From Tubulanus polymorphus (lineage: Eukaryota; Animalia; Nemertea), in the NCBI RefSeq assembly GCF_964204645.1, contig NC_134027.1:23026560-23090559 (forward strand): DNA of 64,000 nt. The letters are read 5' to 3'. This document shows, piece after piece, positions 1 through 64,000 of the stretch. Both the position numbers and the translations under genes were made by a program. Each line of letters opens with the position of its first letter. Within the stretch, counting starts at the first letter, position 1. Below the pieces are notes generated by a model. That model saw nothing but the letters and a program-made list of their open reading frames with translations. It did not search any database and was not told where the DNA came from.

Positions 1-2376
1 TATTGTTTTTGAAAAGGTATTAATTTCATCGTCTTTGAAAAGAGGATTTTTCTTTGATTTATGTTTGATAAGTTTCGAAGGAAAACTCGTGAGACTCGAA
101 CGTTATACTTAAGTATGGTTCTTTCAATTAAATGTAGATAAGAGAGTCGACATTTAGAAACAAATTCAAGGTGATCTTGAGCCATTAAACATAGACGATT
201 CCGGTATTTCTTCTGAAGTCTGGGTTGTTAATATAACCGCCAACGCGGTGCCTAGAAATTGGGAACTTCTTTATTTTGGCAGTGTATATCATTGTATTAT
301 TCGAAGTCTATTGATGATATAACTTCGAAAATTCTAGACTGTGAACAATTCCCAGGCATGAATTTGAACTCGCTTTCGCAAGCATTCTTTATGACTGTAA
401 ATACATAGCACGTAACGTAGTATCTCCTACATAATACTTCTTGGTTGGAATCGGTTTTTTTACATATCCAATCTTAGTCATTGTTTGAAACGTGTGCCTA
501 CATTATTAGTAGTTTTCTTCAGAAATCACCATTATTCTGGTAAGTAAAATCGGTCACAGATACTTTTTCCTGCAAGTTGTTTTCAATCATGACATTCGTT
601 TTCGGAGTTTTTACAGCGACGCCATATTTTGGCTTGTTCTAAGCGAAGGAACTTAAGAAGGAAATATCAATCATACGTGATTTTGTTTTGAAAATCGAAA
701 GTGCGTACGTTGTGCGTGGTCAAAGTTTTTCTAATTTAGTTGGGTTTGTCATTTTTGATGTATAGGGGCCTATGGGTTTTATGAGATTGTAAAGCGGCTA
801 TTGCCGGAGATCAAGCGTTGGTATACAGTCAAATTCAAAGAGGATAAATATCCCTCTCGCGCATAATCTGCCTCATGACGAGGCCAAATTTTGGAAATGG
901 CACCTTCTTCGATCGCTTGAGCGAATATTATCATCTTTTTCTAGATACAAGACAAGTGAAGTGTGTTATTTTGATTCAAAGAGTTCTCTGTCTATACACA
1001 GCATGTATAGAAACGTAAGAATGAATATTGATATTCCAACTGAAAACCTATCAATACCTAATTAAATGAAACAATATTCATATTGTATTGCGGTTTATGG
1101 ACAACATCATCGATCGTGTAATAAATGGAAATATCTCCCTGGAACTTGTGGGATATATCTCAGTCTTTTTTCAATTCATGTTAAAGTGACGTTTTTCTCA
1201 TTAAGAAACAGAAGTGTTCGTTCGTGACCCTGGTGCTATGCCTAATGATGTATAAGGCAATTAACGGTGAGTGACCGTCGATCTGTAGCTCCCTGAACCA
1301 TGATTGTGTCCTTTTTTGTACGCCTTATTATTGAAATCTAATACGTAGGTTATATAATAACTGGAATAACTTATGGTAAATGTAGTGATGATGAAACGCT
1401 CAATAAACCAATACGTAACTATAAGTTATTCTAACTAACGAAATATAAGAAAAAACTTTTGAATTGTATTCATTGGTTCGATGGTTAAAGTTTATTTTGT
1501 AGTCAAAATTGACCTACTTCTTTGTGATAATTTCGTGACGTTCATTGAAGTGTCAACGATGTTTCAGACTTGTAGGATTGAAATTTAAAGAATTGCTACG
1601 TAGGTTATCTGATATGATGTCATAAGTGGTCACGGTTGAAAATCATCAGATTGGATACTTTCAGGCCGGCGGGAAATTTGTCCTATCATTCCCGCGGTTG
1701 GCAAAACGGGGGCAAATGCTGTGGGAAACTGGCCCCCGAACGGAAGTAAGTGAAAAATACAGTCTTGAGATATTCACAAAAAGCGATTTTTGCCAGGGGG
1801 CCGGGTTTCTCTCGTGAGAAAGATACAGGTCGAACCATTGAATTGAATAGTTTTTAAACTGTCCTATATTCTTGAAGGTTATTGATTAAGTATCTTTGTT
1901 CATTGCGGGAAAACCCACTCAGTATAGGTCTTGTATTTTCGTGTAAACATCGGCATTCAACACTGAATATCGATGATGAACACGATTCTTGTCTGTATTA
2001 TTCGTTTTTACCTAACTTCCTACGTCTTTTTTAAATATTCATTCGACAGAAATTCTAAGCGCTCTTCATCCTGGTTATACGTAGATCAGCAATTTGCTTG
2101 AATACTGTAAGTTAATCGTTTTACTATGAAGTCTAAATTTAAAAAAAAAATCTTCCTTTCGCTTTGCTCTTGTTTTTTATTTACGTAACGAAGGTCACAA
2201 AACTCAATTGCTTAAGGTCAGAAAAACACTTTATTTTTTTTCAGTGTTATCACATTCGATTAATGTTACAGTTTCTTTATTTGTTATGATATTTGTCTAA
2301 AGTATTTGTTATGTTATATTTGCATACTATTTTCTTATTGAAGGTATTCTGTGGTTCTTTGAAAAGCATATAGAGC

Positions 2377-5300
2377 ATGCATGGAAAGGTAAGGACGAGA
2401 GCTACCACGTATTTCATCCAAATTCATTTTTGTAGATTAAATCTATGCAGTTCCATTGATTAACTAAACCTTGTGACTGATAAGTGCGTGGTAAATCATT
2501 ATCTAACGAGATCCAAACGAAAACCGATTTCGAAGCCGATATCACACGTGACAAATTAGTAATGCACACATTAATTTTCGGTCCCGGTTTGACAGTGTTA
2601 TTTATCGAAACAGTCCAAAGGGTTTGATTTACAAATTCACATCTAGCGCAGACAGCCACCCCTGATATTCTAACATCGAGCAGATTGTGAAATCATGCTG
2701 CTTCAGTACATTATCTTCATTACAGAAGTGTTTGGCAGGGATTGTGGTATCATTTCTAATGTGGACAGGAATAAACGGTAATATACAGTACAGATTTCTA
2801 CTTGCAAAGCCGACCACAAGTGACATGATTAATTCATTTTGCATTGTGAATGTAACAAAAATTATTAGAAGACATGCAGTCATCGGCTTTTCATGAGATT
2901 TGACATCAGGATAAAAGTTCTTTGGTCCATTAGTAAGAATGCCCTAATCCGCGTACGCTGTAGATGATTGAAGAAATCCCGCAATTCGAATTTGTATGAA
3001 AAATTTATTTCTTTATCGTATAAAATAAATGGGATTTCTTCAATTAATTCCTTAATCCACATAATGACAAAATATTTAATGCGCCATAGGCAATCCTGTC
3101 CTTTTTCAAAGCAAATTTGACTATGAGAAGTTTTGTACATCCTCTACCCGACCACCATTACGATTTCCACAAATTTCCACTCGGACTCACTTCAGCATAT
3201 CAAGGCCTGACAACTAATAGATTGACGCAGTTTATACTCAACACAAATGACCTTTACACGTTTCGTAATTCAAATATATATTCTTGCAACGATTACTCGG
3301 ACGCAATTTTATAAACGTTTTTCCTGATAAAAGTATACCAAGGGAATGCACTGTTAATGATATCTTGAGGAAATACAATCTGTGAGCAACGTTGCTAGAA
3401 TGTTTTGACATCATATGATTGATTTCATGCGAAATATGTAATGAATAAATCATGTTTCTAAAATCACGTTGATCCAGTTGATAATCAGCCTTGCGTAAGT
3501 AAACATCTGACTAATTACACGTTTTTGTCACGAATTAATAATTCTTTCTGGATAGTTTCTCAACAACCTCCTCTGCATTTATAGAATTTATAGGCTTCGT
3601 ATAGTGACTTCAACTCGAGTTATTATGGACCAGTTGATATCTGTCTAAAGTCGACTATAAACAAACTTTCATTTCCTTCCATTGAAAATTTCAGGTCAGC
3701 AACAGAACTGTATCGACGGAGCGGATACGACACTCACGACAGTTGCAACACCAGCAGTTGTAATACTAGGTGGCACCACTGTCGTACAATGTCAGGTTTC
3801 ACCACCCGGTAAACATTTCTGCGGTCTCAGAATAACAATGTCTGGCCAATCGGGACATTTTGCATTTGACGAGATTAACTGTCCTAGGGGAACTATCACT
3901 GGGTACACTGGACAATGTGACGTCACAGCTGGACGCTATGGTATACGTATCACTAATGTACGGATGATTGATTCTGGAATGTGGAAGTGTGATTACATGA
4001 ACTCTTTTCCGAATAGTAACACAATGATTACTGTAATAGGTAAGAATGATAAAAAGGTCAATAATATCTCATTTCTCTTATCGTGTTCAGTGATGAAGAG
4101 TGACTGTGAAATTGCATTCACCATTTGATCTAGGTTTGAACAATTCACTGACTGCGAGTGTGACGAGTAATAACGTTAAAGCTTTATTAATTAAATTAAC
4201 GTGAGTAAAACGTGTAACATTTTACACGTACTCTAATCATTTGTAGCATGTTGATCTATAAGAGTAAAATCTCGCAATAAATGAATTGATTGCTAACTTG
4301 TTTAATATTTGAAATATTAGAAATATTTCGGGTGGTTGCTACCACCCTTCTTCAGTCTAAAATGACTGCCCAAATAAATACACAATATATGTAAACATCC
4401 TACTGATGATAAATTTATTATGAAATTGACCAGCCGATTACCCAGCTTATCGACTTATCCTTACGCCCCCCCCTAAGATTCGTAAAAGTAATGTCCCTTT
4501 ACGCATCTTATCATCTCAAGAAGGGGCTCTCCCTCATCTCTCTGGATCCTCGATTGAAAAAAACGCTTTCTCCTTTGTTGGTTCGTTCTCTGGTTCTCAT
4601 ATCAAACAAGATATGGATTTACTACAAGACGTCACGTTACCCTTAATGGCAACAAGTTCATTTCGCTTGATGCAGTCTCTCTGTTCACAGCATCTCTCTG
4701 GAACTCACTTCAGATTTTATCAAACGTTAACTCCCGTCCTGTAATTTGAAGTTTCCTGCCTCAGTTAACTGTCTCGTTGATCTTTTAGAACTAGCGCTAG
4801 AAGAGCCTATTTTCAATTTGATGGCATTTTCTTTGCGCAATATGATTTCGCTACGGGACTCTATCGCCTATTCTAGCTAACCTTTTCTTAGAACACATTG
4901 AATCTGAAATTTTACCCTTTATTCGCGCCTCTTCTATGGCGCAGTTATGTCGATTATATTTTGTGTTTAGTGTCAACTGATCTCATCCTTGACATCTTTT
5001 GACATTTCTTAATTCCCTTTATTTATCCTTCCTAGAAGTTTACCTTCGAGTGGGAGTTCGATGAAAAAAAACACTTTTTTGGATGTTCTCATACAAAATC
5101 TTAATTCGAGATTAGGTTTCTCTGTTTTTCGTAAACTTACTAGCTGTGAATCCTACCTGAATTTCTTTAACTTAACTTAAAGCGGTGGTTGTTCAGGGTC
5201 TTTCCCTTGGGCCTTGGATTTGTGATAAAAACTTTTTAGGCCATGAGATTTTACATAGTAGGGGAGCTCAAATGTGGGTTTCAATTCCATTTTAGCGTAC

Positions 5301-8300
5301 AAAAGTTTTGATGGAAAATTTCAATATTTCCAAATAAATGATTGGGTAAAAGTGCTTTCTTGCATTTTTGGTTTGGGCATTAAGGGGCTATGGCCGCTCA
5401 AAAATGCCCAAGAATCATGGTCAATTTCACTTTATTTGTGTACAACGCTGAAATTTTAGTAACATAATCAACCTTTTTTTTTAAAAAAACTTGCATACCC
5501 GGACAAAGTTTTAAAAGTATCTTCCTCTGTTCTGTTCTCACTGTCCTGATTGTAACCTTTTTATATTGGGGAAACTGGGAAGAATCAAGGAACATAAACG
5601 AGATGCTTTTAAGAGGGTGAAATTAGAAAGTGTGGGGTAGTCCACCATTTTTTGCAAATCGGAGATACTTTTGAATTTCCTGGAGCCAATATTGCTTTTC
5701 CAAACAGCAATCTCACTATAGACAACACATAGTAAGAATCCGCTTTTGATTTGTACTCATTCTGACCGCTCTGTCAACCTCAATAAAGGTTTTAGCCCCC
5801 ATTACATCTGTTTTTCAAAATATGTCAGTACTCCTGTCCCCATTACTTAATGTGCAGTAATTCGTATCTTATTTCATGCATAGACCATGTATTTATGTAC
5901 ATGCGCTGCATTTAATTTTGCAAGTCATTTTAGACTCAAGGAGAGTAATATTTCTTACATTCGAAGTAAACTTTTTAGCTATCAATTCATTTATTGTGGG
6001 ATTATACTCTCATCGTTTTATCACGGATATTTTGTGATCTACAACTGATTCATGTTGATTTATTAATTTTGAAGTGGATGATTTCTTTTAAATTGCCAAA
6101 ATCTATAATATATAATGTAGCAGACGCATTGAAAATGAACCATCGAAGACCCCGTGGTTTTCAATATAGTTTCATATTTACAGTGCCCCCGAGTGGACCA
6201 GTTCTAACATCTCAACCAAACACCGCCGACAAAAACATCGTCGCAGTACAGGAGAATTCACAATTAACAATCACATGTGACGGTTCACAGCCTGGAGCTA
6301 CAGGACTGACGTATAAATGGAGTGGTGTCAATCTATCAGGACAGTCTAATAATAAACTCAGTTTTACACGAATCAGTAAAACTGATTCAGGTGTTTATAC
6401 ATGTAACGCATCGAATATAGCAGGAACAGTTGCTGGTAATATTACTATCAAAGTTCTATGTAAGTATAACGTTAAGATAGATGAACACACGTGATTTACC
6501 TAGTATTCATATTAGGCAATTTGTAACAGAAATTTGTTGGAAATAACCCAGTCAATGGATTCAAAGGAGTTCGTTTTTCAAATCTGTGTTTCATCGATTT
6601 CGATAAAGGAACGAAATATTTATAGGGACCTACTTATATCTGCGTTGAATGCTGGGGAAAACGCGCGCTACTTCTTTACGGAGTTTATTATGAAGTGCAT
6701 TTATGAGGCTGAATTATTTTAAAGTTTCAGATTCTATCCTTATCAAATGACATTTTGTTACATCGGGATAAAGCAATTATCTAGAATAATGAAGTAGGCA
6801 AGAAAATATCGTCAGATTACCACAAAATATTAATCTAAGCGCGTTAATCCTTTAAACGCGGACTCTTCTGAGGCATATTTTACCCTATTCAATCGGGTGT
6901 GTTCTAGACCCCTTATGTCCCATTAATTAAAGCAGATATACATATTTCATTCAAATGAATCTTCCCATCGATCGATATTCACGATATTTCCTCTGAAGTA
7001 TATTCGTCACGATTGTAATCGGGTGAGTTGCGGCTTTGAAAAATATGCGGCAGTTTACCAGCGAACCGTAACGATTAAAACATCAATAACGTACGAGAAA
7101 TTTATTCATGCGAATGCATTGTTGGACTTGACTCGATACTTCATATTTCATATCTATTTGAATGAGAGAAATAACTCAAAAAAGCTTCATGCAAAGGCTT
7201 ATGTTTGTAATAAATATGATTTTTAATGCATTTCAAATGAATTTGGGCCGGTAATCTGAAATATGAAATTGTACAGAATAATCTGTTGCTGTTGTACATA
7301 TAACTCATCGATAAAGATAATCGCTTTTTAACACTTTTAATTTCAGACCCGCCAAGTAGTGTTACATTACAAGGACCGACGTCACCCGTTCAGGAATCCG
7401 TATCTGTTAACGTAAAGTGTACAGCTACAGGGGGTAACCCAGTACCGAACCTCGCCATAACTAGAACACCAGGGGGCAGCACGATAAAACAGGGAATAAG
7501 CCCTCTAACATATTCAACATCCGTCATTAAAACAGATAACCAGGCAGAATATCAATGTAGAGCTACTGGCGCTGGTATATCAACACCAATGATTTCTAAT
7601 AAAGTTCAATTAAATGTCACCTGTAAGTACTGCATTTAGTTTACAAATTACTTGTTATTCCCATGAAGTAATTGCGGTTCTATTTTTGATATAATTCTGT
7701 TTCGTCAACACACCCGGATTTTGACAATATCGAGAACAAATGATTTCTAGTTCAAGCAACAACGCTGAAAATGGTGAAGAAACCAGCAGATTATGTATTA
7801 GTAAACAATAATCAACAGATAGAGTGTAGAACTGACTCGTCAAACCCGGCTGTACAGATTCAGTGGTTCACAAATTCCTCTACAACATGGACAGTACTTG
7901 CCTCTCAATCAGCTACGAGTCAAACTAGTGCAGCCTATCACGGGTTTATGGCTACTAGCAAATTATCTATTACTGCGACTAAAACCATGAATCAGGCTCG
8001 ATACAAATGTCAAACTGGAAATCTTTACAAGGATACAAAGATTACCGTTTACTGTAAGTTTAAAATACATTAGTTCTAAAATATATCATTTCAGATCATT
8101 CGAAAATATTTCGCACCGGATTAATAACCAAATGAAACCTGTTTCTAAACTACACGTAGAGGTTCATTAATGACAGTGAATTGAGAATTTATATGAAATT
8201 CGTTCTATTTTGAATTCGTCCATTTCAGACCCGCCAAGCAGTGTTGCATTACAAGGACCGACGTCACCAGTTCGGGATTCTACTTCCGTTGACTTCACGT

Positions 8301-11300
8301 GTACAGCTACAGGGGGTAACCCGGTACCAAACCTCACCATTACTAGAACACCAGGGGGCAGCACTGTGAAACAGGGAGTTAGTCCTCTAACATATTCAAC
8401 ATCCGTCAATAAAACAGATAACCAGGCAGAATATCAATGTACAGCTACTGGGGCTGGTATACCAACACCAATGATTTCTAATAAAGTCATATTAACGGTC
8501 AACTGTAAGTACCCGGATTGTTTTAACTTCAAATTATTGGTTAATCTCATGCAGTCAATTCAAATACACCTTGGTTGCAAACAATGTCCTCGGGAATTTG
8601 TATTTACTTGCGACAATCCAAAATTTAGTTCTAGCAACAACACTGACAATGGTGAAGAAACCGGCAGATTATGTATTAGTAAACAATAATCAACAGATAG
8701 AGTGTAAAACTGACTCGTCAAACCCGGCTGTACAGATTCAGTGGTTCACAAATTCCTCTACAACATGGGCAGTACTTGTTTCTCAACCAGCTACGAGTCA
8801 AACTAGTGCAGCCAATCACGGGTTTGTGGCTACTAGTACATTATCTATCACTGCAACTAAAACCATGAATCAGGCTCGATACCGATGTCAAACTGGAAAT
8901 CTTTACAAAGATACAACGATAACCGTTCACTGTAAGAGAAAATCACATGTTCGCATCTTTGAATGACCATCTAATAAAGTATCAATCATGACTTTCAATG
9001 TTATATCTTCAGTTCCACCAGAGTCAATAACACTGACTGAAATCCCAAACGGTCCAGTTGTTGAAGGTACATCAAAAACTTTGACGTGTACAACTAAATC
9101 AAGTAACCCGCTGTCTACAATTTTCTGGGCGTACAGCTCTGGGACGACAATATGGACTGATATTTCACCCAGTCCAGCAGTAAATCATAAACCCGGATCT
9201 CAAAGTGCACGGGCATCTACTAGTAGTCTAGCAGTACCAACTGATAAGGATAAAAATGGTAGACAATATAGATGTACAGCTTATCAAAACAGTCAACCTG
9301 TCAATGGTGTCAACACATCCATGACGTTGTCTATATTGTGTGAGTGTTGAATAGGCGATTTATCTTCTTGATAAATGAAAATGCACAATAAATAGATGTA
9401 TTCGTAGCTGTTCGGTAGAGGTCTTGGATTACTGAGGCAATGAAATGAAAAATTATCTTTTAATTTTGTAAAACATAGTAGTTAGTGTATATCAATTAGT
9501 GTATCAATCAAATCCACGAATGATTAATTCGTCACAGAAAACTTGTAAAAAACTGATATGATTTCATATGAGGGAATTTTACTCCATTTATCAGTTACTT
9601 TTTATAGCCGATGTCCGCTGTAAAAAAAACCAGTATGACTATAGTGAACTGATATTTATCTCAGCGTAGAATTAACAAATAAAAACCCTACGAAAGCGTC
9701 GTTGTGTTCTTACAAGTGAACTTTACTCCATGTATTAGTGATATTTTATCACCGATGTCCGATGTAAACAACCAGTATATACACAGTACAACGACAGCGT
9801 CCGGGGGACATAATTACTTTGCATCGAAGGAAAACATTCTAAAACAATTCATCTATCTTTATTCTAAGTTCTATTCCGAATTTCATCCGTATTTTGTTTT
9901 AATTCTACTCCGTTACTCAACGGGATCAAATTCCTGATAGCATTAGTGCAACTGGTACATATCCTCATTTGAGACTACACTGTACATTCTTTCATATTTC
10001 AAGTGCTGGAAAAATTACTCTTGTATTTTCTAGAAACTTTTTATTCTATATACACTGGATACAATATTACATATTTAGTTCAATTCTACAATAGATGCAC
10101 CGCAGCTTTCTTCACAAGTTGAACCCGTTGCCGCAAATATAGGAGAAAGTGTTAGATTTACGATAAACTACGATGCGAATCCGCAAGCGACAACTCTCAA
10201 CTGTAGACACAATTCAACAAATGACCGACGGAAAATGAAAAATACTAGTTTAACGCAGTGGAATGTCATCATACAATCAGTTCAGGCGGCTGATTTTGGA
10301 TCTTATTCGTGTAGACTCAATAACTCAGTTGGTAGCATAGATTTAACACTGAAACTCACTGAGACTGGTAAGAATCATGTGCTATTTCGAATTATATGTT
10401 TTTTTTAGAAATTCGCAGTCATTTGCACTATAGCACTATTTACCACTTATCAATACTAATAAAACCTGCAAATATCGATTGCAGCCTGAAACCTATTTTC
10501 AATGATAACTCTTCTGTTAGTCGTTCATCAATTGATAATATTTGAGTTGTCGGATGTCTGGAGGGATGCTGGGCCCAGGGTTCAGAGTAATACCGGAGTA
10601 ACACTCTGAATAACACGAGACTGCATTTTGCTGAACTGGGATCCCAATAAATTAGTGCAGCGCGCGAACTATAAAACGAATTTCTTTTTTTTTCTTATTG
10701 TTTCAGGACCTCCCAAAACACCGTCAAATCTGTCAGTTATTGCAAAAACAGCCATTTCTGTGACGCTGAGTTGGGTGTCTGAATTTGAGGGTGGTACCAA
10801 ACAAACGTTCGCTGTCAGTTACAGGGCTTGGAATTCCATACAATTCGTGAATAAAGCTGAAATACCCGATCCCGGTTATAGAAAACTGGTGCAAACGAAA
10901 ATAACCGGTTTAAAACCGGCAACTGATTACCAGTTCAAAGTGAAAAGTGTCAACTTAAATCCTGGTGATAATACAAGTCCATTTACTGATATAGTTACAA
11001 CTAATACAAATGGTAAGATTGAAGGCTTGTTAGATATGTAGGTTTTATAAGATATAAATACAGGCCTATTTTTAAGTCCGTTGGAATAATTAAACGTAAA
11101 TTCCTCATTTCTTTAAGTTTCTGATTAGGATAATTTTGTTTGAGTTGAATTCCTCATTCTCGGAAAATCCTCATTGCGTGTCATCGAAGAAATTCAAACA
11201 AAAAGCTGCTTCGGATTATTTTACCAGTAAACTTTGCCGATGTCATTCACATTCGACGTCGCATCATTTCCGGTCAAATTCAGAATCAAGGAGCTTCCCG

Positions 11301-14300
11301 TTGATACGAATATAGGAATCGGAATACGTAGCGACATACGTGCCTCCTCGATCCCCGATCTTGAGAATTCGGCTGTTAGTTCCAGCTAGTGGGATTGGCT
11401 GCAGGTGCTTCATTCTGGATGATTGTGTTGATGATATAATTTTTTCTGCTCTTTTTTTTAAATCGAATTCATGGTTTCTAATTTTCTAGCTATTCCAAGC
11501 GCTATAACCACCGTATTGAAGCAAGCGACAGTAACACAGCAAGGAAATAGTGTCCTGATAAAAATGTCGTCGTTTCCGTCGAAGTACAGCGTCTACGTGA
11601 AATACTGTATCAAACATACAAACGAATGTTTTAATTCTACGAAACAAGAAAGTACTGGCGGTTCGATTAGTATTGAGATTAAAATCGATCCCGATCAAGC
11701 ATACAGTTACCAACTGATTGTAACTGAGAGTAGTGACGTGATTCTGAGCCATCAGGTTGAAATTCCAGGTAAATATTTGCTGGTTAGTGTCGGTAAACCA
11801 AGATCCAAACGTTGAAAAGAGAAAGATAAACAAACAAATAAATGCATAGATATCCCAACCACGCCTATAGTCATTTTGCTAGTTCGCTTTTAATGAAAAA
11901 TATCTCTGGTGAAATCCAGGCCCATCGATACTTCCTTGTCATAATTTGCACATTTTATTTTCCCATTTTTCGATCCTCTCAGTTACTACCAATGTTGCGT
12001 TGATCGGAGGTGTTGTTGCTGGTGTATTGTTGGTCGCCATCATCGTTATTGTGTTCGTGTTTCTATTCGTGAAAGGTCGTCGAGACGGTCAATGGATCTG
12101 GACAAAATACTGCACGAAAAGGTTTATGTTTCTTTTTGTTTATACGTTACTAGAAGTTTCCTCTTCTATTCGCTAAGCTTAATCGAATGTCAATAGATTA
12201 ATTTCCATGCTGAGCAATAGACTCTTATTTTGTCTTTAAGGTATGTCCTACCCGTTTGTGTCCTATTCCCTTTTTAGATGGGCCAAAGAAAAAAGCAATG
12301 CCGTCCTTTGATTTGTACGAGCCATAAAAAACGATAGTCCTTTTTTCAACAATAAGTGTCATTAATTCCACCAATGACTTCATTAATTTTGACGATAAGG
12401 ACATATTTCGTGATGTAAAAGTGGGCAATTTTCGGTGATATATTTCAAAAATCAGAATATTATAAATGGTCTCGAAACTGGTTGTACACGTTAGTTACAC
12501 CACGAGAAGATTCGAATCCCAATATTCCATTTAACCGATCCCTTTCACTAGCGACAATTATATTTTCAAAATGTGTAATCGACGTGTAAATAATGCAGCG
12601 AAATCATTCTTTCATTTCAGAAAAACTGGAGAATCACAAGTTGGTAAATGAAGTAGAAATAGATTTGTTATTCGATGGGAAATATAATATAATGATAATA
12701 TTATCAGTAATTTCATCATTATTTGAATTACAGGCCTTCTAGGGTTTCATCGGTTTTCCATACACTGAATATTTTTAAAACGAATACGTAACATCAATTC
12801 TATGATATTTTTGATAATAGCGTCATTCTTGAACAGAATTGTTCTTATAATTTCAGTTTATTCGAACACGAAGGAATCCCCGTGTATGTATATTCGATGC
12901 ATTTTCTGCCTTCGTGTCTCACTGTGAATTGAGTTTACTATCGAAAAATATGATATTTCAGACTCTTACGCCACGGTAACACCGAACGTAAATGCGGCTT
13001 TTGAAGGTGGTAAGTCAATTATCATTAAATCACTTTTTCAATTTAACTTATTATACGTACATTTCTATGAAAACATCTATGAGAAAGTTTACAAAATTTT
13101 AGTCTCACCAGTGGCAAGATGTCGTCGACATCTGTACCAACTATTTTTGTTCCAAATCCTCACAGCCGCTATTCCAAAGTGCCACCTTATCATTTTAGGG
13201 ATACGAATCATTTTTCTTATCTCATAGAATTTCAGGGCTTTTAAAGATTTTATCAGTTTTTACGAAACCCCACAAGGTGAAAACTCATTTTTCCGTGGCC
13301 ACTGAGTAGAGACAATAGCTTGATGTAAGTGCTTAATGACCTCACCATCTTCTAACCAGTCTCACTGCTTCTATTCTACCCCCTCCTGAACGGCGCTAGC
13401 TATCCTTTACATGTCCCTATATTCTATTATAGCAACTAAATGCTCTTCTATCTTTCCAACAAACTCCCACCTTGTAATCTGAGCCATTTGCCATCAGTGT
13501 GCACACTGCACACTCTACTCATATATACATTTAACTATTGAATCTACACCAAAAAATAATCTTCCGTTCGAACGGAAAGGTTTGTGGCCTCGAAAAAAAT
13601 ATGTATTTCTCAGCATGTTACCATAGGTTTTCTATTTACTTACACTGAATATTATATTTTTTCAATCTTGGAATAATTTTCATCATTTCAGTCTATTCAA
13701 CCAGTAATCAAGCCCATGGCACAGATCTGTGTATGTTTATTCGTTGCATTTGATACTTTCTCATTTCACTGCGAATTTAGTTTACAATTTATGGAATATG
13801 ACATTTCAGACTCTTACGCCGCGGCCACAAGGAGCGTAAACAAGGCTTTTAACGGTAGGTCAATTATCATTGAATTAAGTCACACATTTCTATGAGAAAA
13901 TCTAGAAAATCTAGGAGACAATATAGAAAAATTCTAACGAAGGGCTAGCTATCGTAGACATTTTGTTTCAATCATCCTTGACCTAGCCTCCGCGCCTGCC
14001 TTGTCATTTTCGGGAAAGTGAGCATTTCATTAATCCGCTTGCATTCTTAGTTTTCCTTCGTTAAAATCTGGCTTCTGAAGATATTTTACTGTTTTCTAAA
14101 AACACTGAATATGTGATATTAGGAAATTCATACATATCATCTATGTTTTTCTGGATATAATTGATTTTATATTTATTCCTTGAACCGAATTTCCACCATT
14201 GCAGTTTAATCAAACAGTAATGAAGCATATGACAAAGACTCGCGTATGGATTATATTCGTTTCATCTGAAACCGTCTTATCTCCCTGTGAAATGCGTTTA

Positions 14301-14661
14301 CTATTGATAAAATCATATTTCAGACTCTTACGCTGAGGAATCACTGTATGTAAATGTAGCTTTTGGCGGTATGCAAGTCATCATTAAATCACTTCATCGA
14401 TTATCATTAACCCATACCATAAAATTCATCGATAGACATCATTCTAAGCAAACAATTTAGAATCTTCACAAAAGACTTAGATATCGTCGGGTTTTTCAAC
14501 TACTCGTCACCTAAGCTCCGCGGCCGCTTTATCATTTTTTTTGGGATAGTGATAACTATGTGTTTTGTTTGTTTCCTTCATTAGAAGCAGACTCTGTAAC
14601 TGGTGACCAGAACCATTATGAAGAAGTTATTATGGAACTTTTTACTGACTCGAAAAACTAG
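2377..14661 (+). CDS. Gene A: multi-exon Ig-superfamily type I membrane receptor (SP, V, 7 Ig, FN3, FN3-like, TM, Tyr-motif tail; nephrin/sidestep-like)
   Basis: Hand-built GT-AG exons: 2377-2388 (MHGK, least certain), 2726-2777 (signal-like KCLAGIVVSFLMWTGIN), 3695-4039 (V-like), 6184-6459 (Ig a), 7347-7622 (Ig b), 7751-8053 (Ig c), 8229-8504 (b), 8629-8931 (c), 9013-9339 (d), 10095-10367 (e), 10707-11012 (FN3), 11490-11768 (FN3-like), 11983-12121 (TM), tail 12621-12643, 12857-12883, 12962-13009, 13692-13730, 13810-13854, [14205-14243 contains TAA], 14324-14368, 14591-14661 (..NHYEEVIMELFTDSKN*). Ig motifs C...W...DSGxYxC or YxC. Domain exons are all phase 1-1. AATAAA follows near 14685. Confidence 0.85.
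3695..4039 (+). CDS. Gene A exon: N-terminal V-like Ig domain with extra cysteines
   Basis: ttcag acceptor and gtaag donor; VQC...IRITNVRMIDSGMWKC; 6 Cys; homologous to 49033-49383 (-). Confidence 0.85.
4258..6020 (+). mobile_element. Degenerate Penelope-like element (RT + GIY-YIG relic) in the gene A intron after the V exon, with inverted terminal segments
   Basis: Frameshifted fragments match the intact PLE protein in this window (SFSGSHIK, FISLDAVSLFT, PILANLFLEHIE, YIGETG, VNLNKGFSPH). 4258-4395 is an inverted partial copy of about 5900-6020. Confidence 0.85.
4317..4360 (-). ncRNA. Minimal hammerhead ribozyme motif (PLE-type)
   Basis: Minus strand TTAGA-CTGAAGA-A-GGGTGG-tagcaa-CCACCC-GAAA-TATT-TCTAA: CUGANGA and GAAA core, 6-bp stem II, 5-bp stem I, palindromic stem III. 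Confidence 0.75.
10707..11012 (+). CDS. Gene A exon: fibronectin type III domain
   Basis: GPPKTPSNL..SVTLSW...Y...ITGLKPATDYQFKVKSVN FN3 signature, bounded by AG/GT. Confidence 0.9.
11983..12121 (+). CDS. Gene A exon: transmembrane segment
   Basis: VALIGGVVAGVLLVAIIVIVFVFLFV followed by KGRR; 139 nt, the same length as the C/D TM exon. Confidence 0.9.
12857..14368 (+). repeat. Three tandem copies of a two-micro-exon cytoplasmic module in gene A
   Basis: Pairs VYS.. / (Y/H)SYA....N.AF at 12857/12962, 13692/13810 and 14205/14324, with homologous flanking introns. Confidence 0.75.
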
Positions 14662-17600
14662 CACGATGTGCTTGTAACATCGAAAATAAATTATACGACC
14701 CTTCTACTCCGTGGATGGATTCAAAGTTATTTGCAGCGTCATATGTACTTTGAAATGATTCCTGAAGAAACAATGTTACGATTTCGTTTTGTTTTCGCTT
14801 TCTCGTCGAACAAACACAAAATATACGTAAATTGATAAACAAGTTGAACGGGTGCAATTAGAAATAGGTCTAGTTGTTGATGCCGTTAGACTATGCAACA
14901 AGTTCGAATTCCTACGAGTGACGGTCTATTCTGAAAAATCTGTCGAAAGTAACTGTAATTTCTGCTTGTTTCCTCATTCACACTTATTCATTACCTACGT
15001 AAATTACCATTTCATTGTAACGGAATATAATGAATTATTTGATAAATGTGAATGTATTGTTAGAATAAGAAATAAAAACAGATCTTGCTGTGAGTGGTAT
15101 ATTTCCCCAGACCTTTCGAAAGCGTTCGACATTCCAAATCATGACATTATATGTCATGATTTGGAATATCATTATATGAAGGTTTCCTAGGGATAGTAAA
15201 CGATTGGTATTCTTCTCATCTTCCCAATCAACAACAAAATACGTCTCACACAAATGCTCCATTTCTTCCACACTATCCGCTAAGATCTGAGTATGCCGTG
15301 GTTTCTATCCTAGGTCCACTTCTTTTTCTTATTCACATGCATTATATTTATTCTTCTACGGAAAAGCTTAAGTACATACTATTCGCTGTTGATACGCCAC
15401 TGCATTAGTTCACATATACATCTCTGTACAAACATACATACATAATGATTTAGATTTGACGATGATGACTGCAGTCTCTAAAATAAAAAAAAAGCGCCTA
15501 CAAATATCTTATCGTGCACGAAGTCATAGTGAAATATTTTTGAAACCCCCATTTCAGCCATCCATCATACTTTATACTTTTTGTTATCATTGGATCATTT
15601 ATGTTAATCATATGATCATTTATGTTTACATTGGGCTTCACCTTACTTGATCTAATGCCGATCAGTTTCTGTATGAGATTTTTTAACAAAATATAATAAG
15701 AATTTATTCAAACTACAACGTAAGTCTCATTTTATGCAATTTCTGAAGAATCTCTATCTCGAGTCATTTGTGGGTTCATTGACAATTCACAATGGCTTAG
15801 GTTATCTCAGGTGGTACAACACCGTGTGAAGTACGAAAGGCAGATTTCCAGGGCAAACTTCGGCTTTCGTAGCTAGTGGTTGGAAGAAATAACCGAACGC
15901 ACTATGTTTGGTCGTAAGGCATTTCGCTGCGTCGTCCATCTTGGAAATAGACACGAACTACAGCGACCGTGCCCAATCTCGTGGTCGACCGTTTTCGGTT
16001 CATAGTTCGGACAAACTGACATTCGGTTTCACTTAGTTCGACTATAGTCAAATAACTCCCATAACGAAGTTCGCCCAGTGTGCTGATAAAAATATCTAAT
16101 GCCTTGCATCATTCACAACCAATGATGTCTTGGGTGTCGAAGTTCTGATTACAACGAAAAATGGCGATTAAGTGTCGAATGATGGTTCGATTAAAGATAT
16201 TTTAGGTCAAGTTCCGCAGTTCACGAAATGGCCGAATGGTGGCAGCAGATGTAGAAATGAATACATGTCGTTCAAACATTAATTTTTGAATGTCTCAGGT
16301 ATGAATTGAAACTCGCTCTGTCTATAGCTGTAAAAACCGAGCACCTCAGTTTCATATTCTACTTCCTGGTTGGAATTTCTACGAACACATATTGAGATAT
16401 TCACGCAAAAAAGTGTGAAAACAGTGTTATAAGTAGTTTCTTGTAAGCGATCTCTTTTCTTCTAGAAAGTAAATTCGGCCACTGTATTTATTCTCGCCTC
16501 TGCGTCCTATCTGTTGAAAGGCCTTTTAAGTCTTAGGGATGCTTATCGAACATGTAATTCGTTATAATTTTGAGTACTAAGTACAGAAGAAACAGTCATT
16601 TCCTACTTATACGACGAGCGTTGAGCCGCCTAAACAGAACGAAATATAAGCCGCGGACTCAGGTTTACACGTATACGCTCAACCTTCTTCAATGTCATGC
16701 GACTATTCCCCCTCTTGTTTGCTATGATCATGTTCATATTCTTGTTAAATAGGAGCAATACTTCCTCGTCTCTATTGCGTCGCATATTACTGGAGATCGG
16801 GATTTGGCAGTAGCAACGAAAGAAGAAAACATTCCACTCGCTCATCTGACTCGTGACTGGAAAAACGTTGATGAATGATTCCAAGGTTTTTGTTTGGAAA
16901 TTAATCCGATTTTTGAACACATTTTTATCGAATTTGGGGAATTCTTTAGTTTTCTTCATTTAAGATCTACCAATCAATGTAACATTACAAGGACCGACGT
17001 CACCCGTACAGGAATCCACATCTTTTGACTTAACGTGTACAGCTACAGGGGGCAACCCGGTACCGAACCTCGCCATAACTAGAATACCAGGGGGCAGCAC
17101 TGTGAAACAGGGAGTTAGTCCTCTAACATATTCAACATCCGTCACTAAAACAGATAACCATGCAGAATATCAATGTACAGCTACTGGGGCTGGTATACCA
17201 ACACCAATGATTTCTAATCAAGTTAAATTATTTGTTTACTGTAAGTACTACACATATTTCTCAATCTACTCCATTTCTAAATGAATGTTGCACAATAAAG
17301 AATATCAGGGTTGATAAAGATGCCGTACATGCAATGTTCCCAATCATTTTTTCCATTTTCCACAGATGCACCAAAGCTCTCGGAAAAACTCAAACCCGTC
17401 GTAGATTTACGATAAACTACGACGCGAATCCGCGAGCAACAACTTTGAATTGCAGCCACACGTTTGAATACAGGGCTACTCCGGCAACCATGTTCTGGAT
17501 CGTAACTGTAAAATCAGTTCAGGCGTCTGATTACGGATCTCATTTGTGTCAACTGAAGCGTAGAAATTACATTGAATATCCTAGAAATTGGTAAGTGCTG

Positions 17601-18757
17601 CATCGTGCGGAACTTTATTCCAGAAACGAAGCTTCATTACGGTTGCTGCAGTCCACATGTGGAAAAATCCCTAGAAATTCTAATGAAAACTGCTTTAGAT
17701 TCTATAGTCTCATTATTGTTCATTTGTCATCAATTGCAAAATACAACTTTTGCAACCTTCATCTTGGTCATTTTGTTCATTGTAGGGCTTCGAAATCTGA
17801 CAATCGTCGCAAAAACGGCCGTATCTGTGACTCTGAGTTGGATATCGGAATTTGCGGGTGGCTCCATAAAAACATTCACAGTCACTCACAAGGCATTGGA
17901 ATCTACAAAGTCCGCGGATAAAACTGGAATACCCGATCCTGGTTATGGGAAAATGGTGCAAACGAATTAATAACCGGATTGAAACCAGCAACTGCTTATC
18001 AGTTCAAAGTGATAAGTGTCAACTTAAATCCTGGTGATAAAACGAGGCCATTTACTGATATAGTTACAACTCGAACAAATGGTAAGTGTGAATCATGTAG
18101 AGATTTCGAATAGAACCATACAGGTCTCTTCCCCTATATTCACTGCGCATTGATTCATGGTCCATTCCTCCTTTCGGTGTAATGAACTAAATACCGGTTT
18201 CTTGAATACTGTTGCGTATATTTCTCATCACTAAACTTCGAGAATGTTTCATACGTTTCTACTATCGGTTCTTGTTTTATAAGTTTTCCCGACAGGCGTC
18301 ACCTCTACGCATGCGTATAACCCAACGGTCAACTTAGCCAAATTCATCGGCTTAGATGTATATAGATCCCTCCAATAGTATATATAGTATTGTAAATAGT
18401 TGATGTATATATATATTTTGTTACGTTTTCATTCTCTAAATTTTAATCACTTCAGTGTTGTTTTGTAAATATTTGTATATAAATGTGTAATAGTTTTCCT
18501 CCATATACCATGGAAATGGTTGGAGTGTAAATAAATCGTAATCGTGATATTGTATCGTGTATGAGTTACACGTTCCGTTCAGCCTTTCAAAGTCTGAATC
18601 GACAGAACTTTAGGGTAGATATCAGATCCTAAAACCGACTTGTTGCGCGTGCGCAGTGACTGGCATTGACTTCGAAAACTTGTAAAATAGAAGTTCGTGA
18701 CCACGGTATATTCGTGACCACGGGACTTCTGATAACAGCACTACTGGTTGAATTATC

Positions 18758-19178
18758 ATAACAAGAGAAATCCCACAATAAGTTCAGCCAAAACGAGAAA
18801 CTTGAATAGAAGAGTTATATATATTTGCGCAACGTTTCGGCTAAAGACTATTAGCCATCATCAGGCGTACTGAGTACAGGAGAATATTACAAGATATTTA
18901 TACAAGACCAAAACAATAGAAGCAGAGTGAGTGATTAAAATATTGAAAGGGGAATAGATTAAAGTAATGACATAACAACTAGAAAACAATGCTAAAGTAA
19001 GCAAGGCAAACTAGGGGCAATGTAGATTAAAGTAATTAATAAACAAAGACACAAGCTAAAGTGATTAAAACGGGAGGACAAGCTAAGGGGTAATCAAATA
19101 AAACAAAGAGAAGGAACATGAAAGGCGATAATCAGTGAGTGAGTGGAAACAAGCAAACTATGATAAAGGCAAAACAAT
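18758..19178 (-). repeat. PLE pseudo-LTR (3' copy), 421 bp
   Basis: Appears identical by eye to 21615-22035. Confidence 0.92.
18826..18869 (-). ncRNA. Minimal hammerhead ribozyme in PLE pLTR
   Basis: CGC-CTGATGA-T-GGCTAA-tagtct-TTAGCC-GAAACGTT-GCG on the minus strand. Confidence 0.8.
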
Positions 19179-19186
19179 GGAGGGAA

Positions 19187-21577
19187 TTAGTATAACGGGG
19201 GTACAAGAGAAGCGAGAAATTTGGAGATCAAAATGTTGTGGGGGGAAAAACCGTTATTCAAATTAACACAATTTTCCAAGTTTTCAATAATCAGGGCCGA
19301 TTCCATAATGTGTCGTTTAATCTTTTCTGAACAGGGGAAAATCATGGAGGCATTTTCAAAATCAAAATTGTGGCTGGTTTCGTATACGTGATTAGCAACA
19401 CCGCTTTCAGGCTTAAAATTCTTTACATCATTCTTATGTTCACGAATGCGCTTGTGTAAATCGCGTCCGGTTTCGCCGATATATATTTTGTTACAAACTT
19501 TACAGGGAATTTTATATACACCAATGTTCAGGGGTTCAATTTTGGGGGAGTTATGAGTAAGATTACGACTAAGTTTGTTGTTATAAGTAAAAATGAGTTG
19601 TTTGTTTAAGAGATGGAGGGGAGTTTTAGATTTTTCCAGAAAAGGAACAAAAGGTACAATAATAGGCTGTTTACGCGCGCGGGTCCCTTGAGAGTGACTG
19701 AAATGTGAACGACGGGCTCTCAAGAGAGCTTTATTCAAAATGTCGTCGGGGTAAGCTAATTTATTAAGAGAGGTCTTGATCTGGGTTAGTTCATCATCCA
19801 AGAAAAGGGGGTCACAAATCCTTAATGCGCGAAGGAATAAGCTTTGGGCAACACTAAGTTTAATGTTATGAGCGGTGAAGGAGAAATAATGTAGGTATGT
19901 TCCAGAGTGGGTAGGTTTCCTATAAACCGAGAATTTTAGACAAGACAAACAATTGTGTATACAAACATCAAGGAAAGGGATTTTCCCATCAACTTCCAAT
20001 TCAAATGTGAAGTTCAAGGAGGGATAAAAAGAGTTAATAAATGTGAGAAATTGATCAATATCAAAGTCAAAAGGTATAAGGGCAAGAATATCATCAACGT
20101 ATCGTAACCAAAGTTTAGGGAGAGTATCTGTGTAAAGAGGTAGTAATTCGGTTTCAACGTGTTCCAGGAAAAGATTTGCTAGAATGGGACTAAGCGGGTT
20201 CCCCATAGCCATGCCAAAAACCTGTTCGAAATATGAATTGTTGAAACTAAAAAAGGAGTTCTGGGTGCAAAGTTCAATTAATTCGATAATACAATCAGTA
20301 GGAATGTCAAAATTGAAATCCAACGAAGGAAGTTTCCGTTTAAGAAAATCAAGGGTAGGCCTAAGAGGAACATTGGTAAAAAGAGAACTAGCATCAAACG
20401 AAATGAATCTATCGTTACCAGGAATAATGTTTTTTAACCGTTCTAATAAATCTTGGTTGTGTCGTAAATGCGAGGCGGAGAAAGAACCAAGAGCCGGTGA
20501 TAATTGTTTAGCCAGAAATTTGGATAAACGATAAGAGGGCGAATTACAATTGGATACAATGGGGCGCAGCGGAACATCTTTCTTATGGATTTTGGGGAGC
20601 CCATAGATATAAGGTAGGGAGGGTAGACGTGATTGAAATTTCGAAAGAATATCTTTAGAGTCCGGAAACCGTTGGATAATACCAGACAGATTCTTATTGA
20701 ATGAAGCTTGCATACGTGAGAGAGGGTTGGATTTCAATGGTTTATAAACATTAGAGTCACCAAGAAGGGAGAACATTTTTTGATTATAATCACAGATATC
20801 TAAGAGAACAATTTTGCCACCTTTATCAGCTTTTGAAATACGAACAGAGTCTAGTTTTCTGAGTTCAGAGAGGGCAATCCTGAAACGACGAGGTAAAAAT
20901 TCTGAGTAATTATAACGGAGGTTATCACAAATAGTTTGTAAGTTCATAAACATAAAATTGTATTCAAAATTCGAGGAAGATGTCTTACGCTGTTCTAATT
21001 CCGACATAAAATCCAGGATGTTCGTCTTGCGGTGAGGTAAAGAAAAGTTCAAACCGAAGCCAAGGAGTTGAAGTTGATACAACGTGAGCGAAACGGAGGA
21101 GAGATTCACAATAATGTCCGTGTTGCTAAACTTAGTCCAAGGACTAAGAATAATGAGCTGTTGAAGTTTCGAATTAAGTTTACAAGAATTGTCAGAAAAA
21201 TGACGGTTACCGGAGTCCATAACGATAGAGCTGAGTAAGTTGAAGAGATGCGGGTCCGGAAGTTGAGATCTGAGGTAATTGTGCGCTTGCCGAGATCTGA
21301 AGAATTGATAATCGCAATCATCTTTAGCTTTGCCGATCGCTGATCTTAGATGAGAATTTGCTTGCTTCGGAAATGGTGAATGCGAATCGAATTTCTTGAT
21401 CCAGTTCATGGAGCGAGGAATCACCTTTTCGCTGAGGCAGTCTTGCAGAAATTTCACTTTGGTTTTTGCTGTTTTCGCTTGGATGTACCGCTTTTCATAA
21501 GTCCGAAAGCAAGAGATGAGATGTGGAAAGGTTATAAAGAAGAATTGAAGAACGATTTTTCGATCCGTGGGAAGCAT
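19187..21577 (-). CDS. Penelope-like element ORF: reverse transcriptase + GIY-YIG endonuclease (796 aa, intact; Penelope/Poseidon-like)
   Basis: KADKGG, YGLPKIHK..PLRPIVS, SFDASSLFTNVP, GMAMGNPLSP, WLRYVDD, SVYRKPT, GVYKIPC..C...YIGETGR....RI.EH, H....H, E..LI...NLNNG. Confidence 0.97.
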   Translation of the reverse strand: MLPTDRKIVLQFFFITFPHLISCFRTYEKRYIQAKTAKTKVKFLQDCLSEKVIPRSMNWIKKFDSHSPFPKQANSHLRSAIGKAKDDCDYQFFRSRQAHNYLRSQLPDPHLFNLLSSIVMDSGNRHFSDNSCKLNSKLQQLIILSPWTKFSNTDIIVNLSSVSLTLYQLQLLGFGLNFSLPHRKTNILDFMSELEQRKTSSSNFEYNFMFMNLQTICDNLRYNYSEFLPRRFRIALSELRKLDSVRISKADKGGKIVLLDICDYNQKMFSLLGDSNVYKPLKSNPLSRMQASFNKNLSGIIQRFPDSKDILSKFQSRLPSLPYIYGLPKIHKKDVPLRPIVSNCNSPSYRLSKFLAKQLSPALGSFSASHLRHNQDLLERLKNIIPGNDRFISFDASSLFTNVPLRPTLDFLKRKLPSLDFNFDIPTDCIIELIELCTQNSFFSFNNSYFEQVFGMAMGNPLSPILANLFLEHVETELLPLYTDTLPKLWLRYVDDILALIPFDFDIDQFLTFINSFYPSLNFTFELEVDGKIPFLDVCIHNCLSCLKFSVYRKPTHSGTYLHYFSFTAHNIKLSVAQSLFLRALRICDPLFLDDELTQIKTSLNKLAYPDDILNKALLRARRSHFSHSQGTRARKQPIIVPFVPFLEKSKTPLHLLNKQLIFTYNNKLSRNLTHNSPKIEPLNIGVYKIPCKVCNKIYIGETGRDLHKRIREHKNDVKNFKPESGVANHVYETSHNFDFENASMIFPCSEKIKRHIMESALIIENLENCVNLNNGFSPHNILISKFLASLVPPLY

Positions 21578-21614
21578 GATGAGACGAGAAGATACACAAT
21601 ATCCGTGTAAGAAG

Positions 21615-22035
21615 ATAACAAGAGAAATCCCACAATAAGTTCAGCCAAAACGAGAAACTTGAATAGAAGAGTTATATATATTTGCGCAACGTTTCGGCTA
21701 AAGACTATTAGCCATCATCAGGCGTACTGAGTACAGGAGAATATTACAAGATATTTATACAAGACCAAAACAATAGAAGCAGAGTGAGTGATTAAAATAT
21801 TGAAAGGGGAATAGATTAAAGTAATGACATAACAACTAGAAAACAATGCTAAAGTAAGCAAGGCAAACTAGGGGCAATGTAGATTAAAGTAATTAATAAA
21901 CAAAGACACAAGCTAAAGTGATTAAAACGGGAGGACAAGCTAAGGGGTAATCAAATAAAACAAAGAGAAGGAACATGAAAGGCGATAATCAGTGAGTGAG
22001 TGGAAACAAGCAAACTATGATAAAGGCAAAACAAT
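21615..22035 (-). repeat. PLE pseudo-LTR (5' copy), 421 bp
   Basis: Direct repeat of 18758-19178, immediately upstream of the ORF. Confidence 0.92.
21683..21726 (-). ncRNA. Minimal hammerhead ribozyme in PLE pLTR (second copy)
   Basis: Identical to 18826-18869. Confidence 0.8.
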
Positions 22036-22490
22036 ATTATTTATATTTTCGTGGTGTCCTGTGTGGGAGAACGCACTTGGCACGCAGCAAAGTTCGGGTA
22101 AAAACCTCAACTTGGTTGTAAAAATTGTTTAAACTGCGCGTAGGTGCTGTAGATTAGGTATTTTTACTGTTGCTCTACGTAATTTGGTGAAAGGTGATTT
22201 CTCCTTATCCTAAGATCGAAGATCGTATCAACAGGTTTCGCGACAAGAACATTCCCTGGGTCTAGTTAGGCAGTTTCGTAAGTCCTTCCTTTGATCCAGT
22301 TCATCTTCATTTCATATCATTTTCATCCCATCACGACACATTTCCACAACTAAACACCCAGTCTTAGGTCAGAGAGATCAGAGTTGCACGTCCTGAGGAG
22401 CTAACTGAGTCCTCCCAGGGCATACTTTGACGGTCACACAATAGAGGCTTGCTCTCTTTTAAATAGGTTTAGGTTAGGTTTAGGACTAAA
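22036..22490 (+). mobile_element. Decayed 3' fragment of a second LINE
   Basis: Broken frames read CPVWENA (resembling the Y-x-x-P-V-W motif after the LINE RT) and YPKIEDRINRF, followed by UTR-like sequence. Confidence 0.45.
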
Positions 22491-22977
22491 ACCACACATA
22501 TCATTCCATATATTACACACATTATTATTCATATTACTATCCGTATATACTGCAAGTTATCGTCGTAACAGTATACAGTATACGTTAGAGAATTAGTTCG
22601 GAATACAAATAGTCTTTCGTCTAGATTACGTGCGTTGCGGAAATTCGAGTACGCACACACGTATACATTATCCATACGTATTTCGTCGATTCAAAATTCG
22701 TCACGCTCCGTTACATTTTCTTTTGTTCGTAGCCATAGTTACAACAAAGCGCACTGGTCTTGACTCGTCACGCTCTATTGCGTTACTATTATCTACTTTC
22801 TATCGAGCTGACACGACACCGAGATTCGTTCTAATCCGGCAAGCTCTGCCAAATTCGTCATCGGTTACTCTGAAAAGATTGAAACCGTACAACCTGTAGT
22901 TCTATATAAACACGAACATATATTTACATTTATATATACCCGTTAAATTATTTACCCTTTTCAATCTGCGTTTGAAT

Positions 22978-24504
22978 ATGTCTGTTTTACGATCACCTCC
23001 AGCCGGACGTGATCCGGAACCATCGACCTCGTCGCCGGTGGTCCTTGAAAAATCCAGCAAGCGAATATCTCCTAGTGAACATTTCGTTGAATTCGTTCGA
23101 GAAAAACTCTCTAGAACACCTACAAAAAGACAAGATGCATTAGCGTCTCCGATTCTAAGAGAACCATCCACTACATACGCCGAGGTCGTTGCAGTAACCC
23201 CGGCAGTGAACACAAACATAGAAAATACAATCGTACCAGTAAAAGTTAACGCAGAACCGACTTCGAAAAAACGGCCAGCGTGCGAGTCACCGTCGGACGA
23301 CGGACAGAGACGAAGTAAGGTTCGGTCGACGGATGACGGTATTTGTCGCCCGATTATTGTAACCAGAGTAGCTAAATATATGAGCGAACCAGTATTCATC
23401 AGAACCTTAGTCAAAGAAATTCCAAACGTTAAAATCAAGTCTATCAAACGTCTCATGTCCGGCGATTACCGAGTTAATCCGGAAACGTACCGCGATATGA
23501 AACTGATCCTAAATTCTCAAAATACCACTTTCGAAAAATATGATATATCTTTTTACAAGCTCGAAAAACAAATAGATTACATCGTCGTTATTAACAATGT
23601 CGCTGAGTACAGCGAAAGAGACATAGATATCGCTCTTAAAGACCACCAAATCACTCCAAAATACACGACAAAAATGAAATCGGCAGCAACGAACAGAACA
23701 ACAGATAAGATTAAAGTCGCTCTATCAGAAAAAACAGACTACGATTTTCTGTTAAGCAATGGACTCGAGATTTTCGCCGGTGTGAGGAAGAAATGCGTAG
23801 CTTATAGACGCAGCCCAACACTACTCCAATGTAGGAAATGCCAGATGTTTGGGCATAATCAATATAACTGCACAGAAGACAAAGCAATTTGCGCGAAGTG
23901 CGCCCACTTTCACCAAACCTATGAGTGTAAAATAAAAGAAAATTACGTTTGTTCGAACTGCGGTGGAGAACACCGCAGTTTCGACAAAGCCTGCACATTT
24001 GTGCAGGAAGAAATTAAAAAGAAACAACGAGAGAGATCTAGGTCGAGGTCGAGGTCGAAATCCAACTCTAGACCGATTGAAACAAAAGAGCGTAGGAAAC
24101 CGATACCAACACCACGAAAGAAAAAAACAGTATCTGAGAAAAAACAATCTGTATCCGAAAAACCCTTTTCATCGGAACAAAATAAAAACCAAAGACCTAT
24201 ACCGAAACGTAGAAGTTCACTAGATAAACCGAAAGAAAGCCCTCCACCGAATAATATCATTATACTAAACGAAACATCATTTCTATCGCTAATTGCAGAC
24301 ATAATTTACAGAGTACGTATGAACAAAGAAAATAGCCTATCCGACATCTGTGCGAGGATAAGCGAAAGCACATTAGATCATACTAACTTAAAAATCAGCG
24401 GTAAAGATATATACGAACATACAGTCGGGAAAAACTCACACCGGCTGAGTAAGATAAAAATAACGAGACCGTTATCTGCTAGCGACACAAATCTAGCTAA
24501 ATAA
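22978..24504 (+). CDS. LINE ORF1, gag-like nucleic-acid-binding protein
   Basis: CRKCQMFGHNQYNC, CAKCAHFHQTYEC and CSNCGGEHRSFDKAC triple knuckle, followed by a basic RS-rich region; first ATG at 22978. Confidence 0.93.
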   Translation: MSVLRSPPAGRDPEPSTSSPVVLEKSSKRISPSEHFVEFVREKLSRTPTKRQDALASPILREPSTTYAEVVAVTPAVNTNIENTIVPVKVNAEPTSKKRPACESPSDDGQRRSKVRSTDDGICRPIIVTRVAKYMSEPVFIRTLVKEIPNVKIKSIKRLMSGDYRVNPETYRDMKLILNSQNTTFEKYDISFYKLEKQIDYIVVINNVAEYSERDIDIALKDHQITPKYTTKMKSAATNRTTDKIKVALSEKTDYDFLLSNGLEIFAGVRKKCVAYRRSPTLLQCRKCQMFGHNQYNCTEDKAICAKCAHFHQTYECKIKENYVCSNCGGEHRSFDKACTFVQEEIKKKQRERSRSRSRSKSNSRPIETKERRKPIPTPRKKKTVSEKKQSVSEKPFSSEQNKNQRPIPKRRSSLDKPKESPPPNNIIILNETSFLSLIADIIYRVRMNKENSLSDICARISESTLDHTNLKISGKDIYEHTVGKNSHRLSKIKITRPLSASDTNLAK

Positions 24505-24575
24505 AATCGTAAGCGATGTACTGATTTTAATCTAACACATTAACTTTCTTTTAGACAATTATCTAACTTTTCCTC

Positions 24576-27329
24576 ATGGCTAAGTCTACTCTGAATATAT
24601 GTTATTTAAACATAAACGGCGTGAAACAAAAATTGCCAGAAGTAACTGAATTACTTTTGAATAAAAATATCGATATTCTTTTCGTAGCAGAAACTAAATG
24701 CAAAACGATAAATTTTAATCCGAAAAATTATAAGAAAATCCATAAGCCGAGGACAGGGAAATCCGGAGGGGGTTTAATGGCTCTGTACAACCGTGACCTG
24801 TTTATCGAGCAACTGACTCTTAATTTTAACAGCGACTCAACTGAATATATAGCTTTATCGGTGAAAAATAACGATAACAGTACTTTCAATGTCATAGGGG
24901 TTTATTGCCCACCTGCGAAAATTCTCGAACAACAATTTGTAGAAGTCATTGAACGATCGAATCAAAATTTTTTCATTTTGGGTGATTTGAACGCTAAACA
25001 CCCGATACTCGATAACCGTACGACTAATACAGCCGGAATTAATCTAACGAACATTATTAATACGCACGGTCTCATTTCATTAAATACAAAAGACCATACC
25101 TATTATGATTACCGCGTAAGAGGACACACTGATATTCTAGATAGAGCGCTTTGTAGTTCGCACATATTCCCTAAAGTAAACTTTTTTCATGTTTGCGATA
25201 GCGTCGATAGTGATCACCGACCAATTTTAATAAATATTTCTACGCGTCCGAAAGTCATCGAACGCGAACTATATACCGACTTACTGTCTACGAGAAATAT
25301 CGACTGGTCAAAATTCCACGACAACGTATCTGACAAGCTCTCAACGATCGATACAACAAATCTAACTACCAACGAGCAGGTGGAAAATATTTACAGCAAA
25401 ATAGAATTAGAAATAATTAACGAAATTAAAAGACAAAATAGCACGGAAAATAATAAAAGATCGAAACGAGTTGACCGCTTACCTCGTAATATAGAATTAA
25501 TAATTAAACGACGACGTTATTTAAAACGAGAATACGTTAAAACGCGTCATCCTTATTTAAAATCACAATATAATAGATTAACTCTTGAAATTAGAAAACT
25601 TATGCGAGACCACAAAAATAACAAGACTAAAAAACTACTAGATGACATAAATACATCGAATCCGAACTCGAGTAAATTCTGGCGAGGTATTAAAAATATT
25701 AACGGTAACGTTGATAAAAAGAACATTATTTCGAATTTAGCTTATAACGATCGAACCGCGAGTAACGATAAAGATATCGTCGAACTATACGCCGACTTTT
25801 TATTCGACGTTTTTCAAACGCCTACTGATCCAAACTTCAGCGATCAACATAAACGTTTCGTAGAAGAATCCAATAGAAACTTCGTATACGAAAATACTGA
25901 AGAAGACACGGGTCATATATTAAACGAAACAATTACTGAACTAGACATAAAACGCTATATCAAACGGTTGAAACTTAATAAAGCACCCGGAGAAAATAGA
26001 ATCACGAACGCGATTATTAAAAATTGTCCTTCGATATTTTTAACCCACCTATGTCACATTTTTAACTACTGCCAAAGAAATGGCTACTATATATCATTCT
26101 GGAAGTCTGCGAAAATTACTATGATTCAAAAAGCCGGCAAAGATGCTACACTTTGCAAAAATTTGCGTCCTATCAGTTTAACCAACTCGATCGGCAAAAT
26201 TTTCGAAAAAATCATGAACAATAAATTAACAGATTACTTAGAAAATACCAACTTCTTTACCGAAATACAAGCTGGTTTTCGAAAAGGACATTCGACCATA
26301 GATCAAATATTAAAAATGTCTCATGATATCGCTAAAGGCCTAAAACGTCGGCAATGCACGCGTGCTACATTTTTCGACCTAGAGAAAGCGTTCGATAAAC
26401 TTTGGCACGACGGAATTATCTACAAAATTAATCATTTATCTATTCCAACCAACTTTAAGCTCTTACTTAAAAACTATCTACAGGGTCGAACTTTTAAAGT
26501 CGCTAATGAAGGGTGTATTAGCCAGCCAAGGCAAATAAACGCTGGAGTCCCTCAAGGAGGGATTTTCTCGCCGACACTTTTTATCATCTACATAAACGAT
26601 TTTCCCTCGGATACAATTAAAGCTAGTCATTATAGTCAATCGTCATTGTTCGCAGACGATATGAGTCTATGGAACACGCACAATGTAAAAACTAAAACAA
26701 TCGAAAATCTCCATCAAAAATCGATAGACAAACTAACTCAATGGAGTGACATGTGGAGGCTAAAAGTAAACGCGCTTAAATGTGTTAGTATACACTTTAG
26801 TCGCCTAATAAATACCGACCCATACACTGAGCACACTGTTCACGGCCAACAAATACCGCTATCAAATTCTACCAAATTCCTCGGAATTACTTTTTCGTCT
26901 AATTTACGCTGGAATCTGGAAATAACAGAGAGATTAATTAAGGCAAATAAAAGAATTGGAATACTAGCTATTTTGAAACGAAACCGCGTAAATATGGAAT
27001 ACATACTCACTGCTTTTAAATTACTCATTCGATCAATCTATGAATACGGAGCTCCGATACTGGTAACTTGCCCATGTAGTCAGTTAGACCGCCTTCAAAT
27101 ACACCAAAATAAATGCTTACGAATCATTCTAGGCCAACCGCGCTATACAAGAACGGCAGACCTACATAAGCAAGCTCGAATAGAAACTGTGGAACAGCGC
27201 TTTAAACTCTTAACGAAAAATTACCTGAATTCCAACCGAAATAACCCGATACTAAGGAGTGTCTTTTACGATATTTCGAGTCCATGGCCGTCTTCAGACA
27301 TCGTGGAAGCGTTTAAGTCAATTCTATAA
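24576..27329 (+). CDS. LINE ORF2, apurinic-like endonuclease + reverse transcriptase (917 aa)
   Basis: APE motifs N.NG, ETK, GDLNA, D, SDH; RT motifs KAPG, RPISL, QAGFR, DLEKAFD, GVPQGGIFSP, FADD, KFLG. No RNase H seen. Confidence 0.97.
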   Translation: MAKSTLNICYLNINGVKQKLPEVTELLLNKNIDILFVAETKCKTINFNPKNYKKIHKPRTGKSGGGLMALYNRDLFIEQLTLNFNSDSTEYIALSVKNNDNSTFNVIGVYCPPAKILEQQFVEVIERSNQNFFILGDLNAKHPILDNRTTNTAGINLTNIINTHGLISLNTKDHTYYDYRVRGHTDILDRALCSSHIFPKVNFFHVCDSVDSDHRPILINISTRPKVIERELYTDLLSTRNIDWSKFHDNVSDKLSTIDTTNLTTNEQVENIYSKIELEIINEIKRQNSTENNKRSKRVDRLPRNIELIIKRRRYLKREYVKTRHPYLKSQYNRLTLEIRKLMRDHKNNKTKKLLDDINTSNPNSSKFWRGIKNINGNVDKKNIISNLAYNDRTASNDKDIVELYADFLFDVFQTPTDPNFSDQHKRFVEESNRNFVYENTEEDTGHILNETITELDIKRYIKRLKLNKAPGENRITNAIIKNCPSIFLTHLCHIFNYCQRNGYYISFWKSAKITMIQKAGKDATLCKNLRPISLTNSIGKIFEKIMNNKLTDYLENTNFFTEIQAGFRKGHSTIDQILKMSHDIAKGLKRRQCTRATFFDLEKAFDKLWHDGIIYKINHLSIPTNFKLLLKNYLQGRTFKVANEGCISQPRQINAGVPQGGIFSPTLFIIYINDFPSDTIKASHYSQSSLFADDMSLWNTHNVKTKTIENLHQKSIDKLTQWSDMWRLKVNALKCVSIHFSRLINTDPYTEHTVHGQQIPLSNSTKFLGITFSSNLRWNLEITERLIKANKRIGILAILKRNRVNMEYILTAFKLLIRSIYEYGAPILVTCPCSQLDRLQIHQNKCLRIILGQPRYTRTADLHKQARIETVEQRFKLLTKNYLNSNRNNPILRSVFYDISSPWPSSDIVEAFKSIL

Positions 27330-27678
27330 CTCTATAGCGTGTACTCTACTACGAACCGACACCCGCGTAGTCGGAGAATTGAATGGAAGATTTCTTTGTG
27401 TTACAAGAACTATATAGGTAGCCCGTATCTAGGTCGCTACTCCTTACACAACACGTCACGTGAACCGAACTATATGCAGTAGAACTATATACTCTTATTA
27501 ACATTTCTAAGAAATTATAAGTTTTGTATATAGTAATTGACAAAGTATTCTAACTATATCGCGACTCCCCTTAACGGAGGAAAATCACTATTTTTGTGTA
27601 TCATATTATATACATATATATCTACCATATATTATATCATAGACTCTTGTGATATATACGTATTATATTAATCACTAT

Positions 27679-27714
<36 letters not shown>

Positions 27715-28012
27715 TATAACTAATCACTAACAAACTCCTGATAAGGACCGAACCAAACAAAAACGCCTAAATAATAAAAACTGTCCGTTCCGTATGTACC
27801 TTTGTTTGAATCCTTCACACTCACACAAATATCACACCACCCACATCCCCCTTAGTTCATCTCATAATAGTTCAACTCATATACCTATCATCACATCAAG
27901 CAAATAATCATGCACCTACGCGTCCTGAATGTAGGAGAGTGGCCACCACTCTCGAGCATTAAAAACGCGCTCTGCGCGTTTGTCTTTTTTTTTATCTGCT
28001 GCCTGTACTCAG

Positions 28013-28056
28013 TACGCCTGATGATGGCTAATAGTCTTTAGCCGAAACGTTGCGCA
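28013..28056 (+). ncRNA. Minimal hammerhead ribozyme in the inverted PLE pLTR (third copy)
   Basis: tacgcCTGATGAtggctaatagtctttagccGAAAcgttgcgca on the plus strand. Confidence 0.8.
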
Positions 28057-29587
28057 AATATATATAACTCTTCTATTCAAGTTTCTCGTTTTGGCTGAAC
28101 TTATTGTGGGATTTCTCTTGTTATCTTCTTACACGGATATTGTGTATCTTCTCGTCTCATCTTGAATTATCATACTGCACTAAAGCATGTCCTGTATTAT
28201 TTTCAGCTATTCCCAGCGCTATGGACACCGTATTGGATCAGGCCACGATAACGCAGGAAAGAGATTTCGCCCTGGTGAAGATGTCATCGTTTCCGTCGAA
28301 GTACAGCGTCTACGTGGAATACTGTACGAAATATACGAACCAGTGTAAATCTACCAAACCGATAGAAACCACCGACGGTTCGATAAAAATTGAGATTAAA
28401 ATCAATCCAGATCAACCATACACTTACAAACGGATCGTATCTGAAAGTAGTGACGTCATCGCCAGCAGACCGCTTGAAGTGAAAAAAGGTAAAGCTATGG
28501 CTGGAGGTTTTTGATCCAAAATATTTTGATGAGATGGAACACAACCATGGGAAAATAGATTCGAAGTCGCCTTCTTTTGAAAATTTGCAAAAAGGTGGCT
28601 GATTCTAGCCGAGTAAAAAAAAGATCTTTCCAATACGCCTAGCAAATATTACATCATTTCGTTTTTGCATCCGTTTTTGTGTGGCCAAAAACAAGCGCAG
28701 AAAAGAAGATCCCGTTTTGTGTGGCGACGAAACAGGAATTAAATTTGGACTCAAATCGCTTGAAAAAAGATAATTTTTACGATAGATTTCTTATGCCGCA
28801 GATATTCTGTTGATGGTTATGTTTCTGCAAACCCAAGTAACCATAATCTATACGGATGCGAATATTGAAATCGTCAATTTCAAACGTCATTTCTTTATTC
28901 AGTTGATGATAAAAGGACCGTAACGTCTCCAGATCCGCTGACTATTGTTGGTTTTGTTCTTAGTATCATCGCGTTTGTTCTGGTCGTGATATTATTGGTA
29001 TCACTTTTAATGAAACGATTAAGAAACAGATCAGGTGGAAGGTGAGTGTTCATTAGTTAAATCATTTGCTGTCCATTTGTTTTGCATCAATTGCCCCCTT
29101 CTTTATGAACGATGCTGTTGTAAAACCATCAAGAAATGGCTGAGAAGTAGTCAATTGGGTTAATTTCAAAACAAGTAGGAAGATCAATTATTGTCTTCAA
29201 GCCATTAAATGGTAGATGCATTTAAATAACAGAAATACCTGAACACGGGCTCTGAAAATGCTCGTTCCTAGTGACTCATCTGAATCGGTTCGAATCCCAT
29301 TATTACGCCGTTCTTTGAATTTGTGAAAATTCTTTTTTCATTTCAGGAAAAATGAAACTAATGATTCAACAACAGGTAAATTTGTTAAAAAATACTAGAA
29401 ATATGAATTGTTTTCCCTGCTTCTAAATACTGAATATTTTTTGATAATACTATACTACAATTGAATATTATTGATAATTACATCATATCCGAACGTATTT
29501 ATAACATTTCAGTTTATTCTAACAGTAATGAACTCAAGGACACCGATTCACGTATGTATATCTAGTGCATTTTAAACTATCCCGTCT

Positions 29588-29750
29588 AATTGAGCAAAAC
29601 CACAATATCAATGAAAACTAATAGCTATTGTTTCATTCTAAAGGGTGGATTGCTGCCCGAAACGTTAGAAAAACACAATAGCTGTGTTTGATTGATCTCG
29701 TGGGTTTTGCTCAATTAAACTGAAGACTGGAAATAGTCTCGACTATTTAT
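29588..29750. mobile_element. Short hairpin-shaped insertion (probably PLE-terminus derived) with 13-bp TSD
   Basis: AACTATCCCGTCT at 29575-29587 and 29751-29763; inverted ends TTGAGCAAAACCAC / GTGGGTTTTGCTCAA; central GGGTGG..CTGCCC-GAAACGTT hammerhead remnant. Confidence 0.65.
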
Positions 29751-30929
29751 AACTATCCCGTCTTTCTGTCAATAATTTCTATTGTATATTTTAAAAAATA
29801 TTATAATTTTTCAGGTGTTTACGCCGCGGTGACGCCGTATGTAAATGTGGCTTTTTGTGGTAAGTATTTTCTCGAACATTCTTGCGAACACAGTATAGAA
29901 ACATGAAGATATGATCGTTCCGCGTCCTTTTCGGGACAGTAACATAATTGTATATATACATCCACTTCGTAAAACTTTACCGTCTTTTCCTTCATTTAAA
30001 GCAGAGCTCGAGCCCGATCAGAACAATTATGAAGAAGTCAGGAATTAACAGATACTAATAACCAGCTTCGACCTCTTATCGACTGAAAGTTGTGTAATAT
30101 AGAGTATGTAACAAAGATGTTGTGCCTGGGCCCATCGAATATTACACTATTACACTCCGTGTTAAAAACTGTGGATTAGGGATACCGGTTCATTCGTGAC
30201 GGTGTTACGGTCCTGTTTTGTCTGACGAATCGCAGGTAGTTTGTTTTCAATGAATGAAATCGATCCTTTTCGGAAGAAATAACATAATTGATAAGAGTTC
30301 AAATGTCAAATTAATGCCTCGAGGAAAATAAGAATATTTTCAAATGCAGATAAATCCTAAATACAGGGATAGTATTTGTACATGTATGTATATTTGTAAC
30401 ATAGATGCAGCTCCGATCTGTGATACGTGTCTCTCGAAAGTGATATTTTGTTCTCAATTGAAACATTTTCTTTTGTTATTACATTTTGTACGAATTGCGT
30501 TGGATTATTTGTGGGTAAAATATCTGTATCTCATCATTATCGATATTAATCTATTTAATCGATTTGTTTATTCAATTTGTTTATCTAAATCATTTAATCA
30601 AGGCTAGGCCGTACTTTGTAAAGTTAACCTGATGTTCATTTGAAAATAATGAAATATTGCTGTTTTCCATAACGGAATGTATACAATAGATTCTCCTTCT
30701 CTCACTCAAGTTTACATCTACCTTTCAAACAACATCTACATTTTTCCTCTCTCAATAATTACACATGAAATAATCTTATAGGGTTTAAGAGCCTTGTTCT
30801 ATCGTTTATATGTATTGGCTATTTTATGTAAACTTCTTTCAGAATAACGAATAAATAACGCTCAGTTGAATTTAGTTGAATTACAATTTTCGCTTGCGTT
30901 TCAAATTTCAGGCTTCATTTCGCAAAGAT

Positions 30930-33900
30930 TTGTTGCTGTTTTCACCATTTTTTACCAAAATAGTTGACAATCGAAACTATTTCAATCAAACTCTCAGGAA
31001 GGGGAGAATTTGTGATTTTGTTTACGACACGTTGAAAGATGTCGGAGACATACAGTTGGAACCTCGTTGATACGAATCTAGCGGGTAGCGCCGATATATC
31101 CGTGTTAAACGGGTTTCTTATTGAACCGAGTCATACTAATACTTATAAGTCATTTCTTTTGGAACTGTGGAGCCTGATGTAGATTAAAATGAAATAATGT
31201 CTCAATTCATATTTATGTTTATAGGGGAAAATAGAAAAAACGCCCATATTCAATATAAAATATAAAATAATTCAAACACGTAGATTGCATATATACGAAA
31301 CTGAATATTTTTTTATTAAAAATAGAGAATTCTGCAAAAGCGTTTGCAATGATGTATTAGATATATTATTATTCATTACATATACATGTATAACAAGCCA
31401 AACAAATCGTAACACGAACAATTGAGTATCAAAGTATCAAATTATAAAGCCATAGTGCAAAAATATCTGTTTCTTAAATCCAAGCATAACATGAAAAAAA
31501 TGCCATTTGAAAAATACTATGATATCGACATCTTTTTATTTATCTTGGAGATACATGCATTGACATTCCCTTATCACAGACGCACGTCAGAGAAATCCAC
31601 CACAGTGTCAATGGCTATTAGGCGTTGAGTAACGGAATAGTTCTATATAGAGATAGGTGAAAACTATCAGGTTTTGTGTAAAACAAGTAGTTCTTAGAAA
31701 TGATTGAAACTATTGTGACTGCAAAAAAGGGGCCAATGGACCAAGTAAGCATTCGAGAAGAAATCATTTCTTGAGGACAGAACTAAATGAACCACTCAAC
31801 ACTACAAATATTGACCAGTTCACCAGATAATTTTTGCACAAGGAAGAATCATGGGTTTACGCTGGTATAAGGCTAAACAAAAATGATACCTTGTTTCTCC
31901 TAATCGGCCGGGTAATTTTTGTAAAATATCATAAGATTTGTAATCAGTTCATTTTTTTATAGCTGCCGGGTCTGTAATGGTAAAATTGATCACGATTTAA
32001 AAAAAGTAATGTGCAGGGTAGATAGGCGGCCGGCCGGGTCAACTCTTAAGCTCGAGAGATCGGAGAAACAAGGTATCAATTTTCTGGCCTAAGACCAGTG
32101 TATCAGTCTGAAATTATTGCGATCCAGTCCCACCCACCTCATCAAATGATGCTGGTTACATTCTACAAAATCCCTTTCAAGTTGCTCAAGTTTAAGTTAA
32201 CTGGAGGACGGTATTGAATGAAATGACCACACGAAACTTGAGGAGGACAGCCATCTTCTCAAAAAGGAAGGGCAACCAATATTACACCAATTATATCAAT
32301 ACAATTTAAAAGAAAATAATATTAGACCAATATACACAGTAAATATTTGTAAAGAATATACGCATCATTGTTTAACATAGCTGCATAATTAATTGTTAAA
32401 TAACAACGTTAGCCATCTATAAAATGTCGAACCTACAGTTCGATATGGACTGTTAATATTTTGATGATGTTTGGATGGATAAGCGATGTGGTTTGCTCTA
32501 TTTCTCGCCTGTTGGATGTCTAGAATGATTTGGCAACTTCGCGATGAAGATGGAAAATTGAAAAGTGAATTAACAGTGAAATTAACGTTGCTTGGACTTA
32601 AAATTAGCGAAAATTATCTTCTCTTAATATTACAAATCATGATAATACATCAGTGAGCTCACAATTAGATATTAGGTCATATTTGGTATAAATATAATTG
32701 ACGATAATATCTTGTTACTGTATAAGTCCTTTTATAGAAAAATATATAATATTGTACTATCCTTTTATAGAAAAATATATAATATTGTACTATGTTCTTA
32801 TATAAATAGTTAATGTGCGTTTAGTCAAGTTCAGTTCTTGTATTTCTCTCTGACACTTGTTCCCAAACCCATCGTGGAGATTTTGGTTTTCTTCCAATTT
32901 CAATGTGGCAAGTGAGTATTTTACACAGATATTATGCATGCAAACCGAAGGGCTACATTTAAATCATATTTCAAAATCAACCCTACCACATTGAAAAAAC
33001 TGTTAGAAACCAGCAGTGTTTTGTTAAAATACTACAAAATAGATGCCGGATCCCGTTTCACCATGATTAGTCATGATATCCGTATGTTACTTTCAAACCT
33101 AATAGAGAACTGTAGAACTAGATCCAGAAATGTCTCTACTAGATATTGCGATTGTTCTAGGGGCGGATTGAGCAAGAGATCACGAAAACCTGTGAGAACG
33201 AAAGGATCTGATCGAGGTCCAGGAATTACACCAGACATTACGTCGACAGTCGTATGATATCAGTGATAACATGCTACATAGAATCCTAAGAACCTCGCTC
33301 GACTGAACACAGTGGATGAGACAATAATACAAAAATCAACAACTCTTTTCCTGCTGCTCTTTTTCTTCACGTTGTCTGCGTCGTTCGGCCTCTTCTGCTT
33401 CCAAACGAGCGACGAGTTCAGCTTGAACTTGCGGCTCAACGACGCGACCGAGTTCTGAGTACGTCGAAAAATCATCGAAATCACCGATAAGCACACCAGG
33501 GGGCGCTTGAATTTTGACGTTGTTAACGACGTGTAAATAGATCGGTTCTTTTCTCAGTTCTTCTACATCGTCTGCATTGAATGCAGGGTTGTCGACACCA
33601 CAGTTAACGTACTTTACGATATCCCCATCGTCATCGTTGTAAACGTCTTGATAAGGATTCTCTTTGTCGCCAATTGTTTGATAGGGATTTTCTGAAATCA
33701 TACGCGTAACAACATTTAGTGAATTCAACAAACAATCCGTCAAACGATTCAGTTGGCCAGTCTACATCTGGGAATTGAAGGTTACATTAAATCTATCAAA
33801 CCCTCCCGCATAAAAGTGGCTGCTTTCTGAAATGCCCATGACATCGTCAAGTCTGCCCACTAGTGATTGGATATTTACTTCACGCCCTATTTTCCACAAT

Positions 33901-36900
33901 AAACTCTGCCTTACTTGTACTTCTTTTCTTTTCCCTTTTCGAAACGGTATTTTAGAGTTAGCGTATCGGACATCGCACAAAATTCCGATTCTCTCGTTAG
34001 AATCGGTGTAAACGTAGAACTCACCCATTTCGTAGTTTCCATTTGTCTCTGCTTTTTTCGCCTTCTTTCCTTTACGCGTTTTGTTTTTATCGACTTGCGC
34101 GTACAATGGTTCTGCACTATCTACCGACCCTGAAGAGAAAACACGGGATGTGAATATTTTAGAAACTAACTTCACGTCATACTTTTTTCTCGAATATCTA
34201 ATTTGGCATTTCATTTTGTGTAGCCAACACATTATTTTCTTCGAAAAAGTTTCTGAATGTACTTTTGCTAGAAATAAAATCCCTTTAGTATAGATTTCAT
34301 TCTGTGCATTTCACCTTTCGTTTTCTTTTTCTTGCTTTTATCCACATTGGAGTAAATTGGATCAGTACCGCTTGCACCATTTACGACTGAAAATAAGCCA
34401 CACGTTTGAAAAAATCGGCAAAATCATTGTCATTTCATCTATCATTCATGACAACCTTCGCATTCTTTATAACAACAACGATTCAGTAATAATACTAAAC
34501 TGGGAGCCGTGATATCAATGATTGAGGAAAAATAAAATCCCTTTAGTATTGATTTCATTCTATGCATTTACCTTTCGTTTTCTTTTTCTTGCTTTTATCC
34601 ACATTGGAGTAAATTGGATCAGTACCGCTTGCACCATTCATGACTGAAAATAAGCCACAAGTTTGAAAAAACCAGCAAAAACAATTTCATACAATTCAAC
34701 TTCGAGAAAATCATTGTTATGTCATCTATTATTCCTGACAACATTCGCATTATTTACAACAACAACGATTCAGTAGTAATACTAAACTGGGAGTCATAAT
34801 TTCAATGATTAAGGAAAATCATGATTAGTTTCTTAACAAAGCTTTTTCATCGAAAGTGGCTTTATTGATTCTGTACAAATTATCACGCATTTCTACGGCA
34901 ATTGACGGCACTCTTTCTGTTTTCAATGATTTCAAGGAATCGGTAAAATCATGATTAGTTTCTAATGTAAACCTCTAATGGAAGGTACACCGTAGTCTAT
35001 GCACTAATGGTAGCATGGAATAGTGCGCGACCAATTTCATTAAATCTTTAGTCTAATACATCGTAAATAAAAAATCGTAGCGGAAAATGCTTTTTGATTT
35101 TTTTTTCACTTTATCTAGTTGGTTTTCATAAAACGAAATTTGAAAGAGTAAAACAATTTCCATTTCCTCTATGTAACTATGTGTATCAGTAAGTTCTTTG
35201 TGAATATACGGCACATGTAATCCTGCTATTCTAAGAGCATTTCACCAAATACGTTGATCGGTTCCTTGGTATCATTCTAGATTTGACAAACACTTGTTTA
35301 CCTTGATTCTGATTTCGTTTTTTCTTTTTGTCAACCTGTGCGTAAATCGGTTCTCCTGAAAATAATAGAATTCAAAATCTATTCCGATCGCCTCTACCAT
35401 TCTTCTGGTCAATGATCGAGCAAATGATAGGTTTTTATAGATTGAGCCATCAATATCGCATCATTTGGCAATTCCCGAATATAAGTGATCACTGTACACT
35501 ACCGGGCATTACCGAACATTACCGATCACTTCGATCATTACATCCAAAAATACGAACTTGAATTCGCTACAATTTAAATCAAACTTCGGACTTAGATATT
35601 GAGATAATGAATACGTTAATTGATTCGCGGCTCGGAAATACTCGGTGGTTTTACGGAGATATCCGGCAATATCGATCGGTCAAAAAAATCGATAAAGATA
35701 CGGCATCGTAACATAAAGATAAAACTCTAACCAGTTTTCTCGACTCCATCTTCTGAAACTGCGAATATAGAAATGGATTTATTTAAGTACTTATAATGTA
35801 TTAGTTCTAATTCAGTTATGACAATATTTGTGATACAGTAATACTACGTAAAATCCTACAATTGTAAATTGGCTAGAAAAGTTTATTCTAAAATTACTCG
35901 TGATAATCTGGGGGATTACTGCCACCCTCCTACGAACAGTCTTAACTTTAAAGGGAGACGGATGGAGGAGACTTTTAAGATAGAAGCAGAGTGTTAGCAG
36001 TCACCCGCAATTTTTTCGATGATTCTTTTAACAAACCTTCTACTCAATTCAGTAGATCAGAAAATATCTTTATTTCAATAATGACGAAGTCTCAATGAAA
36101 TGAGGAAATGAACCGATTGCTTACCAAGATCGCCAATGTTCGAATACGGATCTGAAAATATGAAATATGTTTAAGCAACTCATAGACGGTATTGTGATTG
36201 AAGAATATTTTATAAAAGTCCGATCTTTAACTTAAAAACTCTGTGCTGAAGATAGAAAATATTTTTTTCTTTTTCTTTTGCCCATTCGGGATCTAAGAGG
36301 ACAAAGACAAACGAGAATTTCAATACTGTTTTTCTCTGAAGAAATAGAAAACCCTAATAATTTGTGCCAATTTTGATACTAACTAAGAAATTCTCGAAAC
36401 ATTTAGGGATGCGATATAACCATAGATATTGTGGAGATTACGTAGTTCATAATGCGAATTAAAAACTGACTGACAAAGATTTTCAACAATAATTTGTGAC
36501 ATGAAACCTGTTGCAATAATCTGTTTGCGTAAATTTTCGGCGTGTAAGGAAGTTGTAAAATTGTGACATTACCGAAGTCATCGGTAGTGACGTGATTATC
36601 TTTGGTCGGTGGACTTTTAGGTTTTTTGTTGACTCGCGCGTACTTGTCACCTAACAAGGAAAAGACAAACAAATATTTGAACAAATATATGTTTATATTT
36701 TAGATGAGATGAAAGATTTGAAGTGGCAAATGTTACCTCTAGGTCCAACTACAAATCCATCGATATCGTTATCGTTTGGAGGAGGAACTGAAGCCGGACT
36801 GTAGAAAAAGGGAAACACATTTTTTTGTGATGATCGGTCGGGTTGGAAAGGGAATCTCTGACTTTTGATTAAGCTCAACAAATATGATTGGCAATTTCTA

Positions 36901-39900
36901 GTTTCGTATTGACTTTCGATGAATAAAGGCATCTACCTTTCCGATCGATTTTTGGTCCAGATCCATTGACCGTCTCGACGCCTTTTCACGAATAGCAACA
37001 CGAACACAATGACGATGATGGTGACCAATACGACACCCACAACAACACCTCCGATCAATGTAACATAGGTAGTAACTGATAGGATCGAAAATGAGAAAAT
37101 GAAATTTGCGAACCATGACAAATGAAAGAATCAATCTGCCTGGGTTTCACCAGATGCATTATCATTGAAAGTGAACTTACAAAATGACTATAGACATCAG
37201 ATATTTATGCATCTTTTCCGTTGTTTATCTTTATTTTTAACTATTTGATGTTGGTTTACCGAAACTAACCACTGGTTTACGTAACCTCACGACGGTACGG
37301 CAATGTAATTAATGCCACGGCGTAACGCTTTATCCCACTTAACTACTGAGACCGTTTCAATTCACGAGGGGTAGTTGGAGGCAGGGTATCTGACCCCGGG
37401 AAATTTATATATCGGGTTCATTAAGAAGCTTCATTAATTTGCGGTTACATTAAGTAAATCGCTAAATGTTTCCGAATATTCTTTAGAAAGCTGCGCCTGA
37501 TCGATTAACCCTACAGCCGGGCGCCGCGGATCTACGAATCCCGTCAATAAAGCTATTTGGATTTGTATTTGGAATTATATTTGTAACGTCGACCATGTGA
37601 CAAAACAAAATGGCACCATCCAGTCCAGTGAACGAGAACTTGTCGCTATGATTTATTTGCTACTAAAACGACGCCGTCGTCGACGACGAAGAATCCACAA
37701 GAGGGATAGAAAAAAGCTTATGTTATATCATCGACGATCTTACCACCGACCGAGCCAATATAGGATTTAGGAAGCATGGATATCACAATTCAACAGTAAC
37801 CGCACCCTCTTAAACACAGCAGAACTCTATACCTGAAACAGAACTACAGCCTACCTGGAATTTCTACCTGGTGGCTCAGAATGACGTCACTACTCTCAGT
37901 TACAATCAGTTGGTAACTGTATGCTTGATCGGGATCGATTTTAATCTCAATACTAATCGGACCACCAGTAGTTTCTAATTTCGTAGAATTAAAACATTCG
38001 TTTGTATGTTTGATACAGTATTTCACGTAGACGCTGTACTTCGACGGAAACGACGACAAATTTATCAGGACACTATTTCCTTTCTGTGTTACTGTCGCTT
38101 GCTTCAATGCGGTGTTTATAGCGCTTGGAATAGCTAAAAATGAGAAAAAAAATTCGATTTCAATATTAATGAAAACAATTGATATATCATCAACACGATC
38201 ATAAAGAAAGGAATGCGTGTAGCCAATCCCACTAGCTAGAACTATCAGCCGAGGTAGAATTCTCAAGATCGGGAATCGAGGAGGCACGTATGTCGCTACG
38301 TATTCCGATTCCTATATTCGTATCAACGGGAAGCTCCTTGATTCTGAATTTGACCGGAAATGATGCGACATCGAATGTGAATTTCAATTTCAATTTCAAT
38401 TTATACATCATAAATCCAAAGTATAAGATTATGAATGAAGAAAAACAACAATAACAACAAACAGAAAAAAAAAATGATATCGGCAAAGTTTACTGGAAAA
38501 ATTAGTACGAAGCAGCTTTTTGTTTGAATTTCTTCGATGACACGAAATGAGGTTTTTCCGAAAACGAGGAATTTAACACAGACAAAATTATCTCAATCAA
38601 AAACTTAACGAATTGAGGAATTTACGTTTAATTAATCTAACGGGCTTAAGGATAGGCCTGTATTTACATCTTATAAAACTTACATATCTAACAAGCCTTC
38701 AATCTTACCATTTGTATTCGTTGTAACTATATCAGTAAATGGACTTGTATTATCACCAGGATTTGAGTTGACACTTTTCACTTTGAACTGATAATCAGTT
38801 GCTGGTTTTAATCCGGTTATTTTCGTTTGCACCAGTTTTTTATAACCGGGATCGGTTATTTCAGTTTTATTCACGAAAGCTGAAACGGAATTCCAAGCCC
38901 TGTAACTGACGGCGAACGTTTGTTCGGCACCACCCTCAAATTCAGACATCCAACTCAGCGTCACAGAAACGGCTGTTCTTGCAATAACTCTCAGATTTGA
39001 CGGTGTTTGTGGAGGTCCTGAAATAATAATAAGAAAAAAAAATGAAATTCCTTTTATAGTTCGCATGCTGCGCTGATTTATTAGGATCCCAGTTCGGCAA
39101 AATGTCTCGTGTTATTCAAGAGTGTTAATATAGGTATTAATCTGAAGCCTGACCCGGCACACCTTCAGACATTCAACACCGATATTTCCAATTAATTAAA
39201 AGACTAACAGACGAACTATCTTTGAAATTTCGGGTTCAGGCTGCGATCGATATTCATTTTGTGGGTTTTATTAGAATTTATACCGTGGAAAATATTGTCA
39301 TTATTTCAAGTGACTGCGAATTTCTAATAACTTCAAATTCGAAATAACACATCGTACTTACCTGTCTCTGTGAGTTTCAATGTAACTTCTACGCTACCAA
39401 CAGAATTATTAAGTTTACACGAATAAGATCCGTAATCAGACGCCTGAACTGATTGTATGGTGACATCCCACTGCGTTAAACTGGTATTTTTCATTAAATG
39501 TTTGCCATTTGTTGAATTGTGACTGCAATTTAAAGTTGTCGCTTGCGGATTCGCATCGTAGTTTATCGTGTATCTTATATTTTCTCCTATATTCGCGGCG
39601 ATGGGTTCAACGAGTTGTGGCGATAGTTTTGGTGCATCTATTATAGAATTGAACTAAATATGTATGTCGTGTCAAAGCAGAAATTTTCTAGAAGGCTACA
39701 CGAGTAATTTTTATTAGCACTTTAGAGATGAAAGAATGTAGTTTCAAATGAAGATATATACATATGACTTTAGCGCATCTATTACCAATTGAACTAAAAC
39801 TATGAGGAAGTTGATTCCATTGCGTTACCATTTTAAACGAAATCTTAAATGCTGAATGAAATCTTAAAAAATAGATGGATTGCACATTGTATGATGTTTA

Positions 39901-41363
39901 CCTAATGAAAATACGAAGAACAATTTTTTGGGTTGTGATTCAATAAAAGTCAGCCATGGAAATACAGATAATGATTCGTTCTACTCGAACTTCTGTTGCA
40001 GATAAAAATATGAATCGTTAAAAATGTCATGCATTATTTCACACTTACACAATATAGACAGTGTCGTGGAGTTGGTGACACCATTAACAGGTTGACTGTT
40101 CTGATAAGCTGTACATCTGTATTGTCTCCCATTTTTATCCTTATCAGTTGATACTACTAGACTACTAGTAGATATCTGTCCACTGTGAGATTCGAGATGA
40201 TTTACTGGTGGACTGGGTGAAATATTTATCCACGTTGTCGCCCCAGAGCTGTACGCCCAGAGAATCGTAGACACCGGGTTACTGGAGTCAGTTGTACACG
40301 TAAGAGTCTTTGATGTACCTTGAACAACTGGACCGCTTGGAATTTCAGTCAGTGTCATTGATTCTGGTGGAACTGTAGATATAAAAGTTAGAGCCATGAT
40401 TGTTATGCCGTAAAACGGTCATTGAAAAAGTGATTTTCACTTACAATGAACGGTTATAGTTGTATTTTTGTTAAGATTTCCAGTTTGACATCTGTATCGA
40501 GCCTGATTCATGGTTTTAGTTGCAGTAATAGATAATGTACTAGTAGCCACAAACCCGTGATTGGTTCCAGTAGTTCGATTCGTAGCTGGTTGAGGGTCAA
40601 GTAGTGTCCATGTTGTAGAGGAATATGTAAACCACTGAATCTGTGCAGCCGGGTTTGACGAGTCAGTTTTACACTCTATCTGTTGATTATTGTTTACTAA
40701 CACATTATCAGCCGGTGTCTTCATCATTATCAGTGCTGTTGCTGTGACTAAATTTTGAATCGTCGCAAATTAACAAAAATTCCTGTATTCGAATTCAACG
40801 CATACGAGTAAATTCAATCCGGGTACTTACAGTTGACAGTTAATATAATTTTATTAGAAAACATTGGTGTTGGTATACCAGCCCCAGTAGCTGTACATTG
40901 ATATTCTGCCTGGTTATCTGTTTTATTGACGGATGTTGAATATGTTAGAGGACTGACTCCCTTTTTCACAGTGCTGCCCCCTGGTGTTCTAGTTATGGCG
41001 AGGTTCGGTTCCGGGTTACCTCCTGTAGTTGTACACGTTAAATCAACAGATGCAGATTCCTGAACGGGTGACGTCGGTCCTTGTAATGTAACACTACTCG
41101 GTGGAACTAAAATGAAGGGAAAAACGATTCGACCTAAACGTTTATGGGCGGCCATACCCGCAAAATATCAGCGTCTCGTCTGTTTGTCTGTACTCCGGAT
41201 AATCATCTCATCTTATCAACGTGATATTTTTCCTGGTCGATATTTTCAAGTTCGTAGGTAGTACGGCTGTGTGTAAATAGACTGATTTTCGGTTTCCATT
41301 TTTGATTAAAGACTTGTCTAATTTGAGACCACAGCACCAGAGTAACGGCTTGTTACCGAAAGA
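30930..41363. repeat. Segmental duplication copy 1 (matches about 53190-64000, offset about 22.3-22.6 kb)
   Basis: ORFs and introns recur at a constant +22637 offset from 36403 to 41363; the 3'-flank homology is more diverged. Confidence 0.95.
31870..32090. mobile_element. MITE-like element (paralogous copy at about 54393-54609)
   Basis: Imperfect TIRs AGGCTAAACAAAAATGATACCTTGTTTCTCC / GGAGAAACAAGGTATCAATTTTCTGGCCT. Confidence 0.6.
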
Positions 41364-44300
41364 CTGATTGCCTGTCGAGTTCAGGGCCACCTGCCTTTGC
41401 ACACCGTTTGATGTCCATGATACCAATGAACCGAAACACGCATGTATGGTGGCTGATTCAGGCCATAACGTAAAATTACTGCTATGCAAATGAGGGAACC
41501 AGAACGCCGGAACGAAAAAAAGTCAAATTTTCTCGAAAAGTCCGTTTTGGCGCGCCAAAAGTAAAGAATGTCCCGTTTTGGCACCCCCGCCAAAAAAACG
41601 AAAAACGTCTCAATTTCTCTGAAAATCCGTTTTGGTGCGCCAACACAAAGAAATTTCGGCGCCAAAACGAACTTTTATACGTAAATAATTCTATATATGC
41701 AAATTTATGCAAATTAAACATAAGATCAATGCGCCAAATTGAAAAATAATCTCACTGTGGTTGAGTGTTTGTTTTGGCGGGGGCGCCAAAACGGATTTTT
41801 AGAGAAATTATGACTTTTTTCGTTGTTTTGGCGCCCTCATTTGCATACCAGGAATTTTAAGCTACGGCCCGAGTCAGCCACCATACGCATGCGCTACACC
41901 TCAGTAGAAAGTAAGCACTGCTGATATACACAGACATGGTTAATTTTATAAACTAGGGGTTTATGGACACCATGCTTGGAAAGTGGTTTCAATTGCTCAA
42001 TAATCTAACAAGTTCAATATTCAACGCCCGCTGGTGACCATATACAGAAACCAATAATCTTGAAACTAACTACAATCATAGACCATGTCAGCAGCTATAA
42101 TTTTGCAATTGATTGCACTAATCAATTATGTAATTTGTCATTTCCATTGTGTAACTTTTAAAATTCATATATTGTTATAATTCACAGGAAATTTAAAAAA
42201 TAATAATAATTGATTGTGATACCAAAATATGTCTAGATACCAAAATTATTCTACTATTCAATGCCCCCTGGTGACTATATGCAAAACCCAATAACCTTGA
42301 AACTCACCACAATCATAGTAGAATGTCATGAGCTATAACTTTCGAATTGATTGAGGAAACAAAATATGCAAAGGTACAATATAGAAATAGCAAGTAATTG
42401 AATAATTCAACGCCCCTGGTGGACATATTAAAAAAAAACCAATTACCTTGAAACTCACCACAATCATAGAATATATTATGAGCTACAACTTTTCAATTGT
42501 TTGTGGTAACAACATATGCTCAGGTATCGATATAATGCGGAAAATCTTTTTTCCACCTACGAATGAGTACTGATGACACCAAGATGGCCGCCAATTACGT
42601 GATAAAAATACCTGTCTCATGTTTTAAAGATAAATACCCATCACATATTTTGATGAAAAATGGCAAACAGCAGGAAGCTCCAGGACACCGAATTCGGGCC
42701 AAAATTGACATTTTGGGCACCAAAAAAACGGTCAGAGTACGATTATCCTCAGTCCCATCGGCCTAATTTTTCTTATGCTGATGGGCCCTGTAAAGATATA
42801 TATGTACGAAAAAAAGATACGATTATTTTGAAGGGAGTTTAAAATGGGGACTGAAACCTTTGTTGAGGTTGACAGAGCGTACGGAATGAGTGCAAATCAA
42901 AGCAGATTCGACTATGTCTCTTCAGTGAGATTGATGTTGGGAAAAATAATATTAGCTCTAGGGAAATCATAATTATACTTGGTTTCCAAAAATAAGGGAC
43001 TACTAATTTTACCTCATTTGTTCCTTGCATAATTGAGTGATTTGTAGTAAACTTTTTACAGTACTTACAGATGACATTTAATCTAACTTGATTAGAAATC
43101 ATTGGTGTTGGTATACCAGCCCCAGTAGCTGTACATTGATATTCTGCCTGGTTATCTGTTTTAGTGACGGATGTTGAATATGTTAGAGGACTAACTCCCT
43201 GTTTGACAGTGCTGCCTCCTCGTGTTCTAGTTATGGTGAGGGTCGGTACCGGGTTACCCCCTGTAGCTGTACACGTTAAGTCAACAGATGCAGATTCCTG
43301 AACGGGTGACGTCGGTCCTTGTAATGTTACACCACTTGGTGGATCTGAAATCAAAAGGTGTTACACACATGATTATCATATTCAATCGATTATTCATATG
43401 CAGCAGTAGCTACAGATTATTTTACAGCCTCTGGAAGGAAAATTTAGATTGCCCCAAATACGTTTGAAGTGCATTCAAAAATAATATTTGTTCTAAGCTT
43501 TTTAGGTCAGGAATTATTTCTTTTATTCAAAGAAATATGGAATATATAATATCACGCCAAGTTCAATAATGAATTCGAGAAATAAATTTCCTAAACGTTT
43601 TTGATATTCTAATTGTTTCGGTTCACTGTATAATTGCCGCATTTTTTTGAAAGCGCCTCACCCAATCAACATCGTGATAAATAAACATCACGCAGATGAG
43701 AATCAGTTGACATTATACGGTGGGACTACTAAGAAAGAATCATTTGAGCATCTGTCCCAATTCTTGCCGTATGATACATTTACTGCGTGATATTCTATTT
43801 CAATCAGAGAATCTGATCCGTTTGAATTTCTGTTGAACGCGTTTGAATTCATATTCTTTTGTATTTGTACGATATTCTTAGTCTTTATTCATGATTATTG
43901 CTCTATCCCGATGTGACAATAATATCTTTTGATAAGGAAAAAACCCGAAACTTTAACATATTTCTGCCTCATAAAATGAACTTCATAATTAACTCCGTCA
44001 AGGAGCCGCACGCGTTTTCCGCGGCATTCAACGCAGTAATCTAGGTACAGATATTTTGTTCTTTATCGAAAATGACGGAACAGATTTGATGAATTCCTTT
44101 GAATTCATTGGATGGACAGTATAAAACTAATTGTTATTATAAAAAGTAATATGATGAGTTGAATGACGTGAGTTTAGATGAGTACTTACATTCCACATTG
44201 ATAGTAATACTACCAGCAACTGATCCTGCTATATTCGATACGTTGCATGTATAAACACCTGAATCAGTTTTACTGATTCGTGTAAAACTGAGTTTATTAT

Positions 44301-47300
44301 TAGACTGTCCTGATAGATTGACACCGCTCCATTTATACGACAGTCCTGTAGCTCCAGGCTGTGAACTGTTACATGTGATAGTCAATGGTGAATTCTCCTG
44401 TACTGTTACGATGTTGTTGATGGCGGTTGGTTGAGATGTTAGAACTGGTCCACTCGGGGGTACTGAAAATTTGAAACTGCATGTATTTTGAAAACCACGG
44501 AGGTTTCGATGGTACATTTTCCTTACGCCTCCTGAATTATTGATTTTCGCAATCTAAAACAAATCATCAACATCATAATGAAAGGTACAACATCAATCAG
44601 TTGTAGATCACGAAATATCTGTGATAAAACGATAAGAGTAAAATCCCGCAATGAATGAATTGATGGCCAAAAAGAAGCAATATTTCGGGTGGTTGCTACC
44701 ACCCTTCTTCAGTCAAAATGACTTACCGAAAATACGCAGCGTATGTATACAGATATATATGTACGAAAAAAAGATACGATTATTTTGAAGGGAGTTTAAA
44801 ATGGGGACTGAAACCTTTGTTGAGGTTGACAGAGCCTGCCGAATGAGTGCAAATCAAAGCAGATTCAACTATGTCTCTTCAGTGAGATTGATGTTGGGAA
44901 AAATAGTATTAGCTCTATGGAAATCATAATTATACTTGGTTTCCAAAAATAAGGGACTACCTGACTTTCTAATTTTACCTCATTTGTTCCTTGAATAATT
45001 GAGTGATTTGTAGTAAACTTTTTACAGTACTTACAGATGACATTTAATCTAACTTTATTAGAGATCATTGGTGTTGGTATACCAGCCCCAGTAGCTGTAC
45101 ATTGATATTCTGCCTGGTTATCTGTTTTAGTGACAGATAGTGAATATGTTAGTGGACTAACTCCTTGTTTGACAGTGCTGCCTCCTGGTGTCCTAGTTAT
45201 GTTGAGGTTCGGTACCGGGTTACCCCCTGTAGCTGTACACGTTAAGTCAACAGATGCAGATTCCTGAACGGGTGACGTCGGTCCTTGTAATGTTACACCA
45301 CTTGGTGGATCTGAAATCAAAAGGTGTTACACACATGATTATCATATTCAATCGATTATTCATATGCAGCAGTAGCTACAGATTATTTTACAGCCTCTGG
45401 AAGGAAAATTTAGATTGCCCCAAATACGTTTGAAGTGCATTCAAAAATAATATTTGTTCTAAGCTTTTTAGGTCAGGAATTATTTCTTTTATTCAAAGAA
45501 ATATGGAATATATAATATCACGCCAAGTTCAATAATGAATTCGAGAAATAAATTTCCTAAACGTTTTTGATATTCTAATTGTTTCGGTTCACTGTATAAT
45601 TGCCGCATTTTTTTTGAAAGCGCCTCACCCAATCAACATCGTGATAAATAAACATCACGCAGATGAGAATCAGTTGACATTATACGGTGGGACTACTAAG
45701 AAAGAATCATTTGAGCATCTGTCCCAATTCTTGCCGTATGATACATTTACTGCGTGATATTCTATTTCAATCAGAGAATCTGATCCGTTTGAATTTCTGT
45801 TTAACGCGTTTGAATTCATATTCTTTTGTATTTGTACGATATTCTTAGTCTTTATTCATGATTATTGCTCTATCCCGATGTGACAAGAATATCTTTTGAT
45901 AAGGAAAAAACCCGAAACTTTAACATATTTCTGCCTCATAAAAACGAAACTCATATGAACTTCATAATTAACTCCGTCAAGGAGCCGCACGCGTTTTCCG
46001 CGGCATTCAACGCAGTAATCTAGGTACAGATATTTTGTTCTTTATCGAAAATGACGGAACAGATTTGATGAATTCCTTTGAATTCATTGGATGGACAGTA
46101 TAAAACTAATTGTTATTATAAAATGTAATATGATGAGTTGAATGACGTGAGTTTAGATGAGTACTTACATTCCACATTGATAGTAATATTACCAGCAACT
46201 GATCCTGCTATATTCGATACGTTACATGTATAGACACCTGAATCAGTTTTACTGATTCGTGTAAAACTGAGTTTATTATTAGACTGTCCTGATAGATTGA
46301 CACCGCTCCATTTGTACGTCAGTCCTGTAGCTCCAGACTGTGAACCGTCACATGCGATTGTTAATGGTGAATTCTCCTGTACTGCGACGATGTTGTTGTT
46401 GGCGGTGTTTGGTTGAGATGTTAGAACTGGTCCACTCGGGGGCGCTGTAAATGTAAAACTATATCTATATTGAAAACCACGGTGGTTTCAATGGTACATT
46501 TTCAATACGCCTGCTGGATTATTGATTTTGGAAATTTAAAAACAAATCATCGACATGGAAATTAATGATTTTACATGAATAAGTCAAAAAGTTTATTCAT
46601 AATATTAGAAATGTTTCGGGTGGTTGCTAACACCCTTCTTCAGTCTAAAATGACTTGCCAAATAAATACACAACATATGTATATAAGCATATTAATATAG
46701 AATCATATACCTGTCACTGCACATAAGTTATGGGGACTAGAGTACTGACATTATACAAGTATTTTGAAGGGAGTTTAAGATGGGGGATGAAACCTTTGTT
46801 TAGGTTGACAGAGCCGTCGGAATGAGTGATAATTAAAGCAGATTCAACTATGTCTCTTTTAGTGAGATTGATGTTGGCAAAAATAATATTGGCTCCAGGA
46901 AAATCAAAATTATATCCGATTTCAAAGAAGGGATACCCCATTTTACTTATATCACCCCATTAAAAACATCCCGTTTATGTTCCCTGATTCTTCCCAGTTT
47001 CACCAAATATAGAAAGTTTACAATCAGATCAGTTGATTCTATTAACTCGACAATGGACATTAGGGTTAAGATTGTTATTGGAGCAAAATAAAGAAATTTT
47101 ATTGATATACTTGAAAATGAAATCGGTATTCAAATCATGAGGAGCCGGTTCGAATTTTTCATGACAATGACAAAAGGAACTATAATTTTGATTTTAGGCT
47201 TTAACGAACTAATGATTACGTGGTCGCGAAGGAGAGAAAAACTTTTTTTGACATTGTGAAGCGCTTTCTCTAAATCTTTGTCCGGGTATGCAAGTTTTCA

Positions 47301-50300
47301 AAAAAAGGTTGAATATGCTACTAAAATACAGCGTTGTACACAAGAGTAGAGTTGACCATGATTCTGGAGCATTTTTGGGTGGCTATAGCCCCTTAATTCC
47401 CCAACCAAAAATGCAAGGGAGCACTTTTATCCGATAGTTTACTTTGTTTATCCGATAGTTTATTTTGAAATTTTGAAATTTGCCATCAAACCTTTTTAAC
47501 GCAAAAGTGGAATTGGGCTCTCCTACTATGTAAAATCTAACGGCCTAAACAGTTTTTATCACAAATCCTACGTGTATAAGTCCCAAGGGAAACACCCTGA
47601 ACAACCACCGCTTTAAGGTAAGTTTGAGTGAATGGAAAGAAATTCAGGTAGGATTCACAGTTGAAGGTTTATGAAAAACAGAGAAACCTAATCTCGAATT
47701 AAGCTTTTGTATGAGAACATCCAAAAATGCATTTTTCCATCGAAGGAAAACTTTAAGGAAGGATAAAGGATATTAGGAAATGTCAAAAAATAGTCAAGGT
47801 CGAGATCAGTTGATACTAAACATAATGTGTAATCGCCATTAACTGAACCATAGAAGAGGCGCGAATATATAGGGGTCAAATTTCACATTCAATGTGTTCC
47901 CAAAAAGGTAAGCTAGAATAGGTGATAGGGGGTTGCCCGTAGCGAAATCACATATTTAATCAAAGAAATTGCCATCAGTTTGGAAAATAGGCTCTTCGAA
48001 AAGTACATAACTCTAAAAGATCAATGAAACATACGTTTGATACAATCTAAAGCGAGTTCCACTGGAAGGTTAGTGAATAGAGAGACTGCATCAAACGAGA
48101 TGAATGTATGCATTAGGGATAATGTGACGTCTTGTAATAAATCCGTATCGTGTTTGATATGAGAACCAGAGAACGAACCAAGTACGTGAAGGAGAAAGCA
48201 TTTTGGCAATAATCGATTGGAATAATCGATTAAGAAAAATAATTAGAGGGAGAGCCCTTGCCGATAGGACGTAAAGCGACATTACTTTTATGAATCTTAG
48301 GGAAGCCGTAAGCGTATGGTAAATTTCATAATTGATTTCTTATCAGTAGGATGCTTATATACATATACTGTGTATTCTTGTGAGTCATTTCAGATTGAAG
48401 AAGGGTGGTAGCAACCACTCGAAATACGTCAAATATTTTGAATAAACTTTTTTACGGAAGCGTCCTGGGGACATCATTTACGAGCAATAAAAATTTTATT
48501 TTTTGGTGAGATATATCTCAACATAAAATCATTTACGGTTAATACATAGTTTTGCCGATTTTATGTCGACTCATTATCTCGACATAAATTCAGAAATTTT
48601 CCTCTTAAATTCAAAATTCGATTTTCTGCCGAGAACCACCGCCGTCCTGGAGAAATCTTTTATGAAAAACGAAGAATTGATTTTATGTCGAGTAATCATC
48701 TCGACATTAATTCATTCACCATTAATAAAAAGTTTAGCCGAATTTATGTCGAGTTATTATCTCGAAATAAATTCAATTTTTTTATTAATCGTAAATGAAT
48801 TATGTTGAGATGTAACTCGACATAAAATCAGCAAAACAACGGCAAAACATTTTATTTAATTGTAAATGAATTTATGTCGAGATGATAACTCGACATAAAT
48901 TCAATTTTTGTTTTTCATAAAAGATTTCCCCATGACGGCGCTGGATCTCGACGGAAAATCGAATTTTGAACTAAAGAGGAAAATTGCTGAATTTATGTAA
49001 TGAGATATCATTCAATTGTTTATCATCCTTACCTACTACAGTAACTACTGTTCTACTTTCTGAAAACATGTTCATGTATTCACATGCCCATCCTCCAGCA
49101 TCAGACATATGTACATTAGTTATACGTAAACCGTAACGTCCAGCTGTTATGTCACATTGTCCAGTGTACCGAGATTCACTAATAGCGCCACGAGGACAGT
49201 TTGTCTTATCAAACGAATACTGTACAGTAGGGGTACTGAATGTCATTCTGTAACCGCAGAAATCTTTACTGGGTGGTGAAACCTGACATTGTACGTCAGT
49301 GGTGCCACCTAGTGTTACAACTGCTGGTGTTACAACTGTCGTGATTGTCGTGTCCGCTGCATCTATACAATTCTGCTGCTGTCCTAGAATTATTCAATCA
49401 CCTTTAAACATTTAAAATCGTTCATGTCATCGTGTTCCTATTAATCTAATCTTTTACAAGTAATTTGTACTACATTGGCCGGGACATACGAAAATCAACG
49501 CTATACCGCGAGGTTCGTATTAAGCCATTTCGTATTAACGAGGTTCAAATGTATATGCACCAAACGATGATCTCTAGCGAGAGTCCGAAACTTGGTGCAT
49601 TTTCATCTTGATTCTTGAAAAATTAATATTCGATTTAAAGTTTTAATTTGTGTATTTACGTAGTGCGTCTCAAACTCATTAAAGACTGAAGAACAATAGC
49701 TAAATACTAAGTAAGCGACGAACTAAGGGTAATGATACAAGTAGAAGAAAATTAACAACCATTGGTGAAACAATATCTGATTGGTTTAAACGATATTTAG
49801 AACATCTTTCACTCATATAACGGTAGATCAAGTCTGAAAAGTTTCTTTTAAGCTATGAATTTATTCGTCCAACGTTTCGACTATACCCCAATAGGCATCT
49901 TCAGGAATAACGAGTGAAAAAAAATATGACACATAATGCCATCGAGAACAAAGGAACCGTGTTTCTCATCACCGCGCACGTCCGAAGAATCAGTGACGAA
50001 TATCTGGTAAAAATAGCGCTCGAATAATTGAATAATTTCTGTTGGTTTCTTTTCAATGCGAAAAAATGGAATGCTCAATAGAATCCTTGTTCATTATTAT
50101 TTCTTTTTCGTACTTGGAATTATGTAATGTGCATTATCAGCAATGGTTATTGATGCGATGTAGATAGATCGGGGTTTAAAACTGTCATTTGCCCTGACAT
50201 TGGAGATTTCGGTAAGCACAATCCAAAAGTAAAGACTCGGTTCCCTCATGCCATCTTCAGTGCATTTTCTACCTAAATCAAAATAAGGAAGTTGACTCCC

Positions 50301-51029
50301 TCAGGCTCCTCTTCAATCCCCCTTTCATTACAAGGACTAAGTAGAAATGTATGCCCCCCGCGTCACTTTGGAGAAGCCAGTGCACAATGAGAAACACGGT
50401 ATGTATTTTGAATGGCGTTATGTGGTAGTATTTACCTGCTGTAGATCTCACGCAGAGAAGAACAATCACAAACACACACCAGACTACCGGTACATTCTGA
50501 ATATATATTAGAACAATAAATTACATGTGTTTGTCATAAATAAAGTTTTCATTTCTAAATCAATTTAATCGACGTCTTGTTCGTGGACTTAAAACGATTT
50601 AACTATTTATAACCATACGTACATATATTTGTAATCGCAAACAGCAATCTATGTAAGATCTATTGACGAATAAGCCACCATAATTGATTTACGTATCTAA
50701 ACTCGAAATTTTTTGGATCATTTCATTAATGGCCTTTGCTTTGATGTTGGAGAGCCTAAACAATTCTAAAGCCGTGCTTAAATAAAGTCAAGTCGTGTAA
50801 AAATTAATTTGAGTAACTTATGAATCTGAATATGTAGGCCTATAACCTTTTTTTATTCAACAAATCCATGTACGCAACTAACATATTTTTGGAACTAACA
50901 CAATTTTCTTGCAGTTGTGAAGTGACTGTGGTGGCTATAAGTAAGAAGCCAGTGGCCTATACGCGTGTTTACGATTTTACTGCATTATATAGGCCTACAT
51001 GTACTCACTTGGATGCGTTGAGTGTTCAT
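33336..51029 (-). CDS. Gene C: multi-exon Ig-superfamily receptor (SP, V, 8 Ig, FN3, FN3-like, TM, long Tyr-rich tail with EPIYA-like motifs)
   Basis: Exons in transcription order: 51009-51029 (MNTQRIQ), 50436-50496 (signal), 49033-49383 (V), 46169-46444 (a), 45035-45310 (b), 44190-44462 (a), 43069-43344 (b), 40831-41106 (b), 40445-40747 (c), 40049-40372 (d), 39362-39637 (e), 38709-39017 (FN3), 37855-38133 (FN3-like), 36937-37075 (TM), tail 36737-36798, 36573-36650, 36125-36151, 35732-35752, 35302-35355, 34572-34643, 34315-34386, 34025-34129, 33336-33691. All are GT-AG and phase-compatible, and I saw no internal stops. Confidence 0.88.
41142..42795. mobile_element. Helentron-associated/pearl-like non-autonomous element in a gene C intron
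   Basis: Weak sub-terminal inverted repeat (tttatgggcggccat / atgggccctgtaaa), GTCT/GTTT microsatellite-like stretch near 41178, three internal degenerate tandem units (about 42020, 42257, 42406), terminal hairpin CCCATCGGC..GCTGATGGG. Confidence 0.5.
41440..41892. mobile_element. MITE with long imperfect TIRs nested in the previous element
   Basis: gcatgtatggtggctga..tatgcaaatgaggg..cgaaaaaaagtca is mirrored by tgacttttttcg..ccctcatttgcata..tcagccaccatacgcatgc. Confidence 0.7.
42794..46500 (-). repeat. Tandem duplication of a roughly 1.96-kb two-exon cassette (Ig a + Ig b) inside gene C
   Basis: 42794-44520 and 44751-46500 are near-identical, including the intron. Confidence 0.92.
44620..44915 (-). 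mobile_element. Penelope relic 3'-end fragment with hammerhead motif between the duplicated cassettes
   Basis: Matches the GIY-YIG C-terminus/pLTR of the relic at 46575-46900 and 5720-6020; CTGAAGA-GGGTGG/CCACCC-GAAA at about 44680-44715. Confidence 0.7.
46575..48450 (-). mobile_element. Degenerate Penelope-like element in the gene C intron after the V exon
   Basis: SFSGSHIKH, FISFDAVSLFTNLP and IVESALI..SVNLNKGFIPH fragments; inverted hammerhead-bearing termini at about 46605-46650 and 48390-48430; same intron and orientation as the relic in gene A. Confidence 0.85.
48454..48970. mobile_element. Non-autonomous DNA element fragment with internal palindromic repeats
   Basis: Repeated TTATGTCGAG..CTCGACATAA palindromes; large inverted repeat 48610-48970; start TACGGAAGCGTC.TGGGGACAT is shared with about 52383. 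Confidence 0.6.
49868..49906 (-). ncRNA. Solo minimal hammerhead ribozyme remnant
   Basis: TC-CTGAAGA-TGCCTAT-tggggt-ATAGTC-GAAACGTT-GGA; short stem I and one stem II mismatch. Confidence 0.55.
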
Positions 51030-51242
51030 TTTTTTCCAAATTTCCTGATGATCAACATATCGATTATTTTGAAAGAAGAAGTTATAGCAAAGTTTTCAAG
51101 TATAAACACTCGCTTCCTTTCAACGTCGCAATCAAACACGTATGTCAAACCTAAGCCTAACGATTGCGAGGTAATAGAATCACGTAGACGAACACAAACC
51201 GGTAATCCAAATTTAGAAAACGTCTAATCAAAGAGAAACTTC

Positions 51243-51277
51243 GAAACTGAAAACGTCTGGTCGATTTTCACTTCCTG
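51243..51277. promoter_or_regulatory. Candidate IRF (ISRE-like) and ETS-IRF composite motifs upstream of gene C
   Basis: GAAACTGAAA at 51243-51252 and GGAAGTGAAA (minus strand) at 51266-51275, 215-250 bp upstream of the inferred ATG. Motif match only. Confidence 0.35.
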
Positions 51278-51429
51278 GTCGCATTATACACACTAGATTT
51301 ATATCTACACATACCAACATACAATGTAGACCTACCCGCGGCGTATGTGCCTAGTTGACAGCAGTACGAATTACTTGACGACATTCTTCTGATTTATAAT
51401 GCCTACACTCTATACATAAACAGCTATTA

Positions 51430-52380
51430 TAGTCCTATATTCTTGAATGTTATTGATTAAGTATCTTTGTTCATTGCGGTAAAAACCCACTCAGTATAGG
51501 TCTTGTATTTTCGTGTTAACAACGGCATTCAACACTGAATATCGATGATGAAAATGACTCTTGTCTGCATTATTCGCTATATTTACCTAACTTCCTGGTC
51601 GGAATAGAAATAGTACGTCTTTTTAAATATTCATTCGAAAGAAATTCTTAGCGCTGTACGTAGTGTTGATTGATATCAGCAGTTTACTTGAATATTGTAA
51701 GTTTATCGTTTTACTTTCAAGTCTTTATTTTTTTCAAATCTTACATTCGCTTTGCTGTTGTTTTCATCAACGTAATTAAATCACCAAACTCAATTGCCAA
51801 AGGTCAGAAAAATCTTTTTATCTTAATTTTTTTCAGTGTTATCACATTCCATTATAGTTGAAATTTGTGGCTAATTTAGACGCAGCCCACGGAGGTGTTC
51901 TGTGGTTCTTTGAGAAGCAATTCCATAGAGCATGCATAGATCATAAGGTAAGGATTAGAGTTACGCTAAATTCACCCAAATTCCATCCTCGCTTGCCAGG
52001 GGTCCGGTATCACTCCCGAACTCGCTTCCACCAGCCCCCTGGCCTCACGAAGCGTGATTTCATTACTGGCGCTGTTGTGCATGACGTCATATATCGATTT
52101 GCGAAATATTTCCTGGTTCAGTAAAACGTTCGCTGATTGGTCCATTTAACGGGAAAACCAATAGAAGCCTAAAGTCGTTTGTTACAAGCGCTGTGATTGG
52201 TACGACCGGATTCTGGTCGGCTAGTAACGACTCCAACGACTCGTGAGGTGAAGGGGTTTGGCGAACAGCTTTATCGTTGTGGATTCGAATCCCTTGACGG
52301 GTGAAGATGCCCAAATTCTGAAGATCTAATCAAACTCTTTATGTAGTTCCATTGGTTAACATATAACCTTGTGACTGATG
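51430..52380 (+). pseudogene. Orphan copy of the gene A upstream region and first exon
   Basis: Aligns with about 1860-2480; exon-1 equivalent ATGCATAGATCATAAG/gtaagg has an in-frame TAA; no downstream exons follow. Confidence 0.7.
51984..52309. mobile_element. 326-bp MITE with 9-bp TSD
   Basis: CCCAAATTC at 51975-51983 and 52310-52318; imperfect TIRs CATCCTCGCTTGCCAGGGG / CCCTTGACGGGTGAAGATG; absent at the paralogous site near 2420. Confidence 0.75.
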
Positions 52381-53483
52381 AGTACGGAAGCGTCTTGGGG
52401 GACATGAGAATTTTTTTCTTCTGATTTATGATTCATGAAAAAAAAGATTCAGGTATTTTTTTATGAGATATATATAACTCTTCAGAAAATCGATTTAGAA
52501 ATTAAAATAATTTTTTCCCATTTACCGACGAGATATATCTCATCAAAAATTCTAAATCTTTTTCATTGATTCATACGTAAATACATTTCGAAGCATGAAA
52601 CACTGCCGTTTTAGGGCCATCGTTTGAATTAAAAACATTCTTTCGATTTTCGAATTAAAAAACAGAAATACGTACGATTTTCTAATATGGAAAACGATTA
52701 CATTCGATTTATGAAGAACGAAATGAAGATACGTCCAATTCATGAATTAAAAAGTAGAGATACATTTAGTTTATGAATTGAAATATATAGGTACATATGA
52801 TTTTTCAATTAGAAAGAATATTGGTTTTGAATAATAAGATCTAAATTGAGCTAGAATTGCATCACACATATTTGTCTTAACCAGAGTTGAAACCCACATG
52901 ATTGCACACGTCTGAACGCATCGGGGTGGAAACGAAGACTGATTTCTTTATCTGCTTTGTTGCCGCGTCGTCGATTTCGGTGACTATTCCGTCGAGTTCA
53001 GAACTCACAGTAACTGATGAACTAACTTCCAACTTCTCGCAGTTCTAATCTAATCCTGGTAAGATTTGATATTGACCAGTGATGAACGAGGGCCCACATG
53101 TACATATTTTGGTTAAGTAGGTTCGTTTTGGTTAATAGGTATTCCATACGTTTAAATTCGAGACCTTAACTTCGCTCTATTTTAGATCTGCAACTTTCTT
53201 CGTTGCAGTTATTTTTACCAAAGTAGTTGACAATCGAAACGATTTCCATCAAACTCCCAGGAAGGAGATAATTTTTGATTTTGCTTATGACACGTAGAAA
53301 GATATTGGTTTTTCTTAAAGAAATACAGTTGGACCTCGTTTTTACGAATCTAGCAGACAACAGTGATATCTCAGTGTTAAAACAGTTCTCTTATTGAACC
53401 GAGTCGTACTAAAACTTTGAAGTCATTTTTTGGAATTGTGGAGCCTGATGTAGATTCGAATTAAACATGTCTCTTTTCATAAT

Positions 53484-53677
53484 ATACGGAGCCCCGGCGG
53501 GGGGGGGGGCATATTGAGAAATAAACATATTTTTTTCGTTCGAAAGATTTAATCTTTTCGTTCGGACAAAAGGTTTTTCGTTCGAACGAAATGATTTCGT
53601 TCGAACAAAATAATCTTTTCGTTCGAACGAACAAAAACATGTTTATTTCTCACCATGTCCCCTCCGGGGCTCCGTAT
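53484..53677. mobile_element. MITE, near-palindromic
   Basis: TIRs ATACGGAGCCCCGG..TGAGAAATAAACAT / ATGTTTATTTCTCA..CCGGGGCTCCGTAT; internal TTCGTTCGAAC repeats; absent from the paralogous position near 31210. Confidence 0.8.
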
Positions 53678-55968
53678 TAATAGATGTATATAGATGAAAA
53701 TAGAAAAAAACGCAATATTCACGACGGAATTTGAATTAATACAAACACGTACATTGCATTTATAAGAAAATTAATATTTCTATTAAAAAATAGAAAATTC
53801 TGCAAAAGCGTTTGCAATGGTGTATTAGATCATTAGATATATAACAAGCCAAACAAATCGTAATACGAACAATTGAGTATCAAAATACCAATCTAAAAAG
53901 CCCTAGTGCAAAAATATCCGCTTATTTAAATCCCAGTATAACATGAAAAAAATACCATTAGAAAAACACTATGATATCAACATCTTTTTATCACACTTGA
54001 AAATACGTGCATTGACATTCCCTTATCAGATACACGTCAAAGAAATCCATCAAAGTGTCAATGGCTATAGGCGTTTAGTAACGGTATAGTTCTACCTAAA
54101 GATAGGTGAAAACTATCAGGTTTTGTGAAAAAAGTAGTTCCTTAATTGATTCAATTGATTAAAACTTTTTTAAAACTATCAGGCGTTGTGTAACAGGTAA
54201 TTCTTAGAAATATTATGAAAACTATTGTGACTGCGTAAAGGCAAATAACTAGGGCTCCATGGGCCAAGTTAGCATTAGAAAAGAAATCTTTTTTTTCAAA
54301 GAAAGAACTATGAACCGCTTAACGCTGTACAAATCTCGTCCAGTTCACCAAATAATTTTTGCACCAGAAGGAATCATGGGTTTACGCTGGTAAAGGCTAA
54401 ACAAAAATGATACCTTGTCTCTCCAAATCGGCCGGGTCATTCTTGAAAAATATCATAAAATTTGTAAACAGTTCATTTCTTTAGCTGCCGGGTCTGTAAT
54501 GGAAAATTGATCACGATTTTAAAAAAAGTATTGTACAGGGTAGATAGGCGGCCGGGTCAAATTTAAGTTTAGCAGAGCGGAAAAAACAAGGTATCATTTT
54601 TTTAGCCTAAGACAGTGTACTAGCCTGAAATTATTGCGATCCAGTCCCAACCCACCTCATCAAAATGATGCTGGTTACATTCTAAAAATCCCGTTCAAGT
54701 TGCTCGGGCTTAAGTTAACTGGAGGACAGAATTGAATGAAATGACCAATCGAAACTTTATGAGGACGGCCACCTTTTCAAGGGAGGGTAAGCAATATCAC
54801 ACCAGCTATTTCAATAAGATTTAAAAAAAGATAAATAATATCAGACCAATATACACAGTAAATATTTGTAAAGAATATTTGCATCATTGTATAATACAGC
54901 TGCATAATTAATTGTTAAATAACAACGCTGGCCATCAATAAAATGTCGAAACTACAGTTCGATGTGGACTGTTAATATTTTGACGATGTTTGGATGGCGG
55001 AGCGATGTGATTTGGTCTATATCTCGCGTGTTGGCTGCCAAGAATACTTTGGAAACATCGTGATGTAGATGGAAAATTGGAATGTGAATTTACAGTGCAG
55101 AAAAAGAACTGACGGATATAACCGGTGGTTAGAGAAATTTTGGTGAGGTTGATGTCAAAGAAACTGTTAGAATTGATAGGTTGAATTCGGAAAGTAAAAC
55201 CAACGTATGGCAAAGAGAAAACTATCTTCTCTTAATATTACAAATAATTGATAATAAATCAGTGAGCTCACAATTAGATATTAGGCAATATTTTGTATAG
55301 GCATTATTGATAATGATATCTAGTTACTGTATTAGTCCTATTATAGAAAAATGTATAAATGTACTATGTTCTTGTATAAAATACCTTATCTGCGTTTAGT
55401 CAAGTTCAGTTCTCAGATTTCCCTCTGACATTTGTTCCCAAACCCATCGTGGAGATTTTGCTTTTTTCCAATTTCTATGTAGCAAGTGTGTTTTTTTTAC
55501 ACAGATTATGCATACAAATCGAAGGGCTTTACATCATATTTCAGCATTTTCCCTACTACATTGAAAACTGATAGAAACCAGCCATATTATGTCAAAATGT
55601 TACAAAAATAGACGCCAGATCCCATTCCGCCATGTCATCCGTTGATATCTGATTCGACGGTTCTAACGTTTCAAATGAAATACGTAATTTAACTTTGAAA
55701 CCTAATCGAGAACTGTAGAGCTGGATGCAGAAATGGCTCTGCTAGATATTGCGATTGTTCTAGGGACGGACTGCAAAAGAGATCACGAAGACTTGTGAAA
55801 ACAAAAGGACCTGATCGAGGCCCAGGAATTACACCAGACATTACGTCGACAGTCGTATGATATCAGTGATAACATGCTACATACAATCCCTAGAACCTCG
55901 CTCGACTGAACACAATGGATGAGACAATAATACAAAAATCAACAACTCTTTTGACAATAATACAAAAA

Positions 55969-58900
55969 TCAACAACTCTTTTTCTGCTGCTCTTCTTCTT
56001 CACGTTGTCTGCGTCGTTCGGCCTCTTCTGCTTCCAAACGAGCGACAAGTTCAGCTTGAACTTGCGGCTCAACGACGCGACCGAGTTCCGAGTACGTCGA
56101 AAAATCCTCGAAATCACCGATCAGTACACCAGGGGGCGCTTGATTTTTGACGTTGTTAACGACGTGTAGATAGATCGGTTCTTTTCTCAGTTCTTCTACA
56201 TCGTCTGCATTGAATGCAGGGTTGTCGACACCACAGTTAACGTACTTCACGATATCCCCATCGTCATCGTTGTAAACGTCTTGATAAGGATTCGCTTCGT
56301 CGCCAACTGTTTGATAGGGATTTTCTGAAATCATACGCGTAACAACATTTAGTGAATTCAATAAACAATCCGTCAAACGATTCAGTTTGCCAGTCTACAT
56401 CTGGGAATTGAAGGTTCCATTAAATCTATCAAACCCTCCCGCATAAAAGTGTCTGCTTTCTAAAATGCCCATGACATCTTCAAGTCTGCCCACTAATGAT
56501 TGGATATTCATTTCACGCCCTATTTTCCACAGTAAACTCTGCCTTACTTGGACTTCCTTTGTTTTTTTCCCTTTTAGAAATTGTACTTCAGAGTTAGCGT
56601 ATCGGACATCGCACAAAATTCTGATTCTCTCGTTAGAATCGGTGTAAACGTAGAACTCACCCATTTCGTAGTTTTCATTTTTCTCTGCTTTTTTCGCCTT
56701 CTTTCCTTTACGCTTTTTGTTTTTATCGACTTGTGAGTAAAGTGGTTCTGCACTATCTACCGACCCTGAAGAGAAAACACGGGATGTGAATATTTTAGAA
56801 ACAAACTTCACGTCATACTTTTTCTCGAATATCTAATTTGGGATTTCATTTTGTGTAGCCAACACATTTTTTTCTTCGAAAAAGTTTCTGAATGTGCTTT
56901 TGCTACAAATAAAATCCCTTTAGTATAGATTTCATTCTATGCATTTCACCTTTCGTTTTCTTTTTCTTGCTTTTATCCACATTGGAGTAAATTGGATCAG
57001 TACCGCTTGCACCATTTACGACTGAAAATAAGCCACAAGTTTGAAAAAAAACGGCAAAATCATTGTCATTTCATCTATTATTCCTGACAACATTCGCATT
57101 ATTTATAACAACAACGATTCAGTAGTAATACTAAACTGGGAGCCGTGATATCAATGATTGAGGAAAAATAAAATCCCTTTAGTATTGATTTCATTCTATG
57201 CTTTTACCTTTCGTTTTCTTTTTCTTGCTTTTATCCACATTGGAGTAAATTGGATCAGTACCGCTTGCACCATTTACGACTGAAAATAAGCCACAAGTTT
57301 GAAAAAACCAGCAAAAAGAATTTCATACAATTCTATTCGAGAAAATCATTGTTATGTCATCTATTATTCCTGACAACAATCGCATTATTTACAACAACAA
57401 CGATTCAGTAGTAATACTAAACTGGGAGTCATGATTTCAATGGTTGAGGAAAATCATGATTAGTTTCTTAACAAAGCTTTTTCATCGAAAGTGACTTTAT
57501 TGATTCTGTACAAATTATCACGCATTTCTACGGCAATTGACGGCACTCTTCGTGTTTTCAATGATTTCAAGGAATCGGTAAAATCATGATTAGTTTCTAA
57601 TGTAAGCCTCTAATGGAAGGTACCGTAGTCTATGCACTAATGGTGGCATGGAATTGTGCGCGACCAATTATTTCATTAAATCTTTAGTCTAATACATCGT
57701 AAATAAAAATCGTAGCGGAAAATGCTTTTTGATTTTTTTTTTCACTTTATCTAGTTGGTTTTCATAAAACGAAATTTGAAAGAGTAAAACTATTGCCATT
57801 TCCTCTATGTAACTATGTGTATCGGTAAGTTCTTCGTGAATATACGGCACATGTAATCCTGCTATTCTAAGAGCATTTCACCAAATACGTCGATCGGTTC
57901 CTTGGTATCATTCTAGATTTGACAAACACTTGTTTACCTTGATTCTGATTTCGTTTTTTCTTTTTGTCAACCTGTGCGTAAATCGGTTCTCCTGAAAATA
58001 ATAGAATTCAAAATCTATTCCGATCGCCTCTACCATTCTTCTGGTCAATGATCGAGGAAACGATAGGTTTTTATAGATTGAGCCATCAATATTGTATCAT
58101 TTGGCAATTCCCGAATATAAGTGATCACTGTACACTACCGGACATTCCCGAACATTACCGATCACTTCGATCATTACATCCAAAAATACGAACTTGAATT
58201 CGCTACACTTTAAATCAAGCTTCGGACTTAGATATTGAGATAATGAATACGTTAATTGATTCGCGGCTCGGAAATACTCGGTGGTTTTACGGAGATATCC
58301 GGCAATATCGATCGGTCCAAAAAATCTATAAAGATAGGGCATTGTAACATAAAGATAAAACTCTTACCAGTTTTCTTGACTCCATCTTCTGAAACTGCGA
58401 ATATAGAAATGGATTTATTTAAGTACTTATAATGTATTAGTTCTAATTCAGTTATGACAATATTTGTGATACAGTAATACTACGTAAAATCCTACAATTG
58501 TAAATTGGCTAGAAAAGTTCATTCTAAAATTACTCGTGATAATCTGGGGGATTACTGCCACCCTCCTACGAACACTCTTTACTTTAAAGGGAGACGGATG
58601 AAGGAGACTTTTAAGATAGAAGCAGAGTGTTAGCAGCCACCCGCAATTTTTTCGATGATTCTTTTAACAAACCTTCCACTCAATTCAGTAGATCAGAAAA
58701 TATCTTTATTTCAATAATGACGAAGTCTCAATGAAATGAGGAAATGAACCGATTGCTTACCAAGATCGTCAATGTTCGAATACGGATCTGAAAATGTGAA
58801 ATACGTTTAAGCAACTCATAGACGGCATTGTGATTGAAGAATATTTTATAAAAGTCCGATCTTTAACTTAAAAACTCTGTGCTGAAGATAGAAAATATTT

Positions 58901-61900
58901 TTTTTCTTTTTCTTTTGCCCATTCGGGATCTAAGAGGACAAAGACAAACGTGAATTTCAATAGTATTTTTCTCTGAAGAAATAGAAAACCCTAATAATTT
59001 GTGCCAATTTTGATACTAACTAAGAAATTCTCGAAACATTTAGGGATGCGATATAACTATAAATATTGTGGAGATAACGTAGTTCATAATGAAAATTAAA
59101 AACTGGCTGACAAAGATTTTCAACAATAATTTGTGACATGAAACCTGTTGCAATAATCTGTTTGCGTAAATTTTCGGCGTGTAAGGAAGTTGTAAAATTG
59201 TGACATTACCGAAGTCATCGGTAGTGACGTGATTATCTTTGGTCGGTGGACTTTTAGGTTTTTTGTTGACTCGCGCGTACTTGTCACCTAACAAGGAAAA
59301 GACAAACAAATATTTGAACAAATATATGTTTATATTTTAGATGAGATGAAAGTTTTGAAGTGGCAAATGTTACCTCTAGGTCCAACTACAAATCCATCGA
59401 TATCGTTATCGTTTGGAGGAGGAACTGAAGCCGGACTGTAGAAAAAGGGAAACACATTTTTTTGTGATGATCGGTCGGGTTGGAAAGGGAATCTCTGACT
59501 TTTGATTAAGCTCAACAAATATGATTGGCAATTTCTAGTTTCGTATTGACTTTCGATGAATAAAGGCATCTACCTTTCCGATCGATTTTTGGTCCAGATC
59601 CATTGACCGTCTCGACGCCTTTTCACGAATAGCAACACGAACACAATGACGATGATGGTGACCAATACGACACCCACAACAACACCTCCGATCAATGTAA
59701 CATAGGTAGTAACTGATAGGATCGAAAATGAGAAAATGAAATTTGCGAACCATGACAAATGAAAGAATCAATCTGCCTGGGTTTCACCAGATGCATTATC
59801 ATTGAAAGTGAACTTACAAAATGACTATAGACATCAGATATTTATGCATCTTTTCCGTTGTTTATCTTTATTTTTAACTATTTGATGTTGGTTTACCGAA
59901 ACTAACCACTGGTTTACGTAACCTCACGACGGTACGGCAATGTAATTAATGCCACGGCGTAACGCTTTATCCCACTTAACTACTGAGACCGTTTCAATTC
60001 ACGAGGGGTAGTTGGAGGCAGGGTATCTGACCCCGGGAAATTTATATATCGGGTTCATTAAGAAGCTTCATTAATTTGCGGTTACATTAAGTAAATCGCT
60101 AAATGTTTCCGAATATTCTTTAGAAAGCTGCGCCTGATCGATTAACCCTACAGCCGGGCGCCGCGGATCTACGAATCCCGTCAATAAAGCTATTTGGATT
60201 TGTATTTGGAATTATATTTGTAACGTCGACCATGTGACAAAACAAAATGGCACCATCCAGTCCAGTGAACGAGAACTTGTCGCTATGATTTATTTGCTAC
60301 TAAAACGACGCCGTCGTCGACGACGAAGAATCCACAAGAGGGATAGAAAAAAGCTTATGTTATATCATCGACGATCTTACCACCGACCGAGCCAATATAG
60401 GATTTAGGAAGCATGGATATCACAATTCAACAGTAACCGCACCCTCTTAAACACAGCAGAACTCTATACCTGAAACAGAACTACAGCCTACCTGGAATTT
60501 CTACCTGGTGGCTCAGAATGACGTCACTACTCTCAGTTACAATCAGTTGGTAACTGTATGCTTGATCGGGATCGATTTTAATCTCAATACTAATCGGACC
60601 ACCAGTAGTTTCTAATTTCGTAGAATTAAAACATTCGTTTGTATGTTTGATACAGTATTTCACGTAGACGCTGTACTTCGACGGAAACGACGACAAATTT
60701 ATCAGGACACTATTTCCTTTCTGTGTTACTGTCGCTTGCTTCAATGCGGTGTTTATAGCGCTTGGAATAGCTAAAAATGAGAAAAAAAATTCGATTTCAA
60801 TATTAATGAAAACAATTGATATATCATCAACACGATCATAAAGAAAGGAATGCGTGTAGCCAATCCCACTAGCTAGAACTATCAGCCGAGGTAGAATTCT
60901 CAAGATCGGGAATCGAGGAGGCACGTATGTCGCTACGTATTCCGATTCCTATATTCGTATCAACGGGAAGCTCCTTGATTCTGAATTTGACCGGAAATGA
61001 TGCGACATCGAATGTGAATTTCAATTTCAATTTCAATTTATACATCATAAATCCAAAGTATAAGATTATGAATGAAGAAAAACAACAATAACAACAAACA
61101 GAAAAAAAAAATGATATCGGCAAAGTTTACTGGAAAAATTAGTACGAAGCAGCTTTTTGTTTGAATTTCTTCGATGACACGAAATGAGGTTTTTCCGAAA
61201 ACGAGGAATTTAACACAGACAAAATTATCTCAATCAAAAACTTAACGAATTGAGGAATTTACGTTTAATTAATCTAACGGGCTTAAGGATAGGCCTGTAT
61301 TTACATCTTATAAAACTTACATATCTAACAAGCCTTCAATCTTACCATTTGTATTCGTTGTAACTATATCAGTAAATGGACTTGTATTATCACCAGGATT
61401 TGAGTTGACACTTTTCACTTTGAACTGATAATCAGTTGCTGGTTTTAATCCGGTTATTTTCGTTTGCACCAGTTTTTTATAACCGGGATCGGTTATTTCA
61501 GTTTTATTCACGAAAGCTGAAACGGAATTCCAAGCCCTGTAACTGACGGCGAACGTTTGTTCGGCACCACCCTCAAATTCAGACATCCAACTCAGCGTCA
61601 CAGAAACGGCTGTTCTTGCAATAACTCTCAGATTTGACGGTGTTTGTGGAGGTCCTGAAATAATAATAAGAAAAAAAAATGAAATTCCTTTTATAGTTCG
61701 CATGCTGCGCTGATTTATTAGGATCCCAGTTCGGCAAAATGTCTCGTGTTATTCAAGAGTGTTAATATAGGTATTAATCTGAAGCCTGACCCGGCACACC
61801 TTCAGACATTCAACACCGATATTTCCAATTAATTAAAAGACTAACAGACGAACTATCTTTGAAATTTCGGGTTCAGGCTGCGATCGATATTCATTTTGTG

Positions 61901-63743
61901 GGTTTTATTAGAATTTATACCGTGGAAAATATTGTCATTATTTCAAGTGACTGCGAATTTCTAATAACTTCAAATTCGAAATAACACATCGTACTTACCT
62001 GTCTCTGTGAGTTTCAATGTAACTTCTACGCTACCAACAGAATTATTAAGTTTACACGAATAAGATCCGTAATCAGACGCCTGAACTGATTGTATGGTGA
62101 CATCCCACTGCGTTAAACTGGTATTTTTCATTAAATGTTTGCCATTTGTTGAATTGTGACTGCAATTTAAAGTTGTCGCTTGCGGATTCGCATCGTAGTT
62201 TATCGTGTATCTTATATTTTCTCCTATATTCGCGGCGATGGGTTCAACGAGTTGTGGCGATAGTTTTGGTGCATCTATTATAGAATTGAACTAAATATGT
62301 ATGTCGTGTCAAAGCAGAAATTTTCTAGAAGGCTACACGAGTAATTTTTATTAGCACTTTAGAGATGAAAGAATGTAGTTTCAAATGAAGATATATACAT
62401 ATGACTTTAGCGCATCTATTACCAATTGAACTAAAACTATGAGGAAGTTGATTCCATTGCGTTACCATTTTAAACGAAATCTTAAATGCTGAATGAAATC
62501 TTAAAAAATAGATGGATTGCACATTGTATGATGTTTACCTAATGAAAATACGAAGAACAATTTTTTGGGTTGTGATTCAATAAAAGTCAGCCATGGAAAT
62601 ACAGATAATGATTCGTTCTACTCGAACTTCTGTTGCAGATAAAAATATGAATCGTTAAAAATGTCATGCATTATTTCACACTTACACAATATAGACAGTG
62701 TCGTGGAGTTGGTGACACCATTAACAGGTTGACTGTTCTGATAAGCTGTACATCTGTATTGTCTCCCATTTTTATCCTTATCAGTTGATACTACTAGACT
62801 ACTAGTAGATATCTGTCCACTGTGAGATTCGAGATGATTTACTGGTGGACTGGGTGAAATATTTATCCACGTTGTCGCCCCAGAGCTGTACGCCCAGAGA
62901 ATCGTAGACACCGGGTTACTGGAGTCAGTTGTACACGTAAGAGTCTTTGATGTACCTTGAACAACTGGACCGCTTGGAATTTCAGTCAGTGTCATTGATT
63001 CTGGTGGAACTGTAGATATAAAAGTTAGAGCCATGATTGTTATGCCGTAAAACGGTCATTGAAAAAGTGATTTTCACTTACAATGAACGGTTATAGTTGT
63101 ATTTTTGTTAAGATTTCCAGTTTGACATCTGTATCGAGCCTGATTCATGGTTTTAGTTGCAGTAATAGATAATGTACTAGTAGCCACAAACCCGTGATTG
63201 GTTCCAGTAGTTCGATTCGTAGCTGGTTGAGGGTCAAGTAGTGTCCATGTTGTAGAGGAATATGTAAACCACTGAATCTGTGCAGCCGGGTTTGACGAGT
63301 CAGTTTTACACTCTATCTGTTGATTATTGTTTACTAACACATTATCAGCCGGTGTCTTCATCATTATCAGTGCTGTTGCTGTGACTAAATTTTGAATCGT
63401 CGCAAATTAACAAAAATTCCTGTATTCGAATTCAACGCATACGAGTAAATTCAATCCGGGTACTTACAGTTGACAGTTAATATAATTTTATTAGAAAACA
63501 TTGGTGTTGGTATACCAGCCCCAGTAGCTGTACATTGATATTCTGCCTGGTTATCTGTTTTATTGACGGATGTTGAATATGTTAGAGGACTGACTCCCTT
63601 TTTCACAGTGCTGCCCCCTGGTGTTCTAGTTATGGCGAGGTTCGGTTCCGGGTTACCTCCTGTAGTTGTACACGTTAAATCAACAGATGCAGATTCCTGA
63701 ACGGGTGACGTCGGTCCTTGTAATGTAACACTACTCGGTGGAA
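55969..63743 (-). CDS. Gene D: duplicate of gene C, 5' part lies beyond the window
   Basis: Exons 63468-63743, 63082-63384, 62686-63009, 61999-62274, 61346-61654 (FN3), 60492-60770, 59574-59712 (TM), 59374-59435, 59210-59287, 58761-58787, 58368-58388, 57938-57991, 57208-57279, 56950-57021, 56661-56765, 55969-56324. Confidence 0.88.
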
Positions 63744-64000
63744 CTAAAATGAAGGGAAAAACGATTCGACCTAAACGTTTATGGGCGGCCATACCCGCAA
63801 AATATCAGCGTCTCGTCTGTTTGTCTGTACTCCGGATAATCATCTCATCTTATCAACGTGATATTTTTCCTGGTCGATATTTTCAAGTTCGTAGGTAGTA
63901 CGGCTGTGTGTAAATAGACTGATTTTCGGTTTCCATTTTTGATTAAAGACTTGTCTAATTTGAGACCACAGCACCAGAGTAACGGCTTGTTACCGAAAGA

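Follow-up and report, generated by a model that had tools for sequence, protein, structure and literature searches.

Paired immunoglobulin receptors of vertebrates, among them Siglec-5/14, Siglec-11/16, PILRa/b, LILR, KIR and SIRP, are clustered genes whose near-identical ectodomains carry unlike tails, the long tail with an ITIM-type motif, and which bear signs of gene conversion (available parts of PMC3533184 and PMC13358205); for Siglec-5/14, Siglec-11/16 and PILR, gene conversion marks the pairing (available part of PMC13358205). Gene conversion keeps such receptors similar on vertebrate immune cells, and the invertebrate parallels, Alr and FcoR, come from colonial animals. The Hydractinia Alr complex is a cluster of single-pass V/I/FN3-like receptors with one domain per exon, shuffling, pseudogenes and varied tyrosine tails (10.1101/2022.03.04.482883), and Botryllus FcoR form a multigene family with inter-locus recombination, whose members bear acidic-x-Y core motifs besides ITIM and ITSM (10.1101/2024.10.16.618699, in the part available). 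In Biomphalaria, PTC1/PTC2 and linked Ig/FN3 genes provide spiralian clusters of single-pass, proposed pathogen receptors (available part of PMC10875847), while nephrin and SYG-2 combine about eight Ig domains, C2-set types included, with FN3 and a Tyr-motif tail, and sidestep is characterised by the layout V-C2-I-I-I-FN3. The window analysed here, a stretch of 64,000 bases from the nemertean Tubulanus polymorphus (contig NC_134027.1, positions 23,026,560 to 23,090,559), holds receptor genes that resemble each of these systems in part.

The differences are considerable. Compared with vertebrate pairs, the Tubulanus short tails own their tyrosine motifs, the long tail carries EPIYA-like repeats and one ITIM-type motif and an FN3 pair lies at the base of the ectodomain. 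No tail contains an ITAM (0/20) and no membrane helix has a charged residue (K, R, D or E) in its 21-residue core (0/20), so the family is not a member of the classical paired receptors and the classical wiring expected of it is not borne out. Nor is membership of Alr supported, for the Alr V domain lacks the B-F cysteines that are invariant here in 13/13 V rows (C32 on strand B, C98 on strand F), and four further cysteines are invariant as well. The Alr layout of one to three Ig domains with one FN3-like spacer also contrasts with eight Ig domains in gene A and nine in gene C, each with FN3 plus FN3-like; the Tubulanus stalk has two to eight Ig domains including C2-set types, its paralogs are far younger and only three tail classes occur. 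Alr was absent from the matches listed in the sequence and fold searches. FcoR switch motifs by allele and splicing and have hemITAMs (10.1101/2024.10.16.618699, in the part available), whereas Tubulanus swaps two unrelated tail cassettes under one ectodomain, and the FcoR host is a chordate, Tubulanus a spiralian. SYG-2 is the best of 33 PDB sequence matches of gene A (E 4e-18), with titin next (9e-17), which is consistent with a nephrin/SYG-2-like scaffold, although at least 20 membrane-bound paralogs, variable stalks and a second, FN3-like domain set the family apart from nephrin and SYG-2, which are characterised by a fixed layout of eight Ig plus one FN3 and a single-copy orthologue; the fold matches listed include no Alr, sidestep or nephrin chain, a result that does not exclude them. 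The available part of PMC10875847 mentions no paired tails for PTC1/PTC2 and reports measured polymorphism, and the searches gave no sequence match between Biomphalaria PTC and the Tubulanus receptors.

The family comprises at least 23 RefSeq models, a lower bound from RefSeq proteins (word-indexed and HMMER searches, cluster look-ups) that may include chimeric or duplicated entries. All are labelled Tubulanus polymorphus, and in RefSeq protein searches the V, FN3-like and tail sequences had no relative outside this species; the family thus appears lineage-restricted as predicted, and its 23 models refute one-to-one orthology with a conserved adhesion gene. Automatic annotation scatters these models over at least five unrelated names (nephrin-, syg-2-, NCAM-, contactin- and turtle-like). 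On the 27.8 Mb contig lie 21 of the 23, the other two being on a 16.5 Mb contig. A membrane helix is present in 20 models, with eight long tails, ten short tails and two of a third type; three models lack the helix and four more start at Ig e or FN3-like. The predicted V-(Ig)n-FN3-FN3like-TM layout is confirmed, as each module is a single phase-1 exon with GT-AG ends, Pfam matches comprise V-set, Ig, C2-set, I-set and fn3, and the FN3-like exon has a predicted FN3 fold (pLDDT 89.7, Z 9.6). The stalk varies from two to eight Ig exons; only three small members have three Ig domains, and those three lack FN3.

The window contains four such loci within 64 kb. A and C are intact, the former short-tailed and the latter long-tailed, whereas B is broken and D is cut by the window end. 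The original prediction had counted four paralogs plus a pseudogene; the total is four loci with the pseudogene B among them, a fifth being ruled out by a six-frame search of the window with every module. Gene A, on the forward strand, has a splice model identical letter for letter to RefSeq P0017. Its leader (2377..2777) consists of a first exon at 2377-2388 and a signal-peptide exon at 2726-2777, followed by the V-set exon (3695..4039) with six invariant cysteines and no C-strand tryptophan, which scores 21.5 bits against Pfam V-set, below the curated cut-off of 26. The stalk (6184..10367) has seven Ig exons in the order a-b-c-b-c-d-e (6184-6459, 7347-7622, 7751-8053, 8229-8504, 8629-8931, 9013-9339 and 10095-10367), and then come the FN3 and FN3-like exons (10707-11012 and 11490-11768; 10707..11768). 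The membrane exon (11983..12121) is of the long-tail type, yet a short tail comes next, and the tail swap is in the intron after the membrane exon. That tail (12621..14661) starts with exon 12621-12643, continues with a triplicated exon pair (12857-12883/12962-13009; 13692-13730/13810-13854; 14205-14243, with an in-frame stop, /14324-14368) and ends with exon 14585-14661, which encodes YEEV. Upstream on the same strand lies a second intact leader pair (1003..1266; first exon 1003-1014, signal-peptide exon 1212-1266) whose frame is open, whose ends are GT-AG and whose phase matches the V exon. It is either an alternative leader of A or the relic of a lost gene.

Pseudogene B, also on the forward strand, is interrupted by two retroelements. 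Its 5' remnant (16965..18081) retains an open Ig b exon together with frameshifted Ig e and FN3 exons, and the six-frame module search of the window found neither a leader nor a V exon for it. A Penelope-like element on the reverse strand (18758..22035) carries an 817-codon RT and GIY-YIG frame (19187-21640) and identical repeats of 421 bases (18758-19178 and 21615-22035), and a forward-strand LINE (22900..27711) comprises ORF1 (22900-24504), an endonuclease-RT frame (24567-27329) and poly-A (27683-27711). The intact 3' part of B (28207..30048), for which RefSeq has model P0023, has an FN3-like exon (28207-28488), a membrane exon of the short-tail type (28903-29041) and tail exons with the motifs YVNV and YEEV.

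Gene C, on the reverse strand, forms one open frame of 1430 amino acids whose last 1220 residues equal RefSeq P0001, a model from which the leader, the V domain and the beginning of Ig 1 are missing. The leader (50436..51029; first exon 51009-51029, signal-peptide exon 50436-50496) is shared with RefSeq P0015, and the V-set exon (49033..49383), missing from P0001, reaches 26.2 bits against the curated Pfam V-set cut-off of 26. Eight Ig exons (39362..46444) follow in the order a-b-a-b-b-c-d-e (46169-46444, 45035-45310, 44190-44462, 43069-43344, 40831-41106, 40445-40747, 40049-40372 and 39362-39637), the a-b unit being an internal duplication of 2 kb, so that the predicted difference in Ig number and order holds between A and C. 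The FN3 (38709-39017), FN3-like (37855-38133) and membrane exons (36937-37075; together 36937..39017) lead to a long tail of nine exons and 13 tyrosines (33336..36798), with SxYxxL on the last exon and four EPIYA-like motifs, one per exon, at 35302-35355, 34572-34643, 34315-34386 and 34025-34129. Head to head with C, on the forward strand, lies a dead copy of the upstream region and first exon of A (51432..51983); this is the orphan first exon of the original prediction (51932-51947), and it carries an in-frame stop. Together with the pseudogene, the truncated copies and the differing Ig orders bear out the predicted birth-and-death turnover and exon shuffling.

The 3' part of gene D (55969..63743, reverse strand; RefSeq P0009) reads b-c-d-e-FN3-FN3like-TM-long tail and continues beyond the window, and the window thus offers both predicted tail types, short in A and B, long in C and D. 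Contrary to the claim that the paralogs differ in their ectodomains, positions 59354..64000 equal 36717-41363 over 4,647 bases at 100%, introns included, and the 14 amino-acid differences between D and C all lie in the tail. It is conceivable, if rather doubtful, that C and D are a single locus written twice by the assembly, as tandem-laid alleles or as a collapsed and polished repeat. The exact block would suit this, as would the RefSeq proteins of C and D, which share residues 1-993 of 1224 unchanged; in run X1 the pieces of the block have depths of 43.4 and 39.9, compared with 39.7 for the C V piece and 42 for the 1-1309 piece, a depth that is not doubled, although copy number can be judged only weakly from contig depth. 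Against it, the window is free of N and gaps, two haploid copies would also agree with C and D lying in cis on a single haplotype, and an identical middle with different ends is likewise seen in E and F. Identity moreover falls stepwise from 100% through 96-98% across the distal tail to about 82% with indels in the 3' flank, as expected from nested conversion tracts. Whatever the answer, the question is separate from that of receptor function.

Analysis of the family as a whole shows like ectodomains on unlike tails, and does so more clearly outside the window than inside. H8 and H24 (P0008, long; P0024, short), on the other chromosome, share nine ectodomain modules at 87-99% identity with tails that match only at E 0.18; the H8 tail is 61% identical to that of C and the H24 tail 54% to that of B, although B and C lie on a different contig from H8 and H24. 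The V domains of A (short) and E (long) are 87% identical. In a V tree of 13 out of 17 V rows (excluding three from models without a membrane helix and the mis-spliced P0064, and with P0001 replaced by the rebuilt gene C model, as in the two V tests below), A groups with E (support 100/98) and H8 with H24 (100/100). Constraining the six long-tail against the five short-tail V domains, 11 of the 13 rows with the third tail class set aside, cost 97.8 log units (p-AU 3e-51), and long-tail monophyly is rejected. The tails themselves fall into classes, with best scores of 84-617 bits for long against long, 25-242 for short against short and at most 35 between classes, the top one coming from the common end of the membrane exon; in P0021, as in A, the membrane exon is of the long type and the tail short. 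Tyrosine motifs are retained in 20/20 tails across two contigs. All eight long tails contain SxYxxL/V and six of them EPIYA-like motifs, whereas the ten short tails end in YEEV, YEEI or YEDV, a motif found in 12/20 tails. The four EPIYA-like motifs of C were reached in 0/2000 shuffles. The pattern [SIVL]xYxx[ILV] occurs in 8/8 long tails and 0/12 others, once per tail; since this is not above chance in a single tail (P 0.35 against shuffles), the case for SxYxxL is one of conservation solely. The models of E and F were produced automatically, and their isoforms contain the same tail exons in different versions, so that neighbouring copies may have been joined. The RefSeq isoforms of P0015, which may join tandem copies, are not taken as proven alternative tails.

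The original prediction named a diversified V tip, and this stands in part. Within the window only A and C have V exons (68% identical), so a difference in V among four paralogs is unsupported there. Across paralogs, whose V identities range over 41-93%, V is less conserved on average (67%) than Ig a, Ig b and FN3 (78-81%), close to FN3-like (68%) and above Ig e (58%), and it is less conserved than Ig e in just 24/105 pairs; V as the most variable domain is thereby ruled out. Variation within V concentrates on the predicted C-C'-F-G sheet, in a weak structure model (pLDDT 66, one of five models good): column entropy is 1.02 on strands C, C', F and G (25 columns) compared with 0.52 on the 30 columns of A, B, D and E (P 0.003 by permutation; 13 of 17 rows, with P0028, P0063, P0064 and P0059 excluded). 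The dN/dS proposed per domain is 0.77 for the whole V, close to Ig a and c (0.79-0.85), and is raised to 1.19 over residues 38-60 and 94-114 (0.41 elsewhere) in the single pair A and C, in windows picked after the alignment was seen. Prediction of a V-V homodimer gave a score of 0.01 and no clear answer. In an atlas comparison, V resembles mollusc and cnidarian clusters of a generic V-set kind (0.95), and the long tail has leads below 0.9 only.

We give about an even chance that these receptors form a paired recognition family of independent origin, one with a likely immune role, directed at a changing and probably microbial or parasite ligand. Of the predicted immune or allorecognition system, pairing stands; the immune function we infer from the evolutionary pattern alone, and allorecognition finds no specific support. 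The V domain would bind ligand through the C-C'-F-G sheet at a reach determined by stalk length, and clustering would allow Src-family kinases to phosphorylate the tail. A long tail, with EPIYA-like repeats and one SxYxxL, would then bring in Csk or SHP2 and quieten the cell, and a short tail, with YxN and terminal YEEV/I, would engage Grb2, Nck or Src-type SH2 proteins towards actin or activation with no ITAM adaptor, such that one target would probably set off a go signal or a stop signal depending on the tail, as with the immune receptor pairs of vertebrates. YxN is a Grb2 motif and YEEI a ligand of Src SH2. As YxN is common to both tail classes (four in C), the go/stop division is not clean. 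EPIYA-A/B bind Csk and EPIYA-C/D bind SHP2 (PMC3593179, in the part available). This Csk/SHP2 code is known mainly from bacterial effectors. Gene conversion and unequal crossing-over may hold partner ectodomains alike as ligands push the V face apart. Still more tentative is the fuller proposal of activating and inhibitory pairs invented independently by a spiralian, with inhibitory tandem exon-encoded EPIYA-like motifs, a Grb2/Nck-type activating tail free of an ITAM adaptor, swapped tail cassettes and a pathogen-selected V face. If true in a solitary spiralian, the counterbalance design would be shown to arise with neither MHC nor ITAM adaptors nor colony fusion; nemertean immunity is almost unstudied at the receptor level, and the family would provide a concrete gene set.

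An expanded nephrin/SYG-2- or sidestep-like family, in which V sets which cells adhere, would account for the SYG-2 match of A, the C2-set domains of the stalk and the RefSeq labels nephrin-like and syg-2-like. Nectins and CEACAMs, too, use the C-C'-F-G sheet as their adhesion face. Terminal YEEV is akin to the Nck-binding YDxV of nephrin (available parts of PMC11247170 and PMC5996060), although YDxV itself occurs in 0/20 tails. We regard such a cell-adhesion or wiring code as somewhat unlikely, and equally so its elaboration, in which short tails act on actin and long tails serve as phosphatase/kinase scaffold in the nervous system, nephridia or epidermis. Wiring genes are conserved, unlike families of fast turnover. 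Here V, FN3-like and tail have no relatives beyond the species in the searches, rapid turnover is indicated by pseudogenes, truncated copies and the block of 100% identity, and repeated homogenising of long and short partners is not predicted by a wiring code.

Discrimination of self from non-self among individuals or gametes through a homophilic, polymorphic V, with tails that signal match or mismatch, shares the broad Alr layout of V, I-set, FN3-like, varied tyrosine tails, exon shuffling and pseudogenes (10.1101/2022.03.04.482883), but we consider it improbable given the young paralogs (V at 41-93% compared with a mean of 24% in Alr), the retained B-F cysteines and the missing ITAM. Tubulanus is, besides, a solitary, non-fusing worm. 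Slighter again is the chance of neutral churn, in which a tandem array is unstable, its modules and tails are reshuffled by unequal crossing-over into unselected pairs, and most copies are redundant: several stalk domains have dN/dS of 0.6-0.85, broken and truncated models are many, and like ectodomains on unlike tails arise in any mixed tandem array. Set against this are the tyrosine motifs kept in every tail, the V changes clustered on one sheet, and full frames of 1141 and 1430 amino acids with canonical splice sites. The paired recognition family is, in our judgement, the leading reading.

Of the sequencing runs, X6 and X7 gave no sequence matched to window positions 1-18700, which does not prove absence. 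In run X5, of whose raw DNA reads about 12 in 100 were covered, depth over C was uneven, which does not count as a finding. Run X8 yielded 29 low-depth contigs; several of the eight listed start or end within three bases of exon edges and then diverge from the window, which hints only weakly at paralog transcripts.

The receptor genes of the window belong to a real family that is apparently undescribed and, on the sequences compared here, restricted to the species or its lineage, with a solid pairing signature and a predicted function. It comprises at least 23 RefSeq models collected by exon searches, HMMER and cluster look-ups, all from T. polymorphus in libraries that may include no other nemertean proteome. 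The exon searches matched 8 of 822 candidates for the long tail, 14 of 53 for FN3-like and 16 of 170 for V; the eight matching the last exon of gene C are all proteins of this ribbon worm, and nephrin-like and syg-2-like are among the names assigned automatically to matched RefSeq proteins. HMMER with V against 1.84 billion representatives gave 32 matches, of which eight span V end to end or nearly (87–194 bits, all T. polymorphus), and the five examined among the other 24 (hagfish, two mammals, nematode, fish) are generic Ig domains with 27–34% identity. A membrane helix is present in 20 of the 23 models, stalks hold two to eight Ig modules, and the tails divide into eight long, ten short and two of a third type. 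Among the matches listed, and in the portions of text available, no published description of the family was found in the literature on the T. polymorphus genome, nemertean Ig receptors, nemertean family expansion, invertebrate paired receptors with gene conversion, lophotrochozoan IgSF or sidestep/nephrin expansion; the accessible part of a review (PMC11999971) does not mention it, subscription journals and bioRxiv supplements lying beyond the scope of the search.

The window itself is animal DNA (G+C 36%, zero N), in which the exon models of the receptor genes were assembled by coordinates. Gene A (2377–14661, forward strand) reads leader-V-a-b-c-b-c-d-e-FN3-FN3like-TM-short tail (1141 aa; a–e being the Ig exon types of the stalk) and equals RefSeq P0017, while gene C (51029–33336, reverse strand) reads leader-V-a-b-a-b-b-c-d-e-FN3-FN3like-TM-long tail (1430 aa) in a single frame with GT-AG at all introns, its first 210 residues being absent from RefSeq P0001. 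Locus B (16965–30048, forward) has no V and frameshifted e and FN3 exons but an intact 3′ part, which RefSeq models at 28207–30048 as a leaderless FN3like-TM-tail protein (P0023), and locus D (reverse) is truncated by the window end. Searching all six frames of the window with every module yielded two V exons and no locus beyond these four; the count of four paralogs plus a pseudogene originally given thus becomes four loci in total, the pseudogene being one of them. The ectodomain exons all begin and end in phase 1, which allows modules to be added, removed or rearranged without loss of frame, and Pfam matches in these genes are to V-set, Ig, C2-set, I-set and fn3. Near-copies of the 3′ parts of both B and A occur elsewhere on the contig (P0019, P0021), which points to duplication of an A-B block.

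Several smaller features accompany these genes. At 1003–1266 (forward), 1.1 kb upstream of the leader of gene A, a first exon and a signal-peptide exon are both intact and in phase with the V exon of A; they may be an alternative leader of A or the remnant of a lost gene. At 51029–51983 the first exon of C (reverse) lies head to head with a dead A-type first exon and upstream region (forward), with about 900 bases between, an arrangement in which a two-way promoter common to a long/short pair is possible. The short-tail exon pair of A is present three times at 12857–14368; the third has an in-frame stop at its start and is skipped by P0017, and P0021, a near-copy of A, uses the second exon of this pair and so gains an extra YVNV motif.

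The original prediction of like ectodomains with unlike tails is borne out. P0008 (long tail) and P0024 (short tail), on a 16.5 Mb contig, have nine modules that are 87–99% alike and tails that cannot be aligned (E 0.18), whereas on the other contig each tail finds an alignable member of its own class (C at 61% and B at 54%, respectively). The ectodomains were thus homogenised after the tails had diverged. Two forks are starred in a V tree of 13 rows, and each unites a long- with a short-tailed gene: P0008 with P0024 (100/100) and A with P0005 (100/98), the latter, like P0015, an automatic model to be treated with caution for pairing. Tail class shows no more clustering on this tree than label shuffles do, 420 of 500 of which were as low, and a tree that unites the V domains of long-tailed genes in one clade is rejected (p-AU 3e-51). 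In gene A itself a membrane exon of the long type is followed by a short tail. P0010–P0015, isoforms of one RefSeq gene, have their ectodomain in common, but their versions of the tail exons differ; for P0005 and P0015 all isoforms seen have a membrane exon and initial tail exons of the long type, and the last 260 residues of P0005 are those of gene D. The differing tails are either splice-chosen tandem tail cassettes or models joined across copies.

The long tail of gene C contains 13 tyrosines and four [ED]P[ILV]Y[AS] motifs, each on a separate small exon, a number reached in 0 of 2000 shuffles; six of the eight long tails carry such motifs. Similar acidic-Pro-x-Tyr motifs may also occur in the tails of other invertebrate receptors, which would make the EPIYA-like repeats here less surprising. 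All eight long tails have one ITIM-type motif, which singly is not above chance (P 0.35). Among the ten short tails, YxN and a terminal YEEV, YEEI or YEDV are found in all and TxYxxV in eight (A being without it). YxN binds Grb2 and YEEI binds Src-family SH2 domains. The family would work much as the vertebrate paired receptors do, as had been predicted, but, unlike them, has no charged residue in any of 20 membrane cores and no ITAM in any of 20 tails, and it is therefore not a member of that group. Csk is bound by EPIYA-A and -B and SHP2 by EPIYA-C and -D, and mammalian proteomes are reported to be depleted of EPxYAxV (PMC3593179); nephrin signals via YDxV and Nck (PMC11247170, PMC5996060).

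Anatomy and pairing are seen directly in the sequences; we infer the ligand, the cell type and the sign of signalling. In the most likely mechanism a variable ligand binds to the V face; damping would come from the long-tailed members via Csk or SHP2 and activation from the short-tailed ones via adaptors of their own, and conversion would keep paired ectodomains matched as in Siglec-5/14 and PILR (PMC13358205, PMC3533184). An adhesion code is an unlikely reading; SYG-2 is the best of 33 matches to solved structures, and barely above titin. Allorecognition or gamete recognition is more improbable: the likeness to Hydractinia Alr raised in the original prediction extends to the layout, but not to the V core, the number of domains, the age or the motifs (10.1101/2022.03.04.482883). 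Botryllus FcoR (10.1101/2024.10.16.618699) and the Biomphalaria transmembrane clusters (PMC10875847) are analogues. Neutral churn is the least probable reading.

Mean paralog identity is 67% for V, 78–81% for a, b and FN3, 58% for e and 68% for FN3-like, V being lower than a, b and FN3 in 98/105, 34/36 and 49/55 pairs and lower than e and FN3-like in 24/105 and 11/36. With e lower and FN3-like similar, V is not uniquely variable, and what survives of the proposed diversified V tip is the placement of its variation: entropy is 1.02 for the C, C′, F and G strands vs 0.52 for A, B, D and E (permutation P 0.003), with strands assigned from a V structure model of pLDDT 66 (other four models 35–37). 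Between A and C, V dN/dS is 1.19 over residues 38–60 and 94–114, windows chosen after alignment inspection, 0.41 elsewhere and 0.77 overall, with 0.26–0.85 in the stalk exons, one pair that cannot establish positive selection. In fold, the V model resembles the V domains of antibodies and T-cell receptors (Z up to 9.6, with rmsd 2.9 and 99 aligned); the B–F cysteines are kept together with four more invariant cysteines, and the C-strand tryptophan is absent. The FN3-like exon model (pLDDT 89.7) matches fibronectin/tenascin FN3 (Z 9.6, rmsd 2.1, 85 aligned).

Genes C and D are identical over 4,647 bases, introns included, 96–98% identical over the distal tail exons and about 82% in the 3′ flank, and their RefSeq pair has 14 amino-acid differences, each beyond residue 993. 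The cause is conversion or unequal crossing-over of very recent date, or else an error in the assembly, and we consider an artefactual duplication possible but rather doubtful. Run X1, where contig depth is a weak guide to copy number, has long pieces without difference from the window and may be the source of its sequence; exact pieces inside the block have depths of 43.4 and 39.9, pieces at the V of C 39.7, at 1–1309 42 and over the A tail and B 59–71, the lowest among the pieces listed being 16–24. Taking a depth of about 21 as a single haploid copy puts the block in two copies, either with C and D in cis on the same haplotype or with two alleles placed in tandem. A stretch of the intron between FN3 and FN3-like is 95–97% identical between A (11245–11771) and C (37852–38382), exon e being 84% identical, and marks a patch where a short- and a long-tailed gene recently exchanged sequence.

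Two retroelements lie in B between its FN3 and FN3-like exons. The Penelope-like element (18758–22035, reverse), with an open 817-codon frame for RT and GIY-YIG and a pair of identical repeats of 421 bases, looks very young. The LINE (22900–27711, forward), with open ORF1 (534 codons) and endonuclease-RT (920 codons) frames and a 29-base poly-A, is flanked by this element and by its inverted partial copy at 28002–28164. A stretch that by eye resembles decayed RT sequence, 73% alike between the two genes, lies in the V-a introns of both A (4306–5513) and C (47271–48444) and would thus be older than the A/C split. High-copy repeats with inverted arms lie at 41400–42750 in the b-b intron of C, where depth is very high in four of four sequencing runs.

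Follow-up and report, generated by a model that had tools for sequence, protein, structure and literature searches.

A cluster of Ig/FN3 receptor genes

The window, by which we mean the whole stretch of 64,000 nucleotides of the Tubulanus polymorphus genome that was analyzed, contains genes A, B, C and D of an Ig/FN3 receptor family and a relic first exon (Table 1). The family consists of two classes, one with a short tail (S) and one with a long tail (L), and the S and L genes in the window are on opposite strands. Gene A is represented in RefSeq by P0001 and P0002 (XP_074645302-305), with four transcripts encoding two protein isoforms. All ten of its ectodomain exons, its transmembrane (TM) exon and six of its tail exons were open. 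Pfam matches were found on six of the eight Ig exons, with the V-set match under its curated cut-off. The exon called X is predicted to encode a seven-stranded sandwich (AlphaFold pLDDT 91), and its matches to FN3 domains in Foldseek were all weak (E > 0.001, best E 3.5e-3). The FN3 exon, used as a query, identified 18 T. polymorphus proteins among 82 candidates, including two, P0001 and P0002, that were 100% identical. No L partner arranged head-to-head with gene A was found within positions 1-1860.

In gene B, the I-set exon (17366-17590, 225 nt vs 273) and the FN3 exon (17786-18081, 296 nt vs 306) were both frameshifted and contained stops. Upstream of them, neither a leader nor a V exon was found, and the only RefSeq model was a 188-aa one for the 3' part (P0174). 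Gene C has a long tail that contains one ITIM-consensus site as well as motifs of the EPxY[AS]xV type. Genes C and D differed at 1 site in ~4.9 kb, and past tail exon t2 the D protein was identical to the tail of P0005, an L gene outside the window. The relic first exon was similar to the exon-1 region of gene A (72/83 identity, score 94.5 vs a shuffle maximum of 42.5).

Table 1. Receptor genes and features in the window
Feature	Position	Strand	Description
Gene A	2377-14661	+	Two-exon leader, eight Ig exons, FN3, X domain, TM, micro-exon tail
Gene A leader exons	2377-2388, 2726-2777	+	S-class signal peptide; match to P0001/P0002 start; class by eye vs 11 other protein leaders
Gene A Ig exons	3695..10367	+	V-like 3695-4039, six further Ig/C2-type, membrane-proximal I-set 10095-10367
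Gene A FN3 exon	10707..11012	+	Pfam fn3 E 5e-10
Gene A X exon	11490..11768	+	Predicted degenerate FN3-like beta-sandwich (AlphaFold, Foldseek, tree)
Gene A TM exon	11983-12121	+	L-class type; 139 nt, phase 1 to 2
Junction intron	12122..12620	+	C-like to 12218, B-like 12434-12568; switch between
Gene A tail exons t1-t5	12621-12643, 12857-12883, 12962-13009, 13692-13730, 13810-13854	+	S-class micro-exons, used in RefSeq model
Gene A tail exon t6	14205-14243	+	Micro-exon; TAA in frame at 14207-14209; not used in RefSeq isoforms
Gene A tail exon t7	14324-14368	+	Micro-exon, sole gene A copy keeping YVNV; skipped in RefSeq isoforms
Gene A tail exon t8	14585-14661	+	Last coding exon; YEEV and stop
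Gene B	16965..30048	+	5'-truncated S-class relic; X, TM, tail exons open (28207-30048)
Gene C (RefSeq P0007)	33336..51029	-	L class; leader from ATG 51029; TM exon 37075-36937
Relic first exon	51893..51983	+	S class; ATG 51932, four codons then stop; ~0.9 kb from C, head-to-head
Gene D, 3' part	55969..64000	-	L class; near-identical to C as far as tail exon t2

Two receptor classes with shared ectodomains

TM and tail types agreed in 18 of the 19 distinct models (11 S and 7 L), and gene A, with an L-type TM and an S-type tail, was the sole exception. The 19 are the models with both a TM and a tail, so P0008, which lacks a TM, was excluded; P0030 and P0033 came to light once the trees were complete, and their class is based on motifs and inspection by eye only. 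Identical rows were removed from the trees. The TM tree separated S (nine sequences) from L plus gene A (six) with support of 100/100 over 48 columns. Leader type was the same as tail type in all 12 genes that had both, gene A included, as judged by eye. Some RefSeq models may fuse exons of tandem copies (isoforms P0019-P0024, with mixed tails), which blurs the gene counts.

While leader, TM and tail are coupled in type, the Ig/FN3 ectodomains are mixed between the classes. Monophyly of S or of L was rejected for the V, FN3 and X trees (AU p ≤ 1.3e-4). For the I-set tree, the results listed include rejection of S plus gene A as a clade, at an equally low p. On another chromosome, P0026 (S) and P0013 (L) were 93% identical in V, 98% in I-set, 98% in FN3 and 96% in X, with class-specific TMs. 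This pair, and gene A with P0005, are linked pairs, on common chromosome-length contigs, whose ectodomains are highly similar. The point at which similarity to L genes ended varied among the S genes: the FN3 of P0009 was 91% identical to that of an L gene and its X only 74%, P0026 shared its X as well, and gene A shared both X and TM.

Of 267 candidates in a query with the TM and tail of gene A, the only matches were gene A itself and one L gene that was new, and a query for relatives with shorter L tails found two Tubulanus proteins, including P0177. No S- or L-type tails from outside Tubulanus were present among the 21 inspected of 150 listed representatives. In Lineus longissimus and Lingula anatina there are related proteins with the FN3-X-TM arrangement whose tyrosine-rich tails are of other kinds; several of those in Lineus longissimus are on one chromosome-length contig.

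The switch from TM to tail in gene A

A preliminary description of this locus, made from its sequence, proposed that in gene A an ectodomain and TM of C/D type are joined to a tail of B type, through recombination in the phase-2 intron that follows the TM exon. Its account of the TM exon was accurate. The gene A and C TM exons were 85.6% identical (z 23.3), and the TM exon of B had no clear relation to that of gene A (z 2.1, with 7/300 shuffles equally high), although it too is 139 nt long with identical phases. Identity between A and C was 71-97 per 100 nt over positions 10000 to 12199 and collapsed thereafter, so that, as described, similarity to C stops soon after the TM donor. In the junction intron, the C-like stretch was aligned at 55/76 positions (score 58 vs a shuffle maximum of 39), and the B-like stretch scored 52.5 (shuffle maximum 39) and started at 12292 under laxer scoring. 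The B-like signal is weak and is based on one S paralog. A relic S-type TM exon was not found in this intron (score 20 vs a shuffle mean of 22).

The mosaic structure of gene A is real, and the switch from TM to tail lies between ~12218 and 12434, within the intron downstream of the TM exon. A DNA contig from sample X1 (11989-13498, 3 differences) and one from X2 (12099-12565, 4 differences) span the switch, and raw reads from X5 covered 30 of 30 bins over the junction, with no joint listed there. The X5 depth at the junction was ~4-6-fold, which is single-copy-like, compared with ~21-fold over the gene A TM exon. Near-identical copies, of which C and D are an example, are abundant in this region, so that a misassembly of paralogs or haplotypes could be suspected, and X1 is possibly the assembly's own source. 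However, the switch is crossed, with over 100 letters to either side, by contigs from two samples. X2 and X5 are distinct from X1, and X5 belongs to a different study, which leaves an assembly artifact barely credible.

The splice from the TM exon to t1 is that of the RefSeq model. RNA contigs from X8 at 80% likeness represented spliced family members, including the joint between X and TM, and their cover stopped at ~12300, which is neutral with regard to the splicing of the gene A tail. Three of the four small RNA runs had no match at 80% likeness, and X7 had none at 90%.

The tail of gene A

The statement that the tail micro-exons match those of gene B was correct for t2-t8 (z 4.4-10.1, 0/300 shuffles) but not for t1, which alone had no match (z 0.6). 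The tails of A and C were unrelated, as had been claimed, with none of 72 exon pairs above z 3.1. Compared with the family, the gene A tail matched nine of nine S tails (z 5.5-14.7), whereas the seven L tails gave z -0.3 to 1.1. Gene B cannot be regarded as the tail donor: it is a frameshifted, 5'-truncated relic, and the gene A tail was closer to P0009 (64% identity) and P0026 (58%) than to B (49%).

The gene A tail contains three copies of a YSN/YAxx exon pair, and YVNV was lost in t3 and t5. The micro-exons listed in the preliminary description are present, but the in-frame TAA of t6 was overlooked there. Inclusion of t6 would stop the tail ahead of YEEV; joining all eight tail exons gave a 61-residue tail in which YEEV is absent. 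The RefSeq tail kept YSN and YEEV and had no YVNV-type motif, while 10 of the 11 other S tails have Y[VMI]N[VT], so the S-type output of gene A is predicted to be weakened unless t7 is included. An apparent skip of 13825-14347 in X1 and X5 was rejected as a deletion; we read the sequence inserted there as consistent with an exon from a different S paralog that was placed in two pieces.

The stop in t6 and the loss of YVNV from t3 and t5 are what would be expected if gene A, though truly chimeric in its DNA, were a decaying by-product of conversion, with a tail that fails or is rarely spliced and that is not under selection. The neighboring S genes, gene B and the 51.9-kb relic, are dead, and the activating partner is often lost in vertebrate receptor pairs, as described in PMC13358205 and PMC12447643. 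Against such decay are the open ectodomain, TM and tail exons, the RefSeq transcripts and isoforms, and the presence of the junction in more than one sample; we consider it improbable.

Probable origin of gene A by gene conversion

The order of types along gene A is S-L-S: the leader is S, the TM is L and the tail is S. Two switches are needed because the leader is S-type, and conversion of an S locus fits this better than a single crossover does. We conclude that gene A was probably formed from an S-class locus whose middle was overwritten through gene conversion by an L paralog.

The single tail swap of the preliminary description, that is, one crossover in the intron between TM and t1 that fused a C/D-type 5' part to the tail of B, is consistent with the position of the switch inside that intron and with the match between the tail exons of A and B. 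It does not account for the leader exons and the flank of exon 1, which are S-type, or for the intron between leader and V, which had no homology to that of C (score 30 vs a shuffle mean of 33). Other S genes are at least as close to the gene A tail as B is, and the V domain of gene A is 68% identical to that of C. Genes A and C are on opposite strands, so a crossover would presumably invert the DNA rather than fuse the genes. A single crossover is accordingly very improbable. Crossover between inverted ectodomains would be expected to yield S leaders with L tails, which were observed in 0 of 12 genes.

The closest relative of the gene A ectodomain was P0005 rather than C or D. Per domain, gene A was 84-92% identical to P0005 (V 87%, then 91%, 87%, 90% and 92%) and 68-91% identical to C, so the earlier notion of near-identical sensors is apt for A and P0005 but not for A and C/D. 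The X domain of gene A clustered with those of the L genes C and P0005 (tree support 100/99). The window does not extend to the DNA of the P0005 locus, and intron comparisons were confined to the window and aligned reads. In the intron between X and TM, read depth was several-fold higher at 90% likeness, which is a hint only, and the C copy was only 72-80% alike. These similarities suggest that the donor was likely P0005-like.

Under the conversion model, inverted neighbors would repeatedly copy ectodomain exons onto one another without crossover. In gene A, the tract from a P0005-like donor would have run through the X and TM exons, one exon past the tracts of its relatives, and may have stopped 100-310 nt into the following intron, at a point where the introns of the two classes have no detectable homology. 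A phase-2 boundary common to both classes would have kept the reading frame. Triplication of the local YSN/YAxx pair, either later or earlier, decay of YVNV in two copies and the stop in t6 could then have produced the reshaped tail.

The TM tree does not by itself settle which state is derived. Placement of the gene A TM as sister to all L TMs (S plus A against L) was not rejected (AU p 0.276), so the 48-column tree alone is insufficient to call the gene A TM derived. This allows for the opposite history, in which the gene A TM would be the first branch among L-type TMs: an S gene would first have acquired the new TM exon, gene A would retain that old state, and L genes would have arisen from an A-like gene by replacement of leader and tail. 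The distance of the gene A tail from other S tails (42-64% identity) is about that expected for an old split. However, the gene A TM was 81-83% identical to P0005 and C compared with 65% to P0013, its X domain nests with those two genes, both introns flanking its TM exon still align with C, and two more replacements are required than under conversion. We regard an ancestral gene A as improbable, and conversion of an S locus remains the preferred origin. The switch within the phase-2 intron, as the preliminary description had placed it, is retained in this model, and TM and tail histories were incongruent across the family, the opposite of the congruence that it had named as a refutation. Taken as a whole, the conversion origin of gene A together with a predicted on/off function of the S and L classes is the best explanation, with a probability of roughly two in three.

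Tail motifs and predicted signaling

The two classes of tail were distinguished by short tyrosine motifs. [ED]PxY[AS]x[VI] was found in six of seven L tails and none of 12 S-type tails, and YE[ED][VI] in 11 of 12 S-type tails and none of seven L tails. The ITIM consensus, a short motif whose matches do not establish function, had one match in each of the seven L tails and none in the 12 S-type tails; the skipped exon t7 would add one to gene A. Canonical ITAMs were absent from all 19 tails. Under a relaxed pattern that allowed V for L/I, ITAM-like pairs were present in nine of 12 S-type tails and in five to six of seven L tails, and are thus not class-specific. Charged residues were found in none of 17 TM cores, so these receptors do not correspond to the classical adaptor-coupled activating type.

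Csk is bound by EPIYA-A/B segments and inhibits Src-family kinases (PMC3593179), and pYEEX peptides are bound by the Src SH2 domain and pYVNV by that of Grb2 (PMC2888578). The L tails would recruit Csk via EPxYAxV and damp Src-family signaling, while the S tails would dock Src and Grb2 via YEEV and YVNV and activate. Gene A could then be a weakened activating partner recognizing the same ligand as a P0005-type inhibitory receptor. The preliminary description listed YxN among the motifs behind its argument for different outputs, an argument that is weaker than it was put, as both classes have YxN (four each in the C and D tails, one in the gene A RefSeq tail). With YxN in both classes and ITAM-like pairs among the L tails, the classes cannot be cleanly assigned to on and off, and an activating S class with an inhibitory L class is proposed tentatively, as a prediction from motifs.

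Comparison with known receptor systems

In vertebrate paired receptors such as SIGLEC11/SIGLEC16 (PMC5701461), CD300A/CD300C (PMC12447643) and Siglec-5/14 and PILR (PMC13358205), as far as these sources describe them, linked genes have ectodomains homogenized by conversion and different TMs and tails, as was found here. SIGLEC11 and SIGLEC16 are head-to-head ~9 kb apart (PMC5701461), compared with a head-to-head distance of ~0.9 kb in Tubulanus. There are also differences: the activating partner of vertebrate pairs has a charged TM residue for an ITAM adaptor (DAP12 or FcR-gamma) or a canonical ITAM, while neither Tubulanus class has such features and both have their own tyrosine motifs, and the proposed conversion tract of gene A takes in the TM exon, unlike those of vertebrate pairs. 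By analogy, the Tubulanus cluster likely works like vertebrate paired receptors, with opposite functions predicted for the two classes, and is not assigned to membership of that group.

Invertebrate clusters offer further parallels. The fester/FcoR genes of Botryllus are described as clusters with head-to-head pairs, recombination-mixed ectodomain and intracellular regions and tyrosine motifs in the tails, as here; there, TM and tail were analyzed as one unit and the pairs come from two related families, whereas in Tubulanus one Ig/FN3 pool serves both classes (bioRxiv 10.1101/2024.10.16.618699). The Alr proteins of Hydractinia are reported to have V-set, I-set and FN3-like ectodomains and, as here, exon shuffling and tails that diverge more than the ectodomains; some of the Alr tails have ITAMs or ITIMs (bioRxiv 10.1101/2022.03.04.482883). 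From this domain set, I-set and FN3 were found in gene A, V-set was below the cut-off, and X was FN3-like by weak fold matches. The Tubulanus proteins have many more Ig domains, including C2-type repeats, and no canonical ITAM. They resemble Alr and fester/FcoR and are assigned to neither family.

RefSeq automatic names refer to nephrin and SYG-2, which like gene A combine a chain of Ig domains including C2-set with FN3, a single TM and a tyrosine-containing tail. The best PDB match of gene A was SYG-2, with E 4e-18 over residues 99-368 only. The Tubulanus family differs in being multi-copy and fast-recombining, and it has two classes of tail and an additional FN3-like domain. Nck-binding YDxV motifs are a feature of nephrin and SYG-2 tails, and none were seen by eye in the Tubulanus tails inspected. 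The multi-copy state and the partial PDB match argue against orthology to these single conserved genes, and the "nephrin/SYG-2-like" names reflect partial Ig similarity.

Implications for the receptor family

A more far-reaching possibility, which we regard as doubtful, is that ribbon worms have an independent paired-receptor system. In it, head-to-head S/L pairs would share a short promoter, conversion would keep their ectodomains synchronized, a switch between Src and Csk (YEEV/YVNV vs EPxYAxV) would replace ITAM adaptors, and gene A would be a functional third type with S output under an L-type anchor.

A literature search, with most subscription journals outside its reach, found no paper on this Tubulanus receptor family and none covering all five tail-motif terms together. 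According to one review, EPxYAxV is strongly depleted in mammalian proteomes, and bacterial effectors use it to recruit Csk (PMC3593179); exact EPxYAxV motifs are present in the L tails. A lone recombinant such as gene A is ordinary for clusters of this kind, and the surrounding two-class system is of more interest. As a natural swap that parts the TM/juxtamembrane exon from the tail, gene A offers a test of which of the two determines partner choice and output. Paired receptors maintained by conversion are known in vertebrates, and systems of related logic occur in a tunicate and a cnidarian. If true, a case in a spiralian would show that such a design has originated repeatedly and is able to employ different signaling parts.

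Long-tail genes C and D

The long-tail (L) receptor genes C and D differed at one site across approximately 4.9 kb (36500-41363 versus 59136-64000), their proteins were identical up to residue 993, and divergence rose to 3-6% further 3' of this block. From tail exon t3 onward, the D tail was that of P0005, an L gene outside the window (0/237 differences). D looks like a very recent recombinant of C and P0005, or else a false duplication. Beyond the window, the RefSeq proteins P0019-P0024 included isoforms of a single model that bore different L tails, one of which differed from the C tail at 1 of 237 residues. These may be models that join exons of tandem copies, or they may reflect tail exchange between copies.

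P0007, the RefSeq model of C, begins within the first I-type exon, and open leader, V and I1 exons were present upstream of its start (51029-46169, minus strand), so the public model is 5'-truncated. In the tail of C, a metazoan transmembrane receptor, perfect matches to EPxYAxV each preceded a basic run (35355-35302 and 34129-34025, minus strand), a pattern reported for Csk-binding bacterial effectors. Also seen in C were recent internal duplications of a two-exon Ig block of approximately 2 kb (42791-46961) and of a 72-nt tail exon (34272-34818).

Short-tail sequences and inserts

The start codon of C and a dead short-tail (S) first exon were head-to-head, approximately 0.9 kb apart, and 51432-52386 was matched by a segment upstream of gene A (1861-2488), which together suggests S/L gene pairs with a common promoter. 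In exon t7 of A, reads and contigs revealed substitutions at two sites: samples X1, X2 and X5 differed at 14341, and X5, together with part of X2, also differed at 14336; some t7 substitutions may come from other S paralogs. Of the two inserts in gene B, one, on the minus strand and flanked by 421-nt repeats (100% identical by eye), is presumably Penelope-like, and the other was LINE-like by eye, with a poly(A) end.

Coordinates of features in the window
Feature	Position	Strand	Basis
Retroelement-like insert, FN3-X intron of B	18758-22035		read by eye
Retroelement-like insert, FN3-X intron of B	~22900-27700		read by eye
Start codon of C	51029	-	
Dead S-class first exon	51893-51983	+	

Relatives in other species

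Lingula anatina (P0036, P0074) and Lineus longissimus (P0038, P0040, P0053, P0062, P0066) have distant relatives of the FN3-X-TM type, whose tyrosine-rich tails vary. All five from Lineus longissimus were on one contig, and that species may thus have a cluster similar to the one in Tubulanus.
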